Assembly (NCBI GenBank): GCA_002839315.1
Contig: PGXV01000005.1
Span: forward strand, 155,269 to 219,268
Direction of reading: 5' to 3'
Source: Spirochaetae bacterium HGW-Spirochaetae-3
GTDB taxonomy: Bacteria; Spirochaetota; Spirochaetia; Treponematales; UBA12059
Length of the DNA: 64,000 bases
Shown: in pieces, positions 1 through 64,000 of the stretch
Layout: each line of letters opens with the position of its first letter
How positions within the stretch are numbered: the first letter of the stretch is position 1
Program-made: the position numbers and the translations under genes
Notes under the pieces: model-generated
Databases searched by the model: none
The model's input: only the letters and a program-made list of their open reading frames with translations
What the model was told of the DNA's origin: nothing

Positions 1-2067
1 GCGCGCGTGCTCGAGGAGGGCCTAGACCATGACAACCCCCTGCTCGAGCGCTTGCGCTTCCTCGCCATCGTGTCGAGCAACTTCGACGAGTTCTTCATGG
101 TACGCGTCGCGGCCCTCAAGGCCCGCCTGCGCGCCGGCGACGCGACGCCCGACTACTCGGGGCTCGGGCCGGAGGATCTTCTCGTCGCCATAGCGAGGCG
201 CGTAAGGGAGATAACCGGCAAGCAGTACGCGTGCCTGGCCCACGAGCTGTTCCCGGCCCTCCTCGCCGAGGGGCTCGCGGTCATGCGCCCCGCCGACTAC
301 GAGCCGGAGGCACGGCGCTGGCTCGAGGAGTACTTTACCGGCCAGGTCGCGCCCGCGCTGACGCCGCTGGCCCTCCCGCCCGTCGTCGAGGGCGGCCCGC
401 CGCCCGAGTTCCCCACTACCGGCAACCTCCGAATACACGCCGCCTTCCTGTTGCGGGCAACAGACGGAGGCGAGGAGCGGCTGGCCATAATCCAGGTGCC
501 GTCGAACCTGGGTCGCTTCGTACGCCTGCCTATGGGCGACGGCGTACGGTTCGCGCTGCTAGACGACCTCGTCATGGATTTCGGCCACCGGCTCTTCCCC
601 GGATACGCGGTCAAGGAACGGACCCTGTTCAAGGTTACGAGGGACGCCGATATAGGCGTCGACGAGGACCGCGACGACGACTTCGTCGCCGCGATGGAGG
701 AAGTCCTCGTCAACCGGCAGAATTCGTGGCCCGTCAGGCTGTCCATATCGGCGGACTCCGAGGCGCTCGAATCGATGATCAAGGCCGCGATGGGCCTGGG
801 CGACGACGACGTCTTCACGCTTTCCGGCCCCATCGACCTCAAGGGCTTCATGGAGCTGGCCGACCTCAAGGGTTTCGAGCGGCTCCGCTTCAAGACCCGT
901 AGCCCCCGCTCGCCGCTGGCGCTGTCCGAGGATAATACGATATGGGACGAGATGCGCAAGCGCGACATCGTGCTGCACCTGCCGTACGAGTCGTTCCAGC
1001 CGGTCGTCGACCTCGTCGAGGCCGCGGCCGCCGATCCCGCCGTCCTGGCCATCAAGGCCACGCTGTACCGCACTTCGGGTAACTCGCCGATAGTCAAGGC
1101 GCTGACCAGGGCCGCGCGGTCCGGCAAGCAGGTAACGGCCGTCGTCGAGCTGAAGGCGCGCTTCGACGAGGAGCGCAATATCGCTTGGGCGTCGCGGCTA
1201 GAGCAGGCCGGGGCGATAGTCGTCTTCGGAGCGGCCAGGCTCAAGGTGCACGCCAAGGCGATACTCGTCGTCAGGCGCGAGGAGGACGGGCTCGTCCGGC
1301 GGTACGTCCATCTATCCACGGGGAACTACAACGACAAGACCGCCAAGCTCTACGGCGACCTTTCGCTGTTCTCCTCGAATCAGACCATCTGCGCCGAGAC
1401 GGGCTTGTTCTTCAATATGATCACCGGACTGTCGGCGCTGACCGAACTGCGCCACCTGTCGATGGCGCCCTTCGACCTCAAGCACCGAATCGTCTCGATG
1501 ATAGAGCGAGAGGCGGAGCGGTCGAGTCCCGAGTCGCCGGGGCTGATAGCGGCCAAGATGAACTCGCTATGCGACAAGGACATCATCGACGCGTTGTATA
1601 GGGCCTCCAAGGCGGGGGTCAAGGTGATGCTCAACGTACGCGGCATATGCCAGCTCGTCCCCGGCGTAAAGAGCCTGTCGGAGAACATCCGGGTCGTCTC
1701 GGTGATAGGACGCTATCTCGAGCACGCCAGGATATGCTATTTCCGCAATGGCGGCACCGAGGAACTCTACATGTCCAGCGCCGACTGGATGCCGCGCAAC
1801 CTGGAGAAGCGTATAGAGCTGCTGTTCCCCGTGTTCGGCGAAGAGGCCCGGGACCGGGTCTACGACGCGTTGATGTCGTACTTCCTCGATAACGCCAAGG
1901 CTCGTGAGCTCGGGCCTTCCGGCCACTGGCACCGGGTCAAGCCGGCCGAGGGAGAGAAACGTTTCTCCGCCCAGGAGTACTTCTACGAGGACGCCGTGAA
2001 GCGGCTCGAGCGCGCGGACATAGCTACCGAGGACAAGGTGCTCCAGGTACGCCGGAGCCCCCCGTAG
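1..2067 (+). CDS. ppk: polyphosphate kinase 1 (5-prime end cut by window edge)
   Basis: Frame is open from nt 1. Translation (..DNPLLERLRFLAIVSSNFDEFFMVRVAALK.., ~690 aa) reads as the PPK1 family. The usual ~40 N-terminal residues are missing. Confidence 0.9.
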   Translation, partial: ARVLEEGLDHDNPLLERLRFLAIVSSNFDEFFMVRVAALKARLRAGDATPDYSGLGPEDLLVAIARRVREITGKQYACLAHELFPALLAEGLAVMRPADYEPEARRWLEEYFTGQVAPALTPLALPPVVEGGPPPEFPTTGNLRIHAAFLLRATDGGEERLAIIQVPSNLGRFVRLPMGDGVRFALLDDLVMDFGHRLFPGYAVKERTLFKVTRDADIGVDEDRDDDFVAAMEEVLVNRQNSWPVRLSISADSEALESMIKAAMGLGDDDVFTLSGPIDLKGFMELADLKGFERLRFKTRSPRSPLALSEDNTIWDEMRKRDIVLHLPYESFQPVVDLVEAAAADPAVLAIKATLYRTSGNSPIVKALTRAARSGKQVTAVVELKARFDEERNIAWASRLEQAGAIVVFGAARLKVHAKAILVVRREEDGLVRRYVHLSTGNYNDKTAKLYGDLSLFSSNQTICAETGLFFNMITGLSALTELRHLSMAPFDLKHRIVSMIEREAERSSPESPGLIAAKMNSLCDKDIIDALYRASKAGVKVMLNVRGICQLVPGVKSLSENIRVVSVIGRYLEHARICYFRNGGTEELYMSSADWMPRNLEKRIELLFPVFGEEARDRVYDALMSYFLDNAKARELGPSGHWHRVKPAEGEKRFSAQEYFYEDAVKRLERADIATEDKVLQVRRSPP

Positions 2068-2086
2068 GGGAGAGCCCTATGAAGGT

Positions 2087-3640
2087 TCAGGCCGGCGACC
2101 TGCCGTATAGTACGGTCATCGCCCGCAGTTCCTCGGCGAGGCGTCCGCCGGGCGCTTGATCCAGGCGCCAGGACCAGTTGCCTCCGATCGTGCTCGGCGT
2201 GTTCATACGGGCCTCGTTCCCGAGACCCATCGCGTCCTGCATCGGGAATACGGTCAATCCGGCAGCGCTTTTCATCGCTTCCCGTACGAGCGCCCGTACC
2301 GTATCCGCGGGCGCGTACCCCAGGTAGGCGCGTATGAAGGCCCGTTCCTCCGCGCTGGCGCCGGAAAGCCATCCGGCGAGGGTCTCGTTGTCGTGGGTGC
2401 CGGTATACGCGACGCATTCGGGCACGTAGTTATGGGGCAGGAACGGGTTTTCCGGATCCAGGCCTCGGCCCGATTCTTCGGCGTCGAAACCGAATTGCAG
2501 TACGCGCATGCCGGGCAGGCCGAATCGCGTCCGTAATTCTACGACGTCGTCGGTGATGAGGCCGAGATCCTCGGCGACGATGGGTAGCGCGTGCCCGGAT
2601 CGATCTACGACGGCCGATAACAAGGCCGCCCCGGGAGCGGGTTCCCACTCGCCGCGCCTGGCGGTCGCCTCCGCGGCCGGAACCGCCCAGCACGCGACGA
2701 GGCCCCGGAAGTGGTCGATGCGGACCATGTCGTACATCGATAGCGCGGCCTCTATCCTGTCCGTCCACCACGAGAAGCCCGTCGCCTCGTGCCTGTCCCA
2801 CGCGTACAGCGGATTGCCCCATAGCTGGCCGTCCGCGGAGAAGTAATCCGGAGGGACGCCCGCGACCTCGGTCGGCCGTCCTCCGGCGTCCAGCCGGAAC
2901 AGCTCCGGGTTGGCCCACGCGTCGGCCGAGTCCATCGCGACGAAGATGGGCAGGTCACCCATGATACCGACGCCTCTCCTCTCGGCGTATGCCCGGAGCT
3001 CGTCCCATTGCGTCCTGAAGAGGTATTGCTCCGCCTCGACAAGCGCTATCGCCGACGCGTCCGAACGGCGACGCTCGCGCATCGCCTTCGCTTCCCGCCT
3101 GGCGAGCCAGGCGGGCCACCAGGCGTTCCATGACGAATCCGCTACGCCCGCCGCCCCGGCCTTCTCGTCGTACTCCCGCTTGATACAGATGAAAAGCGCG
3201 TAGTCGTCGAGCCACGAGGCGTTGCGCTCCCGGAAGGCGGCCAGTTCGCGGGTTCTATCGCCCGAGGAGACGAGGCGTTCCGCCGCCTTGCGGACGAGCG
3301 CCCGTTTCATCGGGATGACCGAGGCGTAGTCCACCGGGCCGTCGACGGGCGCGCGGGAAGCGTCGAGCTCGGCGCCGGTCAGGAGCCCGTCCCGGAGCAG
3401 TAGCTCGGGAGATACGAGCAGCTCGTTGCCCGCGAAGCTGGAAAGCGGGGCGTACGGGGAGTCGCCGTAACCGGTCGGGCCCAGGGGTAGCACCTGCCAG
3501 ACGCGTTGTCCCGCGCTCTGGAGCCAGTCGATGAAGCGAACGGCGGAGGGTCCGATGTCGCCTATTCCGAAGGACCCGGGCAACGATGTGGGGTGCAATA
3601 GTATTCCGCTCGACCTGGCAAGGCCCATTTGTTTCTCCAT
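2087..3640 (-). CDS. malQ: 4-alpha-glucanotransferase (amylomaltase, GH77)
   Basis: 517-aa ORF. N-terminus SSGILLHPTSLPGSFGIGDIGP and overall length are typical of MalQ. Convergent with ppk. The start could also be the Met 4 codons downstream. Confidence 0.9.
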   Translation of the reverse strand: MEKQMGLARSSGILLHPTSLPGSFGIGDIGPSAVRFIDWLQSAGQRVWQVLPLGPTGYGDSPYAPLSSFAGNELLVSPELLLRDGLLTGAELDASRAPVDGPVDYASVIPMKRALVRKAAERLVSSGDRTRELAAFRERNASWLDDYALFICIKREYDEKAGAAGVADSSWNAWWPAWLARREAKAMRERRRSDASAIALVEAEQYLFRTQWDELRAYAERRGVGIMGDLPIFVAMDSADAWANPELFRLDAGGRPTEVAGVPPDYFSADGQLWGNPLYAWDRHEATGFSWWTDRIEAALSMYDMVRIDHFRGLVACWAVPAAEATARRGEWEPAPGAALLSAVVDRSGHALPIVAEDLGLITDDVVELRTRFGLPGMRVLQFGFDAEESGRGLDPENPFLPHNYVPECVAYTGTHDNETLAGWLSGASAEERAFIRAYLGYAPADTVRALVREAMKSAAGLTVFPMQDAMGLGNEARMNTPSTIGGNWSWRLDQAPGGRLAEELRAMTVLYGRSPA

Positions 3641-3804
3641 GCATATGTATAGGGGCGTACTATCGCGATGTCAAATGGCGCGGAATGCGGAATCGCGGCA
3701 TTGAGCTTGCGTGGCGCCCGGATGAGTGCTACCATCAACACCCCGAACCGTTGCTTTCCGCTACGGTTCATCATAGTATTAGTTGTTATGTTAAGGAGGT
3801 TTCC

Positions 3805-5361
3805 ATGAAACGATTCGGCTTGATACTGGCCGCCGTAGCCGCGATTTTCGCGGTTGCATGTGTAAGCCAGCCCGCCGCGCCCGCCGGCGGCGAGGTAACG
3901 ATCGCCGTGCTTCACGTAAATGATACGCACGGTCATCCGATAGCCTATAATAACGGTTCGAACATCGCCGTCGGCGGACTACCCGCGATGGCCATGCTCG
4001 TAGGCCAGACGCGCGCCGAGTACGACAACGTGCTCGTACTGGACGCCGGCGACTATAACACCGGCCTGTCCGAGTCCAACTTCTTCAAGGCCGAGCCGGA
4101 CATCGTCGGGCGGAACATGATCGGTTTCGACGCGGTCGCCTTGGGCAACCACGAATTCGACAACGAGCTGTCCGTGCTCAAGACGCAGATGGACCTCGCC
4201 GAGTTCCCGATGCTCGCCGCCAACGTCAAGACCAAGGACGGCGCCTATGTCGCCGACGCTCCGTACATCGTCAAGACGTTCCAGGGCGTCAAGGTCGGTA
4301 TCTTCGGCCTGATCACCAAGGAGACCGAGACCGTAGGCAACCCCGCCATCGTCAAGGACCTGGTGTTCGAGGACGAGATCGAGACCGCCAAGGAGATGGT
4401 CAAGGTTCTCCGCGAGAAGGAGAAGGTCCAGGTCGTCATCGCCCTCGTGCACCTCGGCATGGACGACGTCTACTCTCCCGGCTCCAAGGGCCTCGCCGCC
4501 GCCGTATCCGGCATCGACCTGATCGTCGACGGGCACAGCCATACGTACATAACGGAGCCCGTCGTCGTCAACGGTACCCCGATAGTTCAGGCCAACCAGT
4601 GGGGCATGTACGTCGGCAAGGGCGTGCTCACCGTCAAGGACGGCAAGGTAGCCGGCTTTACGTGGGAGCCCGTTTCGATCAACCATAACAAGAAAGGCGA
4701 ACCCGTAGGCCCGCAGTTCGAGCAGCATCCGCTCATCCAGCCCGTGCTCTCCGATTACGCCGACAGGGTCGAGGGCCTGCTCAAGGAGAAGATCGGCGTA
4801 GCCGCCGACACCTTCCCGAACGCGATGACCCGCAAGGCCGAGACGGCCATCGGCGACCTCGTCACCGACGCCATGAAGTACGTCACCGCCGCCCAGGGCG
4901 TCGATTTCGCGATGAACAACGGCGGCGGCATCCGCGCCGACCTTCCCGCCGGGGACATCACCAAGAAGTCGGTCTTCACGGTGCTGCCCTTCGATAATTC
5001 CGTCACCGTCATCAAGCTCAAGGGCGTCGACGTGCAGGCCATGTTCGACTACATCGCCACGACGATCGGCAAGGGCGCCTTCGCCCAGATGTCCGACGGC
5101 GTCAGCTATACGATCAACGTCGCGGCAGGCAAGTGCGAGAACGTGCTTATAGGCGGAAAGCCGATCGATCCGGCCAAGGTCTATACCATCGCCACCAACT
5201 CCTATCTCGCCGACGGCGGAGACGGTTACGCGATGTTCAAGAACCAGCTTAATCGCTACGAGACGAGCATGTTCCAGCGCGACGCGCTGATACAGTACGT
5301 GCAGAAGCTCGGTAAGGCCGTCGTTCCCGAGGTCAAGGGACGCATCAAGATCGTAGAGTAA
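3805..5361 (+). CDS. lipoprotein bifunctional metallophosphatase / 5-nucleotidase
   Basis: ATG 3805 is preceded by AAGGAGG (3793-3799). MKRFGLILAAVAAIFAVAC is a lipoprotein signal with a lipobox Cys. Metallophosphatase motifs VLHVNDTHGH, DAGD and GNHEFD are present, with a C-terminal 5-nucleotidase domain. The ORF-track start at 3586 is an upstream read-in. Confidence 0.85.
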   Translation: MKRFGLILAAVAAIFAVACVSQPAAPAGGEVTIAVLHVNDTHGHPIAYNNGSNIAVGGLPAMAMLVGQTRAEYDNVLVLDAGDYNTGLSESNFFKAEPDIVGRNMIGFDAVALGNHEFDNELSVLKTQMDLAEFPMLAANVKTKDGAYVADAPYIVKTFQGVKVGIFGLITKETETVGNPAIVKDLVFEDEIETAKEMVKVLREKEKVQVVIALVHLGMDDVYSPGSKGLAAAVSGIDLIVDGHSHTYITEPVVVNGTPIVQANQWGMYVGKGVLTVKDGKVAGFTWEPVSINHNKKGEPVGPQFEQHPLIQPVLSDYADRVEGLLKEKIGVAADTFPNAMTRKAETAIGDLVTDAMKYVTAAQGVDFAMNNGGGIRADLPAGDITKKSVFTVLPFDNSVTVIKLKGVDVQAMFDYIATTIGKGAFAQMSDGVSYTINVAAGKCENVLIGGKPIDPAKVYTIATNSYLADGGDGYAMFKNQLNRYETSMFQRDALIQYVQKLGKAVVPEVKGRIKIVE

Positions 5362-5399
5362 CGAGCAATCGTACGCGCCGCGGCTGACGGGCCGCGGCA

Positions 5400-5436
5400 A
5401 GCGCCGCCCGATCGTAACGGGCGGCGCTTTTTTTTG
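5400..5436 (+). terminator. rho-independent terminator after the 5-nucleotidase gene
   Basis: 11-bp perfect stem AGCGCCGCCCG / CGGGCGGCGCT followed by a run of 8 T. A second GC palindrome (GCCGCGGC...GCCGCGGC) lies just upstream at 5375-5398. Confidence 0.85.
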
Positions 5437-5471
5437 CTCCGGAGGATTTACGCGGCGTCGGGTAAGGCGGC

Positions 5472-6248
5472 TCAGCGCGCGACGGCGGCGGCGAGCAGGA
5501 GGACGAGCAGTTCGCCGAGCTCTACGGCCGCGCCGAGAGCGTCTCCGGAGTAGCCGCCCATGCGCTCGGAGTACCAGTGGGCGACGAAGGCCGCGACGGT
5601 TATCGCCGCCAGTCCCCCGACCAGCATCGCGGCGACGGCGCCGACGGGGCCGTAGGCGGCGCCGAACAGGATAGCCGCCGGGACGGCCGCTATCGCGTAC
5701 CCTATCGTGGACGAGACGGGCGACGGCCGGCCGAGCGTAGCGGCCAGGCCGCCCTCGGCGTACGGTTCCGCGATCGCCGTTACCAGGATCGAGCCGAGCC
5801 TGCCCGAGGCCGGCGCAAGCGCCAGGGCTCCCCAGGCCGCGGGCCCGCCGCGAACGAGTAGCGCGGATACGGCGCCGAGCCTGCAGGAAAGCGTCAGGAA
5901 ACCGGCGAATAAGGCGAACGAGCCTATCCGCGGATCCTTGAGCACCGCGCGTCGCCTCTCGGCGTCCCCGAATACGCCGGCCGCGTCGGCCGTGTCCAGC
6001 AGGCCGTCCAGGTGGAACAGGTTGAACGGGACGTATTGCGCGGCGATCGCGCAGGCGGCCGCGAGCATGCCGGGGCCGAAGGCGAGGGTGCCCAGCCATG
6101 CGCCCGCGCAGGCGAACGCAGCGGCGCCCGTACCTACGACAGGCATCCAGAAGCCGACGGCGCTATAATCGGGTTCCGAACGGAGCGGGGCAGGAATCCG
6201 CGATACGAGCGACAGCGTACTCAGGAAACCGTGCAAAGGCGCGTTCAT
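5472..6248 (-). CDS. cobS: adenosylcobinamide-GDP ribazoletransferase (cobalamin synthase)
   Basis: From MNAPLHGFLSTLSLVSRIPAP.. the 258-aa polytopic protein (..FNLFHLDGLLDTADA..) reads as CobS/CobV. Its ATG overlaps the upstream stop (ATGA at 6245-6248). The 382-aa ORF-track extension is an Arg-rich read-in. Confidence 0.85.
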   Translation of the reverse strand: MNAPLHGFLSTLSLVSRIPAPLRSEPDYSAVGFWMPVVGTGAAAFACAGAWLGTLAFGPGMLAAACAIAAQYVPFNLFHLDGLLDTADAAGVFGDAERRRAVLKDPRIGSFALFAGFLTLSCRLGAVSALLVRGGPAAWGALALAPASGRLGSILVTAIAEPYAEGGLAATLGRPSPVSSTIGYAIAAVPAAILFGAAYGPVGAVAAMLVGGLAAITVAAFVAHWYSERMGGYSGDALGAAVELGELLVLLLAAAVAR

Positions 6249-6946
6249 ATGGCCCCCCAGGCGTCCCTGAGGATCGCCGCCGCGGCATCCAGCTCCGCCC
6301 ATGCGAATAGTTCCATCTCGATGACGCCGCTGAACGAGCGGGCGAAAGGGGAGAGGTCCGAAAGCCAGCGCTCGCCGGCGGCGAACGGGATGTGGTCGCG
6401 CTCGCCGTCGTAGCCGTGCACGTGAAGCTCGGAGATGCGTCCCGCCCGCTCCGCTACCCAAGCCGACGGCTCGACGCCTTCCACGCGCAGGTGGCCGATG
6501 TCGGCGCATAGGCGCGGAGGGCCGTACTCCGAGTCGGCGAGCGCGCGGTTGGCCGTATCGAATCGAGTCAGGACGGTATTCTCGAGGAAGAAGCGGTCCG
6601 GCCCGTATCGCCCGCGCCATTCGTCCATAAGGTAGACGAAATCGGAGAGTCGGTCGTCGACGCGGGGCGGGTGTATAACGAACGACGAGGCGTAGCCGGC
6701 CGTCGCCTCGAGGATTTCCTCGTGCGACGCCTCTACGGCGTCGGGCATGTGCACGGTAAAGCCGAAGCGAGGGCTATACGACTCGATATCGCGGCGCTCC
6801 GCCTTCAACAGGGCCCGGGCGTCGTCGTCGTAGATGAAGAATAGCAGCTCGACGTCGCGCTGGGCGGTACGCTCGTCGAGGAAGCGGAGGTTCTCGACGT
6901 AGGTACCCGGTAGTACGTACGAGGGTACCGACAGGCGGGCGCTCAT
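6245..6946 (-). CDS. xylose-isomerase-like TIM-barrel protein; candidate cobamide-remodelling phosphodiesterase (CbiR-like)
   Basis: 233-aa ORF wedged between cobU and cobS with 4-nt ATGA overlaps on both sides. Pattern of His/Glu-containing strands (FTVHMP, FVIHPP, LHVHGYDG, IEMELF) fits AP-endonuclease-2/xylose-isomerase-like barrels. The CbiR assignment is by context only. Confidence 0.55.
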   Translation of the reverse strand: MSARLSVPSYVLPGTYVENLRFLDERTAQRDVELLFFIYDDDARALLKAERRDIESYSPRFGFTVHMPDAVEASHEEILEATAGYASSFVIHPPRVDDRLSDFVYLMDEWRGRYGPDRFFLENTVLTRFDTANRALADSEYGPPRLCADIGHLRVEGVEPSAWVAERAGRISELHVHGYDGERDHIPFAAGERWLSDLSPFARSFSGVIEMELFAWAELDAAAAILRDAWGAI

Positions 6947-7425
6947 TTGACCCTGAGCGGGATGCCCGCGACCATCAGCTCCACGCGGTCGACGGCCGCC
7001 GCGAGCCGGGCGTTGGCCAGTCCCAGGGCGATGCCGTAGCGACGGCTAAGGGGGTCGGCCGGGATGACGCCCATGCCTATCTCGTTGGTGACGATAACGA
7101 CGTCGTCGGGTAATCGAGCTATGAAGCGGCCGAGTATCGCGTCCCATTCGCCTTCGCGATCGGAGAAGAACAGGTTGTTGAGCCACATCGGGATGCAATC
7201 GACTATCATGCGGCTACGGACTTCAACGTCTATAGCAACGGGTTCCTCGATGGTCGAGAAGGAAGACGCTCGCTCCGCCCTGTGTCGCTCTATCCGATCG
7301 CGCATCTCGTCGTCGAACGGCGTCGCCGTCGCGAGGAACCATCTATCGGGAGAGAACGGAAGAGCCAATTCAAGCGCGCGCCGCGATTTACCGGACTTTA
7401 CCCCGCCCGTCACCAATGTTGTCAT
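6943..7425 (-). CDS. cobU: bifunctional adenosylcobinamide kinase / cobinamide-phosphate guanylyltransferase
   Basis: 160 aa. N-terminal P-loop MTTLVTGGVKSGKS and length are typical of CobU/CobP. First gene of the coupled cobU-X-cobS unit. Confidence 0.9.
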   Translation of the reverse strand: MTTLVTGGVKSGKSRRALELALPFSPDRWFLATATPFDDEMRDRIERHRAERASSFSTIEEPVAIDVEVRSRMIVDCIPMWLNNLFFSDREGEWDAILGRFIARLPDDVVIVTNEIGMGVIPADPLSRRYGIALGLANARLAAAVDRVELMVAGIPLRVK

Positions 7426-7499
7426 GCATCGACAGTATACGCAGCGCCACGGCTCGTCAAGCGAATCGGCATTCTCATGCGGTCCGTGGCGGAGATGCT

Positions 7500-8171
7500 T
7501 TACTTTTTCTTCGCGGCCCTGGGCTTGGCGGCTTTTGGCTCTTCGCCCGGCTTCCGCGCGAGGGCGCAGAGGGCGTTGAAGGTCTTCTTCCCGTCCTTGC
7601 GCGGGTCGTAGCCGTCTACATCCTCAAGCCAGGAGTACATGATCTGGAACAGCGCGCCCACGGACACCGTCGCGAAGGGATCCAGTTCGAATCCCGCGAC
7701 GAGCTGGCCGGCGGACTTGGCTTCCTTGAGGCAGTCTACGATAGCCGCCCGCAAGGCCGCGTTGAGCTCGGCGACTTTCGTCTTGAGCTTGGGCGATTGG
7801 CGGAACACAGGGTCCGGCTTCGCGATGATATACGCGAATTCCGGATGGTCCCGCAGTATCGAGAATACTTTCTCGACTCCCGACTCCAGCCGATCGAGTC
7901 CCTTGCCCTCGCCGTCCTTGAAACCGGCTACGAAACGGCCGTAGAACAACTCCGTGACCGTATATAGCGACTGGAAAACGCCGTCGACGCCGTCGAAGTG
8001 CCTAAATATGGCGGGTTCGGTAACGCCGGCGTTACCGGCGATATTCTTCAGGGTCGCCGAGCGCGGACCTTGTTCGCGCATGACCACGGCGGCCGACCTA
8101 AGGAGAGCCGATTTGGCCTTGGAATACGGCCAATCGTCTCCGAAAACAGTCTCTTCTCTACTCATGTCCAT
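7500..8171 (-). CDS. TetR/AcrR family transcriptional regulator
   Basis: HTH segment ATLKNIAGNAGVTEPAIFRHF near the N-terminus, 223 aa, GGAGG RBS upstream of ATG 8171. Lys/Ala-rich C-terminal tail. Confidence 0.85.
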   Translation of the reverse strand: MDMSREETVFGDDWPYSKAKSALLRSAAVVMREQGPRSATLKNIAGNAGVTEPAIFRHFDGVDGVFQSLYTVTELFYGRFVAGFKDGEGKGLDRLESGVEKVFSILRDHPEFAYIIAKPDPVFRQSPKLKTKVAELNAALRAAIVDCLKEAKSAGQLVAGFELDPFATVSVGALFQIMYSWLEDVDGYDPRKDGKKTFNALCALARKPGEEPKAAKPRAAKKK

Positions 8172-8340
8172 ATGCTACCTCCGTTGCGTAATAAAGAAAA
8201 GTATAATTGATATTAATTTTGAACTTTGAATAGCTATTTATGGTTATCATATTATATAGTTTATATAGAATGTTGAATTTTAATTATAGGAAAAATTTAA
8301 TATGATTTCAACGAATCAAGCGAAAAAACGGGAAAACTTT
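8172..8340. promoter_or_regulatory. strongly AT-rich intergenic region upstream of the TetR gene
   Basis: About 170 nt of almost pure A/T (..gtataattgatattaattttgaac..tatatagtttatataga..) inside a GC-rich chromosome. It contains several TATAAT/TTGAA-like hexamers and short dyads. The exact promoter is not resolvable by eye. Confidence 0.4.
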
Positions 8341-8373
8341 AAAAAATAACCCCGGAGCGTTATCGCTCCGGGG
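8341..8373 (-). terminator. rho-independent terminator of the liv operon
   Basis: Stem CCCCGGAGCG / CGCTCCGGGG (loop TTAT). On the minus strand it is followed by TTATTTTTT, 17 nt after the livF stop. Confidence 0.8.
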
Positions 8374-8390
8374 TCTCGGGGGCGCGACGC

Positions 8391-9101
8391 CTAGATGCCC
8401 TCTCCTAGATACGCCCGTTGTACGCGATCGTCGGCGAGCAGTTCCTTGCCGGGGCCCGATAGCGTGATGCGGCCCGTTTCCAGTACGTAGCCGTAATCGG
8501 CTATCTCGAGCGCCGCCTTGGCGTTCTGCTCTACGAGGAGTATCGTCGTGCCCTCGGCGTTTATCGTTCGTATGATGTCGAAGATCATTTTGACGATGAG
8601 CGGAGCTAGCCCCAGCGACGGCTCGTCCATCATCAGGAGCTTGGGCCTGGACATGAGCGCCCTGGCCACCGCGAGCATCTGCTGCTCGCCGCCCGACAGC
8701 GTCCCGGCCTTCTGCTTCTGCCTCTCCTCCAGCCGCGGGAACAGCTTGTAGGCTTTTCTCTTGTCGGCCTCGACCCCGTCCTTGTCGTTGCGCGCGAACG
8801 CGCCGAGCGCGAGATTCTCCTCCGTCGTAAGGTTCGGGAATATCCTGCGGCCCTCGGGCGCCAGTACTACGCCCTTGCGTACGATATCCTTGGTTCCTAA
8901 CGGACCGATAGGAACTCCGTCGAGGGTGATGGTCCCCGAGCTCGGCTTTACGAGGCCTACGATCGAATTGAGCGTCGTGCTCTTGCCGGCGCCGTTGGCC
9001 CCGATCAGCGTGACGATCTTGCCTTCGGGAACCTCGAACGACACGCCCTGGAGGGCGTGGATGCCGCCGTAGTGCACCGACAGATCTTCTATGCGCAGCA
9101 T
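8391..9101 (-). CDS. livF: branched-chain amino acid ABC transporter ATP-binding protein
   Basis: From MLRIEDLSVHYGG..; Walker A GANGAGKST, signature LSGGEQQ, Walker B LLMMDEP. The start shares 1 nt with the livG stop (TGATG). Confidence 0.9.
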   Translation of the reverse strand: MLRIEDLSVHYGGIHALQGVSFEVPEGKIVTLIGANGAGKSTTLNSIVGLVKPSSGTITLDGVPIGPLGTKDIVRKGVVLAPEGRRIFPNLTTEENLALGAFARNDKDGVEADKRKAYKLFPRLEERQKQKAGTLSGGEQQMLAVARALMSRPKLLMMDEPSLGLAPLIVKMIFDIIRTINAEGTTILLVEQNAKAALEIADYGYVLETGRITLSGPGKELLADDRVQRAYLGEGI

Positions 9102-9856
9102 CAATCCACCCCCAGGTATGCTTCGATTACCTTGGGGTCCCGACGTATCTCGTCGGGAGACCCGTGGGCTATCGTGACTCCGTAATCCAGCACGTACATC
9201 CTCGTGCATACTCCCATCACCACCTGCATATGGTGCTCGATGAGGAGTATCGTCAGGTCGTACTGGTCCCTGATCTTGACGATGAAATCCATCAGCTCCA
9301 GCGATTCCTGCGGGTTCATGCCGGCCGCCGGCTCGTCCAGAAGCAATAGGGACGGCTCGGTCGCCAACGCCCTGACTATCTCCAGGCGCCTCTGCTTGCC
9401 GTAGGGTAGCGACGTGGAGGCCTCGTGCGCCTGGTCCGCCAGGCCTACCGATTCGAGGAGCGACATCGCGAACTCGCGGGAGCGCCTCTCCTTGGCGCGG
9501 TAGGCTGGCAGGTGGAGCGTCGACGCGAAGACCCCGACGCCCATGCGGAGGTGGCAGGCGACGAGTACGTTATCGAGCACGTCCATGTCCTTCCAGAGGC
9601 GTATGTTCTGGAATGTTCGCGCTATGCCGAGTTCAGTGATCTTGTGTGGCTTGGCGCCCGTTACGTCCTGGCCCTTGAAGACGATGCGGCCCTCGCTGGG
9701 TTTATAGACGCCGGTGATTGTATTGAAGGCCGTCGTCTTGCCGGCGCCGTTGGGGCCGATAAGCCCGACGATCTCGTTCTTCTCGATGCTGATGTTCAGG
9801 TCGGACACGGCGGTCAGTCCGCCGAACCTCATCGACACGTTCTCGGTCCGTATCAC
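9101..9856 (-). CDS. livG: branched-chain amino acid ABC transporter ATP-binding protein
   Basis: GTG 9856 (VIRTENVSMRFGGLTAV..) with GGAGG 9 nt upstream and a GTGA overlap with the livM stop. Walker A GPNGAGKTT, LPYGKQRRLE, LLLLDEPAAG. The long ORF-track N-terminal extension overlaps livM and is rejected. Confidence 0.9.
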   Translation of the reverse strand: MIRTENVSMRFGGLTAVSDLNISIEKNEIVGLIGPNGAGKTTAFNTITGVYKPSEGRIVFKGQDVTGAKPHKITELGIARTFQNIRLWKDMDVLDNVLVACHLRMGVGVFASTLHLPAYRAKERRSREFAMSLLESVGLADQAHEASTSLPYGKQRRLEIVRALATEPSLLLLDEPAAGMNPQESLELMDFIVKIRDQYDLTILLIEHHMQVVMGVCTRMYVLDYGVTIAHGSPDEIRRDPKVIEAYLGVD

Positions 9857-10905
9857 GGGCGGCCTCCGTTCCGGGCGGAGCCCTTGCGGCTGAGCAGCCC
9901 GATGAATCCGTCCCACGAGAACTCCTTGTTCCCCATGAGGCCTTTCTGCCGGTAGAGCACCACGATCATCAGTAGTATGGAGAATATAACCATCCGCAGG
10001 CCCGGTAACCCGTCCGTCTTGATGAACAGGAAATTCATCGGCATGTCGAGGAAGCGCAGCGCCTCCATCAGCACGGTAACGATTATCGCCCCGACTACCG
10101 ATCCCGTGATAGAGCCGTTCCCGCCGAGAACGACGATGAGCAGGATGTTGAAGGTGAGTATCAGCGTGAACATCTTGGGGTCTATCGTCGTTATCATGTG
10201 CCCGAGAAGCGCGCCGCCGACGCCGGCCATGAAGCTCGATATCACGAAGCTCGTCGACTTGACCTTGACCACGTTGACGCCCATCGCCTCGGCGGCTATC
10301 TCGTCGTCGCGCACCGCCTTCATGGTCCTGCCGTAGCTGGAGCGGACGAGCGCCAGCATGAACACGATCGAGAGCACCGCGCATGACCAGACGACCCAGG
10401 TCGTCGAGTATTTCGTTATTCCCTTGAGTCCCTGCGCTCCGTTGGTGATATTCTGCGTGTTGGTCAGGATGACGCGGATGATCTCGGCGAAGCCGAGCGT
10501 CGCTATGGCCAGGTAATCGTCGCGCAATCGTAGCGCCGGCACTCCGATGACCACGGCGACGAGGCCGGCGCAGGTTCCCGCCGCTATCAGGGCGAGGGGG
10601 AACGGTATCTGGAGCGTCGCGAGGATCGGGACGATGGGCTCGAGGAAGAAGTTCATCTCCTTCTGGGCGGGGCTCATCGTCAATAGGGCGCTCACGTAGG
10701 CGCCGACGGCCATGAAGCCCGCGTGGCCTAGCGAGAAGAGCCCCGTGAACCCGTTAAGCAGGTTGAGGGACAGGGCGAGGATGATGTATATGGCCGAGAG
10801 GTTGAGGATACGGACGGTGAAGCGCCCGAGCGTCGCGTCGGCTAGCGTTACCGCGGCTATGACGACGACGCCCGCCGCTATCGAAAGCATGGTGTTTCGT
10901 TTCAT
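9853..10905 (-). CDS. livM: branched-chain amino acid ABC transporter permease
   Basis: 350-aa polytopic membrane protein between livH and livG. Composition and length are typical of LivM. Confidence 0.9.
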   Translation of the reverse strand: MKRNTMLSIAAGVVVIAAVTLADATLGRFTVRILNLSAIYIILALSLNLLNGFTGLFSLGHAGFMAVGAYVSALLTMSPAQKEMNFFLEPIVPILATLQIPFPLALIAAGTCAGLVAVVIGVPALRLRDDYLAIATLGFAEIIRVILTNTQNITNGAQGLKGITKYSTTWVVWSCAVLSIVFMLALVRSSYGRTMKAVRDDEIAAEAMGVNVVKVKSTSFVISSFMAGVGGALLGHMITTIDPKMFTLILTFNILLIVVLGGNGSITGSVVGAIIVTVLMEALRFLDMPMNFLFIKTDGLPGLRMVIFSILLMIVVLYRQKGLMGNKEFSWDGFIGLLSRKGSARNGGRP

Positions 10906-10908
10906 GGG

Positions 10909-11802
10909 TTACACCTTGACCGTCTGGTTCTTGCCCAGGAGGCCTGATGGCTTCGCCAGGAGAACGGCGATGAGGAGCACGAAAGCGAACGCGTCGCGAT
11001 ACCCGGTGAGCTCCGGCAGGAAGGCGACGATCATGATCTCGATGAAGCCGAGGAGGAATCCGCCGAGGACCGCGCCCTGTATGTTGCCGATGCCGCCGAT
11101 GACTGCGGCTATGAAGCACTTTAGGCCGGGCATGAATCCCATGAGGGGGTTGAGCTGCGGGTACTTCATCGTCCACATGATGCCGCCGATCCCGGCGAGT
11201 ATCGAGCCTATGCCGAAGGTCATCGAAATCGTCTTGTTGACGTCGATGGCCATCAGTCGCGCGGCGTCGAGATCCGTGGAGACCGCGCGCATCGCGAGGC
11301 CGGTCTTGGTGCCGTTCACCATCCACAGCAGCGCCGCGAGGATAGCGGCGGTTACCACCGGGATGAACAGGCTGACGGACAGTACCGAGACCGAGCCTAG
11401 GTGAATGACCGTATCGAATAGCGGTATGCTGGGGAAGCTTTTGGGCCTTCCGCCGAACAGCACGATGCCGACGTTCTCTATGAGGAACGAGGCCCCGATA
11501 GCGCTGATCATTATCGATATCTTCGGAGAGTCGCGGAGAGGCCTATAGGCTACGCGTTCTAGCCCGATGCCGAATAGGCCGGTGAGCCCGATCGCCACGA
11601 TGAAGGCGATGCCCCAGGGCATCGCGAGAGCCGTAACGGCGTAGAAGGCGAAATATGCGCCAAGCATGAACACGTCGCCATGCGCGAAATTAATGAGCCT
11701 GAGGATGCCGTATACCATCGTATAGCCGATGGCTATCAAGGCATAGAGGCTTCCGAGGCTCAGGGCGTTTGCCACTTGCTGGAAGAAGGTCGCTATGTCC
11801 AT
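10909..11802 (-). CDS. livH: branched-chain amino acid ABC transporter permease
   Basis: 297-aa polytopic protein (..INFAHGDVFMLGAY..), typical of LivH. 3-nt gap to livM. Confidence 0.9.
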   Translation of the reverse strand: MDIATFFQQVANALSLGSLYALIAIGYTMVYGILRLINFAHGDVFMLGAYFAFYAVTALAMPWGIAFIVAIGLTGLFGIGLERVAYRPLRDSPKISIMISAIGASFLIENVGIVLFGGRPKSFPSIPLFDTVIHLGSVSVLSVSLFIPVVTAAILAALLWMVNGTKTGLAMRAVSTDLDAARLMAIDVNKTISMTFGIGSILAGIGGIMWTMKYPQLNPLMGFMPGLKCFIAAVIGGIGNIQGAVLGGFLLGFIEIMIVAFLPELTGYRDAFAFVLLIAVLLAKPSGLLGKNQTVKV

Positions 11803-11899
11803 CGTCGTAGGTCCTTGTGCCCTAGGCGGGCGCGCTCTTGAAGGAGAGGAACGCCCGCGGCCTTAGGCGCGTGTACCGGCCTGCCGGTCGCGGGCGCTC

Positions 11900-11926
11900 C
11901 GCGCGGTTCCAGAACGGAACCGCGCG
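11900..11926 (-). promoter_or_regulatory. intercistronic GC stem-loop between the binding-protein gene and livH
   Basis: 11-bp perfect stem CGCGCGGTTCC / GGAACCGCGCG with a 5-nt loop and no U-tract. Position is typical of hairpins that uncouple binding-protein and permease mRNA levels. Confidence 0.4.
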
Positions 11927-11942
11927 ATGGATGCTCAAACCG

Positions 11943-13117
11943 TCAGGGATTGATGGTCGTCTTGTAGACGAACTTGCCGTCCTTGACTTCCTTGATGACC
12001 GCGCTCTTGATCGGGTCTCCGTTGGCGTCGAGCGTGACGTAGCCGGCCGCGCCGGCGAAGCCCTTCGTCGCGGCGATGGCGTCGCGGATCTTCAGCGGGT
12101 CGAGGCTGTCGGCGCGCTTGATCGCGTCTATCGCGAGGAGGTACCCGTCGAAGCCGAGCACGGCGGTTCCGGAGGGCAGCTTGCCGTACTTCTTCTGGTA
12201 TGACTCGACGAAGACCTTGGACAACGGGGTAAGCGGGGCGTCGTTGTCGAAGAACGCCGACATCACGGCGCCCTCTACTGCCTGCTTGCCCACGTTGATG
12301 AACTCCGCGATTTCCCAGGTGTCGCCGCCGAGGAAGGGCGCGGTAATGCCGAGCTCCCTGGCCTGCTTTATGATGAGCGCGCTCTCCGTGTAGTTGCCCG
12401 GGGCGAAGATCACGTCCGGCTTCAGGCTCTTGACCTGGGTCAGCTGGGCCGAGAAGTCCTGGTCGTTGGTGTTGTAGTGTTGTAGTTAAGTTCCGCGAGG
12501 ATGGCGTCCTGGTCGCCGGTCAGCGCCTTGAAGCTGTCGACGAAGAATTTTGCCAGGCCTACGGAGTAATCGTTCGAGATCTCTCTGATGATCACGGCCT
12601 TGCGCGCCTTGACTTCCTTGAACGCGTAGTTGGCCATGACGGTGCCCTGGAAGGGATCGAGGAAGCATACGCGGAAGTAGAAATCGTTGTCCTTGGTTAC
12701 GAGCGGATTGGTGCACGACAGCCCGATAGCCGGTATCTTGGCGTCCTTGAAGATCGGTCCCGCCGCCATGGAGAGGCCGGAGCCCCATGATCCCAGCACT
12801 ACCTGTACCTTGTCGCTGTCGACTAGGCGCTGGCCGGCGTTGGCGGATTCGACCTTGTCCGACTTATTATCGGCGATGGCAAGCTCTATCTTGTATTCCT
12901 TGCCTCCGACCGTAACGGTCGGGTAGAGTTCCTGGGCCAGACGAATGCCGTCCAGTTCCTCGGCTCCGCCCGCTGCGTTGGCCCCGGTCAGGGGTTCGAA
13001 AACGCCGAACTTGACGACGCTTGAATCCGCTTTCGTCTCGGCTTTCGCGCATCCTGCGAAGGCTACTACGGCTACGATGGCGACGAGAGCCGCGATAATG
13101 ACTGCTGCTTTCCTCAT
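11943..13117 (-). pseudogene. LivK/LivJ-type periplasmic substrate-binding lipoprotein, frameshifted
   Basis: N-terminal part (13117..12440, MRKAAVIIAALVAIVAVVAFAGC lipobox) and C-terminal part (..12413-11943, IFAPGNYTESALIIKQARELG..) are in different frames. Deleting one copy of the 8-bp duplication at 12471-12486 fuses them into one ~389-aa ORF (..ELNYNTNDQDFSAQLTQVKSLKPDVIFAPG..). AGGAGG RBS precedes ATG 13117. Confidence 0.85.
12471..12486. repeat. perfect 8-bp tandem duplication GTTGTAGT x2 causing the frameshift
   Basis: Read directly: gttgtagt gttgtagt at 12471-12478 and 12479-12486. Confidence 0.95.
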
Positions 13118-13173
13118 TCCTGTTCCTCCTTGGCACATACTAGGCATGATACTACCTAGAGTGGCGCCGTATC

Positions 13174-13202
13174 ATCCTAGAAAAGCTTTACCTTGTTGTC
13201 AA
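13174..13202 (-). promoter_or_regulatory. candidate sigma70-type promoter of the liv operon
   Basis: Minus strand TTGACA (13202-13197), 17-nt spacer, TAGGAT (13179-13174). The leader downstream contains an ATGATAC / GTATCAT hairpin. Confidence 0.5.
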
Positions 13203-13341
13203 ACTATTTCTATATAAAGCATTGTATTTATGTTGTAGATTGCGATAGAGAATTCTATTGACAAGAGGACTATGATACGGCTAATTTTATCAGTCGTTTC
13301 ATTTTATGCAATTTTTGTTTTTACTGTAGAAACGTGGGGAT

Positions 13342-14169
13342 ATGAGCGAGTCGGCGATAAAAGCATTCGAATTACTTTTTCATCTTGCCAGGGTTGGGAG
13401 TACCTCCCTCGCTCGGCTGTCCCGTGATACGGGATGGGACAAGGCCACTGCATTGCGGTATCTCAACGCGATGGAGAAGAAGGGCGTCGTAGAGCGAAGG
13501 GAAGGCGATTGGACGCTCGGCCTAGCCTTGCTCGAATTGGCTAGTCACGTTCCCGTTACCGAGAATATCGCCAATAGGGTCAAGCCCGTGCTCGCCGAAC
13601 TCGCGAAGGCGACCGGCGAGACGGCTAACCTATCCGCGCTCGTCGGCGCCGATAGCATGTATCTCGTCAAGGCTGACGGCGGCAGGGCCCTGCGGCTCCG
13701 ATCCAACCCCGGAGATCGCCTGCCGCTGTATTGCACGGCCGGCGGCAAGTGCATCCTGTCCAGGATGCCGGCGCCCTTGCGCCTCCAGTATATCGCCGAG
13801 ACCCATTTCGCCGCCGTCGCCACTAAGACGATCATCGACCCGCAGAAGCTGGCCGAGGAAATCGAGCGGACGATACGCCGAGGATGGGCCATAGACGACG
13901 AGGAGCTGGAACCGGGACTGATTTGCTACGCCATGCCCCTTGACCTGCCGCGCTACGGATTCTCAGGGGCGGTAAGCGTCTCCGGCCCCTCAGGCAGGAT
14001 GGTGCAGGCGCAGGAAGAGATCCTCGCGGCGTTGCGCTGGGCTACGATAGGCCTGCAGGAAGAACTCGGCGGGCTTATCGGGGAGGACGAACCCCAGCTC
14101 TTCGGGCCCGGTAGAGGCGGCTTCAAGAGCACCGACTGGCATCGTCCCGGTTCCGAAGTATACGAGTGA
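13342..14169 (+). CDS. IclR family transcriptional regulator
   Basis: N-terminal winged HTH (AFELLFHLARVGSTSLARLSRDTGWDKATALRYLNAMEKKGVV) plus a C-terminal IclR effector-type domain. Divergent from the liv operon. Confidence 0.85.
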   Translation: MSESAIKAFELLFHLARVGSTSLARLSRDTGWDKATALRYLNAMEKKGVVERREGDWTLGLALLELASHVPVTENIANRVKPVLAELAKATGETANLSALVGADSMYLVKADGGRALRLRSNPGDRLPLYCTAGGKCILSRMPAPLRLQYIAETHFAAVATKTIIDPQKLAEEIERTIRRGWAIDDEELEPGLICYAMPLDLPRYGFSGAVSVSGPSGRMVQAQEEILAALRWATIGLQEELGGLIGEDEPQLFGPGRGGFKSTDWHRPGSEVYE

Positions 14170-14363
14170 CGGTCGCCGTCATCGAGAGGGCTCGCTGCGT
14201 GACGTGCGGACGCTGCTCCTCGGCGTGCCCGAACGGGACCATATCAATCGACGGTGATTCATGCGTCGTTGACGAGTCGGCCTGCGTTGGATGCGAGACC
14301 TGCGTTCCGGTTTGCCGCACGTTCGCCATTACGATGCGACCCGTCGCCCGGGCCGAGGCGTAG
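14166..14363 (+). CDS. 2x[4Fe-4S] ferredoxin
   Basis: 65 aa with two Cys clusters, CVTCGRCSSACP and CVGCETCVPVC. GTG start overlaps the IclR stop (GTGA). Confidence 0.8.
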   Translation: MTVAVIERARCVTCGRCSSACPNGTISIDGDSCVVDESACVGCETCVPVCRTFAITMRPVARAEA

Positions 14364-14388
14364 GACTTCCTCGGCCCGGACGCGGGGA

Positions 14389-14781
14389 TCAGAATACCGC
14401 CTCCGCGTTCGCCTCCTCGCTTGGGGCCTTTTCCTCCGCCGTCGCGCGCGCGTCGTCCTCGTCGCGTTTAAACACGGGTTTGAACTCCACGTGCTCCGCG
14501 ACGATCTTTATGCGCGCCTGCGTCTTGCCCGCGCCGTCTTCCCAGCGATCCTGCTTGAGGCGTCCTACGACGCGTACGCCGCGGCCCTTCTTCAGTATCT
14601 CGCCGCAGGTCTGCGCCAGTTTCGACCACGCTTCGACTTCGAAGAACGATACTTCTTTCTCGGTCTGCTCGTTCTGCCTGTAGAACCTGTTCGACGCCAC
14701 CGCGAACGAGCAGACGTAGTTCCCGTTCGGGATGGTCTTGAGTTGCGGATCCCGTACGAGATTGCCCTCGATGATAATCAA
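14389..14781 (-). CDS. ssb: single-stranded DNA-binding protein, body of gene separated from its native 5-prime end by the prophage
   Basis: OB-fold sequence IIIEGNLVRDPQLKTIPNGNYVCSFAVASNRFY...FFEVEAWSKLAQ...GRLKQDRWED with an acidic tail. In this arrangement the ORF starts at a phage-derived TTG (14781) with no SD. The native RBS and first 7 codons are at 45617-45647. Confidence 0.85.
   Translation of the reverse strand: MIIIEGNLVRDPQLKTIPNGNYVCSFAVASNRFYRQNEQTEKEVSFFEVEAWSKLAQTCGEILKKGRGVRVVGRLKQDRWEDGAGKTQARIKIVAEHVEFKPVFKRDEDDARATAEEKAPSEEANAEAVF
14771..14775. repeat. attL crossover-region identity (ATGAT)
   Basis: cctcgATGATaatcaag. Sequence identity with attR is limited to these 5 nt, consistent with the very short crossover sites of serine integrases. 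Confidence 0.6.
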
Positions 14782-14804
14782 GTTGATTTATTCTTATGAA
14801 GAAG

Positions 14805-14822
14805 CCTATAATTTATTATAGG
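14805..14822. promoter_or_regulatory. palindrome CCTATAAT-TT-ATTATAGG carrying back-to-back TATAAT boxes
   Basis: Plus strand: TTGATT (14783-14788), 18 nt, TATAAT (14807-14812), pointing at int. Minus strand: TAGATA (14843-14838), 17 nt, TATAAT (14820-14815), pointing out of the prophage into ssb. Confidence 0.5.
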
Positions 14823-14829
14823 AGATTCC

Positions 14830-16416
14830 ATGATCGGTATCTACGTTCGCGTCTCAACTATACAGCAGAAAGACAACTACTCAACGGATGTTCAACGACA
14901 ACGGGGGATAGCGTTCGCGGAATCACGGGGCGAGCCATACACATTATACGACGAGGCGGCTTCGGCAGGGTCACTCGTACGCCCGGAGTTCCTTCGATTG
15001 CTCCATGACGTTGAGACCGATAAGGTTCATATCGTATGGGTAGTCGAATTCTCTCGCCTTACCAGAGATACCGAAGACGCCCTAGCCATCCGAAAGATAC
15101 TCGTTAAGCATAAAGCGCAAGTATTCGTTAACGATGTACCGATGGACTTATCCTCCCCAGAAGCCATTCTCTCATACAATATCAAATCCTCGGTCTCGGA
15201 ATATGAGCGATCAAACACTATTGCGAGGACTACTCGCTCCCGGAGACGTCAGATCGATGATGGCCATCAATCGTTCTCGTCGATCCTTGGATATGACTAT
15301 ACGTACCTCTCCACAGGGAAGAAGCAATGGGCTGTAAACGAGGCTGAGGCCGGTATCGTTCGGAAGATATTCACTCTTTACGGAGAGGGGTATTCGTATA
15401 TCAAGATCACGAACTTCTTGAATGATCACGGTTTTAGGACGAAGAGGAACAAAGCATTCACGATAACGACTATAGCGAAGATCCTTGACCATCCTGAATA
15501 CTTCGGACGGACTCACAATACAGCCGGGGAGCTAATCGAGTCGAAGATTTACCCTGCCATACTTGATCCTGAGCAATTCGGGGTACTTCAACAGCAGCAC
15601 CTACAACGGTCTACGAAGGCTATTCTATTCAGGGAAGCCAAGTCTGAGCTGTCAGGGATACTTAGATGTGCTCATTGTGACGCTCGGTACTACACTCACC
15701 GGGCTAAACCACTCACCCAAGCTAATCGTAGCGAGAATCTAATCACCTACTACAACCACTTACGTGAAAATACAGCTCAAAAGCAATGTAAAAACAAGCC
15801 AGTCTATATACGTAAGTCAACGATTGACGACTTCGTTTCATACTGTTATCGAGCGCATATACGGACAAAATCGCTCGTTAAGATGCTTATAGAGCAACGT
15901 GAGAAGGAATCTGTTCTGGCTGAGAAGGAGCTTGATGGCCAGGTCGTGACGATCAAAGCTCGAATCGAAGGGATAGAATCACGTCGTCAGAAGCTCATTG
16001 CCGGTATCGCAGAGGGTATCTATACCGTTGACGACATCCGAGTGAGCATTGAGAAGCTAAATAGTGAAAAAGTAGAGCAACAAACCGCGCTAAGCCGGAC
16101 AGAGAGTTCCCTACATGAGATGAGGCAAGATCTGGATGCGATGGTAGCCGCCTTCTCAGATCGGACTATAGAGGAGTATGAAAGCGCTGATGAACTGAAG
16201 CGCCGACGTATCTATCAGAACGTCATAAAATCGTTCGTTGTCGATGATCATTGGATACGATTGACGTTTATAACGGGGCGGGTTTACGAATGCCCTATAA
16301 AGCATATCCCACAGTACCTCAATGCGGTTCAAGCAATTGGTGAGACGAAAGGGTTTGAATCGAATCGGTATCGGTGGGGTGACCTCGCTATTGACAACAA
16401 TGCCTTTAAGAGATAA
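14830..16416 (+). CDS. large serine recombinase (phage integrase)
   Basis: AGGAG RBS. MIGIYVRVSTIQQ resolvase-type catalytic N-terminus (Ser10), recombinase domain, Cys cluster (CAHCDARYYTH...C) and long coiled coil; 528 aa. Confidence 0.95.
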   Translation: MIGIYVRVSTIQQKDNYSTDVQRQRGIAFAESRGEPYTLYDEAASAGSLVRPEFLRLLHDVETDKVHIVWVVEFSRLTRDTEDALAIRKILVKHKAQVFVNDVPMDLSSPEAILSYNIKSSVSEYERSNTIARTTRSRRRQIDDGHQSFSSILGYDYTYLSTGKKQWAVNEAEAGIVRKIFTLYGEGYSYIKITNFLNDHGFRTKRNKAFTITTIAKILDHPEYFGRTHNTAGELIESKIYPAILDPEQFGVLQQQHLQRSTKAILFREAKSELSGILRCAHCDARYYTHRAKPLTQANRSENLITYYNHLRENTAQKQCKNKPVYIRKSTIDDFVSYCYRAHIRTKSLVKMLIEQREKESVLAEKELDGQVVTIKARIEGIESRRQKLIAGIAEGIYTVDDIRVSIEKLNSEKVEQQTALSRTESSLHEMRQDLDAMVAAFSDRTIEEYESADELKRRRIYQNVIKSFVVDDHWIRLTFITGRVYECPIKHIPQYLNAVQAIGETKGFESNRYRWGDLAIDNNAFKR

Positions 16417-16456
16417 AATCCGGATAAATAAGTCTGTTAAGTCTCGGGAGTAAGTA

Positions 16457-17029
16457 ATGGCAACAAAAGATTCTGTCTTAGCTCTTTTAAGCATCGAGGC
16501 ATCCACAGGCTATGAGTTGAAGAAACGATTATCGGATTCACCAGCATTTTCTTGGGTCGAAAGCAGCCAAGTGTATAAAGTTCTAGACAGCTTTCAAAAA
16601 GAAGGTCTAGCAGAGGTTGAGGTTGATACGAGTAACGATCTTGGACGGAAGAAGTATAGCATCACTCCAAAGGGTGAGTTCCAGGTTAAGTTGTGGCTTG
16701 AGGATAAGCCCGAGCTTCCTGAGATCAAAAACATATTCCAGCAGAAGATTGTGATTGCAGCAGCCAAGAATGAATATTCATTGGCTCAGGAAATTACTCG
16801 AGACTACAGGGATAGCTTGTTAGCCGAGATCAAGGTTGAAATCCAAAAGCAAAAACGTATAGAGAAAATTCGATCATCCGATGAAGATTTCGGAGATGTT
16901 TCTTCCTTTCCGAAGCCAAGAAAGCATTTTCAAGACGCCATTCCAGATGCAGTGAGTTCTTATCGCTTGGATATGTTACAAGCAGAGCTACAGTGGGTCG
17001 AAAAAATCCAACAATCTCTCGGTATTTAA
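16457..17029 (+). CDS. PadR family transcriptional regulator (candidate prophage repressor)
   Basis: N-terminal winged helix VLALLSIEASTGYELKKRL...SQVYKVLDSFQKEGLAEV...KKYSITPKGE typical of PadR, followed by a helical C-terminal domain. Confidence 0.8.
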   Translation: MATKDSVLALLSIEASTGYELKKRLSDSPAFSWVESSQVYKVLDSFQKEGLAEVEVDTSNDLGRKKYSITPKGEFQVKLWLEDKPELPEIKNIFQQKIVIAAAKNEYSLAQEITRDYRDSLLAEIKVEIQKQKRIEKIRSSDEDFGDVSSFPKPRKHFQDAIPDAVSSYRLDMLQAELQWVEKIQQSLGI

Positions 17030-17077
17030 TCCACTAGCGTTTATTGGGTAGAAAACCCTGTTAATTAATTTGTGCGA

Positions 17078-17112
17078 TTTGTCTTGACAAACAAACGAAA
17101 ATATCCGAATAT
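17078..17112 (+). promoter_or_regulatory. candidate promoter with overlapping operator dyad TTTGTC-TT-GACAAA
   Basis: TTGACA (17084-17089) is embedded in the dyad 17078-17091. A weak -10 (GAATAT, 17107-17112) lies after 17 nt. Located upstream of the DUF5131 gene. Confidence 0.4.
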
Positions 17113-17144
17113 ATTAGTATGTACAATGAACACAGGAGGAATTG

Positions 17145-17891
17145 ATGGCAAAGAACAACGCAGGCGACATTCTCACAGGCGACTGGAACCCAATAATCGG
17201 ATGCGAGAAGTATTCGGAAGGATGTCGGGGTTGCTGGTACCTCTCCGGTATCTTCCCGTGGCAACAGCGTCTTGGAAACATCCCTGCTGACGTGCTACCC
17301 GGTGAACATCACGTCTTCGAGAAGAGGATGTGTCCGGCCTCGCTCAAGCTTAAAGGAGGGATAGTCGGCGTAGTACAACACGGAGACCTGTTCTGGGATC
17401 AGGTGCCGGACGCAACCATCAACCGTGTCCTCTCTATCATCGAGCAGGTCGCCTATCAGAAGCGAATAATGCCGAGGTATATGCTCTGGACGAAGCGGGC
17501 TGAGAGGATGGCACGTATCCTTCTCGAACGGTATCCCGACGGGCTTCCTGAATATCTCGCTGTGGCTGTATCAGTTGAGAATCAGGCTTGCGCCGATGAG
17601 CGACTTCCTCATCTTCTCAAGATGACGGGCACCCGGATCATCATGATCGAACCGATGCTTGGCCCAATCACCCTATCGAAGTACCTCCCTGTCGAATGGG
17701 TCGTCGTTGGTTCTGAAACCGGAGCCAATCCACGACCAATAGATACCCGCTGGGTCTCTGCCGTCCGGGATGAAGTTAAAGCCCAGGGTATCCCGTTTTT
17801 CGTTAAGCAGCTCGGAACGAGCCATAAGCAGTCTATCCGAGTACTCGATGGCCGGGAGTGGAATGAGTTCCCGAGGGGATTCGTAAAGTAG
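17145..17891 (+). CDS. phage Gp37/Gp68 family protein (DUF5131)
   Basis: N-terminus ..GDWNPIIGCEKYSEGCRGCWY.. matches the W-N-P-x-x-G-C-x(4)-G-C-x-x-C-Y signature of the family. GGAGG RBS before ATG 17145. Confidence 0.75.
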   Translation: MAKNNAGDILTGDWNPIIGCEKYSEGCRGCWYLSGIFPWQQRLGNIPADVLPGEHHVFEKRMCPASLKLKGGIVGVVQHGDLFWDQVPDATINRVLSIIEQVAYQKRIMPRYMLWTKRAERMARILLERYPDGLPEYLAVAVSVENQACADERLPHLLKMTGTRIIMIEPMLGPITLSKYLPVEWVVVGSETGANPRPIDTRWVSAVRDEVKAQGIPFFVKQLGTSHKQSIRVLDGREWNEFPRGFVK

Positions 17892-18012
17892 ATACGAATT
17901 TTCCGATAATTTGCCTCTCGCTCTTTATATTCAGATTAAACAACGGCGCTAAACACCTCTATAACCGTTTGCCGCTAAACCTATGTTCTTTGACATAACC
18001 CATTTCAATCAT

Positions 18013-18037
18013 TTTGTTTATAAAAAATATAAACAAA
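18013..18037. promoter_or_regulatory. perfect 10-bp inverted repeat TTTGTTTATA-N5-TATAAACAAA (candidate early operator)
   Basis: Read directly. TTGACA at 17990-17995 lies just upstream, and TATAAA hexamers lie inside both arms. Sits at the head of the rightward early gene block. Confidence 0.5.
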
Positions 18038-18076
18038 TCACCATAGCTATGCCCTGCGGGGCAGAAGGAGGGCAGG

Positions 18077-18283
18077 ATGCCCAGTAAGTTTTATCTATGC
18101 AAGGTCCTATTCGAGGACATCGAAAACGGCTTCGGGAATGTCTGTGCGACGGCACGAGTAGAGGCTTTTCTCCCCGATGACGTGGTTCAAAAAGAAGGGG
18201 ACTTCAACGGTCCGACACTGGTCTTCCCGGCCGAAGTTACGAAAGGAGAATACGACGACTTTAAGGACGGCTGTTACTTCTAA
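18077..18283 (+). CDS. small acidic early protein, unknown function
   Basis: GAAGGAGG RBS, 68 aa, excess of Asp/Glu over Lys/Arg. First gene after the operator. Confidence 0.65.
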   Translation: MPSKFYLCKVLFEDIENGFGNVCATARVEAFLPDDVVQKEGDFNGPTLVFPAEVTKGEYDDFKDGCYF

Positions 18284-18318
18284 CAAAATAATGCTCTACA
18301 GAGCAGAAGGAGGCCAAT

Positions 18319-18573
18319 ATGGCTACTGAGACTATCTCTCTCATGGATGCGGAGGCGTACGACGCTTTCGTCTTATCACTCATCGATGGAGATGGAGCGT
18401 TTCACTTACGCCCGTCATACATCGAAGTTCTCCCTGGAAGTGGAGCGATCAACTTCATGGAAGGAGAGGTTGGAGCAGACGATGCCGGAGCAATCATCGA
18501 AGTCGATGAGGGTTCTGTAAAGAGCGTTGGGTACTATCCGGCAGAGAGGCGGATATTCCTGACCTTCGAGTAA
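18319..18573 (+). CDS. small strongly acidic early protein, unknown function
   Basis: GAAGGAGG RBS, 84 aa, about 18 acidic versus 4 basic residues. Confidence 0.65.
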   Translation: MATETISLMDAEAYDAFVLSLIDGDGAFHLRPSYIEVLPGSGAINFMEGEVGADDAGAIIEVDEGSVKSVGYYPAERRIFLTFE

Positions 18574-18645
18574 GGAATAATTCATGAGGATTAGCCGCTC
18601 GTTATGAGCGGGCGGCTTCTATATAAAATAAGAATAAGGAGATGA

Positions 18646-19272
18646 ATGAAAATGACCAGTAATTCAAACATCAGGTTCACCGTCACAGTGGACAAACCCA
18701 GCGTAGAGCTTAATAAGGCTCTTATCGAGTTCAGTGACTCATACACGGTAACGGAATACGTTAAAGAGGTGCTGAACGATAACTACGACAGCACAATACG
18801 TGTTCTCAAGAGTATAAGCTTGAGTAATCCATCTTACCTGATCCGGGTTAGCCACGATACGGGCGACGGAATAATCAGGGCTAAATACTTTAAGGATGGT
18901 CACTACGCTAAGGCAGACGGATCGGTAAATCGCAGTCTGACTCGTTTTAAGATTCGGGTCACAGGGGCGACGAAGAAAGAGATGACGGATATCTATCTTC
19001 GATTGAGGGTGTATGACTTCGGCGGAAACTTCGGCGTTACTGAGTCGAACAGGCAGAGTAAGTGGCTTGCTCGCGCGGATAGAGGAAGGATAGGAGAAGC
19101 AGCATTCAAGATCGACGTGATCAGCCAGAAGTACTTCAAAAATACGATAATGCGGCTCTTGAAAAAGTACCCATCGTGTACGTTTACCGTTATCGAGGAA
19201 CAACAGATCGATGTGGTTGAATCACTGACGAGAGTCGCCGCGACTGTGACGACTGAGTACCGAGCCGCGTAA
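18646..19272 (+). CDS. hypothetical phage early protein
   Basis: AAGGAG RBS, 208-aa ORF in the co-directional early block. No motif recognised. Confidence 0.65.
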   Translation: MKMTSNSNIRFTVTVDKPSVELNKALIEFSDSYTVTEYVKEVLNDNYDSTIRVLKSISLSNPSYLIRVSHDTGDGIIRAKYFKDGHYAKADGSVNRSLTRFKIRVTGATKKEMTDIYLRLRVYDFGGNFGVTESNRQSKWLARADRGRIGEAAFKIDVISQKYFKNTIMRLLKKYPSCTFTVIEEQQIDVVESLTRVAATVTTEYRAA

Positions 19273-19330
19273 CTACACAAGCCACCTCTCCGGGGGCGGT
19301 AATAATCAAACGAAAAACAAGGAGAACAAT

Positions 19331-19567
19331 ATGGCTGGAACGAGGACGAAGAAATCCGTCGAGTCCCTAGAGCAGAAGATTGAGGCTCTCACACTTGAAA
19401 AGGCGCGACTTGCTGAACTTAACGTAGAGAAAGAGCCTATGAAGGCCGCCTATGCTGAGAAGAAAGCTCAGATGAAAGTTCTAGAGGGAGAGATGAAAAT
19501 GATGAGAGACGAGTTCAAGAGCAAGTACAAAGAATCACTAGAGCCAAGAGGAGTAAAGACAGTATGA
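19331..19567 (+). CDS. hypothetical coiled-coil protein
   Basis: AAGGAG RBS, 78 aa, Lys/Glu heptad-like sequence. Confidence 0.6.
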   Translation: MAGTRTKKSVESLEQKIEALTLEKARLAELNVEKEPMKAAYAEKKAQMKVLEGEMKMMRDEFKSKYKESLEPRGVKTV

Positions 19568-19791
19568 ACGAACTAACGTTTACGGATGTTGACCAGTATC
19601 GAGACTGGATCGACGAGCACAAAGACTATCACGTAGAGACTCTCTACACGCCCCTACCCATTCTGGTTGATTGGACTCGGCCGTTAATAATTCGAGTTGA
19701 GAATAATTCGATAACTCTTATCGAATATACTCAGGCTGGGAATGTTCGGTTGGTCGTAGAGAAGGATATAGGGACGGTAGTAGACATCTAA
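19564..19791 (+). CDS. hypothetical protein
   Basis: ATGA overlap with the upstream gene, 75 aa. Confidence 0.6.
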   Translation: MNELTFTDVDQYRDWIDEHKDYHVETLYTPLPILVDWTRPLIIRVENNSITLIEYTQAGNVRLVVEKDIGTVVDI

Positions 19792-19866
19792 AATCCTTTC
19801 ATCTCCCTGAGAAATCCCTTCGGTACAGGGTTCTCTCAGGGAGACGAGTAATCATGAAGGAGCGAT

Positions 19867-20175
19867 TTGATGGGAGCGCATATAGCAGATTCAGACATCT
19901 CTTCGGAAGAGTTTGAAGCATTTGCTAAGCATTTTCGAGGAGGGGCAGTTGTCGATAAATTGCATCCATTGATAACTACATCCTCCGAAATCCGCCAGTA
20001 CCATATCAACATGGTCAATCCGGATAAAGGATCGAGTTGTTTGAGTAGGAGTGGTCATCCTTTCTGGTATCTGTCCATGGCTGAGAAACGCGAGATAGCT
20101 GATATGTGGACTGAGGCATGGCTTAATCGGAGAGATGAATTTATTCGAGCCTTTCGACTACAGAAACTCGAATAG
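19867..20175 (+). CDS. hypothetical protein
   Basis: GAAGGAG RBS, 102 aa. Confidence 0.6.
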   Translation: MMGAHIADSDISSEEFEAFAKHFRGGAVVDKLHPLITTSSEIRQYHINMVNPDKGSSCLSRSGHPFWYLSMAEKREIADMWTEAWLNRRDEFIRAFRLQKLE

Positions 20176-20306
20176 TAATAATCTTTTCTAGTTTGTGAGA
20201 TGTTTTTCTCCGCTTATATTCAAAAACGACCTCTAAAAAAGGGACACTAATTAAACACGAAGGATAGCCATCACCTCCCCTTCATATGTATTTTTTAGTA
20301 TTTCAG

Positions 20307-20352
20307 CCTGATTATTCTTGCCGTGATGGGACGAGAATAATCGGGCTTTTTT
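20307..20352 (+). terminator. rho-independent terminator
   Basis: 12-bp stem CCTGATTATTCT / AGAATAATCGGG (one G-U pair) followed by CTTTTTT. Confidence 0.8.
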
Positions 20353-20452
20353 ATTCTCCTTATTGCTTCTTCCTCCTTCGTACATGCACCACGCAAGAGA
20401 TACTAAGGGGAATAAAAATTCTGCTTCAATACTGAGGGAAAATAGCTTTAGT

Positions 20453-20642
20453 AATAGGGAGAACTAAAGGAAGATAAGCAGACCATAAGAAGAAAAAACC
20501 CGTATTTACTTACTCTATATACTAATAATAGGGAGATAAGGAGATAAGGAGATATTCTTTATATTTCTTATATTGATATCAGTAATCCACATCTAAATAT
20601 CTCGAATGTTGGAGAATACGGTATTTTGCTTATCTCCCTATT
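20453..20642. repeat. iteron-like repeat cluster (candidate phage replication origin or regulatory region)
   Basis: AATAGGGAGATAAG at 20527-20540, and its perfect reverse complement at 20629-20642. GAGATAAG is repeated tandemly 2.8x at 20533-20554. A partial copy AATAGGGAGA lies at 20453-20462, with further GATAAG at 20473-20478. An A/T-only stretch separates the inverted copies. The region is immediately upstream of the replication protein gene. Confidence 0.5.
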
Positions 20643-20695
20643 CTGCTCACAACCTATTTGCCTATCAGTACTAAATTAAACAAGGAGACAATACA

Positions 20696-22090
20696 ATGTC
20701 TGAAAAAATTATCTTAGGGGCTATTACAGATGCAGAGACTTTCGTAACACAGTTTATTGAAGCGAGGAACGTCGAACCTGATTGCGCTGGGTTCGTATAC
20801 ACAGACGATTTTAATCTCCGCTCCTCAATAGAGGATTTAACGAATCTTGTTCAAGCGAGCTTCCTTCAGTCCACCCGATATGCTGAGTCACAGATCGCAA
20901 CTTTATATAGTGAGTGGAGTGGCAAGCAGAGTGAGTATGCTGTATCGCGACGGTTGAAGTATCTCGAGGATTCGGAAGAGGCAGACGGAGGCTATGGCAG
21001 AGTGAACAGTCAAGCGTGGCTGAAGGAGACTCAGAGTGCATTCGAGGCTAAGAATCCGGCTCCACCTAAAAACCTTCCAGAAGCTGTTCGTCGAAAAGGA
21101 ATGAAACTAGCAACACTTAAGGAACTCGAGATATTCTGCAACAGATACACAGCAGATCATGACACTCTATACTTAAACCAAATCCGATCTCGCATAGTGG
21201 AAGAGGGAGATTACGAGCAAGAACTGAAGGAGTTCCGAGAAAAGTTAAACCTAAACGATTTCGAATCTAAAGCTGTAGCTAAGTGGATTCAGAATATAAA
21301 GCGACGTGTTTTAGGTATCCCTACAGGTACTGAGTTTGCACTTATCCTTACCGGTGATCAAGGAACTGGAAAGTCCTTGTTTGCAAGTAACCTTACAGCA
21401 GCACTTGGAGATAGCGTTCGAAAGTTTAATGTTGAAGAGTTATCTGATAAGGATGTTATTGGAAATTGTGGTAGTACAGCAGTAATGATATTTGACGAAT
21501 TTAGAGTTACAGATAGAGTTGGCCTTGAGATACTTAAGAGAGCTATTACATTAACAAAGTATGACTATCGTCCGGCATACTCACGTTTAACAAAGAGTAT
21601 TAATTCAATCGCAAGTTTTATATGCTCTTCAAATGAGGAACTCTCTGATCTCGTAATAGATACAGAGAATAGACGGTTTATCCAAATTACATGGGACAAG
21701 CGACTCGAAGTAAAACACGAAAAAGTGTATGAATACTACAAAACCATAAATTGGAAATCGTTTTTTGATTCAGTTCCTATCGAGACGGATGTGTGGAGTG
21801 AAAAGGAATATATCGCTAAGGTAGATCTCGTTAAGACCAATGTAAAAGCAGACGAGTTCCGTGATTTCGCCAGAGCACAAAGATCTGAGTTACGATCGCT
21901 CTGTGTGGATGTGACCTGGATAGCAGCTGCTGACTTACTGTCGGCGTTTAATCGATACAGGAAAGAGCTGGGCTTAAGTTACTCGTATAGCTTTAAGACA
22001 TTGGCTAGGGATACGAAGATAACTGGATGTGAAAGAAAGATACTTAATCGATTCAGTTGCTACAATATAGCGAGTTTAATTGAGGAGTAA
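20696..22090 (+). CDS. phage replication protein, VirE / SF3-helicase-like P-loop NTPase
   Basis: Walker A LTGDQGTGKSLF and Walker B VMIFDEF in the C-terminal half. G-x-Q-G-x-GKS is the form seen in the VirE/primase-associated helicase family. 464 aa. Confidence 0.7.
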   Translation: MSEKIILGAITDAETFVTQFIEARNVEPDCAGFVYTDDFNLRSSIEDLTNLVQASFLQSTRYAESQIATLYSEWSGKQSEYAVSRRLKYLEDSEEADGGYGRVNSQAWLKETQSAFEAKNPAPPKNLPEAVRRKGMKLATLKELEIFCNRYTADHDTLYLNQIRSRIVEEGDYEQELKEFREKLNLNDFESKAVAKWIQNIKRRVLGIPTGTEFALILTGDQGTGKSLFASNLTAALGDSVRKFNVEELSDKDVIGNCGSTAVMIFDEFRVTDRVGLEILKRAITLTKYDYRPAYSRLTKSINSIASFICSSNEELSDLVIDTENRRFIQITWDKRLEVKHEKVYEYYKTINWKSFFDSVPIETDVWSEKEYIAKVDLVKTNVKADEFRDFARAQRSELRSLCVDVTWIAAADLLSAFNRYRKELGLSYSYSFKTLARDTKITGCERKILNRFSCYNIASLIEE

Positions 22091-22186
22091 GAAGCCGTAA
22101 ATAATCGGTCAACCTATTCCCAACCCCAGACTAATTACAGAGAAGATCGGGCCCCTACGGGGGCTTACTTCATTAAGGAGAATCTG

Positions 22187-22390
22187 ATGCTAGACACTAC
22201 ACCAGCTTGGTACGAACTTACCAACACGAAGACAGGGTACACATTCAAGATGTTCACACTTGAGGATATCAAGGCAAACTTCCTCGTTACACTTGCAGAT
22301 GCCGCCGCTGCATTTCGTGACAACGGATTGCTCACTGATAGACAGGGGCGAGAGTATCGATGCAGGGTTATCAGTCCTGGGAGAGAGTAA
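22187..22390 (+). CDS. hypothetical protein
   Basis: AAGGAG RBS, 67 aa. Confidence 0.55.
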   Translation: MLDTTPAWYELTNTKTGYTFKMFTLEDIKANFLVTLADAAAAFRDNGLLTDRQGREYRCRVISPGRE

Positions 22391-22391
22391 T

Positions 22392-22673
22392 ATGACACCA
22401 TCCTTTACACTACTTACTCTCCCTTCATGCGGTCCCTGTAAGGCGATGAAAAATATGTTAGAGGCAATTCAATATGAAGATAACATACAACTTCGATTCG
22501 ACTATGAGATCATCAATATTGAGAGACGAGATGACCTTGTGAAAGAGTATGAGGTCGACGGTGTCCCGGTTTTAATCTCCCCTACAGGGAAGACACTGAG
22601 ACATCTATTATCACGAGACCGACTACGAGCTTGGCTACAAGAAGAGATCAGCATTCTTAATGATAACCTTTGA
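22392..22673 (+). CDS. thioredoxin/glutaredoxin-fold protein (CGPC active site)
   Basis: From MTPSFTLLTLPSCGPCKAMKNML..: beta-strand then a C-G-P-C redox motif, with a cis-Pro region GVPVL. 93 aa. The longer ORF-track start (22260) overlaps the previous gene. Confidence 0.7.
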   Translation: MTPSFTLLTLPSCGPCKAMKNMLEAIQYEDNIQLRFDYEIINIERRDDLVKEYEVDGVPVLISPTGKTLRHLLSRDRLRAWLQEEISILNDNL

Positions 22674-22716
22674 ATGCCGCAGCGAGGCTGTTCGGTATGA
22701 GGGGTTCTAGGAGGAC

Positions 22717-22875
22717 ATGATGACTTTTACATTAAAACGAGATGGATCAGATCGAACGTTAATAACTGATAGTCCACTCAGCGTCGCATCTACACTTCGT
22801 ATCCCATTAACAATGATTATGAGAGTAGGCGAATCGATTAAGCGAAATAACTGGACAGCAAGGCGGATAGCATGA
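22717..22875 (+). CDS. small hypothetical protein (52 aa, below ORF-track cutoff)
   Basis: AGGAGG RBS 5 nt before ATG 22717; open for 52 codons. Confidence 0.35.
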   Translation: MMTFTLKRDGSDRTLITDSPLSVASTLRIPLTMIMRVGESIKRNNWTARRIA

Positions 22876-22997
22876 CGTTCGGCGAGCGATTGAGAGACCT
22901 TCTGTACGGCGACGAGACCGCGAGTACGGCTGCTATGTTAACAGATGAGGAAAGGCAGCAGATTGAAGAGTTCATAGGGCAAATTCGTCTATACTAA
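22872..22997 (+). CDS. small hypothetical protein (41 aa)
   Basis: ATGA overlap with the preceding small ORF. The stop lies inside an ACTAATTAAA motif copy. Confidence 0.3.
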   Translation: MTFGERLRDLLYGDETASTAAMLTDEERQQIEEFIGQIRLY

Positions 22998-23015
22998 TTA
23001 AACGTTCTCCTTATT

Positions 23016-23056
23016 GCCCGCTGGTGACGTATATGTCCTGGCGGGCTTTTTATTTT
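23016..23056 (+). terminator. candidate rho-independent terminator
   Basis: Stem GCCCGCTGG / CCTGGCGGGC (two G-U pairs) followed by TTTTTATTTT. Confidence 0.55.
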
Positions 23057-23069
23057 GTACTAACTACTC

Positions 23070-23396
23070 ATGAAAGAATCAACATTCAGCGAGCAGCACA
23101 GTAAGTTTAGGACGAGCAAGGAATGGAAAGCATTTCGCTTATCGATAATTGAAGAGCGACAGAAAAAATGTGAGTGTTGTGGGGTACAGAAAAATAATGC
23201 ATCGCGATTACAGCTTCATCATATCTTCCCGTTAGATTACACAAACTTATCTCCTGAACGATTCGCTCTCCTCTGTGCTAATTGCCATGCCGAGATAGAG
23301 CGTTTATCTAAACGTCTCAGAGGTAAGAAAGCGGGGACGATTGAGAACCTTGATGCGTGGATGGAATTATACGGACGATTTCTTCCGCACTACTAA
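23070..23396 (+). CDS. HNH endonuclease
   Basis: CECCGV...LQLHHIFP...CANCHAEIE is an HNH / zinc-finger arrangement. 108 aa. No obvious SD. Confidence 0.8.
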   Translation: MKESTFSEQHSKFRTSKEWKAFRLSIIEERQKKCECCGVQKNNASRLQLHHIFPLDYTNLSPERFALLCANCHAEIERLSKRLRGKKAGTIENLDAWMELYGRFLPHY

Positions 23397-23419
23397 TTAA
23401 ATAAGAGGGAGAAAGAAGG

Positions 23420-23776
23420 ATGACACAAGAAGAGATTCTAATTAACTACCCGGAACTCGCGGGAGCAGACCTTGGCGAGGTTAACGAGGCTATTGAGAGG
23501 TATCTAAGGATACAGGAAGAAGAGAGGTATGCAGCAGAGGACGCTATAAAATTGCAGCGGATACAAGAGGAAGCGAGGATTCAACAAGAGCGCTTTAGGA
23601 GAGTATCTGCCCTTGTCGACAAGATGGTTGAAGCGAGGAAAGAAAAAGCAGAGTCGAAAAACATTATTGTAAACGTCTATCTTGATCACGTTTATCTTGA
23701 TCGCCAGCTAACAGCCAAAGAGCTAGAAATAGCAATACGAGATGGAATTATAAACGCTGAGGCGTCTGGCTCATGA
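23420..23776 (+). CDS. hypothetical coiled-coil protein
   Basis: GAGGGAG..AAGG RBS, 118 aa, Glu/Arg-rich helical repeats. Confidence 0.6.
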   Translation: MTQEEILINYPELAGADLGEVNEAIERYLRIQEEERYAAEDAIKLQRIQEEARIQQERFRRVSALVDKMVEARKEKAESKNIIVNVYLDHVYLDRQLTAKELEIAIRDGIINAEASGS

Positions 23777-23880
23777 ACAGCATACAAGTAATCATTTTGA
23801 GCATGCTTGCAGTGCCAATCTACATAGCAGTGTTGAACGTACTACTACAACTTGGAGCTTATTTACAGAGGAAGAAGTAG
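23773..23880 (+). CDS. small hydrophobic protein (35 aa)
   Basis: ATGA overlap with the upstream gene. MNSIQVIILSMLAVPIYIAVLNVLLQLGAYLQRKK is a single predicted TM helix. Confidence 0.35.
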   Translation: MNSIQVIILSMLAVPIYIAVLNVLLQLGAYLQRKK

Positions 23881-23884
23881 GTCG

Positions 23885-23916
23885 AGGAGCCGGGGAGTTA
23901 TCCCAGCTCCTTTTTC
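23885..23916 (+). terminator. candidate terminator at the end of the early block
   Basis: Stem GGAGCcGGGG / TCCCaGCTCC followed by TTTTT. Sits between convergent genes. Confidence 0.5.
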
Positions 23917-23918
23917 TA

Positions 23919-24797
23919 TTATAAATCTTCTATACGGAGCAGTTCAGAGGGAATCTTAATAGTACTAGCCTGGACTTTCTTACCCTTAGTAGTGAGAGTC
24001 TTCCATAGTTCCTCGTTGCGGTAACTAATCACATCTGCTGGAGATTGGGCTATCTGTTTTCCCTTCTGCGTCTGCGTTGGCTTACTCAGCTTTAGGTAAT
24101 CTTTTGCGATTGCCTCGATATAAGCTTTATCGAGGATGGAATAATTTGCGATAGCTACACGGTACCGCGCTGTATTCTCCTCGATTGAGTATAAGCTACC
24201 ACCGGCCTTTACTAAGCCTATCATAATGTCAAGTTTTGGATTGTAGGATGTACATTCGGTAAATGCAATTTCAAGGTCCGAGAAAGAAGTTATGATGACA
24301 TACGTGCCGGTAATGAATATGTCCTTGTAGCTAACCAGCCGTTCCCAATTGATTACATCACCATACTTATCTGCGTAATTTGCAATCTGTGTAACAGTTG
24401 ACTCGGCGATGCTTGAATCACTAAATGATCCTGATACAAATGAACCAAATCCTGCGCTTATGATCGTTTCCTTTTTAATATATCTTCGACAGCGTTGTGC
24501 GTTAACAATTGATTGACTAACAAGCTTCGCGTTGTCAACAATTAGGGCAGGTATACCAAGCCTTTGTACTTTTCCATTAGCGCTGATAGAGTACACATTT
24601 CCAATTAGATCGTACGGGTTGATAGCGGCAACACCATAAGAGATTTTAAGTTGAAGTCCTTCGGTAGCGGGTAAATCAAGCTCGCTGCTTAATTTGGCTC
24701 CCTTTTTTTCGGTGAAGTTGACTGTCTGAGAATCTGTTGGTGTTTGTTTCTTTGTTGCTTTCTCAGATCCTTTTGGCTCTTTATCAGCTTTTGCCAT
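23919..24797 (-). CDS. reverse-strand moron protein, unknown function
   Basis: 292-aa ORF antiparallel to all neighbouring phage genes. AAGGAGG RBS. Has its own promoter candidate: TTGACT (24849-24844), 17 nt, CATAAC (24826-21). Lys-rich N-terminus. No motif recognised. Confidence 0.75.
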   Translation of the reverse strand: MAKADKEPKGSEKATKKQTPTDSQTVNFTEKKGAKLSSELDLPATEGLQLKISYGVAAINPYDLIGNVYSISANGKVQRLGIPALIVDNAKLVSQSIVNAQRCRRYIKKETIISAGFGSFVSGSFSDSSIAESTVTQIANYADKYGDVINWERLVSYKDIFITGTYVIITSFSDLEIAFTECTSYNPKLDIMIGLVKAGGSLYSIEENTARYRVAIANYSILDKAYIEAIAKDYLKLSKPTQTQKGKQIAQSPADVISYRNEELWKTLTTKGKKVQASTIKIPSELLRIEDL

Positions 24798-24909
24798 TTA
24801 GATCCTCCTTGCTTCAAATAGTTATGAATCTACTTATGTGAAAAGTCAATGGATTTATTACTTAACGGGTGTGTAGCCTAATGTTGATAAATGTTTACAC
24901 TAATTATAA

Positions 24910-25260
24910 ATGGTTAAATTCTATCTATGCCGTCACCCCGGTTGTCGCCAACGAATACCGATCATGGGGTACTGCATTAAGCATCAAGCACTACATCAAC
25001 CATTCGCAGCGCGAGTAGTAGCACCGACAGTCAACTGGCAACATCTATACAACTCAGCTCGATGGCGAAATGCTCGTAAGGCATTTTTAATCGAGCATCC
25101 ATACTGCGCGGTATGCGGAAGAGAAGCCACAATCGTTCATCACAGCATACCACATAGAGGTAACGAAGAGTTATTTTGGGATGAAGTGTATTGGGAACCA
25201 ATCTGTAAGCACTGCCACAGTAAAGAAACCTTAAAAGAAGAACGAGCGAGACGGAGCTAA
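24910..25260 (+). CDS. HNH endonuclease (terminase-associated type)
   Basis: CAVCGREATIVHHSIPHRGN...WEPICKHCHSKET. Located directly upstream of the terminase genes, as in HK97-like cos phages. Confidence 0.85.
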   Translation: MVKFYLCRHPGCRQRIPIMGYCIKHQALHQPFAARVVAPTVNWQHLYNSARWRNARKAFLIEHPYCAVCGREATIVHHSIPHRGNEELFWDEVYWEPICKHCHSKETLKEERARRS

Positions 25261-25369
25261 GAAGAGGTATATATGGGGGATAAAAAACAGGTGGTAATCT
25301 ACCTTATACCACCCCCCTCTCCCATTTTTTATATAAGTCAATTCACGGAATCTGACTCTTGGAGAATCA

Positions 25370-25993
25370 ATGCCACGGCCAAAAGTACCAACTGCTGAGA
25401 AAAAAAAGAAAGGAACTCTCGGCTCATACGATAAGGATAGAATCGACGATAGACTTCCAGCACTCATGAAAGAAGGAATTCCGAGCATTATCGTCCCCCC
25501 TGATAATGTACCTGTAGCGACGGAACCTGTTTGGTACCGTGTCTCTGGTCGGCTGTCAGCAGCAGGAATTTGGACTGACCTTGATATCGATTACTTAGTT
25601 CAAACATGCATCGAGTTAAACCAGCTCATCACTATAGATAAAGACATTGATCGTTATCGCTCGAAGATGGACGAGTATGAAAGTGCATTGAGCGAGGTAG
25701 AGAGTAGCGACCTAGAGGAAGCAGACAAATCGAATAGCATTAACCATCTGAGAAGTGAACTCGACTACTATCGTAACTGGTGGTCTAAGCTCTTAACAAA
25801 GCGTATGAATACATCAGCGTCATTCGTTAAGTATGCTTCTAAACTCGGAATGTCACCATCCGATAGAGCCGGATTGAAATTAGTTCTCGTTAGCGCAGAT
25901 AAGATAGAGAGAGACACTAAGCCGAAGAGCGCACTTCAGCGAGCGGCAACACGACCAGGACTACCTGTTATGGAGGTGGTCGATGGAAGTTGA
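25370..25993 (+). CDS. terminase small subunit (P27-family-like)
   Basis: N-terminus MPRPKVPTAEKKKKGTLG.. and the W..-L..G-D..L...C pattern resemble the P27 family. Position immediately upstream of TerL, overlapping it. Confidence 0.7.
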   Translation: MPRPKVPTAEKKKKGTLGSYDKDRIDDRLPALMKEGIPSIIVPPDNVPVATEPVWYRVSGRLSAAGIWTDLDIDYLVQTCIELNQLITIDKDIDRYRSKMDEYESALSEVESSDLEEADKSNSINHLRSELDYYRNWWSKLLTKRMNTSASFVKYASKLGMSPSDRAGLKLVLVSADKIERDTKPKSALQRAATRPGLPVMEVVDGS

Positions 25994-27749
25994 TAGAGTA
26001 TATCAATATGCAGATGACGTATTATCAGGAAAGATACTTGCGAATAAGTACATAAAACAAGTCTGTAAGAAGTTTCAGGCTGATCTCAAGCGCAAAGATG
26101 ATGAGTGGGAATACTATTTCTCTCCGGAAATCGCAGAAGAAGTGGTTTCTGTTTGTCAAACATTTAGGTTTTTTGAAGGATCAGTAGCTGGAGAGAAGGT
26201 TCATCTGCCTGATTGGCAAGTGTTTTTTGTAGCCAATATATATGGATGGCATCGAAGAAGTGATAATCAGAGACGCTACCGACGCTCTCTTCTTTATGTC
26301 GGAAGATATAATGCAAAAACATTCCTAACAGCCCTTCTTGCGCTATATGAACTCTTGACTGTGAAAAATGGGCTTGCCGTATCCGTCGCGACCTCTACGG
26401 AACAGGCTGAGCAAGTCCTTAATTATATGAAGAAGCTCGTAGGAGCAATGGATGGTGATCCCGATTTTCTTGATGATGCAGGTGATCCGTTACTTGAAGT
26501 CTACGATTCAGCTATCTACTGTCCAAGTCGAGGATCGAGTTACTGCACAAAATCATCATCCGTTCGTAAGTTGCAGGGCTTTCATCCAACACTGCTAATA
26601 GGCGACGAGATCGCTTCATACCCAGAAACATATCGAATTATAGATGTGATTGAGAGTGGAATGAAGCAGCAGGCCCCACGACCGCTAACGATATTCACAA
26701 CTACGGGCGATCAGAATATTCACTCCATTGGTTATAACGAGTTCGAAAAGGCAAAGAAGATTCTATCGGGCCGGTTTCCCGATGAGAGCTACTTTCCAAT
26801 GATCTACTGCATCGACGACAACGATAAGTGGGATGATATATCGATAATCGGGAAAGCGAATCCGAATCTTGGTATATCGGTATCTCTTGAGGAAATAAAG
26901 CAAGCTCTAAGTGATGTTAAAATGTATCATGATCCTGCGCAGGAGCTTGAGTACAGAGTAAAGACAGCCAACGTATTCGTTCCAGGGATCAAGGGCGGGT
27001 TTACTGATAAGGAAATACAGGCAGCTATCGATAACAGTAAAAAAAGAAAGTATAAAGACTACCTAACAGATGAATATCTTGCTACGTGCCCATGCGCTGG
27101 TGGAATAGATTTGTCGAAACGGTTCGATTTCACAGCGTATACGCTCTATTGGTACATAGCAGAAATCGATATGTATTACGCTCGACATAGGTTCTATATT
27201 CCAGAAGATCAAATTGCTGCAAAGATGAAGACAGATGCTACGGGAATTCGTAAGTGGATAGAGGACGGGTTTATCAAACCTACGCCGGGCAAATCGATAG
27301 ATTATCATTACTTGAAGAAGGATTTAGATGCAGACCTTCAGCAATTTTCGATACGGGAACTTGGATACGATCAACGATACTCTTCCGATCTGATAACCAC
27401 TTTAGAAAGCAAGTATCCAGACCTGCCAACAATACTAACAGCTATTCCGAATAGTCATCAGAAGCAGCATGAAAACCTCGGAGCATGGAGAGAGATACTC
27501 GTCAACGAGAAATTAATTGATGGCAATCCTGTATGGGCGTGGATGATGACGAATGCTTCGCTAACAAGTATTCACGGATTGTCTTTTGTAGAGAAGATCG
27601 GTGATACGGAAGCAGCGAAGAGTACAAAACGAATTGATGGTGTAGATACATCAATCCTGGCATTCAATAGTCTTCGCGGGGATTCAGGAGATGAAGGGGC
27701 TGGTGAAAAAGCGCTTAGTGATTTTCTCTCTTATCGGCTGTACCACTAA
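25983..27749 (+). CDS. terminase large subunit
   Basis: 588 aa. ATPase Walker-B-like LLIGDEIASY and a C-terminal nuclease region. Synteny TerS-TerL-portal. Confidence 0.9.
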   Translation: MEVDRVYQYADDVLSGKILANKYIKQVCKKFQADLKRKDDEWEYYFSPEIAEEVVSVCQTFRFFEGSVAGEKVHLPDWQVFFVANIYGWHRRSDNQRRYRRSLLYVGRYNAKTFLTALLALYELLTVKNGLAVSVATSTEQAEQVLNYMKKLVGAMDGDPDFLDDAGDPLLEVYDSAIYCPSRGSSYCTKSSSVRKLQGFHPTLLIGDEIASYPETYRIIDVIESGMKQQAPRPLTIFTTTGDQNIHSIGYNEFEKAKKILSGRFPDESYFPMIYCIDDNDKWDDISIIGKANPNLGISVSLEEIKQALSDVKMYHDPAQELEYRVKTANVFVPGIKGGFTDKEIQAAIDNSKKRKYKDYLTDEYLATCPCAGGIDLSKRFDFTAYTLYWYIAEIDMYYARHRFYIPEDQIAAKMKTDATGIRKWIEDGFIKPTPGKSIDYHYLKKDLDADLQQFSIRELGYDQRYSSDLITTLESKYPDLPTILTAIPNSHQKQHENLGAWREILVNEKLIDGNPVWAWMMTNASLTSIHGLSFVEKIGDTEAAKSTKRIDGVDTSILAFNSLRGDSGDEGAGEKALSDFLSYRLYH

Positions 27750-27768
27750 TTAGAAATAGGAAACACCA

Positions 27769-28998
27769 ATGGCATTATTTAACCGTAAGAAATCCTTTGA
27801 TCCGCAATCATACTTTAGCACCATCATTCTTCCCTATATCCGGTCGTACCCGTTAAAAATGAATTCAACCGTTAGCGCGATCTTGGATGCAATAGCAACA
27901 ACGTACGCTACGTTAGGGCTGGGTCTCTACAATATCGAAACAGGGATGCCGGTACTACCCGGTGAGCATCCTCTAGCAGCGCGGCTTAATCAACCGAACA
28001 GTAGAGAAGGCCCTTCGCAGCTCATGTATAAGATGGCATATCAATACAAGCTAACCGGTAATGTGTTTCTGCTCTATACCGATAAAAGCTCACTAAATGT
28101 CCTAGACTCATCGAGCATTGAAGTAGATCGCAGCTCAGTATTGCCACGATATATAGATAGGATAAACCATAAAGTGTACTCCGACGCGGAGGTGGCGCAT
28201 ATATTCGACCCGCGATACGACGATGGAATTATTGGGCACTCGGCACTTGAGATAAATAAGGACGCAGTTGATCGGCTAAACATATTGCAGCTATATCAAG
28301 ATTTGTACTTCAAAAACACAGCGGGTGAGCGGCTCATCATTAACTTAGACCCAGACATGACAAAGATGCTACTTAAAGATGATAAAAAGAAAGTGTTTGA
28401 CGCGTTTGTGCAAGCAAATTTACTAGGCCCTCTTAACGCTGGTAAGCCAGCTCTCGCTCCAACAGGATCAAAAATCGAATTGATAAAGCAGACTACAAGT
28501 CTGGAGTCACAAGTAGAACTATCAAAAGACAGTCTGAAAAAAGATGTTGCGAACGTACTCGCGTGTCCGCACTACATGATTACTGGTGAATATGGAAACA
28601 ATCTTGACGAGCAGCAAACCGTGTACTTCCGTAGGTCAATATTATCAATGTCAGATATTCTCGGTGAGGGGCTCAACCATTTTCTAACTCCAAGCGAGAG
28701 ACGCAAGTTTAACTTTAAGCACGACTTCGGCAACCTGCTTTACCCAAGCACTGAGAAACTGTCTGCTATGCTTCTAAAAGAAATACGTGGTGGAGTCAGG
28801 ACAAGGAATGAAGCAAGAAAGATTCTAGGTCTCTCACCGTACATCGGTGAACAGACAGAGGTCGGCGACGTGCTTGCATGGGAAGCAAACCTTGTACCAG
28901 CGCTAAACGAATATCTTCCCCTCTACTTTGCCAATGCTCAGAAAACAATCAATGACGATAAAGAGAAGGCAGAGAACGCCAATCCTAACACAAAATAA
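27769..28998 (+). CDS. portal protein (HK97 family)
   Basis: 409 aa between TerL and the prohead protease. Sequence character is typical of HK97-type portals. Confidence 0.85.
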   Translation: MALFNRKKSFDPQSYFSTIILPYIRSYPLKMNSTVSAILDAIATTYATLGLGLYNIETGMPVLPGEHPLAARLNQPNSREGPSQLMYKMAYQYKLTGNVFLLYTDKSSLNVLDSSSIEVDRSSVLPRYIDRINHKVYSDAEVAHIFDPRYDDGIIGHSALEINKDAVDRLNILQLYQDLYFKNTAGERLIINLDPDMTKMLLKDDKKKVFDAFVQANLLGPLNAGKPALAPTGSKIELIKQTTSLESQVELSKDSLKKDVANVLACPHYMITGEYGNNLDEQQTVYFRRSILSMSDILGEGLNHFLTPSERRKFNFKHDFGNLLYPSTEKLSAMLLKEIRGGVRTRNEARKILGLSPYIGEQTEVGDVLAWEANLVPALNEYLPLYFANAQKTINDDKEKAENANPNTK

Positions 28999-29027
28999 AG
29001 TGACACTAATTAAACGGAGAATAAATA

Positions 29028-29819
29028 ATGACAAAAAAGTGGTACGCGATAGCAGATAATGAGAAGGCTGACACAGCTGAGATATCCATTTATGACGAAA
29101 TCGGCTTCTGGGGAACTACCTTCGTACAATTCGCTGAAGACTTTAATAAGATTAAGAATAGAAGCTCAATAAAACTGTACTTGAATAGTGTTGGTGGAAG
29201 CGTATTCGATGGTCTCGGTATATACAATCTTCTATCGTCAGTACATGACAGGCTCACCGTTGAGGTCATGGGACTGGCTGCATCCATTTCGTCAGTGATT
29301 TTCCTTGCCGGAGACATACGAATTATGGATGAAGGTACTTTCTTGATGGTTCACCTACCCTCAGTCTCTACATCCGGAGGTTCTGACGATTTGAGAAAAG
29401 ACGCTGATACCCTGGATAAGATAAAAGAGGAGATAGTTAACATTTATGTAAACCGCACAGGAATGGCACAGGATACGATTACAAAGCTCATGGAAGCAGA
29501 GACGTGGTTTACCGCAGACGAAGCGGTTAAGAACGGATTTGCCACAGTCACTAACAAGCAAGCGCAAGCCACTAATTGTTTATACAACCTTACCTCAAGA
29601 GGGTTTGTAAACGTACCTAAGAATCTAAGTCGCCCAGCAGTAACGATTGCAGATATGACTGTTCGAGACTTTGAAAAAACCTTACGCGATGTGGGGTTTT
29701 CCAAATCAGAGGCAACATTACTTGCCTCGAAGTTTGGAGCAGAGAAGATTGACGAGAGAGAGTCTCAAGGATCTTTGAGCGCAGAAGCTTACGAGCAACT
29801 AAGTAAAATATTTGAATAA
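29028..29819 (+). CDS. ClpP-like (S14) prohead maturation protease
   Basis: LNSVGGSVFDGLGIYNLL...MGLAASISSVIFLAGD...MVHLP matches the ClpP-fold Ser/His region. Located between the portal and capsid genes. Confidence 0.9.
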   Translation: MTKKWYAIADNEKADTAEISIYDEIGFWGTTFVQFAEDFNKIKNRSSIKLYLNSVGGSVFDGLGIYNLLSSVHDRLTVEVMGLAASISSVIFLAGDIRIMDEGTFLMVHLPSVSTSGGSDDLRKDADTLDKIKEEIVNIYVNRTGMAQDTITKLMEAETWFTADEAVKNGFATVTNKQAQATNCLYNLTSRGFVNVPKNLSRPAVTIADMTVRDFEKTLRDVGFSKSEATLLASKFGAEKIDERESQGSLSAEAYEQLSKIFE

Positions 29820-29833
29820 AACAGGAGATTATC

Positions 29834-30922
29834 ATGGATAACGAAAAGACTATTATTGACGAGCTTAAGGCCAAGCAGGAAGCTGGCTTCAAAAGACTCG
29901 AAGACAAGGCAGCTGAACTTCAGAAGGATGTTGACGCAGAAATTCTCGATGTAAGGCAGAAGCTCATCAACTTCTCAATCCCTGTAGCAGGGACAAACAA
30001 GTCCGAAGCGGCTCTAAGAGACTTCGGTAAGTACCTCATATCGAAAGGCGTTATTGCGCCAACAAACGTATCCTCGCCCATAGTTACAGGTGATGAGTAT
30101 GGTATTCCAGTTCTCGCAGACGGTGTTTACAAGGCTCTGAATCTCGGCTCGACTATGAGAAAGCCGATCGGCGAAGCTGCAATGTCCCGAGTACGAACCT
30201 ACAGTTCCACTACGAATGTGATAGCCAAGACCAACCCTGACGCTGCTCTCATTGCTGAAGGTGACGCATATCCCGATTATACCGACAAGGGAGCAAAGGT
30301 AACGTTTAACGCGTACAAGATCGGCTCAGTGTACGGCATTACTGAAGAGGCTAACGAGGACACTGTTCTTAACGTCATCCAGGACTTTACTGATGATGCT
30401 GCTCGCGCAGTCGCTAAGAAAGAGAATAGTTACTTCTTCGTTGGAGCAGGTACTACCGAGCCACAGGGAATCATTGTCGGCGGAACTGTTGCAGTCACCG
30501 CAGCTTCTGAAACCGCTATAACATATCAGGAGCTTGTAGATCTCGATGAGTCTCTCCCTGAAGAGTATCAAGAAGGCGCTGCGTACTTCGGTAATGCTAA
30601 AACCTTTGCCTACCTTAGAGGACTTAAAGACACCAACGGCCAGCCGCTTATTAAGGACTACATGGAGGGTCGATTCTCTACTCTTTTTGGTCGACCAATT
30701 GTTCGCGTAAGCGCAATAGACGAAATTGCTGCTGACAAGAAGGTTCTTTGCCTCGGTAACCGCTCCGGATACGGAATTGGCGATAGAGCGGGTGGTGTAC
30801 GAACGTACGTTTACCTTGATAACTCTACTGGATCAACCAAGATTCGATGGAACATTCGCACCGATGGAAAGGTGCTTGATGCCAAGGCATTCCAAATCTT
30901 AAAGATGAAGGCTGGCGCATAA
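29834..30922 (+). CDS. major capsid protein (HK97 family)
   Basis: 362 aa with an N-terminal coiled-coil delta-like domain. Position after the protease. Confidence 0.85.
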   Translation: MDNEKTIIDELKAKQEAGFKRLEDKAAELQKDVDAEILDVRQKLINFSIPVAGTNKSEAALRDFGKYLISKGVIAPTNVSSPIVTGDEYGIPVLADGVYKALNLGSTMRKPIGEAAMSRVRTYSSTTNVIAKTNPDAALIAEGDAYPDYTDKGAKVTFNAYKIGSVYGITEEANEDTVLNVIQDFTDDAARAVAKKENSYFFVGAGTTEPQGIIVGGTVAVTAASETAITYQELVDLDESLPEEYQEGAAYFGNAKTFAYLRGLKDTNGQPLIKDYMEGRFSTLFGRPIVRVSAIDEIAADKKVLCLGNRSGYGIGDRAGGVRTYVYLDNSTGSTKIRWNIRTDGKVLDAKAFQILKMKAGA

Positions 30923-30972
30923 CCAATAACGGGAGGGGAGAAATCTTCTCCCGTAATTTAATAAACGCTCTT

Positions 30973-31029
30973 GAAGCGGGTTTATCGGAAGTTACCTCCT
31001 TCGTCCGATTACCCGCTTCTCTTTTCTTC
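30973..31029 (+). terminator. long hairpin / candidate terminator after the capsid gene
   Basis: Outer stem GAAGCGGGT / ACCCGCTTC followed by TCTTTTCTT. A smaller hairpin ACGGGAG/CTCCCGT lies at 30929-30954. Confidence 0.55.
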
Positions 31030-31051
31030 CACTAATTAAAGGGAGAATAGA

Positions 31052-31585
31052 ATGGCATATGCAACAGTAACAGAGTTCAATACATACATACGAGATGATA
31101 ATCCAGACACGAGCGACGCTGCTATAGCACAGAAACAGGAATGGCTTGATGCGGCATCAGCGGATATAGATGCGTACTTAGGGTACTCAATCGAAGAAAA
31201 CGATTATGTAGAGAGTCTAAGCGGATATGGGCTTAACCATATCGGACTATCAGCTAAACCTATTACGGTAGTCACATCAGTCACCATAGACGACGTTGCG
31301 GTCTCACTCGATGAGATAACGATAGAAGGTAGCTTTATAATCTATACAGAGATATTTCCTCGTGGGAATAGAAACGTTCACGTAGAGTACACAGCGGGTT
31401 ATGCAGAAATCCCCGCCCCTATTAAGCTGGTATGTAAAACCCTTGCAGACCTATACCGAGTCGCCGCACAAAGTACTGGCGTTTCATCAGTATCCGATCC
31501 TCGATTTGGGTCGAGAACATACAGCCAAACAGACCAGAAGCGAGCACTTCGTGGAATCGATCAGTATCGATTGCTGAGGCTCTAA
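31052..31585 (+). CDS. head-tail connector / DNA-packaging protein (gp6-like)
   Basis: 177 aa, first gene after the capsid. N-terminus MAYATVTEFNTYIRDD.. resembles the gp6-like connector family. Assigned by synteny. Confidence 0.65.
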   Translation: MAYATVTEFNTYIRDDNPDTSDAAIAQKQEWLDAASADIDAYLGYSIEENDYVESLSGYGLNHIGLSAKPITVVTSVTIDDVAVSLDEITIEGSFIIYTEIFPRGNRNVHVEYTAGYAEIPAPIKLVCKTLADLYRVAAQSTGVSSVSDPRFGSRTYSQTDQKRALRGIDQYRLLRL

Positions 31586-32053
31586 ATGTTTTCAAGATTT
31601 GACATAGACTTCAAGGCAGAGAGTGTATTACGCGCTCTTGACCTTACGAAAAAAGATATGAATAAGACAGCAAAAAAATGTATGGCAGGAGCGTTTCAAG
31701 CAGTACGTCGTGATATTCGAAAGGGATTGCGCGGTTCAGTATTAAAGAAAAGAACTGGAACCTTATATAAGAACATCACGTATAAAGCGAAAGACGACTA
31801 TAGCGGATACATTCGTATCGGTAGTCGTTATGCAAGTATGCAAGAAGAAGGGGCAACGATAATTCCTCGAAACGGGAAGTATCTACGATTTCAAATTGAC
31901 GGTACATGGGTAACGACAAGTAAAGTAATTCTGCCAGCTCGCCCGTTCTCTAAGCCAGTATTTAATTCGTATTTTTCAGGTTCTGGAAAAGCAGAAGCGA
32001 TAATGGACGCGGTGATGCAGAAGGAATTAGAGAAGATATTCTCGAAGGCATAA
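31586..32053 (+). CDS. HK97 gp10-family head-tail joining protein
   Basis: 155 aa. Pattern ..KKRTGTLYKNITYK...IGSRYASMQEEGATI.. fits the gp10 family. Start abuts the upstream stop. Confidence 0.6.
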   Translation: MFSRFDIDFKAESVLRALDLTKKDMNKTAKKCMAGAFQAVRRDIRKGLRGSVLKKRTGTLYKNITYKAKDDYSGYIRIGSRYASMQEEGATIIPRNGKYLRFQIDGTWVTTSKVILPARPFSKPVFNSYFSGSGKAEAIMDAVMQKELEKIFSKA

Positions 32054-32055
32054 TA

Positions 32056-32508
32056 ATGGATTTTGAAAAAGTAGTTGATGATATTAAGACCTATATCGAG
32101 ACACAGTTTCCGATTGCACTCGCTGCTATTGAGGTTGCGAAGCCCGATATTGTCCTGGGTAAACCGGACTTATATCTGCTCGACTATCCAGACACAGGCA
32201 GGCAGCAAGCCGTTGTCTTCTTTATTTATCCAGATGAATGGGAGTTTAGCCAGGTCTCGAATGTCAGCCGTGAAATGGCAAATAGCATTCACTTGTTCAC
32301 AACGTTCAAAGGAACATCACCAGCGCTCGTTAAGAAAATTCTTAGATATATGGAAGCACTCTACTCAACACTAACTACAGATGACACGTTAGGTAATGCG
32401 GTAGAGCAAAGCGAGATATCGTCTGCTAGCTGGTATAAGGCTATTGAAGCCTCGGCAGATACGAAAGCAATAGAAGTAGTTCTTCGTGTTTCAACGCTCG
32501 TTCACTAA
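32056..32508 (+). CDS. hypothetical tail-completion/terminator-position protein
   Basis: 150-aa ORF in the slot preceding the major tail gene. No motif recognised. Confidence 0.55.
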   Translation: MDFEKVVDDIKTYIETQFPIALAAIEVAKPDIVLGKPDLYLLDYPDTGRQQAVVFFIYPDEWEFSQVSNVSREMANSIHLFTTFKGTSPALVKKILRYMEALYSTLTTDDTLGNAVEQSEISSASWYKAIEASADTKAIEVVLRVSTLVH

Positions 32509-32530
32509 TTAAATAATAGAGGAGACCGTT

Positions 32531-33490
32531 ATGAATGGTAATAAGGTAATAGTACAGTACGGAGTGGAAGAAACATACGGAACCGTTGGTACAGCGACGA
32601 AGCAAATAGAGATTGCGAGTGAATCGTTTAAGCTCAATCTTAACAAAAAAGAGGAAGGGCTATTAACCGGAAAGGCTGTAGGTGGTCGTGTTCGTACTGT
32701 TAGTAAGAGCATTGATGGTGGTTTTAAGACACTTGTACGTCCCGATGATATTGGTCTTTTTCTGGCCGCAGCACTTGGGGAAGAAGCGAGTGTTACTGTG
32801 GTGCCGTCATCGACAGCCGCGTATAAACATGATTTTACAATTACAGACGAAGATGTACTCCCATCTCTCTTCTTCAAGGTAAAGAGAGATTCAACTGTTG
32901 TTAAATCATATTCAGGTTTAGCGGTAGATAGTATTAACTTTGATTCATCCGCAGAAGATTATCTAAACGTAGATATAACGTTTGTTGGTAAGGATGAGGA
33001 GGATGATGACCTTGAAACAGGATTATCTAACAGCCCACTCGATACACTTAGATTCGCTGGAACTACTCTAACAGTAGGTGGTACCGCACTTGAAGTATCC
33101 TCGACTAAGTTTAGCTATTCAAACAATCACGACGCTAAGACACAGACCAATCTAACAGGCCTGTATTTCAAGCAGCCTGAAGTTGGTCAGCGAGACATAA
33201 CCGTAGAGCTTGAAGCAATATATGACTCGGTATCAAACGGAGTTCGCGATTCGTATTGGCTAACGGATAGCGATGTTGCAGTCTCTATTAAGTTTGTAAG
33301 CAGAGAAGAGGTTGAAGAGGGGTATCCGTACTCACTTACATTCACCTTGCCGCTGTGCCAAGTAACTGAAGCAACGGTTAATATTTCAGGTAAAGATAGA
33401 GTGAAGCTACCATTGAAACTCAAGCTCGTTGATGACACCGGATTCAAGGTATCACTCGTTAACGGACTTGCGACTAAGTATATCGTATAA
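32531..33490 (+). CDS. major tail protein (by position)
   Basis: 319 aa, strong AGAGGAG RBS. Lies immediately upstream of the frameshifting chaperone pair and the tape measure. Confidence 0.6.
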   Translation: MNGNKVIVQYGVEETYGTVGTATKQIEIASESFKLNLNKKEEGLLTGKAVGGRVRTVSKSIDGGFKTLVRPDDIGLFLAAALGEEASVTVVPSSTAAYKHDFTITDEDVLPSLFFKVKRDSTVVKSYSGLAVDSINFDSSAEDYLNVDITFVGKDEEDDDLETGLSNSPLDTLRFAGTTLTVGGTALEVSSTKFSYSNNHDAKTQTNLTGLYFKQPEVGQRDITVELEAIYDSVSNGVRDSYWLTDSDVAVSIKFVSREEVEEGYPYSLTFTLPLCQVTEATVNISGKDRVKLPLKLKLVDDTGFKVSLVNGLATKYIV

Positions 33491-33506
33491 ATAGGAGGAA
33501 GGAGAA

Positions 33507-33860
33507 TTGAAAGCATCTGATTTTGAGAAGCAGTATATTGTTGAATCGAAATTCGAGTTCGAAGGTACTGATGGATACATTAAGCTGCGTGAGCCTACGG
33601 AAGATGAACTGCTTGAACTTGGACAGGGTAAGGATGATGAGACAAAGATAACAAAACACATTCTTACAAAACTCGTTCCAGCATGTCTAGTTGAACATAA
33701 CTTCGAGCATGATGATGGTACGTCTCTCGGTAATGATGAAGTTGTTACGCTCTTAAAGAAATCTGGTCAAAAGATTAACAGAACTATCAAGCAATGGTTT
33801 GAGGCATTTAGCGACTCAATCGAACCGGCAGCAGAAGAGAAAGATACTAAAAAAAAGTAA
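33507..33860 (+). CDS. tail assembly chaperone (short, zero-frame product)
   Basis: TTG start after AGGAGGAAGGAG. 117 aa, acidic. Ends ..DTKKK* within the slippery A-run. Confidence 0.7.
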   Translation: MKASDFEKQYIVESKFEFEGTDGYIKLREPTEDELLELGQGKDDETKITKHILTKLVPACLVEHNFEHDDGTSLGNDEVVTLLKKSGQKINRTIKQWFEAFSDSIEPAAEEKDTKKK

Positions 33861-34141
33861 AGACACAATGGGCGATAGAGCGACAAGAATTACGCGACGT
33901 CGCCCAGATTCTTTTTAGCGGCGGTCTAATCCCGTCAGACCTACAGCACACTTATAAAAAATGGCAATTCTTCTTCAAGCTCTTCTATCGAATTATAGAT
34001 TGTGAAAACGGTAATTACCTTCGTGACCCTACACAGAACCCACCATATGACCAACCAGCAAAGACGATGATGATTCTAGACACGCTTCGTGATCTTTGGC
34101 GTGAGAAATTGCAGAAAGAAAACAATGCACGAATGAATTAA
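33507..34141 (+). CDS. tail assembly chaperone, long form made by -1 programmed frameshift at 33851-33857
   Basis: The -1 frame is open for 95 codons from 33854 to TAA 34139-34141 (translated by hand, no stop). It has no start codon of its own and ends 14 nt before the tape measure ATG. Confidence 0.65.
33851..33857 (+). promoter_or_regulatory. slippery heptamer A_AAA_AAG (-1 ribosomal frameshift site)
   Basis: Zero-frame codons are ACT AAA AAA AAG TAA. The heptamer is identical to the dnaX-type shift site. A GC stem TGGGCGA / TCGCCCA (33869-33875 / 33900-33906) begins 12 nt downstream. Confidence 0.65.
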
Positions 34142-34155
34142 AAACAGGAATAACC

Positions 34156-36282
34156 ATGGCAAGCGTAACCTACAAAATTAATGGAAAGGCAGATAACTCG
34201 GCAATCGATTCTGCAAAGAAAGGACTTCAGTCGTTAGGACAAGTTGCCAGTGGTGTTCAAAAAATATTTACAGGCTTCCTTGCGATAAAAGCCGTTCAGA
34301 TGGTTTCAAAAGGAATCGGCGATACCCTCTCAGCATATCAAACTCAACAGAAAGCAATATCTCAATTAACACACGCGGTATCTAACAACGCTAATCTAAC
34401 AAGTGCATCACTAAAACGAATAATCGACTATACAGGTAAACTTCAAGGCAATAGTATCTTCGGAGACGAGACGCTTCAAGGACAAGCAACGCTACTCGCG
34501 GGCATGCAGCTTACTGAAGATCAAATTAAAAACGTATTGAAAGCGGCAACTGAATTAACATCTGCCGGTATAGGAACTCTCGAAGGTAACGTTAAGAACC
34601 TCTCTAAACAATTCGGAGGAATGACCGGCGAACTTGGAGAGAGTCTACCTGCGTTAAAAAGATTCAGTAAAGAAGCGTTAATGGCTGGTGAAGGCGTTGC
34701 CTTCGTTGCCAAACAATACGCCGGATTTGCGGCGAACCTAGCTAATAACACTCTCGAAGGTAAGCAAAATAAAATAGGCAATCTGCTCAGTGACATTCAA
34801 GAGAAAATTGGCGCGTTATTTGCGATAGGTAAGATTAGTCTGTTCGATAATCTTGAGCCGTTACTGATTAAGATCAACGACTACTTAGCAACGATGCTTC
34901 CGAAGATTGCGAGTTTCTTCATTAACCTGCCGACGATGGCGTCTATTGCATTCGATACCGTTATGCAACTTGCCAAGCGGATATTTACTATTCAATTTGC
35001 ATTCGACCTGTTAAAAAATCTAGCCGGATACATTATCGATGTATTCAAGGCAACGTTCGAAACACTTTTTAATATCATCTATGCGATTTCTAATACCCTT
35101 GTTGCCCCGATTAAATATGCATTCGATTCGCTCGTCTATGGTGTACAGCTGTTATTCACAAACATGTTCAACGGCCTCATGTCGGGGGTTGAAGGCGTAG
35201 TGAACTTCATCCTGTCTGGTGTTAACAAGTTAATTGGAGCAATCAATAAAGTATCAACTTTCTTAAAACAAGGTGACATCTTATCGGAAATAAAAGATAT
35301 CAAGATTACTGCCACGTTACCAAAGCCTGTCGATTTCAGACAAGACCCAGTGAAGTCAATTGGCGATGGATGGAAAGGTGTTGGAACAAGTCTACTATCA
35401 ACGGTAAAGACAATCGGAGAATCTTATTTAACACACACGTCAGCTGTCGGTGAATCTCTTTCGCCAATGCTTGCCGAATTCGTAAACAAGATTGAAGCAT
35501 TAATAGATACATTGCCAGGTTGGGCCAAAGACATCTTTGCCCCAGCTATTGGGGAAGCGGTATCTGTTAGCCAGTCAGGATCGAGCGATGCAGGAGCATC
35601 TGCATCGAGTGGTGGTGGATTCAGCCTATTCGGTGGCGCGGATATGTCACCACTATCATTATTAATGGATGCAATCTCGCCGCTCATTGATATGTTTATG
35701 TCATTAAGCTCGTTGCAGATGATAATGGATCCGTTAATGATAGTATTTAAGGGAATATTTAGTGTACTAAGCCCTATCATAGACTCACTGCTCACACCGT
35801 TAATTGGGATATTTACGATTATCGGGCAGACAATCGGAAAAGTGTTATCGCCGCTATTAATAGCACTGACACCAATTATTGAAATTATTACGAATGGATT
35901 TATCTTCCTCTATAACTATGCAATACGACCATTAGCCAACTCTATCATCTGGGTCGTATCAACAATCTATAACATGGTAGCCAATCTCGTTAACGCTGTT
36001 GTCTCAGCGCTAAATCACATACCGTTTGTTAATATCAAATGGAAAATGGCAACAATGAGTTATGACTCGCTAAAGCTCGATGCCATTACTTCAAAAGATG
36101 TAAGTTCGGCGGGTACAACGGCCGTCGATAGTGCCGCTTCAAGTACGTCAGCGTCGTATACAGGACCTTCGACAATAAATATTTATATCAACTATACGAA
36201 TAGCTACGTTAATGGAGACGCGAGAGAAATAGCACTTAATATTAGACAAGAGATACAGACAGCCGAGGCAATGGGATACTGA
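34156..36282 (+). CDS. tail tape measure protein
   Basis: 708 aa, long helical N-terminal part and Gly/Ala/Ile/Leu-rich hydrophobic segments. Canonical position after the chaperone pair. Confidence 0.85.
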   Translation: MASVTYKINGKADNSAIDSAKKGLQSLGQVASGVQKIFTGFLAIKAVQMVSKGIGDTLSAYQTQQKAISQLTHAVSNNANLTSASLKRIIDYTGKLQGNSIFGDETLQGQATLLAGMQLTEDQIKNVLKAATELTSAGIGTLEGNVKNLSKQFGGMTGELGESLPALKRFSKEALMAGEGVAFVAKQYAGFAANLANNTLEGKQNKIGNLLSDIQEKIGALFAIGKISLFDNLEPLLIKINDYLATMLPKIASFFINLPTMASIAFDTVMQLAKRIFTIQFAFDLLKNLAGYIIDVFKATFETLFNIIYAISNTLVAPIKYAFDSLVYGVQLLFTNMFNGLMSGVEGVVNFILSGVNKLIGAINKVSTFLKQGDILSEIKDIKITATLPKPVDFRQDPVKSIGDGWKGVGTSLLSTVKTIGESYLTHTSAVGESLSPMLAEFVNKIEALIDTLPGWAKDIFAPAIGEAVSVSQSGSSDAGASASSGGGFSLFGGADMSPLSLLMDAISPLIDMFMSLSSLQMIMDPLMIVFKGIFSVLSPIIDSLLTPLIGIFTIIGQTIGKVLSPLLIALTPIIEIITNGFIFLYNYAIRPLANSIIWVVSTIYNMVANLVNAVVSALNHIPFVNIKWKMATMSYDSLKLDAITSKDVSSAGTTAVDSAASSTSASYTGPSTINIYINYTNSYVNGDAREIALNIRQEIQTAEAMGY

Positions 36283-36284
36283 TA

Positions 36285-39200
36285 ATGAATATATACATAA
36301 TAAATATTGATTTTGGAACAGGATATGAACCTATCGAATTCGAGTCAGAGTCATTAGTCAAAAACGAATTTCTATATAGTGAATTACAACCTAAAGATAG
36401 TTCCGTCCAATTTAGTATTTTACCGGATACAACTTTATTTAATAAACTCCGTGGAGCTTCTTATAGCAATGTTCCTGTTCAAATACTTAAAAATAATGAG
36501 CCTTATTTTTATGGCTACATCAAAAAAGATTATACTTTTAGAAAAACTCAATCTCTAGACTCTTTAGGAGTAGAGATAGCAAGCCCTTCCTATTTTCTAA
36601 AAAAGAAGATAGGTAAGGATTTATACTATGTCAACATTACAGTTACTAATCTAATATCAACATTACTCGCTTATGCTGGTGTAACAAGCACAGTGACATT
36701 ACCTTCTATAACATCAACTATTCCGGTATTTAAAAATGCTTATGATGATGATACTACATATCATAAAGTCATAAGTGACTTACTTTTTGAGTATGGATAT
36801 GGATTTAGATTTGATAATGAGGGTAATCTATACTGCTTCGAGCTGTTTCCAACTGAAATACAATCAAGTTATATTTTTGACGGGTCAGTAAACAGGATCG
36901 AAGTAAGGCAGGAAGTTAAAGAAGAAACCTATGAAGGAGTAATAGTAAACTGGACAGGTACTAAAACACTATCAGATGTAACCATATTTAGTGATACTAC
37001 TAATGGTAATAGTATTAATACTTGTAATATAGAAATAGAACCAAATAGCTATTATGAATTTGAAGATGGTGTAACTCAATACTATGCCGAATATGACTAT
37101 ATTGATGGTGGCGCCGAATTATTAGCCGTGGAAAATGTAACTCTGGAAGTTGAAAAAGATAGTGATATCTCTACTGAATTATTTACTCCATATCCATTAA
37201 AAGCTCTGTTAAGCTTAAAGAATAATAATAGTTTACTATCAAAAAATATAACTAAGCTAAACCTAAAAGCTGAAACTGCTATAATTACAGGTGCTACAAA
37301 TGTAAGCAAGGTAATAAAGGTAAGTGATACTGAAGACTTATATACATATGATACAACATATATCCATAGCAAAGATGATGCTGATAACTTAGCTAATGGT
37401 CTAGCATGGTATTATAACTATACTGATTATACATATAAGCTAAGTTCTAAAGTTGATAAACCAATAAATAGTATTGTTACTATCAGTGAAAACGGATTAG
37501 GTGCTAACCTTTGTAGAGTAGTTTCAAAAAAATATAAAGAATATTTAGACATAATAGAATATGAGTTAGAAGCTGTTGCCGAGTATATCCCAGCAGTTGC
37601 CGAGAATACAACAACAGTTACAAGCCCTAGTCCTATATCAAAACCATTAGAGGCAATAATACCATCTATTGTATCAAGCTCCCTGTCAGGTGGAGTAATA
37701 CAAGATGCTGTCTTTGGCTCAAGCTGGACTGCTATTCCTACTGTTCCAATTCTTGGATATGTTCCTTCATTAAAAAATGTAATATTAAAATGGGATAGAC
37801 AAAATGATTTATCTAACTTTAGTGAATATCAAATTCAAGTAAGTAATGACAATACTACATGGTATGCTTTAGGCACAGATAGAACAAGTTATAAATCAGG
37901 TAATGCTGGAGATTACACAGCATTAGCAGTAGAACAGTATATACATACCTTGCCTATTGTTGAAGGTGAAATTGTTAGTTATTATTATCGTATACGACGC
38001 GCAACACGAGAAACAGTATCCGCGTGGTCAAGTGCTATATATGCTTCTACTACACTAATAGACAATGGTGATTTTAGTGCCGATGAAATCTATGCGAATA
38101 TTGTTAATGCTAGTTCTATTAGTGCTGGTATAGCCGCCGTTAATAGCTCAATATCAATAGGAACAGATGGATTTACAAGTGGTAACTATGATTCTAGGCT
38201 AGCTCCTTTGATAGGACAGAGACGACAGTATATAGATAACGATGAAATCACTATCCAAGAATTTATTCAAAATAGTGAAATCGCGCTAAATACCGGAACA
38301 TTTAGCTTTGATGCTAATACTACAAATGTTAGATCATATCAATTGATCGATGATAACACGCTAGTAACTCTTGAAAAGCCTAGTAGCACATATTTACGTT
38401 ATCAAACTAAAAAGGCAGATGGTAGCTTTAGTTCAGACTATTCATATACTTTTACATCCGCTTATATACCTGTCGCTTTTATTATCAAAAATAAAATAGC
38501 ATATGTAATTACCGTTGATATCAGTTGGTTGATGAAAGAGCTTCTAATAATTGACTTAGAAACAGGCACATTACTAAATACTATTGATTTATCTACTACT
38601 GGATACTATTACGAGCAAATAGGAAGCTATGATAATAATTGCTTTACCCTTGATATAAGTGGTAATTATCTATGGCTAGTTACAAGGAAAGGAACAGGCG
38701 GGACTGTTCAACCGCATATAATATTATTTGATTTAGATGGTAATATACTAGTTCAAGATACAATACTTGAGATAGGGCAACAATATATAAAGCTATTTCC
38801 TATTTCAGGAAATAAAGTTATAGCATTAAGTGGATACTGCCAAGTAATCGAATATGATTCTGTGAATATTGCTTTTATTAAGGGAACAACAAAATCAGTA
38901 TCCTATGCTAACTATCCTACATGCTGGACTAAATACGATGAATATACATATCTATTTTTACGGGTATACTCTGAAAGTTCTTCCATGGATAGTGAGTATG
39001 ACTACAGCGTATTAACCATAGATGGTAATGAAATAGCAGTTAGGAAAAATAGAATAAATATAGTAGAACCAGCATTAGGTTATCTATATACTAACTATCC
39101 CTATTGGACTGTAGCAAAGATAAACGACAAGATAATATCTATATGTTCCTGCACGACTCAATCATATGCTAACGTATTTGACTACGATCCAATTACATAT

Positions 39201-39608
39201 ACTGTTACTTTTGATTTTGCTAATACACTAACTAGCTATGCTGGCGCAACTCCTATGGTTCTAATCAAGTCATCATATTTTGACTTACTGAACATTACAA
39301 CTTATATAGCATATCAATATGGTTATTATGGAATATGGAATGATGATTTAGTTATAGGTAGAGGTAGTAGCCAAATAACAGCAGATACTATTACATCAGA
39401 TAGTTTAGCAACAGATACAATTACAGTTAACAATATAGGCATTGAAAGTGACAATGACTTAATCCAATTAGCAGAAAATGAAGTAACTATAAATGGTAAT
39501 ATAACTGTGAATACAGTTTCTACAAACACTTTAAGTGCTACAACTAATTTGCGAATACCAACTTCACAACCATCATCATTAACAGATGGTGATATATGGA
39601 TAGTATAA
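36285..39608 (+). CDS. large tail tip / host-specificity protein
   Basis: 1107 aa directly after the tape measure. Contains a fibronectin-III-like stretch (ILKWDRQNDLSNFSEYQIQVSNDNTTWYALG). Noticeably more AT-rich than the rest of the prophage. Confidence 0.7.
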   Translation: MNIYIINIDFGTGYEPIEFESESLVKNEFLYSELQPKDSSVQFSILPDTTLFNKLRGASYSNVPVQILKNNEPYFYGYIKKDYTFRKTQSLDSLGVEIASPSYFLKKKIGKDLYYVNITVTNLISTLLAYAGVTSTVTLPSITSTIPVFKNAYDDDTTYHKVISDLLFEYGYGFRFDNEGNLYCFELFPTEIQSSYIFDGSVNRIEVRQEVKEETYEGVIVNWTGTKTLSDVTIFSDTTNGNSINTCNIEIEPNSYYEFEDGVTQYYAEYDYIDGGAELLAVENVTLEVEKDSDISTELFTPYPLKALLSLKNNNSLLSKNITKLNLKAETAIITGATNVSKVIKVSDTEDLYTYDTTYIHSKDDADNLANGLAWYYNYTDYTYKLSSKVDKPINSIVTISENGLGANLCRVVSKKYKEYLDIIEYELEAVAEYIPAVAENTTTVTSPSPISKPLEAIIPSIVSSSLSGGVIQDAVFGSSWTAIPTVPILGYVPSLKNVILKWDRQNDLSNFSEYQIQVSNDNTTWYALGTDRTSYKSGNAGDYTALAVEQYIHTLPIVEGEIVSYYYRIRRATRETVSAWSSAIYASTTLIDNGDFSADEIYANIVNASSISAGIAAVNSSISIGTDGFTSGNYDSRLAPLIGQRRQYIDNDEITIQEFIQNSEIALNTGTFSFDANTTNVRSYQLIDDNTLVTLEKPSSTYLRYQTKKADGSFSSDYSYTFTSAYIPVAFIIKNKIAYVITVDISWLMKELLIIDLETGTLLNTIDLSTTGYYYEQIGSYDNNCFTLDISGNYLWLVTRKGTGGTVQPHIILFDLDGNILVQDTILEIGQQYIKLFPISGNKVIALSGYCQVIEYDSVNIAFIKGTTKSVSYANYPTCWTKYDEYTYLFLRVYSESSSMDSEYDYSVLTIDGNEIAVRKNRINIVEPALGYLYTNYPYWTVAKINDKIISICSCTTQSYANVFDYDPITYTVTFDFANTLTSYAGATPMVLIKSSYFDLLNITTYIAYQYGYYGIWNDDLVIGRGSSQITADTITSDSLATDTITVNNIGIESDNDLIQLAENEVTINGNITVNTVSTNTLSATTNLRIPTSQPSSLTDGDIWIV

Positions 39609-39609
39609 T

Positions 39610-40137
39610 ATGGCATTATCAAATGAAAAACTATATTACCGACGATCAGGTATTACCGAATCTGTTAATACTTATACAGCATTATCAGATGTAGGAACCG
39701 AGGCATTAAAAGTAAGAGTAAATGGAGCCGACAGATATATTGCATTAGGAGATGAGACAGATTCTAAAAAGTCTTTTTTGCGTATAAGAAAGAATGGAAT
39801 AATAAAGGCTATACTAAAATCAGTAATAGATTATGTTGGATCATGGACGTTAATAGTAACTACTAACTATAATGCTTATCGATATTGGACTGTCTATTTT
39901 GATTATGACAAAGTGTTTAGTGAAAGTGATATGACCAACTTTAAGTTTGTAGGTAATATGCTCAATACCAAATACAAAATAGATGGTGTCGAATATACTG
40001 CAACAACTACACTTGTTAATGGAATGTATGTAACTGAACGAAAGCATAGATTAACAACTGGTAATCATACTATTGGCTTAACTGCTACATTGGTTTTTAG
40101 CACGTCGTCGTCCGCATCTGCTTACCGTGTAGTATAA
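39610..40137 (+). CDS. hypothetical tail-associated protein
   Basis: 175 aa, start 1 nt after the upstream stop. Same very AT-rich composition as the tail tip gene. Confidence 0.55.
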   Translation: MALSNEKLYYRRSGITESVNTYTALSDVGTEALKVRVNGADRYIALGDETDSKKSFLRIRKNGIIKAILKSVIDYVGSWTLIVTTNYNAYRYWTVYFDYDKVFSESDMTNFKFVGNMLNTKYKIDGVEYTATTTLVNGMYVTERKHRLTTGNHTIGLTATLVFSTSSSASAYRVV

Positions 40138-40168
40138 CTAATATATAGAATGGAGATTTAAAAATAGT

Positions 40169-40459
40169 ATGAATGATAATGACAAGGTCTTAGAGTATAT
40201 ACAAAAAATATTTGATGTAAAATTTGAAGGATTGAATACTCGTCTTGATAGTATAGAGCAAACACTGTCTATAAACCATACGGAACTAAAAGGTAAAGTA
40301 GATGACCATGAAAAAAGACTCACAACCATAGAATCAAAAAATGAAAAGAATGATAAAGATATTTTTATAAATGAATTTAAAAAAGAGGTAATACACTGGT
40401 CTATACCGGCGCTATTTGGATTGATTTTAATTGGTATTAAGTCAAAGCTTGGATCATAA
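40169..40459 (+). CDS. tail-anchored coiled-coil membrane protein, lysis-cassette paralogue A
   Basis: 96 aa. N-terminal helical region (VLEYIQKIFDVKFEGLNTRLD..NH) and a C-terminal TM (IHWSIPALFGLILIGI). Paralogous to 40953-41243. Confidence 0.6.
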   Translation: MNDNDKVLEYIQKIFDVKFEGLNTRLDSIEQTLSINHTELKGKVDDHEKRLTTIESKNEKNDKDIFINEFKKEVIHWSIPALFGLILIGIKSKLGS

Positions 40460-40460
40460 T

Positions 40461-40928
40461 ATGTATCTACAAAACAATCCTGCATTACTACCACAAATAC
40501 AACGAGTAGGCTGTCTTCACTTATCTATGCTTTGTATGATCGAATTATGGGCTGATGTTGAGATCAGTATTGATGATGTAAACACTATCTGGACAATGGC
40601 AAAGCAACGAACATTCCTTCGTAACGATGGCTATATGCGAGACATGGATGGAGTATTGAAGCTGGCGAAACAGGCACTAGGATTTGCAAAACCAATATTT
40701 ACTGTTGGGATTATAGAAGACAGGAAAACGGTGTATTGGGATTGGACAAAAAACTATCCAGAACTACAGCAAACAGCGTATAAGATCGAAACGTTGAAAA
40801 CATTCGGCAAGACTGGAACGCACTTCGTACTGTGCGATAAAGACGGAGAACTGATATTTGACAGCTACTCCTTTAAGCCGTATAGGTTTGAGCATATTGG
40901 GCGCTATCACTTATTCAATCACTACTAA
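40461..40928 (+). CDS. candidate endolysin, papain-like (C39/DUF261-like) cysteine peptidase
   Basis: 155 aa from MYLQNNPALLPQIQRVGCLHLS... The Gln-x5-Cys arrangement at the start of a helix plus a downstream GTHFVLCD His is compatible with clan-CA peptidases. Located in the lysis cassette. Assignment is tentative. Confidence 0.45.
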   Translation: MYLQNNPALLPQIQRVGCLHLSMLCMIELWADVEISIDDVNTIWTMAKQRTFLRNDGYMRDMDGVLKLAKQALGFAKPIFTVGIIEDRKTVYWDWTKNYPELQQTAYKIETLKTFGKTGTHFVLCDKDGELIFDSYSFKPYRFEHIGRYHLFNHY

Positions 40929-40952
40929 TTGAATAACAAGGATGTAAAAATA

Positions 40953-41243
40953 ATGGCTGATAACAATCAAATCTTAGAGCTGATTCAAGAGATATTTAAC
41001 AACAAGTTTGACGCCCTTGATAAGAAGCTAGACTTATTAACCACTGGGTTGGAATCGAATCACAATAAGCTTGAAGTACGAGTCTCGTGTGCAGAGACTG
41101 ATATCGTTAGTCTTAAAAACAGACGAGTTGATGATAAACTGAATGTGAAGAATGAAGTATTAAAAACAATTATACATTGGGGCATTCCGATTGTTATCCT
41201 TGCGATAATTTACTTCATCCAGCAAGGGCAGTTGCATGTATGA
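40953..41243 (+). CDS. tail-anchored coiled-coil membrane protein, lysis-cassette paralogue B
   Basis: 96 aa from MADNNQILELIQEIFNNKFDALDKKLD..NH..; C-terminal IHWGIPIVILAIIYFI. Same length and shared motifs as paralogue A. The ORF-track TTG 40929 is rejected in favour of ATG 40953 (AAGGA RBS). Confidence 0.6.
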   Translation: MADNNQILELIQEIFNNKFDALDKKLDLLTTGLESNHNKLEVRVSCAETDIVSLKNRRVDDKLNVKNEVLKTIIHWGIPIVILAIIYFIQQGQLHV

Positions 41244-41446
41244 TGAACCCTAAATATAAATCACGTCGGTTCTGGATAACGATCTGGGCCATAGCTCTCT
41301 CAACGACGCTTATGCTTACATCGATGTTCGGAGAATTTGATCCATCGTGGTTGTCATCCGCGCTACCGTTGCTGCTCTCAATCATCCTTGCCTATGTCGG
41401 AATCGAGTCATACGGCAGGACTAAGCAATCTCAGAAGCATGAATGA
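41240..41446 (+). CDS. holin-like two-TM protein
   Basis: 68 aa from MMNPKYKSRRFWITIWAIALSTTLMLT...LPLLLSIILAYVGI..KQSQKHE: two hydrophobic helices and a charged C-terminus. The start overlaps the upstream stop. Confidence 0.55.
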   Translation: MMNPKYKSRRFWITIWAIALSTTLMLTSMFGEFDPSWLSSALPLLLSIILAYVGIESYGRTKQSQKHE

Positions 41447-41762
41447 AAAAATATGTGTTTTTGGCGCTGGTCTTATTATCAGCGCTATCATATGCACAAT
41501 CGCAGGATACCTCGTCTTTGTACAACCAAGCATTCAACGAGCTGGACAGCTTAGAACAGAACTCCAATCAGCAAGAGACGTTAATCGACAACTTATTAAA
41601 ATCTCAGAGCAACGAACAGTTGTACTTGAAGAGTGTAGAAGCATTATTACAAGCAGCCGAGGATCAATCGAGAAGCTTAGAAGTATCCTTACAATATTAC
41701 AAGCATCAGACCCGCGTATTCATCGTAGTAGTCAGTATTCTCGCGACAGTCGTAATAGGTGA
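41439..41762 (+). CDS. alternative-frame ORF (frame Y) with i-spanin-like architecture
   Basis: MNEKICVFGAGLIISAIICTIAGYLVFV (N-terminal TM) followed by helical LRTELQSARDVNRQLIKISEQ.. It overlaps frame X almost completely. I cannot decide from sequence whether both are expressed. Confidence 0.3.
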   Translation: MNEKICVFGAGLIISAIICTIAGYLVFVQPSIQRAGQLRTELQSARDVNRQLIKISEQRTVVLEECRSIITSSRGSIEKLRSILTILQASDPRIHRSSQYSRDSRNR

Positions 41763-41787
41763 GTCTGTGCTTATAGGTATACGGTAG
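41443..41787 (+). CDS. secreted coiled-coil protein with C-terminal TM (spanin-position gene, frame X)
   Basis: ATGA overlap with the holin stop. MKKYVFLALVLLSALSYA signal-like N-terminus without Cys, a Gln/Asn/Glu/Leu coiled coil, and a C-terminal TM VFIVVVSILATVVIG. Confidence 0.5.
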   Translation: MKKYVFLALVLLSALSYAQSQDTSSLYNQAFNELDSLEQNSNQQETLIDNLLKSQSNEQLYLKSVEALLQAAEDQSRSLEVSLQYYKHQTRVFIVVVSILATVVIGESVLIGIR

Positions 41788-41788
41788 C

Positions 41789-42043
41789 CTATACCTTCTT
41801 CGAAGGGCGACCCCGCTTTTTTGGAACTACCGCATCTACCGGTACCTTTTTTATACCTCTCGACTTCACTGGCGCAGGGGTATTCACAGGGGTAAGAGTT
41901 GAATCAAGAGTCTGTTGCTCTAATTCCTTGGTGATTGCATCGAGTGTGTCGGCAATATCCTGCTGTAGTTTCTCGTTCCGTACCTGTAGCGAAACGAGCT
42001 TTTTCGTAAGAGCGATAACTGGGTTTACTTTTGGTCGAGCCAT
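41789..42043 (-). CDS. small coiled-coil protein with C-terminal AT-hook (KKRGRPSKK)
   Basis: 84 aa, AAGGAG RBS. N-terminal heptad-like helix (LVSLQVRNEKLQQDIADTLDAITKELEQQ), a Pro/Thr linker, and a terminal R-G-R-P core flanked by Lys. Convergent with the lysis genes, with a 1-nt gap between the stop codons. Confidence 0.65.
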   Translation of the reverse strand: MARPKVNPVIALTKKLVSLQVRNEKLQQDIADTLDAITKELEQQTLDSTLTPVNTPAPVKSRGIKKVPVDAVVPKKRGRPSKKV

Positions 42044-42101
42044 GTTCTCTCCTTATTCTTACATTAAGATAACATGGAATAATCTATATAGCAATTGTTA
42101 G

Positions 42102-42126
42102 AAGCCGCAGAAATGCGGCTTTTTTA
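42102..42126 (+). terminator. rho-independent terminator (plus-strand orientation)
   Basis: 8-bp stem AAGCCGCA / TGCGGCTT with a GAAA tetraloop, followed by a T-run. No U-tract in the minus-strand orientation. Confidence 0.7.
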
Positions 42127-42235
42127 ATTGGGGAAAAGGTAAGAAAAAGTAACAAAACAGTGGCACAGAGAGGCAAAAGCAGCCATAATAACAATATCGG
42201 AAGTGATAAAAAAGAAACATAGAAAGGAGGTCGAA

Positions 42236-42397
42236 ATGCTGAAATTCAGTGATGGAGTAGAGTTCAACACAGACGGAGAACTCAGAATCGAAGAACGGTA
42301 CGATGGGCTGTACGTCGTAGGTAAAGGGATATTAATGCCGATTTCTTCACGAGAAGAAGGGCAGACGTTCATCGATAAGAAGAAGAAACCGGAGTAG
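42236..42397 (+). CDS. small hypothetical protein
   Basis: AAAGGAGG RBS 6 nt before ATG 42236; 53 aa (MLKFSDGVEFNTDGELRIEE..). Confidence 0.5.
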   Translation: MLKFSDGVEFNTDGELRIEERYDGLYVVGKGILMPISSREEGQTFIDKKKKPE

Positions 42398-42445
42398 TTA
42401 ATAGGGGCTTCGGCCCCTTGAGCCTTCAGAAAGGAGGAATAAGAA

Positions 42446-42820
42446 ATGACGGTCAAACAACCCGAAGATGTGTACGAATCCGTTAAGCGTTATAAAGCAA
42501 AAAAGCAAGAACACTTTTTAGTGATGACGCTCGATGGAGCACATCAGCCAATTAAAACCCATGTTGTAAGTATCGGCTTGGTGAATAGAACAATTGTACA
42601 TCCGAGAGAAGTCTTCTACAGAGCCATCAAGGATATGGCAGCTGCTGTCTTGCTTGTGCATAACCATCCATCAGGCCAGGTTCAACCATCACAAGAGGAT
42701 CGTGACATCACTCATCGACTGATTGAAGCGGGTGAATTGCTTGGTATTCCAGTTCTCGATCACCTGATCATTTCAGCGAAGAGCTTTTACAGCTTCACGG
42801 AACATGGAGAGTTGAGGTAG
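42446..42820 (+). CDS. radC: RadC-like JAB/MPN domain protein
   Basis: HNHPSGQVQPSQEDRDIT..L..AGELLGIPVLDHLII is the JAMM-type H-x-H-P-S-G...D motif of the RadC family. 124 aa (stand-alone JAB domain). AAGGAGG RBS. Confidence 0.85.
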   Translation: MTVKQPEDVYESVKRYKAKKQEHFLVMTLDGAHQPIKTHVVSIGLVNRTIVHPREVFYRAIKDMAAAVLLVHNHPSGQVQPSQEDRDITHRLIEAGELLGIPVLDHLIISAKSFYSFTEHGELR

Positions 42821-42863
42821 AGCACTGCGTATGCGGGGCTAATGAAAGAAGAAGGAGATTATT

Positions 42864-43124
42864 ATGGTAAAAGAGATGAAGATTTGTGACTTCTGTGGCA
42901 GGGTTCTCAACGGTGAGCCTAAGTCCGTCACGATTGATGGAGCTGAGTACAAGGACGTATGCATGTCGTGCGTAGGTCGGTTGGACACCTTCGTGAAGCG
43001 GCTAGGCACTCCGTACGTGCCAAAAGCGAAGAAAGAGGGAGTAGAAGTGGTTTCTGAGACCAGTACGCCGCCGCAGGCTGTCGAGGAAGGGAAGGCACCG
43101 CTCTTCGGTAAGTCGAAGAAGTAG
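42864..43124 (+). CDS. zinc-ribbon-like small protein
   Basis: CDFCGRV...CMSCVGR provides two CxxC pairs. 86 aa, Lys-rich tail. GAAGGAG RBS. Confidence 0.6.
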   Translation: MVKEMKICDFCGRVLNGEPKSVTIDGAEYKDVCMSCVGRLDTFVKRLGTPYVPKAKKEGVEVVSETSTPPQAVEEGKAPLFGKSKK

Positions 43125-43144
43125 CTACATTCGTCAGATATTTT

Positions 43145-43170
43145 GAGCGACCTGATGCGGTCGCTCTTCC
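43145..43170 (+). terminator. candidate terminator hairpin
   Basis: Stem GAGCGACC / GGTCGCTC followed by a moderately T-rich TTCCTATGTTT. Confidence 0.45.
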
Positions 43171-43229
43171 TATGTTTGGTGATGCATACAGTATCTTGTA
43201 TTATAATAAAACATACACCGCATAGGTAG

Positions 43230-43259
43230 TTGACAAGAAGGGTGAAAGTATGATACAGT
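43230..43259 (+). promoter_or_regulatory. candidate sigma70-type promoter with extended -10
   Basis: TTGACA (43230-43235), 18-nt spacer, TGaTACAGT (43251-43259). Followed by about 190 nt without a credible ORF. Confidence 0.45.
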
Positions 43260-43455
43260 GCAAATTGGCCGTGCCGGGAATCAGCCGACACAGCCAAATA
43301 CGTTTTGAGGCGTACGAGTTGTTGTTGAACAGCATCAGTTTAGGGTATCTGAGAATTTCTGTCAAGCACATTATAGCATTGCGTGCCATGGCGTACTACT
43401 ACGTACCATAGCTATCACATTGTAATGATGTTCTAGCAGTACTTTCGGAAACTAG

Positions 43456-50800: not shown

Positions 50801-52128
50801 TCCGCCGCGTCGATACCGACGTCGTCGTATTGGGAGCCGGACCGGCGGGCCTCGCCGCCGCCTGCGCCGCCATAGAGTCCGGGGCCCGCGTCGTCGTCGT
50901 AGAGCGCGAGGAGCGCGTAGGCGGCATACTCAAGCAGTGCGTGCACGACGGCTTCGGCGTCGCCCGCTACGGCCTGAAGCTGACCGGCCCCGAGTACGCG
51001 CTCCGCGACGCCGACCGACTGGCCTCGCTCGGCGCCGTCGTGATGCTCGAGGCGTTCGTATCTAAGGCGGAGCGGACGGACGGCGGCTGCCGGCTCGCCT
51101 GCGTGGACCGGAGCGGGGTCGTCGAGCTTACGGCCGGCGCCGTCGTGCTCGCGACCGGCTGCAGGGAGCGTACCGACCGGCAGGTCTTCATCCACGGCGA
51201 CCGGCCGGCCGGCATCTTCGCCGCGGGCCTCGCGCAGTACATGATAAACGTGCAGGGACTCCTGCCCGGCCGGCGCGCGCTGATACTCGGCTCGGGGGAC
51301 ATCGGCCTGATCATGGCGCGCCGTATGACCCTCGAGGGCATGGAGGTGCTGGGCGCGCACGAGATCAAGAGCGAGCCTTCGGGCCTGTCGCGCAACGTGC
51401 GCCAGTGCCTCGACGACTACGGCATCCCGCTGGAGCTGTCGTCGACCGTGACGGCTGTCCACGGCTCGCGGCGCGTTACCGGCGTCACGACGGCCAGGGT
51501 CGACGCGGCGATGCGGACTATACCGGGCACGGAGCGCGACATAGACTGCGATACCCTTATACTGTCCGTCGGGCTGATACCGGAGAACGAGATAGCCCGC
51601 TCCCTCGGCGTCCCCATCGATACGGCGACCAAGGGGCCCAAGGTAGACCAGAATATGCATACCCTCGCGGAAGGCGTGTTCGCGTGCGGCAACGCCGTGC
51701 ACGTCAACGACCTGGCCGACTACGTCTCCGAATCCGGGGAGACCGCCGGCAGGTCCGCGGCGGCGTACGCCGCGTCTCGCCTGAAGACCGGCGGCCGGGC
51801 GCCGGAGCGCCGTCTGACGCCCCTCGACGCGGGGCCGGGGTTCCTGTACGCGGTGCCGCAGTTCGTCGACCTGGCTGCGCCCCGGCGAGGCGAGCTGGCC
51901 GCGTTCTATTTCCGGTCGCGCGCCACCGAGACGGACGGCGCGGTCGTCCGTATGTCCGCAGGCGGGACGGCCCTGCTCGAGAGGCGTTATCCAGCGCTGC
52001 GCCCGCCCGAGATGGAGCGCTTTGAACTCGATACGGACGCCATCGCCGAGGCGATCGCGGAAGGCGATACGGCCATGCCGAGCGATCGCCGCATCACGCT
52101 GGAGATGGGAAGGCGGTCGGCCCTATGA
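50797..52128 (+). CDS. NAD(FAD)-dependent pyridine nucleotide-disulfide oxidoreductase family protein
   Basis: GTG 50797 overlaps the upstream stop (GTGA). DVVVLGAGPAGLAAA and a second dinucleotide fold LILGSGDIGL. 443 aa. Confidence 0.8.
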   Translation: MIRRVDTDVVVLGAGPAGLAAACAAIESGARVVVVEREERVGGILKQCVHDGFGVARYGLKLTGPEYALRDADRLASLGAVVMLEAFVSKAERTDGGCRLACVDRSGVVELTAGAVVLATGCRERTDRQVFIHGDRPAGIFAAGLAQYMINVQGLLPGRRALILGSGDIGLIMARRMTLEGMEVLGAHEIKSEPSGLSRNVRQCLDDYGIPLELSSTVTAVHGSRRVTGVTTARVDAAMRTIPGTERDIDCDTLILSVGLIPENEIARSLGVPIDTATKGPKVDQNMHTLAEGVFACGNAVHVNDLADYVSESGETAGRSAAAYAASRLKTGGRAPERRLTPLDAGPGFLYAVPQFVDLAAPRRGELAAFYFRSRATETDGAVVRMSAGGTALLERRYPALRPPEMERFELDTDAIAEAIAEGDTAMPSDRRITLEMGRRSAL

Positions 52129-52508
52129 TCGAACTGAAGGAATTCACCTGTATCGAGTGCCCCCGTGGCTGCCGTCTCGCCGTGCGGATAGATTCCGGCG
52201 TCGCTACGGTATCGGGCAACTCGTGCCCGAAGGGCGTCGCGTGGGGAGCGCAGGAAGCCGTGGCCCCGATGCGCGGCTTGACGACTACCGTGAGGATAGA
52301 GGGCTCGTCCAGGCGCCGCCTGCCGGTACGCGCGAGCGGCGATATGCCCTTGTCGCGGCTTCTCGACGCCATGGCCGCGATAGATCCCGTCGTCGTTCGG
52401 CCTCCGGTCAGGCGGGGCGACGTCGTGCTGGCCGACCTCCTGGGACTCGGCGTCGACCTCGTCGCTACCGACGACCTCGAGGCGGACGCCGAGCGGGGGG
52501 CAGAGTGA
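52125..52508 (+). CDS. DUF1667 domain protein
   Basis: 127 aa, FTCIECPRGCRL...GNSCPKG Cys pattern typical of DUF1667. ATGA overlap with the upstream gene. Confidence 0.8.
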   Translation: MIELKEFTCIECPRGCRLAVRIDSGVATVSGNSCPKGVAWGAQEAVAPMRGLTTTVRIEGSSRRRLPVRASGDMPLSRLLDAMAAIDPVVVRPPVRRGDVVLADLLGLGVDLVATDDLEADAERGAE

Positions 52509-54097
52509 GCGGGGATCTCGTACTGTCTATCGACTGCGGGACCCAGAGCGTCCGCGCGCTCGCCTTCGACGCGTCCGGCCGGCTTATCGCGAAGCGCAAG
52601 GTCGACTACGAACCGTACTTCAGCGCGCGGCCGGGCTGGGCGGAACAGGATCCCGAGCTGTGGTGGCGCGCGCTCGTCTCGGCGTGCCGCGGCTTGACGG
52701 CCGACTTGCCGGGGGGCGCCGGCCGGTTCGCCGCCATCGCGGTTACGACGCAGCGCGACTCCATGGTCTGCCTCGACGCCGACGCGAGGCCTCTCAGGCC
52801 CGCCATCCTGTGGCTGGATTCCCGCAAGGCTCCCGCCCCGTACAGGCCGTCGCCGCCCGTACGGCTCGCGCTGTCCGCCATCGGCATGGGCGAGGCCCTG
52901 GCGAAGACGCAGGAATCCGGGGCGTGCAACTGGATCAGGGCCAATGAGCCATCGCTCTGGGATCGTACGCGGGCGTTCGTCCAGGTGTCGGGGTTCCTGA
53001 ACGCCCGCCTGACGGGCGATTTCGTCGACTCCACGGCGTCGCAGATCGGTCACATGCCGTTCGACTACCGGCGGCAGGAGTGGGCCGGGCGGGGTCACAT
53101 GAACTCGCGTATGTTCCCGGTCGAGGCCGGGAAGCTATCGCGCCTATCGCCGGCTGGCGCGGAGCTCGGGCGCCTCGTCGCGTCCGCCGCCGCCGAGACC
53201 GGCTTGCCCGCGGGCCTGCCGGTGATAGCCGCCGGTAGCGACAAGGGCTGCGAGACGATAGGCGCGGGCGTCGTCGACGAGACCGTAGCGAGCCTGTCCT
53301 TCGGGACGACGGCGACCGTGCAGACGACCAGCCGCCGCTACCTCGAGCCGCTCGCGTTCATGCCGGCGTACCCCGCCGCGATCCCCGGCCGCTACAATCC
53401 CGAGGTCGAGATATTCAGGGGCTACTGGATGATAGCGTGGTTCAAGAAGCAGTTCGCGTACGAGGAGGTAGCCCAGGCTCAGTCCAGAGGCATCGCCGCG
53501 GAGGCGATGCTCGACGAGCTGCTCGTAGCGACGCCGCCGGGCGGCCACGGGCTCGTTATGCAACCGTACTGGACCGCCGGCCTCAAGTCGCCGTCGGCCA
53601 AGGGAGCCCTTATCGGCTTCGGCGACGTGCACGAGCGGGCGCACCTGTACCGGGCCATCATCGAGGGGCTGGCGTACGGCCTCAAGGAAGGGCTCGAATC
53701 GATAGAGCGCGTCTCCGGGAAACGGGTGCGCGCGCTCCGCGTGTCGGGCGGCGCCAGCCAGAGCGACTCGATATGCCAGATATCGGCGGACGTCTTCAAC
53801 CTGCCGCTGGAGCGAGGGGATACCTTCGAGGCCTCGGGCCTCGGTGCGGCCATGTGCGCCGCCGCCGGGCTCGGCTGGTATCCGGGGGTCGCGGAGGCCT
53901 CGGCGGCCATGTCGTCGACTCTGTCGCCGTCGTCGACTCTGTCGCCGTCGACAGCTCGCGCTTTCGAGCCGGATCCCGCGAACGCCGCGCTGTACGCCGA
54001 GTTATACCGCCGCGTCTACAAGAAGATGTACAAGGCGCTGTCGCCGCTGTACGAAAGCATCAGAGACATAACGGGCTACCCCGAGCGGCCCGTATAA
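52505..54097 (+). CDS. FGGY-family carbohydrate (glycerol/xylulose-type) kinase
   Basis: GTG 52505 (GTGA overlap). LVLSIDCGTQSVRALAFD...GWAEQDP N-terminal actin-fold motifs. 530 aa. Confidence 0.85.
   Translation: MSGDLVLSIDCGTQSVRALAFDASGRLIAKRKVDYEPYFSARPGWAEQDPELWWRALVSACRGLTADLPGGAGRFAAIAVTTQRDSMVCLDADARPLRPAILWLDSRKAPAPYRPSPPVRLALSAIGMGEALAKTQESGACNWIRANEPSLWDRTRAFVQVSGFLNARLTGDFVDSTASQIGHMPFDYRRQEWAGRGHMNSRMFPVEAGKLSRLSPAGAELGRLVASAAAETGLPAGLPVIAAGSDKGCETIGAGVVDETVASLSFGTTATVQTTSRRYLEPLAFMPAYPAAIPGRYNPEVEIFRGYWMIAWFKKQFAYEEVAQAQSRGIAAEAMLDELLVATPPGGHGLVMQPYWTAGLKSPSAKGALIGFGDVHERAHLYRAIIEGLAYGLKEGLESIERVSGKRVRALRVSGGASQSDSICQISADVFNLPLERGDTFEASGLGAAMCAAAGLGWYPGVAEASAAMSSTLSPSSTLSPSTARAFEPDPANAALYAELYRRVYKKMYKALSPLYESIRDITGYPERPV
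53911..53946. repeat. perfect 18-bp in-frame tandem duplication in the kinase gene
   Basis: GTCGTCGACTCTGTCGCC x2 (53911-53928, 53929-53946), encoding SSTLSP-SSTLSP, followed by a partial third copy. Confidence 0.9.
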
Positions 54098-54107
54098 GGA
54101 GCATTGC

Positions 54108-55835
54108 ATGTCCAATCGAGACGAATTCAAGCCCGAATGGTTCGAAGGCGATCTGCCCGCGAAGAGCTTCAGGTCGATACTGAAGTGGGGAGATCCCAAG
54201 GAATACAAGCACCCGAACCGCAAGCTGTTCGCGCTGATGAAGGAAACCTTCGGCCTCGATGACGACTGGTTCCGCGCCAGGCGCAATGAAGGCCTCGGAA
54301 CCGTTCCGGAGTCATTCCCGAGCCGGCTCGCGCCCGAGCACGTCGCGGCGCTGACGGCGATCGTAGGCCCGACGAACGCGCATGTCGACGCCTACAACCG
54401 CCTCCGCATAGCGTACGGCAAGACGATGATAGACCTGATGCGCCTCCGCTATGGCATCGTCGAGAACCTGCCCGATATCGCGCTATGGCCCCGTAGCCGC
54501 GAAGACCTGCGCGCCGTCGTCGACTATTGCGAGGCTCACGGCATCCCCGTCTACGTCTACGGCGGCGGCTCGTCGGTGACGCGCGGCGTGGAGCCGTTCA
54601 AGGGAGGCGTGAGCCTGGACATGCGCGTGCACCTGAAGCGGGTGCTCGGATTCGACGAGCGCAACCAGACGATAACCGTCGAGGCCGGTATGAGCGGCCC
54701 CGAGCTCGAGCGCGTCCTCCGCGGCGCGCCTAAGGAACTGGGAGCGAGCCGCGCGTACACGGCGGGCCACCTGCCGCAGAGCTTCGAGTATTCCGTCGTG
54801 GGCGGATGGACCGTTACCCGCGGCGCCGGCCAGAACTCGACCTACTACGGCAAGATCGAGGACATCGTCACGGCCCAGGATTACGTCTGCCCCGGCGGCG
54901 TCGATATCCGTACGCGCGACTTCCCCGCGGCCGCGACGGGACCCGATATCGACCAGATCATGATGGGTAGCGAAGGGACCTTCGGCGTCCTGTACTCCGC
55001 GACGCTCAAGGTCCGCAAGTATATGCCTGAGAATACGCGCCGCTACTCGTTCATATTCCGCGACTGGGAGAGCGCCAAGGAGGCGGCGCGCGAGGTCATG
55101 CAGGGCGAGTTCGGCCTGCCCAGCGTATTCCGGCTGTCCGACCCCGAGGAGTCCGACGTCGCGCTCAAGCTGTACGGCGTCGCCGGCACGCCGCTCGATA
55201 CGCTGATATCGGCGCGCGGCTACAAGCCCGGGCAACGCTGCCTGATGCTCGGTACCGCCGACGGAGAGCGAGGCTTCGCGCGCCACGTCGAGCGCCGGAT
55301 CAAGCGTATATGCCGGGGGCACGGCGCGATGAGCACGACCGCATACGTCGTCCGCGAATGGGAGCGCGGCCGCTTCCGCGACCCCTACATGCGCGAGGAT
55401 ATGCAGGACTTCGGCGTCATGATCGACACGCTCGAGTGCACGGTGAACTGGACCAACCTGGAGGAAGTGCATACCGGCGTCCGAGAGTTCTGCCATTCCA
55501 GGCCCGATACCATATGCATGACCCACATGTCGCACTTCTATCCACAGGGCTGCAACCTCTACTTCATCTTCATAGCGAAGATGGAGGCACTCGACGAGTA
55601 CCTGGGGTACCAGGCGGGCATACTCGATAGCATCCAGAAGTACGGCGCGACGATGAGCCATCACCACGGCATTGGCAAGGCCTTCGCCCCCTGGCTCGAG
55701 GGCGACGTCGGCCACGAGTCCATGTCCGTCTTCCGCGCCCTGAAACGCCACTTCGACCCCAAGGGCATCATGAATCCCGGCGGCACGATAGCGTTGGACC
55801 TGCCCGATGAGCAAAGAAGGCTCATGAAGGAATAA
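54108..55835 (+). CDS. FAD-linked oxidase, alkyl-dihydroxyacetonephosphate-synthase-like
   Basis: 575 aa. The N-terminal extension (..ILKWGDPKEYKHPNRKLFALMKETFG..), followed by FAD_binding_4-type (VYVYGGGSSVTRG) and C-terminal oxidase domains, resembles the AGPS/GlcD family. Confidence 0.8.
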   Translation: MSNRDEFKPEWFEGDLPAKSFRSILKWGDPKEYKHPNRKLFALMKETFGLDDDWFRARRNEGLGTVPESFPSRLAPEHVAALTAIVGPTNAHVDAYNRLRIAYGKTMIDLMRLRYGIVENLPDIALWPRSREDLRAVVDYCEAHGIPVYVYGGGSSVTRGVEPFKGGVSLDMRVHLKRVLGFDERNQTITVEAGMSGPELERVLRGAPKELGASRAYTAGHLPQSFEYSVVGGWTVTRGAGQNSTYYGKIEDIVTAQDYVCPGGVDIRTRDFPAAATGPDIDQIMMGSEGTFGVLYSATLKVRKYMPENTRRYSFIFRDWESAKEAAREVMQGEFGLPSVFRLSDPEESDVALKLYGVAGTPLDTLISARGYKPGQRCLMLGTADGERGFARHVERRIKRICRGHGAMSTTAYVVREWERGRFRDPYMREDMQDFGVMIDTLECTVNWTNLEEVHTGVREFCHSRPDTICMTHMSHFYPQGCNLYFIFIAKMEALDEYLGYQAGILDSIQKYGATMSHHHGIGKAFAPWLEGDVGHESMSVFRALKRHFDPKGIMNPGGTIALDLPDEQRRLMKE

Positions 55836-55914
55836 ACGGCCGCCGCCGGGATTCGCCGCACGTGATGCGCGGCTCTTGCCCGGCCGGCGCAACGTAGCGA
55901 GCCGGGACGTCTCG

Positions 55915-56328
55915 ATGCCCTACTATATCAAGAATTTCGGAGGAGCACCGGCCTTGGCCGGCATATTGATGTCGAGCTTCGCGCTGGGGCAATTCTTCGC
56001 CGCGGAGGCCCTCGGCCTGGGGCCCGCCGAGCGCGGATGGCTTCTGGCCTACGTCGGAGCGCTTGCCAAGCGATTCGATGAACGGAATCTTGCAGCGACG
56101 GCCCTTTCTATAACGGCGGTATCGCGGGTACTATACTCCCCGGCGCCATCGGTCCCCATGCTGGTGATGGCCTTGCTTCCTCTGAGCCTCGGCTCGGGGG
56201 TAGCCGGCACGACGCTGAGGACCCTGCTCACGCAGAGCGTACCCCGCGAATCCGTCGGAGGTAGGCTAGGGCTCGCGTCTTCCATAGACAGCATCAACCG
56301 CATCCTGGCTCCTTGCGCATGGCGATGA
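55915..56328 (+). pseudogene. remnant of an MFS transporter gene
   Basis: About 137 codons. The sequence has MFS-like helices (SSFALGQFF.., ..LSLGSGVAGTTLRTLLTQSVPRESVGGRLGLASSIDSINRILAP) but is about one third the length of an MFS protein. Confidence 0.4.
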
Positions 56329-56638
56329 GCTGAAAGGCAAGAAGTGCGGGCGCTATACGATCTGCAAGGGTAGCGATGGGGGCTCTGTAAAATAGGCCTT
56401 CGAATCCGAGTTCTTCACATTAGCCGCCTTCGGCGGGGTATTAGAGGAGCATGACGAAGCATCGAGACGGACGAGGATAGAAACCTTCCTGGCTTCGTTG
56501 CGCCCTAAGGGGGTGAACGGGATCGTAGACTGATTCCAACGAGCGTTCCGCGCGATAATGCCTTGACGACCCTGTTGAGCGCCGGAACCCCGACCGATGA
56601 TAGAATAGGACGGCCCAGTCGCCCGAGGAGATCCGAAA

Positions 56639-57679
56639 ATGGAAGATGCGATCATAGATTACGCCGTACAGAGGATAGTAGAGCTCTGCGCCATTCCTAG
56701 CCCGACCGGCTATACCCGCGAGGCCGAGGCCTACGTATTCGCCGAGCTCGAGAGCCTGGGCTACGGACCCGAATTCACGAACAAGCGATCGGTGAGGGTC
56801 AAGCTGGGAGGGCAGGGGCGCCCCCTCGTGCTCGCGGCCCATATCGATACCCTCGGCGCCATGGTTCGGTCCGTGAAGCCTGGCGGGACGCTCCGCATAA
56901 CGAAGCTCGGGGGATATCCCGAGAATTACATCGAGGCCGAGAATTGCGTCGTGCATACCCGCGGCGGCAGGCGCTTCACCGGCCGCTTCCTCCTCGACAA
57001 ACCGTCGGTGCACGTCAACAACGACGTCGGATCGACCAAGCGCGACGATACCAACCTGGAGATCGTGCTCGACGAGCCCGTATCGAAGGCCGACGAGACG
57101 AAGGCCCTCGGCATAGGCCCCGGCGACTTCGTGTCGTTCGATCCGCGCACCGTCGTGACCGGCAGCGGCTATATCAAGAGCAGGCACCTCGACGACAAGG
57201 CGAGCGCCGGAGCGCTCCTGGCCCTCGCGCGCTTCGTTCGCGACGAGTCCCCGCGCTTCGACCGGGAGATATGGCTCCTGTTCACCAATTACGAGGAGGT
57301 CGGCCACGGCGGCAGCGCGGGTCTTCCTCCGGATACCGCGGAAATGCTCTCCGTCGACATGGGGGCGATGGGCGACGACCTGTCGACCGACGACCGGAGC
57401 GTCTCAATCTGCGCCAAGGACTCGGGCGGCCCCTACGACCTGGAGATGACCGATAGGCTCGTAACCCTCGCCAAGGGGCTCGGTCTTCGCCACGCCGTCG
57501 ACATCTACCCGTTCTATGGCTCGGACGCCGGGGCAGCCCTCCGGGCCGGCTACGACATCAGGCACGCTCTGATCGGCCCCGGCGTCCAGGCCTCCCACGG
57601 CTACGAGCGTACGAGCAGGGAGGCCATATCGGGCACCATCGCATTGACCGCGGCGTACTGCTTCGGGCTCCCGTCGTAG
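56639..57679 (+). CDS. M42 family metallopeptidase (aminopeptidase/FrvX-type)
   Basis: 346 aa. ..LCAIPSPTGYTREAEAYV.., AAHIDTLGAMV, SRHLDDKASAG, TNYEEVGHGGS and a C-terminal IGPGVQASHGYE are typical of M42. Confidence 0.85.
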   Translation: MEDAIIDYAVQRIVELCAIPSPTGYTREAEAYVFAELESLGYGPEFTNKRSVRVKLGGQGRPLVLAAHIDTLGAMVRSVKPGGTLRITKLGGYPENYIEAENCVVHTRGGRRFTGRFLLDKPSVHVNNDVGSTKRDDTNLEIVLDEPVSKADETKALGIGPGDFVSFDPRTVVTGSGYIKSRHLDDKASAGALLALARFVRDESPRFDREIWLLFTNYEEVGHGGSAGLPPDTAEMLSVDMGAMGDDLSTDDRSVSICAKDSGGPYDLEMTDRLVTLAKGLGLRHAVDIYPFYGSDAGAALRAGYDIRHALIGPGVQASHGYERTSREAISGTIALTAAYCFGLPS

Positions 57680-57693
57680 AGGGGGCCGCTTCC

Positions 57694-57846
57694 TTATCTT
57701 CTCTTCGCCCGCCGTACGGTATCGACGACGGCGAGGAGAGCGCCCGCGCCGATACATCCGTATCCCAGTACCTCGTACTTGCCGCCGAAGACGATACCCG
57801 CCAGTATGCGAACGAGGGCCAGGCCGGATAGCCATGATATCGGCAT
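57694..57846 (-). CDS. small hydrophobic protein (50 aa, below ORF-track cutoff)
   Basis: AAGGA 5 nt before ATG 57846. MPISWLSGLALVRILAGIVFGGKYEVLGYGCIGAGALLAVVDTVRRAKRR. Confidence 0.3.
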   Translation of the reverse strand: MPISWLSGLALVRILAGIVFGGKYEVLGYGCIGAGALLAVVDTVRRAKRR

Positions 57847-57988
57847 GGTATCCTTGCTGTTACCTCCCTTGTCCCTATGTACTGAGGCGTTGCGTAGCGG
57901 GGCTATGGAAGCAAATAGCGAAGGGTCCCGGGGACGCGGTACTGTTGAGTCTTGCGCGTTTTAAATATATGGATGAAAATACACCATT

Positions 57989-58699
57989 ATGGAAGAACTA
58001 CCGAAGACGGGAATCGGAGAAAAAGGCCGGCTCGTAGCAACGATCATTATCTTGCTCGTCGTCGGATTCTCGGCTGTTATAGTACTGACATCCAGGGCGA
58101 CTGCCGCTTCCGGGCTGGTCGCAGGCGCGATCATTGCCAGCGTGTCGATAGCGCTCTCGGCGGCCGCGGCCGGCGCCGCCCTCGACCGGTTCCAGAATAG
58201 GCTTGAGCGGACCGCTTCCCACGATCAGCTGACCGGAGCCCTCAATTGCATGGCTTTCTCCGTGTTGTGCGACCACGCGGTCAAGGAATCGCGCCGGAAC
58301 GGGACGCCCCTGTCGGTGGCCTTGTTCGATATCGATGACTTCAATCGGGTCAACGCGGAATTCGGAAAGAAGGCCGGAGACAAGGTCCTGCGCCTCATCG
58401 CGGCCGGCGGACAGTCGGGGTTGCGTCAATGCGACCCGTTGTGCCGTTGGGGCGGCGACGAGTTCATCGCCCTGCTCGCATCGTGCGATACCGACGGCGC
58501 TTTGGCCGCGGCCGATAAATTCCGTACCTCCGCGTCCGACCTATGCGCCGTCGAGGGGCCGTCCGGAGTTACGATCAGCGCCGGCGTCGCTACGATGCGG
58601 CCTGATGAGAGTTTCTATTCCTTGGTCGGCCGGGCGGACGAGTCTCTCGCGTCCGCCAAGCGTAAAGGGAAGGCCGCGACCGTCGTAGCCGAGGGCTGA
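57989..58699 (+). CDS. membrane-anchored GGDEF diguanylate cyclase without a sensor domain
   Basis: Two adjacent TM helices then a GGDEF domain (RWGGDEF). 236 aa. Close paralogue of the next gene. Confidence 0.85.
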   Translation: MEELPKTGIGEKGRLVATIIILLVVGFSAVIVLTSRATAASGLVAGAIIASVSIALSAAAAGAALDRFQNRLERTASHDQLTGALNCMAFSVLCDHAVKESRRNGTPLSVALFDIDDFNRVNAEFGKKAGDKVLRLIAAGGQSGLRQCDPLCRWGGDEFIALLASCDTDGALAAADKFRTSASDLCAVEGPSGVTISAGVATMRPDESFYSLVGRADESLASAKRKGKAATVVAEG

Positions 58700-58760
58700 A
58701 TCGCCGGTCGTCGAGTCGCACCCGTTGTATTTTTCATACGGATCGTTAAAGATGGCCCCT

Positions 58761-60236
58761 ATGGAAGAAGCACGGCGATCCGGCATAGGCGAAAAGTACA
58801 GGCTCATCGGAAGAATCACCGTATTGCTCGTCGCGGGCTTCGTTGGTACGAGCCTGTTCGCGTTCTTCGCGGCCAGGGACTCGATACGGGCGTCCATCGA
58901 GCGCGATTCCCTGCCCGCGGCCGCCGAGTACGTTCATGCCGCCCTCCAGAAGGAACTGCTCCAGCCGCTATTCGTCTCGTCGATGATGGCGAACGACACC
59001 TTTCTCCACGACTGGGTGGAACGGGGCGAGACCGACGTCGACGCCGTCATCACCTATCTATCCGAGATACGAAATCGTTACGGGGCGTTTACTACGTTCT
59101 TCGTATCGGACGCTACCTCACGCTACTACCAGGCGGACGGCGTACTCAAGGTCGTGAAGCCCGACGAGGCCCGCGACGGTTGGTACTACCGCGTCCGCTC
59201 GATGCCCGAGCCCTATGAGCTTAACCTCGATCCGGACATGGCTCACGGCGACGTCATGACCGTTTTCATCAATTACCGCGTGCTCGACAGATACGGCGAC
59301 TTCCTCGGCGCCGCCGGCGTAGGGCTGGCTATCGAATCGATGAACGGCATAGTCGAGGATCTCCGGCTCAAGCACGATACGGCCGCGTACTGCGTCGACG
59401 CCTCGGGGCGCGTGCTCATCGGCTCGCCGTACGGCGTCGAAGCGACTCCGACGGTCTCGGACGACGCGGCGTTGAGTAGGGCGGCCCGCGCGGCCATCGC
59501 TGACGGCGGAGGCTCGTACCGGTATAGGCGCGGGCGCGACGAACGGCTCCTGCTGGTCAAGTACCTCCCGGAGCTGAAATGGTATCTATTCGTAGAGCGG
59601 ACCCCGTCCGCGGCGATGTCGGGCGCCAACCGAGCCCTCTGGCTCAACCTGGCGTTCTTCACGCTCGTCATCGCCGCCGTCATCTCGCTTACCGCCATCA
59701 CGATAGACCGCTATCAGTCCCGGCTCGAGCGTACGGCCTCGTACGACTCGCTGACCGGCGCCCTCAACCGTATGGCTTTCGCTGTCCTGTGCGACCACGC
59801 GGTCAGGGACTCCAGGCGGAGCGGTACGGCCTTGTCGGTCGCCATGTTCGACGTCGATGATTTCAAGCGCATCAACGACGCGCGGGGACATCTCGCGGGC
59901 GATAGGATACTCAGGCTCATCGTAGACGGCGGGCGGTCGGGCCTGCGGCAGTGCGATTCGCTGTGCCGATGGGGCGGCGAGGAATTCATCGTGGCGCTTA
60001 CGGCGTGCGCCGCGGATGGCGCTATCGCCGCCGCCGATAAGTTCCGCGCTTCCGCTTCCGCCCTCTGCTCGGCCGAGGCCGGGATGGTAGTCACGATAAG
60101 CGCTGGCGTCGCTACCCTGCGCCCGGACGAGACGTTCGAGTCGCTCGTCGGGCGGGCCGATGACGCGCTCCTCGCCGCCAAGCGGGGCGGTAAGAATAGG
60201 ACGATCGCCGCCGAGAGCCGGGTATCCGCGCCTTAA
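58761..60236 (+). CDS. sensor diguanylate cyclase (periplasmic Cache-like domain + GGDEF)
   Basis: Start chosen by alignment with the paralogue (MEEARRSGIGEKYRL vs MEELPKTGIGEKGRL). TM, ~270-aa extracytoplasmic domain, TM, then GGDEF (RWGGEEF). Confidence 0.85.
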   Translation: MEEARRSGIGEKYRLIGRITVLLVAGFVGTSLFAFFAARDSIRASIERDSLPAAAEYVHAALQKELLQPLFVSSMMANDTFLHDWVERGETDVDAVITYLSEIRNRYGAFTTFFVSDATSRYYQADGVLKVVKPDEARDGWYYRVRSMPEPYELNLDPDMAHGDVMTVFINYRVLDRYGDFLGAAGVGLAIESMNGIVEDLRLKHDTAAYCVDASGRVLIGSPYGVEATPTVSDDAALSRAARAAIADGGGSYRYRRGRDERLLLVKYLPELKWYLFVERTPSAAMSGANRALWLNLAFFTLVIAAVISLTAITIDRYQSRLERTASYDSLTGALNRMAFAVLCDHAVRDSRRSGTALSVAMFDVDDFKRINDARGHLAGDRILRLIVDGGRSGLRQCDSLCRWGGEEFIVALTACAADGAIAAADKFRASASALCSAEAGMVVTISAGVATLRPDETFESLVGRADDALLAAKRGGKNRTIAAESRVSAP

Positions 60237-60321
60237 AAAAGAATGGAAAAAAAGCGATATCCGAGTCGGTTCCCCGCGCGCGTGCTATTATATATTAAAT
60301 AGAAAAGAGGAGGATCCGGCT

Positions 60322-64000: not shown

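Follow-up and report, generated by a model that had tools for sequence, protein, structure and literature searches.

A conserved, strand-specific motif at gene boundaries of temperate spirochaete siphoviruses as a candidate promoter element

A recurrent motif in an HK97-like prophage

The window analyzed here, a stretch of 64,000 nucleotides, contains an HK97-like prophage of 40-45% GC embedded in a spirochaete contig of 65% GC. The phage is temperate, encoding an integrase and a PadR-like regulator, and its early operon ends at 20175. An initial annotation had drawn attention to six exact copies of the 10-mer ACTAATTAAA, all on the plus strand, and to five near copies (at 20670, 22130, 24899, 27745 and 40924), and had described start codons downstream of the copies, two downstream terminator hairpins and upstream proteins ending in -His or -Tyr. 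We recovered all of these features as described, with the six exact copies at the coordinates it gave, and added two further copies at 23059 and 32370 (Table 1).

In the window ACTAATTAAA occurs six times on the plus strand and never on the minus strand, against an expectation of about 0.03-0.09, where the value of 0.03 derives from shuffles of the whole window and a value of 0.087 per strand from a second-order Markov model of the AT-rich island alone. Complex 10-mers reached six copies in only 1 of 300 simulations under the AT-rich-island Markov model. The 8-mer core ACTAATTA is likewise present nine times on the plus strand and absent from the minus strand (0.72 expected), and the strand specificity that the annotation had put forward for testing is thus borne out at 6:0 and 9:0. 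The early operon is free of the motif, and exact and two-mismatch scans of 33 kb of host flank (65% GC) reported no copies at gene starts.

Table 1. Motif copies and neighboring elements in the window (SD, Shine-Dalgarno sequence)
Feature	Position	Strand	Context
Motif copy cACTAATTAAAC	20246..20256	+	No upstream box; first copy past the early operon
Structured short stretch, candidate small RNA or attenuator	20257..20352	+	Downstream of the 20246 copy; no gene there
AACCTA box, -35-like	20651..20656	+	13 nt 5' of the 20670 copy
Variant copy ACTAAATTAAAC, one A inserted	20670..20681	+	5' of SD and ATG of primase/helicase-like gene at 20696
AACCTA box	22111..22116	+	13 nt 5' of the 22130 copy
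Motif copy ACTAATTACAG	22130..22140	+	Followed by 5' hairpin, SD and ATG at 22187
Motif copy ACTAATTAAAC	22993..23003	+	Terminator downstream, not a gene; its TAA is the stop of a 41-aa ORF, 22872-22997
Terminator hairpin and U-run	23016..23056	+	Between the 22993 and 23059 copies; -21.1 kcal/mol, z-score -5.2; single-stranded CUCCUUA on its 5' side
Variant copy ACTAACTACTC	23059..23069	+	Abuts ATG (motif position 12, no SD) of the first HNH gene, 23070-23396
Motif copy ACTAATTAAAT	23392..23402	+	Its TAA is the stop of HNH gene 23070-23396; 5' of SD and ATG at 23420
Motif copy ACTAATTATAA	24899..24909	+	ATG of the second HNH gene (24910) is position 12, no SD
Motif copy ACTAATTAGAA	27745..27755	+	Large terminase/portal junction; its TAA ends the terminase gene
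Motif copy ACTAATTAAAC	29005..29015	+	Portal stop codon (28998) on its 5' side, protease gene on its 3' side
Terminator-like hairpin and U-run	30973..31030	+	3' of the capsid gene; the 31031 copy follows immediately
Motif copy cACTAATTAAAG	31031..31041	+	Upstream of the head-tail adaptor gene
Internal copy ACTAACTACAG	32370..32380	+	Inside gene 32056-32508
Motif copy cACTAATTAAAT	32504..32514	+	Its TAA ends gene 32056-32508; SD and ATG of the major tail (tube-like) gene at 32531 lie downstream
Motif copy ACTAATTGAAT	40924..40934	+	Its TAA ends a DUF261 lysin-like gene; SD and ATG at 40953 lie downstream

Several copies are associated with RNA structure. For example, the stretch 20257..20352 comprises a small 5' hairpin carrying CACCUCCCC in its loop, followed by a strong terminator hairpin and U-run, and folds with a minimum free energy of -32.7 kcal/mol (z-score -5.0) that was equalled by none of 200 shuffles. 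The hairpin at 30973..31030 carries ACCUCCUUC in its loop, and the stretch 30923-31030 folds at -42 kcal/mol with a z-score of -5.5.

Conservation in related phages and the upstream box

The motif is present, strand-specifically and at gene boundaries, in 8 other related phages or prophages, so the conservation anticipated by the annotation holds. There are 11 copies on one strand and none on the other in L001, 6 on the coding strand in L005, 7:0 in L006, 12 plus one facing a leftward operon in L007, and mostly ACTAACT variants in L008; further copies occur in L003, L026 and a Treponema genome-bin prophage, L010. About 15 other terminase relatives that served as controls (L009, L011-L025) exhibit only background counts on both strands, and no alternative motif of their own was found in the four control relatives in which one was sought. 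Among motif-bearing phages the large terminases share only 31-74% identity, the window and L001 have only the HNH, small terminase and large terminase genes in common, and the early regions of 8 of the 9 phages share no early protein except a metallophosphatase that is absent from the window. Conservation of the motif is therefore independent of gene homology.

Across these phages the conserved core is ACTAAYT, of which 8 phages (142.5 kb) contain 97 copies. Sixty of these are intergenic and face the downstream gene, even though intergenic DNA makes up only 17% of the sequence, while just 8 are antisense or otherwise misoriented. The motif is thus concentrated at gene boundaries rather than inside genes, and precedes structural as well as non-structural genes. 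The annotation had also emphasized that the motif often supplies the upstream stop codon. Across the clade this does not hold up as its main role, as only 9 of the 97 copies overlap such a stop and in the relatives the upstream gene mostly has a stop codon of its own (TAA, TAG or TGA), placed a few bases 5' of the motif. Stop-codon use is instead a by-product, since TAA falls in two reading frames of the motif.

A second element, AACCT(A/T), lies exactly 14 nt upstream of the motif at 10 sites, against 0.13 expected per offset, and one additional AACCT box occurs at a spacing one base shorter. The box at 20651..20656 has counterparts with a fixed spacer in the relatives. All boxed copies fall in early/replication regions, among them copies pointing either way in divergent control regions, and the box often overlaps terminators or coding sequence. 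Late-region copies have no such box, and many of them instead follow directly upon strong terminator hairpins, forming terminator-promoter cassettes. Additionally, some copies have a terminator rather than a gene downstream; these are the 20246 and 22993 copies of the window, L001 2403, and the terminase-portal junction copies of L005, L006, L008 and L026.

Start-codon geometry and a putative dedicated promoter

The motif itself lacks a Shine-Dalgarno core and sits either 1-7 nt 5' of a Shine-Dalgarno sequence or directly against a start codon that has none. Eleven genes without a Shine-Dalgarno sequence start at motif positions 11-14, seven of them at position 12: the main set has six genes at position 12 and one at position 14, and the further genes are L026 14067 (position 12) and L010 8610, 12813 and 16171 (position 11). 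The remaining starts linked to the motif are all preceded by a Shine-Dalgarno sequence and fall at positions 22-36, with no credible start codon at positions 15-21. The Shine-Dalgarno sequence is absent from 7/7 genes as compared with 21/162 (Fisher test, p = 1.7e-6). Moreover, 45 of 46 copies have a purine at position 12, as opposed to 39% for position 11 and 48% for position 13. Because of this start-codon geometry, the position-12 purine and the AACCT(A/T) box, we infer a promoter from which transcription would start at motif position 12, four bases past the 7-mer.

Of the four roles that the annotation had offered, this supports a phage-specific promoter element. The motif probably serves a clade of HK97-like temperate spirochaete siphoviruses as the -10-type core of a dedicated class of promoters. 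The core element would be (c)ACTAAYT with a purine/A-rich extension. Its early/replication form would be bipartite, with AACCT(A/T) and ACTAAYT separated by 14 nt (13 nt in the window), and its late form, before virion and lysis genes, would have no box and a longer conserved core, cACTAATTAAA or cACTAATTATAA. Since late copies often stand directly after an intrinsic terminator, the late genes would be split into separate transcription units. Two kinds of transcript are envisaged, one beginning a few bases 5' of the Shine-Dalgarno sequence and the other exactly at the ATG (leaderless), the latter notably for HNH and GIY-YIG endonuclease genes.

For the window, this predicts transcript starts at 20257, 23070, 24910, 27756, 29016, 31042 and 32515. 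The mRNA of HNH gene 23070-23396 is accordingly predicted to be leaderless, and the second HNH gene is arranged identically to L001 2500/2511. The start predicted at 29016 falls on the first G of GGAGA, and the one at 31042 would give a head-tail adaptor mRNA of 5'-GGAGAAUAGA-AUG. The copy at 32370 is possibly an internal promoter for the major tail gene; orthologues of the gene that contains it in L006, L007 and L008 have a copy 100-140 nt before the stop, in a reading frame that differs in each. Copies with a terminator downstream call for an added assumption under a promoter reading, namely that they give rise to small RNAs or promoter-proximal attenuators.

The reader of such a promoter would be a bacterial RNA polymerase with a non-housekeeping specificity factor, encoded by phage or host. 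This is suggested by a geometry like that of extracytoplasmic function (ECF) or divergent phage sigma promoters, with an 'AAC' box near -30, an invariant -10 C and a start 6-9 bp after 'aCTA'. A TTGACA-17-TAAAAT promoter at 16391-16419, before the PadR-like gene, represents a second promoter class in the same genome (the host flank holds a TTGACA-17-TATACA promoter), and together with the motif-free early operon it speaks for the motif requiring another specificity factor. A standard sigma-70 reading was ruled out, as the motif has a C where housekeeping -10 elements have the conserved A(-11), and we know of no characterized sigma factor that reads ACTAAYT. Pfam and PHROGs searches of the phages revealed nothing that could plausibly read the motif, neither a sigma factor nor an RNA polymerase nor another protein, and the metallophosphatase is the only early protein common to the early regions compared. 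In L007 and L008 the motif precedes even the first genes of both divergent operons, an arrangement that is awkward for a phage-made factor.

Known promoters offer partial parallels. Those of ECF (group 4) sigma factors, such as E. coli sigma-E (GGAACTT-N16-TCAAA) and HrpL (the 'hrp box' GGAACC-N15/16-CCACNNA), similarly combine an 'AAC(C)' box near -30 to -35 with a fixed spacer and a short -10 element in which a C is invariant, and CCACNNA fits the many present copies that read (c)cACTAA. However, the present elements stand 1-2 nt closer together and have a longer conserved -10 part (7-11 nt), most late copies lack a -35 box, and no cognate sigma or anti-sigma factor was found. T4 late promoters (TATAAATA, read by gp55 with gp33 and gp45) are also single AT-rich -10-type elements without a -35, conserved and repeated before many late genes, but they differ in sequence and belong to unrelated phages; the spirochaete phages have no gp55, gp33 or clamp homologue and additionally possess the bipartite early form. 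A further likeness is to the late promoters of phages 7-11 and phiEco32, which are short, conserved, group-specific elements before many genes in bipartite and single -10 forms. The sigma factor gp47 of Salmonella phage 7-11 reads GTAAtg-(16)-aCTA and gp36 of phiEco32 the single element tAATGTAtA, with transcripts starting 6-9 bp from the element (PMC8948821). The -10 element 'aCTA' of 7-11 coincides with the opening four bases of ACTAAYT, and the start proposed here lies 8 nt after ACTA. In contrast, 7-11 and phiEco32 are virulent podoviruses with a recognizable sigma gene and mapped starts, whereas the present phages are small temperate siphoviruses, with no sigma gene found, starts deduced from sequence, and a different box and spacer (AACCT(A/T), 14 nt, versus GTAAtg, 16).

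Alternative explanations

An endoribonuclease of host or phage might instead recognize ACUAAYU in polycistronic transcripts and cut 4 nt downstream, creating 5' ends at position 12, including those of leaderless mRNAs, and parting terminator hairpins from neighboring genes. Although this would explain the strand specificity, the gene-boundary position, the bimodal start-codon distance and the copies beside terminators, it leaves the AACCT box at its fixed 14-nt spacing unexplained, as well as the opposed copies of divergent control regions, which should have no transcript entering from upstream. Sequence-specific RNases, for example the MazF family and RegB, are known to cut within their recognition site, and the surroundings of position 12 do not match the preference of RNase E. 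We therefore regard RNA processing as unlikely.

Quite unlikely, too, is that an immunity repressor binds the motif at promoters and intergenic spaces and blocks prophage transcription. Repressor specificities normally diverge with immunity group, yet here one 7-mer is kept among phages whose early and regulatory regions have no detectable common protein. Operators would also be expected in the early region of the window, which is motif-free, and a repressor gives no reason for starts at positions 11-14 without a Shine-Dalgarno sequence, for the position-12 purine or for the fixed AACCT box. The model would be the L5 repressor of cluster A mycobacteriophages, whose stoperators, 13-mers bound by the cognate repressor and differing between immunity groups, are likewise numerous, asymmetric, oriented with transcription and located in short intergenic spaces of a temperate siphovirus (PMC9283540), as the integrase and PadR-like regulator indicate for the present phage. 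Fixed geometry to start codons, along with a single 7-mer across phages that have no common regulator, sets the present motif apart from them.

That the motif acts in mRNA, as a translational enhancer, a Shine-Dalgarno substitute or a stop/re-initiation element, seems very improbable. It is A/U-rich, lies close to Shine-Dalgarno sequences or against start codons lacking one, and supplies the stop codon of five window genes. However, the low overlap with stops clade-wide, the copies before terminators with no following gene, and a bimodal start-codon distance where a Shine-Dalgarno-like element would give a single spacing all speak against it, and the box 14 nt upstream would have no role. The annotation had likened the motif to the start-associated sequences of cluster K mycobacteriophages, 13-bp elements (GGGATAGGAGCCC) that contain the Shine-Dalgarno core, lie 3-7 bp from the start codon and are confined to non-structural genes (PMC3203893). 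Both are asymmetric, one-orientation repeats just 5' of start codons of unrelated genes, sometimes include the upstream stop and are absent from the host (PMC3203893). The analogy is nevertheless poor: the present motif lacks the Shine-Dalgarno core, either preceding an independent Shine-Dalgarno sequence or standing directly against an ATG without one, and it also occurs before late, structural genes.

Least plausible is that the motif is solely a short homology patch for module exchange with no role in expression, as 7 to 11 bases are very short for homologous exchange and the gene-relative strand bias, start-codon geometry and upstream box would go unexplained, even though the 27745 copy is an identity island at which homology between the window and L001 ends, the portal, protease and capsid beyond it being unrelated. 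The promoter-terminator cassettes (PeSLs) of T4-like phages have been reported as homology for module exchange (PMC4122927), and they resemble the present cassettes in having a stem-loop terminator followed by a conserved promoter, between genes and at mosaic junctions, but their promoters are of the sigma-70 early type and lie in the hyperplastic regions of large myoviruses (PMC2839356, PMC4122927), whereas the present ones carry a non-sigma-70 motif in the late operon of small siphoviruses. Module-exchange junctions at the motif more probably arise as a by-product of promoter conservation, an origin also proposed for PeSLs.

The motif in the window and among related phages

The flanks of the window (1-14 kb and 46-64 kb) are 58-70% GC and the stretch at ~14.4-45.6 kb is 32-47% GC, with the gene content of the latter being that of a prophage (see the table of features). 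The large terminase of the window is 100% identical to a protein assigned to 'Spirochaetae bacterium HGW-Spirochaetae-3'. The initial annotation had recorded six plus-strand copies of the exact 10-mer ACTAATTAAA, and our count returned the same six at the same coordinates and on that strand only, against 0.03 expected from shuffles of the whole window or 0.087 per strand from a second-order Markov model of the AT-rich island alone. The 8-mer ACTAATTA occurs nine times on the plus strand and zero times on the minus strand against an expectation of 0.72, and is the top over-represented complex 8-mer of the island. Near copies, adjacent start codons, downstream terminators and the C-terminal residues of preceding proteins are all as first described, and exact and two-mismatch scans of the host flanks located no copy at a gene start. 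Copies in the window precede the portal, protease, adaptor, tail tube and lysis genes. The early operon, which extends to 20175, has strong Shine-Dalgarno sequences and zero copies of the motif, with the first copy located at 20246.

Searches of genome and viral collections with the large terminase did not identify close relatives, and a search with the portal protein gave no match. More distant relatives were reached through protein homologues of the terminase, primase and integrase that led to metagenomic contigs, through a terminase profile scan that led to a prophage in a Treponema genome bin (L010), and through a primase match to one member of the viral collection. The motif is present in eight further relatives whose terminases are only 31-74% identical to that of the window, and the core conserved across them is ACTAAYT, the first A of which is numbered as position 1. 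The observation is thus confirmed and is far from confined to the window. The only genes common to the window and the related contig L001 encode the HNH endonuclease and the small and large terminase subunits, and in both the motif precedes portal, protease and capsid genes that are unrelated. Fifteen control relatives obtained by terminase homology (L009, L011-L025) contain 0-3 copies of ACTAATT and 0-4 copies of ACTAACT per strand with inconsistent strand bias, and the four of these that were checked have no motif of their own.

Pooling of eight phages (142.5 kb, 17% of it intergenic) gives 97 copies of ACTAAYT. Sixty of these are intergenic and face the next gene and 9 overlap the upstream stop codon, such that 69 of the 97 are boundary copies in sense orientation. 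The remainder comprise 20 coding sense, 6 coding antisense and 2 other copies. The proposal that supplying a stop codon is itself a selected role does not stand, as that overlap involves only the 9 copies. Separately, several phages have an internal copy located 100-140 nt upstream of the stop codon in the ortholog that precedes the major tail gene. The reading frame of this copy differs from phage to phage, which argues for conservation at the nucleotide level, and it is possible that it serves as a second promoter for the tail tube gene.

Features of the window prophage and of related motif-bearing phages, prophages or contigs (L numbers)
Feature	Sequence	Position (strand)	Detail
Large serine integrase	window prophage	14830-16416	
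Additional genes	window prophage		PadR-like regulator, early operon, primase/helicase-like gene, two HNH endonuclease genes
Packaging, head and tail genes	window prophage		small and large terminase, portal, ClpP-type protease, HK97-type capsid, adaptor, tail
Further genes	window prophage		DUF261 lysin-like gene, RadC gene
Motif	L001		11 on +, 0 on -
Motif	L003/L004		present
Motif	L005		6 copies, all on coding strand of leftward late operon
Motif	L006		7:0
Motif	L007		12 on +; one on - facing leftward operon
Motif	L008		mostly as ACTAACT
Motif	L010		as aataACTAACT
Motif	L026		present
Internal motif copy	window	32370	
Internal motif copy	L006	8573	
Internal motif copy	L007	16863	
Internal motif copy	L008	13281	
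Motif copy with upstream box	L003	2788, 1686 (-)	box exactly 14 nt 5' of motif
Motif copy with upstream box	L007	5214, 6257, 6518, 4751 (-)	box exactly 14 nt 5' of motif
Motif copy with upstream box	L008	5211, 4024 (-), 3207 (-)	box exactly 14 nt 5' of motif
Motif copy with upstream box	L026	9037 (-)	box exactly 14 nt 5' of motif
Motif copy with upstream box	window	22130, 20670	spacer 13 nt; 20670 is a variant copy
Start at position 12 or 14	window	23070, 24910	
Start at position 12 or 14	L001	2511, 7009	
Start at position 12 or 14	L006	69	
Start at position 12 or 14	L007	15516, 13088	
Terminase-portal hairpin	L005	4776-4700 (-)	
Terminase-portal hairpin	L006	3950-4022	
Terminase-portal hairpin	L008	8680-8752	
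Terminase-portal hairpin	L026	17803-17876	
Hairpin units	window	20257-20352, 23004-23056	carry CACCUCCCC and CUCCUUA
Terminator before 31031	window	30973-31030	ACCUCCUUC in loop
Iteron-like direct repeats	window	20400-20560	5' of replication genes; tandem ATAAGGAG x3.4 at 20528-20554, in 520-bp gap before primase/helicase gene
Iteron-like direct repeats	L008	4860-4960	5' of replication genes; cctatagcttatctcttc in five copies

Start-codon geometry, the upstream box and rival explanations

Start codons within 60 nt downstream of motif copies fall into two groups when plotted by motif position. In six genes the start codon is at position 12 and in one it is at position 14, all seven lacking a Shine-Dalgarno-like tetramer, while the remaining starts occupy positions 22-36 and each has a Shine-Dalgarno sequence; for the one start called at position 18, another ATG follows in frame at position 24, preceded by GAGAGG. 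The Shine-Dalgarno sequence is missing in 7 of 7 genes of the first group and in 21 of 162 other genes (p = 1.7e-6), and four cases found later (L026 14067 at position 12; L010 8610, 12813 and 16171 at position 11) bring the leaderless-type ATGs at positions 11-14 to 11 genes in total. Additionally, 45 of 46 copies have a purine at position 12 (A in 37, G in 8), as compared to 39% and 48% purine at positions 11 and 13, respectively. A leader of 3-9 nt exceeds what leaderless initiation allows yet has no room for a Shine-Dalgarno sequence plus spacer, so that an mRNA beginning at position 12 would be expected to leave a gap in start codons at positions 15-21. For window copies 31031 and 29005 the transcript is predicted to begin with the first G of GGAGA. 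Genes at positions 11-14, several of which encode HNH or GIY-YIG endonucleases, are predicted on this geometry to have leaderless mRNAs.

Several observations concern such genes individually. The source annotation does not include the ORF at L026 14067-14387 (106 aa), probably for lack of a Shine-Dalgarno sequence. In L007 neither of the tandem HNH genes at 8399-8815 and 8942-9358 has a Shine-Dalgarno sequence, and their identical upstream sequences point to a duplication that was recent. In the host flank (3640-3690, minus strand) a promoter-like TTGACA-17-TATACA lies 5 nt before the ATG of a 517-aa ORF, an arrangement suggesting that the host also uses leaderless mRNAs, in this case from an ordinary sigma-70-type promoter.

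A subset of copies is preceded by the box AACCT(A/T); in a histogram of AACCT offsets, 10 sites share a single offset and 1 has the adjacent offset, versus 0.13 expected per offset. A -35-type element at a fixed spacer from a -10-type element is thus present, in early/replication copies only: all boxed copies lie in early or replication regions, and in the divergent control regions of L007 and L008, which also contain iteron-like repeats, they face both ways. Late-region copies have no box, and their conserved core is longer (cACTAATTAAA in the window, cACTAATTATAA for L001). At least 15 of the late copies are directly preceded by a hairpin and U-run, in what would be a terminator-promoter cassette. 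As for ordinary promoters, the best sigma-70-type match in the phage (TTGACA-17-TAAAAT, 11/12) is at 16391-16419 before the PadR-like gene beside the integrase, and the region 16000-35900 has somewhat fewer such matches (27) than shuffled sequence (38.4, sd 5.9). A reading of the motif as a housekeeping sigma-70 promoter was rejected given an invariant C where A(-11) would align and a box of AACCT, not TTGACA; canonical sigma-70-type promoters occur separately from the motif, in the phage (16391-16419) and in the host flank. A bipartite match in the host flank at 3801 (minus strand) was dropped, as it proved to be a Shine-Dalgarno sequence in reverse complement.

The fixed-spacer box, the purine at position 12, the start-codon geometry, the divergent copies and the placement after terminators together argue that the motif is a promoter, and we consider it probable that, in a clade of spirochaete phages, it represents a new promoter consensus. 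The phage-specific promoter element is also the one role among those offered by the initial annotation that fits these data. An RNA processing site would account for the 5'-end geometry but leaves the box and the divergent copies unexplained. Stoperator-like repressor sites, as in cluster A phages, are likewise asymmetric, multi-copy and intergenic and are oriented with transcription (PMC9283540). However, stoperators co-vary with their repressor, whereas the motif is identical among phages with unrelated early regions, and neither the conserved repressor that this explanation predicts nor any other conserved regulator was found; the start-codon geometry is also left unexplained. That the motif is a recombination linker only is unlikely, even though a copy does occupy a mosaic junction between the window and L001 much as in the PeSL cassettes of T4-like phages (PMC4122927). 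A translational role, whether through a translational factor, reinitiation or stop-codon selection, fails on the scarcity of stop overlap, on terminator-preceding copies with no gene, and on the bimodal spacing to start codons, and the features listed above, taken together, do not fit an RNA or translation signal in general.

Candidate readers of the motif

The motif resembles ECF-type promoters in its geometry: it has an AAC box at a distance of ~30 nt on the upstream side, its -10 element contains a C, and the start would be ~8 nt after ACTA. Its geometry is also similar to that of promoters read by divergent phage sigma factors. Phage 7-11 gp47 reads GTAAtg-(16)-aCTA and phiEco32 gp36 recognizes a single element, tAATGTAtA, and transcription starts 6-9 bp away from it in each case (PMC8948821). 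In contrast, the suggested analogy with the start-associated sequences of cluster K phages breaks down. The latter are 13-bp GGGATAGGAGCCC-like sequences that have a Shine-Dalgarno core inside, lie 3-7 bp from the start and serve non-structural genes only (PMC3203893), whereas the motif differs in sequence, has no AGGAG, has starts at position 12 or 22-36 and also precedes structural genes. A likeness to T7/T3-type promoters (CACTAAAGGGAGA) was discarded since no ORF could encode a single-subunit polymerase. Pairing to the standard rRNA 3' end was discarded for want of complementarity; the window has no rRNA gene, with an Rfam search of the window giving no match. Literature searches with the motif string gave chance matches only (for example, primers and an unrelated KP34 promoter flank), and those for a Treponema promoter or ECF consensus gave nothing usable.

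The motif-free early operon followed by the first copy at 20246 fits a cascade in which the early operon would be transcribed with host sigma-70 and the motif-bearing genes with a second specificity factor. No sigma factor, polymerase, RNase or late activator turned up when all early and accessory ORFs of the window, L007, L008, L001 and L010 were searched against Pfam and PHROGs, and sensitive all-against-all comparisons revealed no early protein common to the window and other phages. The only recurring early protein is a metallophosphatase, found among L001, L003, L007, L008 and L026 and lacking in the window. Orphan ORFs of the window have no homologues for alignment and none stands out as a candidate. 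Pairwise identity among phage sigma factors can be as low as 15% (PMC8948821), so a cryptic phage factor is possible. The motif is retained despite unrelated early regions, and in L007 and L008 it precedes the first gene of either operon; these observations somewhat favour a host factor. If the motif is a promoter, we tentatively place a host alternative sigma factor first among its readers, regard a phage factor as almost as likely, and think it quite unlikely that the reader is something else.

A broader scenario, which we consider rather unlikely, would be that a clade of unusually AT-rich temperate phages in GC-rich spirochaete hosts transcribes nearly all of its units from a private ECF-like promoter (AACCTW-N14-ACTAAYT) read by either a host alternative sigma factor or a divergent phage factor. 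The prophage would then be gated by supply of that factor and not by a repressor at each promoter, mRNAs for homing endonucleases would be leaderless, and some copies would produce small RNAs with UUCCUCCC anti-Shine-Dalgarno terminator loops.

To our knowledge almost nothing is known of gene expression in spirochaete phages, and none of the phages described here has been cultured. A promoter code would permit annotation of operons in these phages, including unannotated leaderless genes such as the 106-aa ORF at L026 14067, and motif DNA is a concrete bait for a sigma-like reader. If that reader is a host alternative sigma factor, prophage activation would be tied to a host stress pathway. Because both hosts known here are spirochaetes, the motif may also help to assign metagenomic phage contigs to their hosts. 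A lysis-region protein (40431-40928) matches Pfam DUF261, a family known from Borrelia, and this match fits a spirochaete host. As to the prophages themselves, those of the window (14.4-45.6 kb) and of L026 (7.3-18.7 kb, versus 1-7 kb for its flank) are 33-45% GC within hosts of 58-65% GC, a gap that is very large for temperate phages. Both share the context of an IclR regulator, then an SSB gene on the minus strand and then a serine integrase, and differ in their early regions.

Terminators, structured RNAs and module junctions

Some copies are followed by a 50-100 nt structured RNA ending in a U-run (window 20246 and 22993; L001 2403), and the same layout is found at the terminase-portal junctions of L005, L006, L008 and L026. 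In these four phages pairing in the terminase-portal hairpin is 100%, with five compensatory pairs in which both bases have changed, and the apical loop is always UUCCUCCC. Terminator-like hairpins beside motif copies contain CU-rich, anti-Shine-Dalgarno-like sequences. If the motif is a promoter, the products of terminator-followed copies would be small RNAs or attenuators with an anti-Shine-Dalgarno sequence on display; possible roles of the hairpin units are as small RNAs, as attenuators or in the masking of a Shine-Dalgarno sequence.

Homology between the window and L001 stops exactly at a motif copy (window 27745, L001 5360). Upstream of this copy the HNH endonuclease and the small and large terminases are 54-74% identical, while downstream the portal, protease (ClpP-type versus S78) and capsid are unrelated, with the terminase-portal copy itself forming an island of identity (13/14 bases). 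Module exchange at the motif is plausible as a side-effect. PeSL elements are alike in having a stem-loop terminator and then a promoter at the border of an exchangeable module; the promoter type differs and the likeness is one of architecture only. Terminator-promoter cassettes would explain in simple physical terms how modules are swapped among these genomes. Finally, the iteron-like direct repeats of the window and L008 are probably replication origins.
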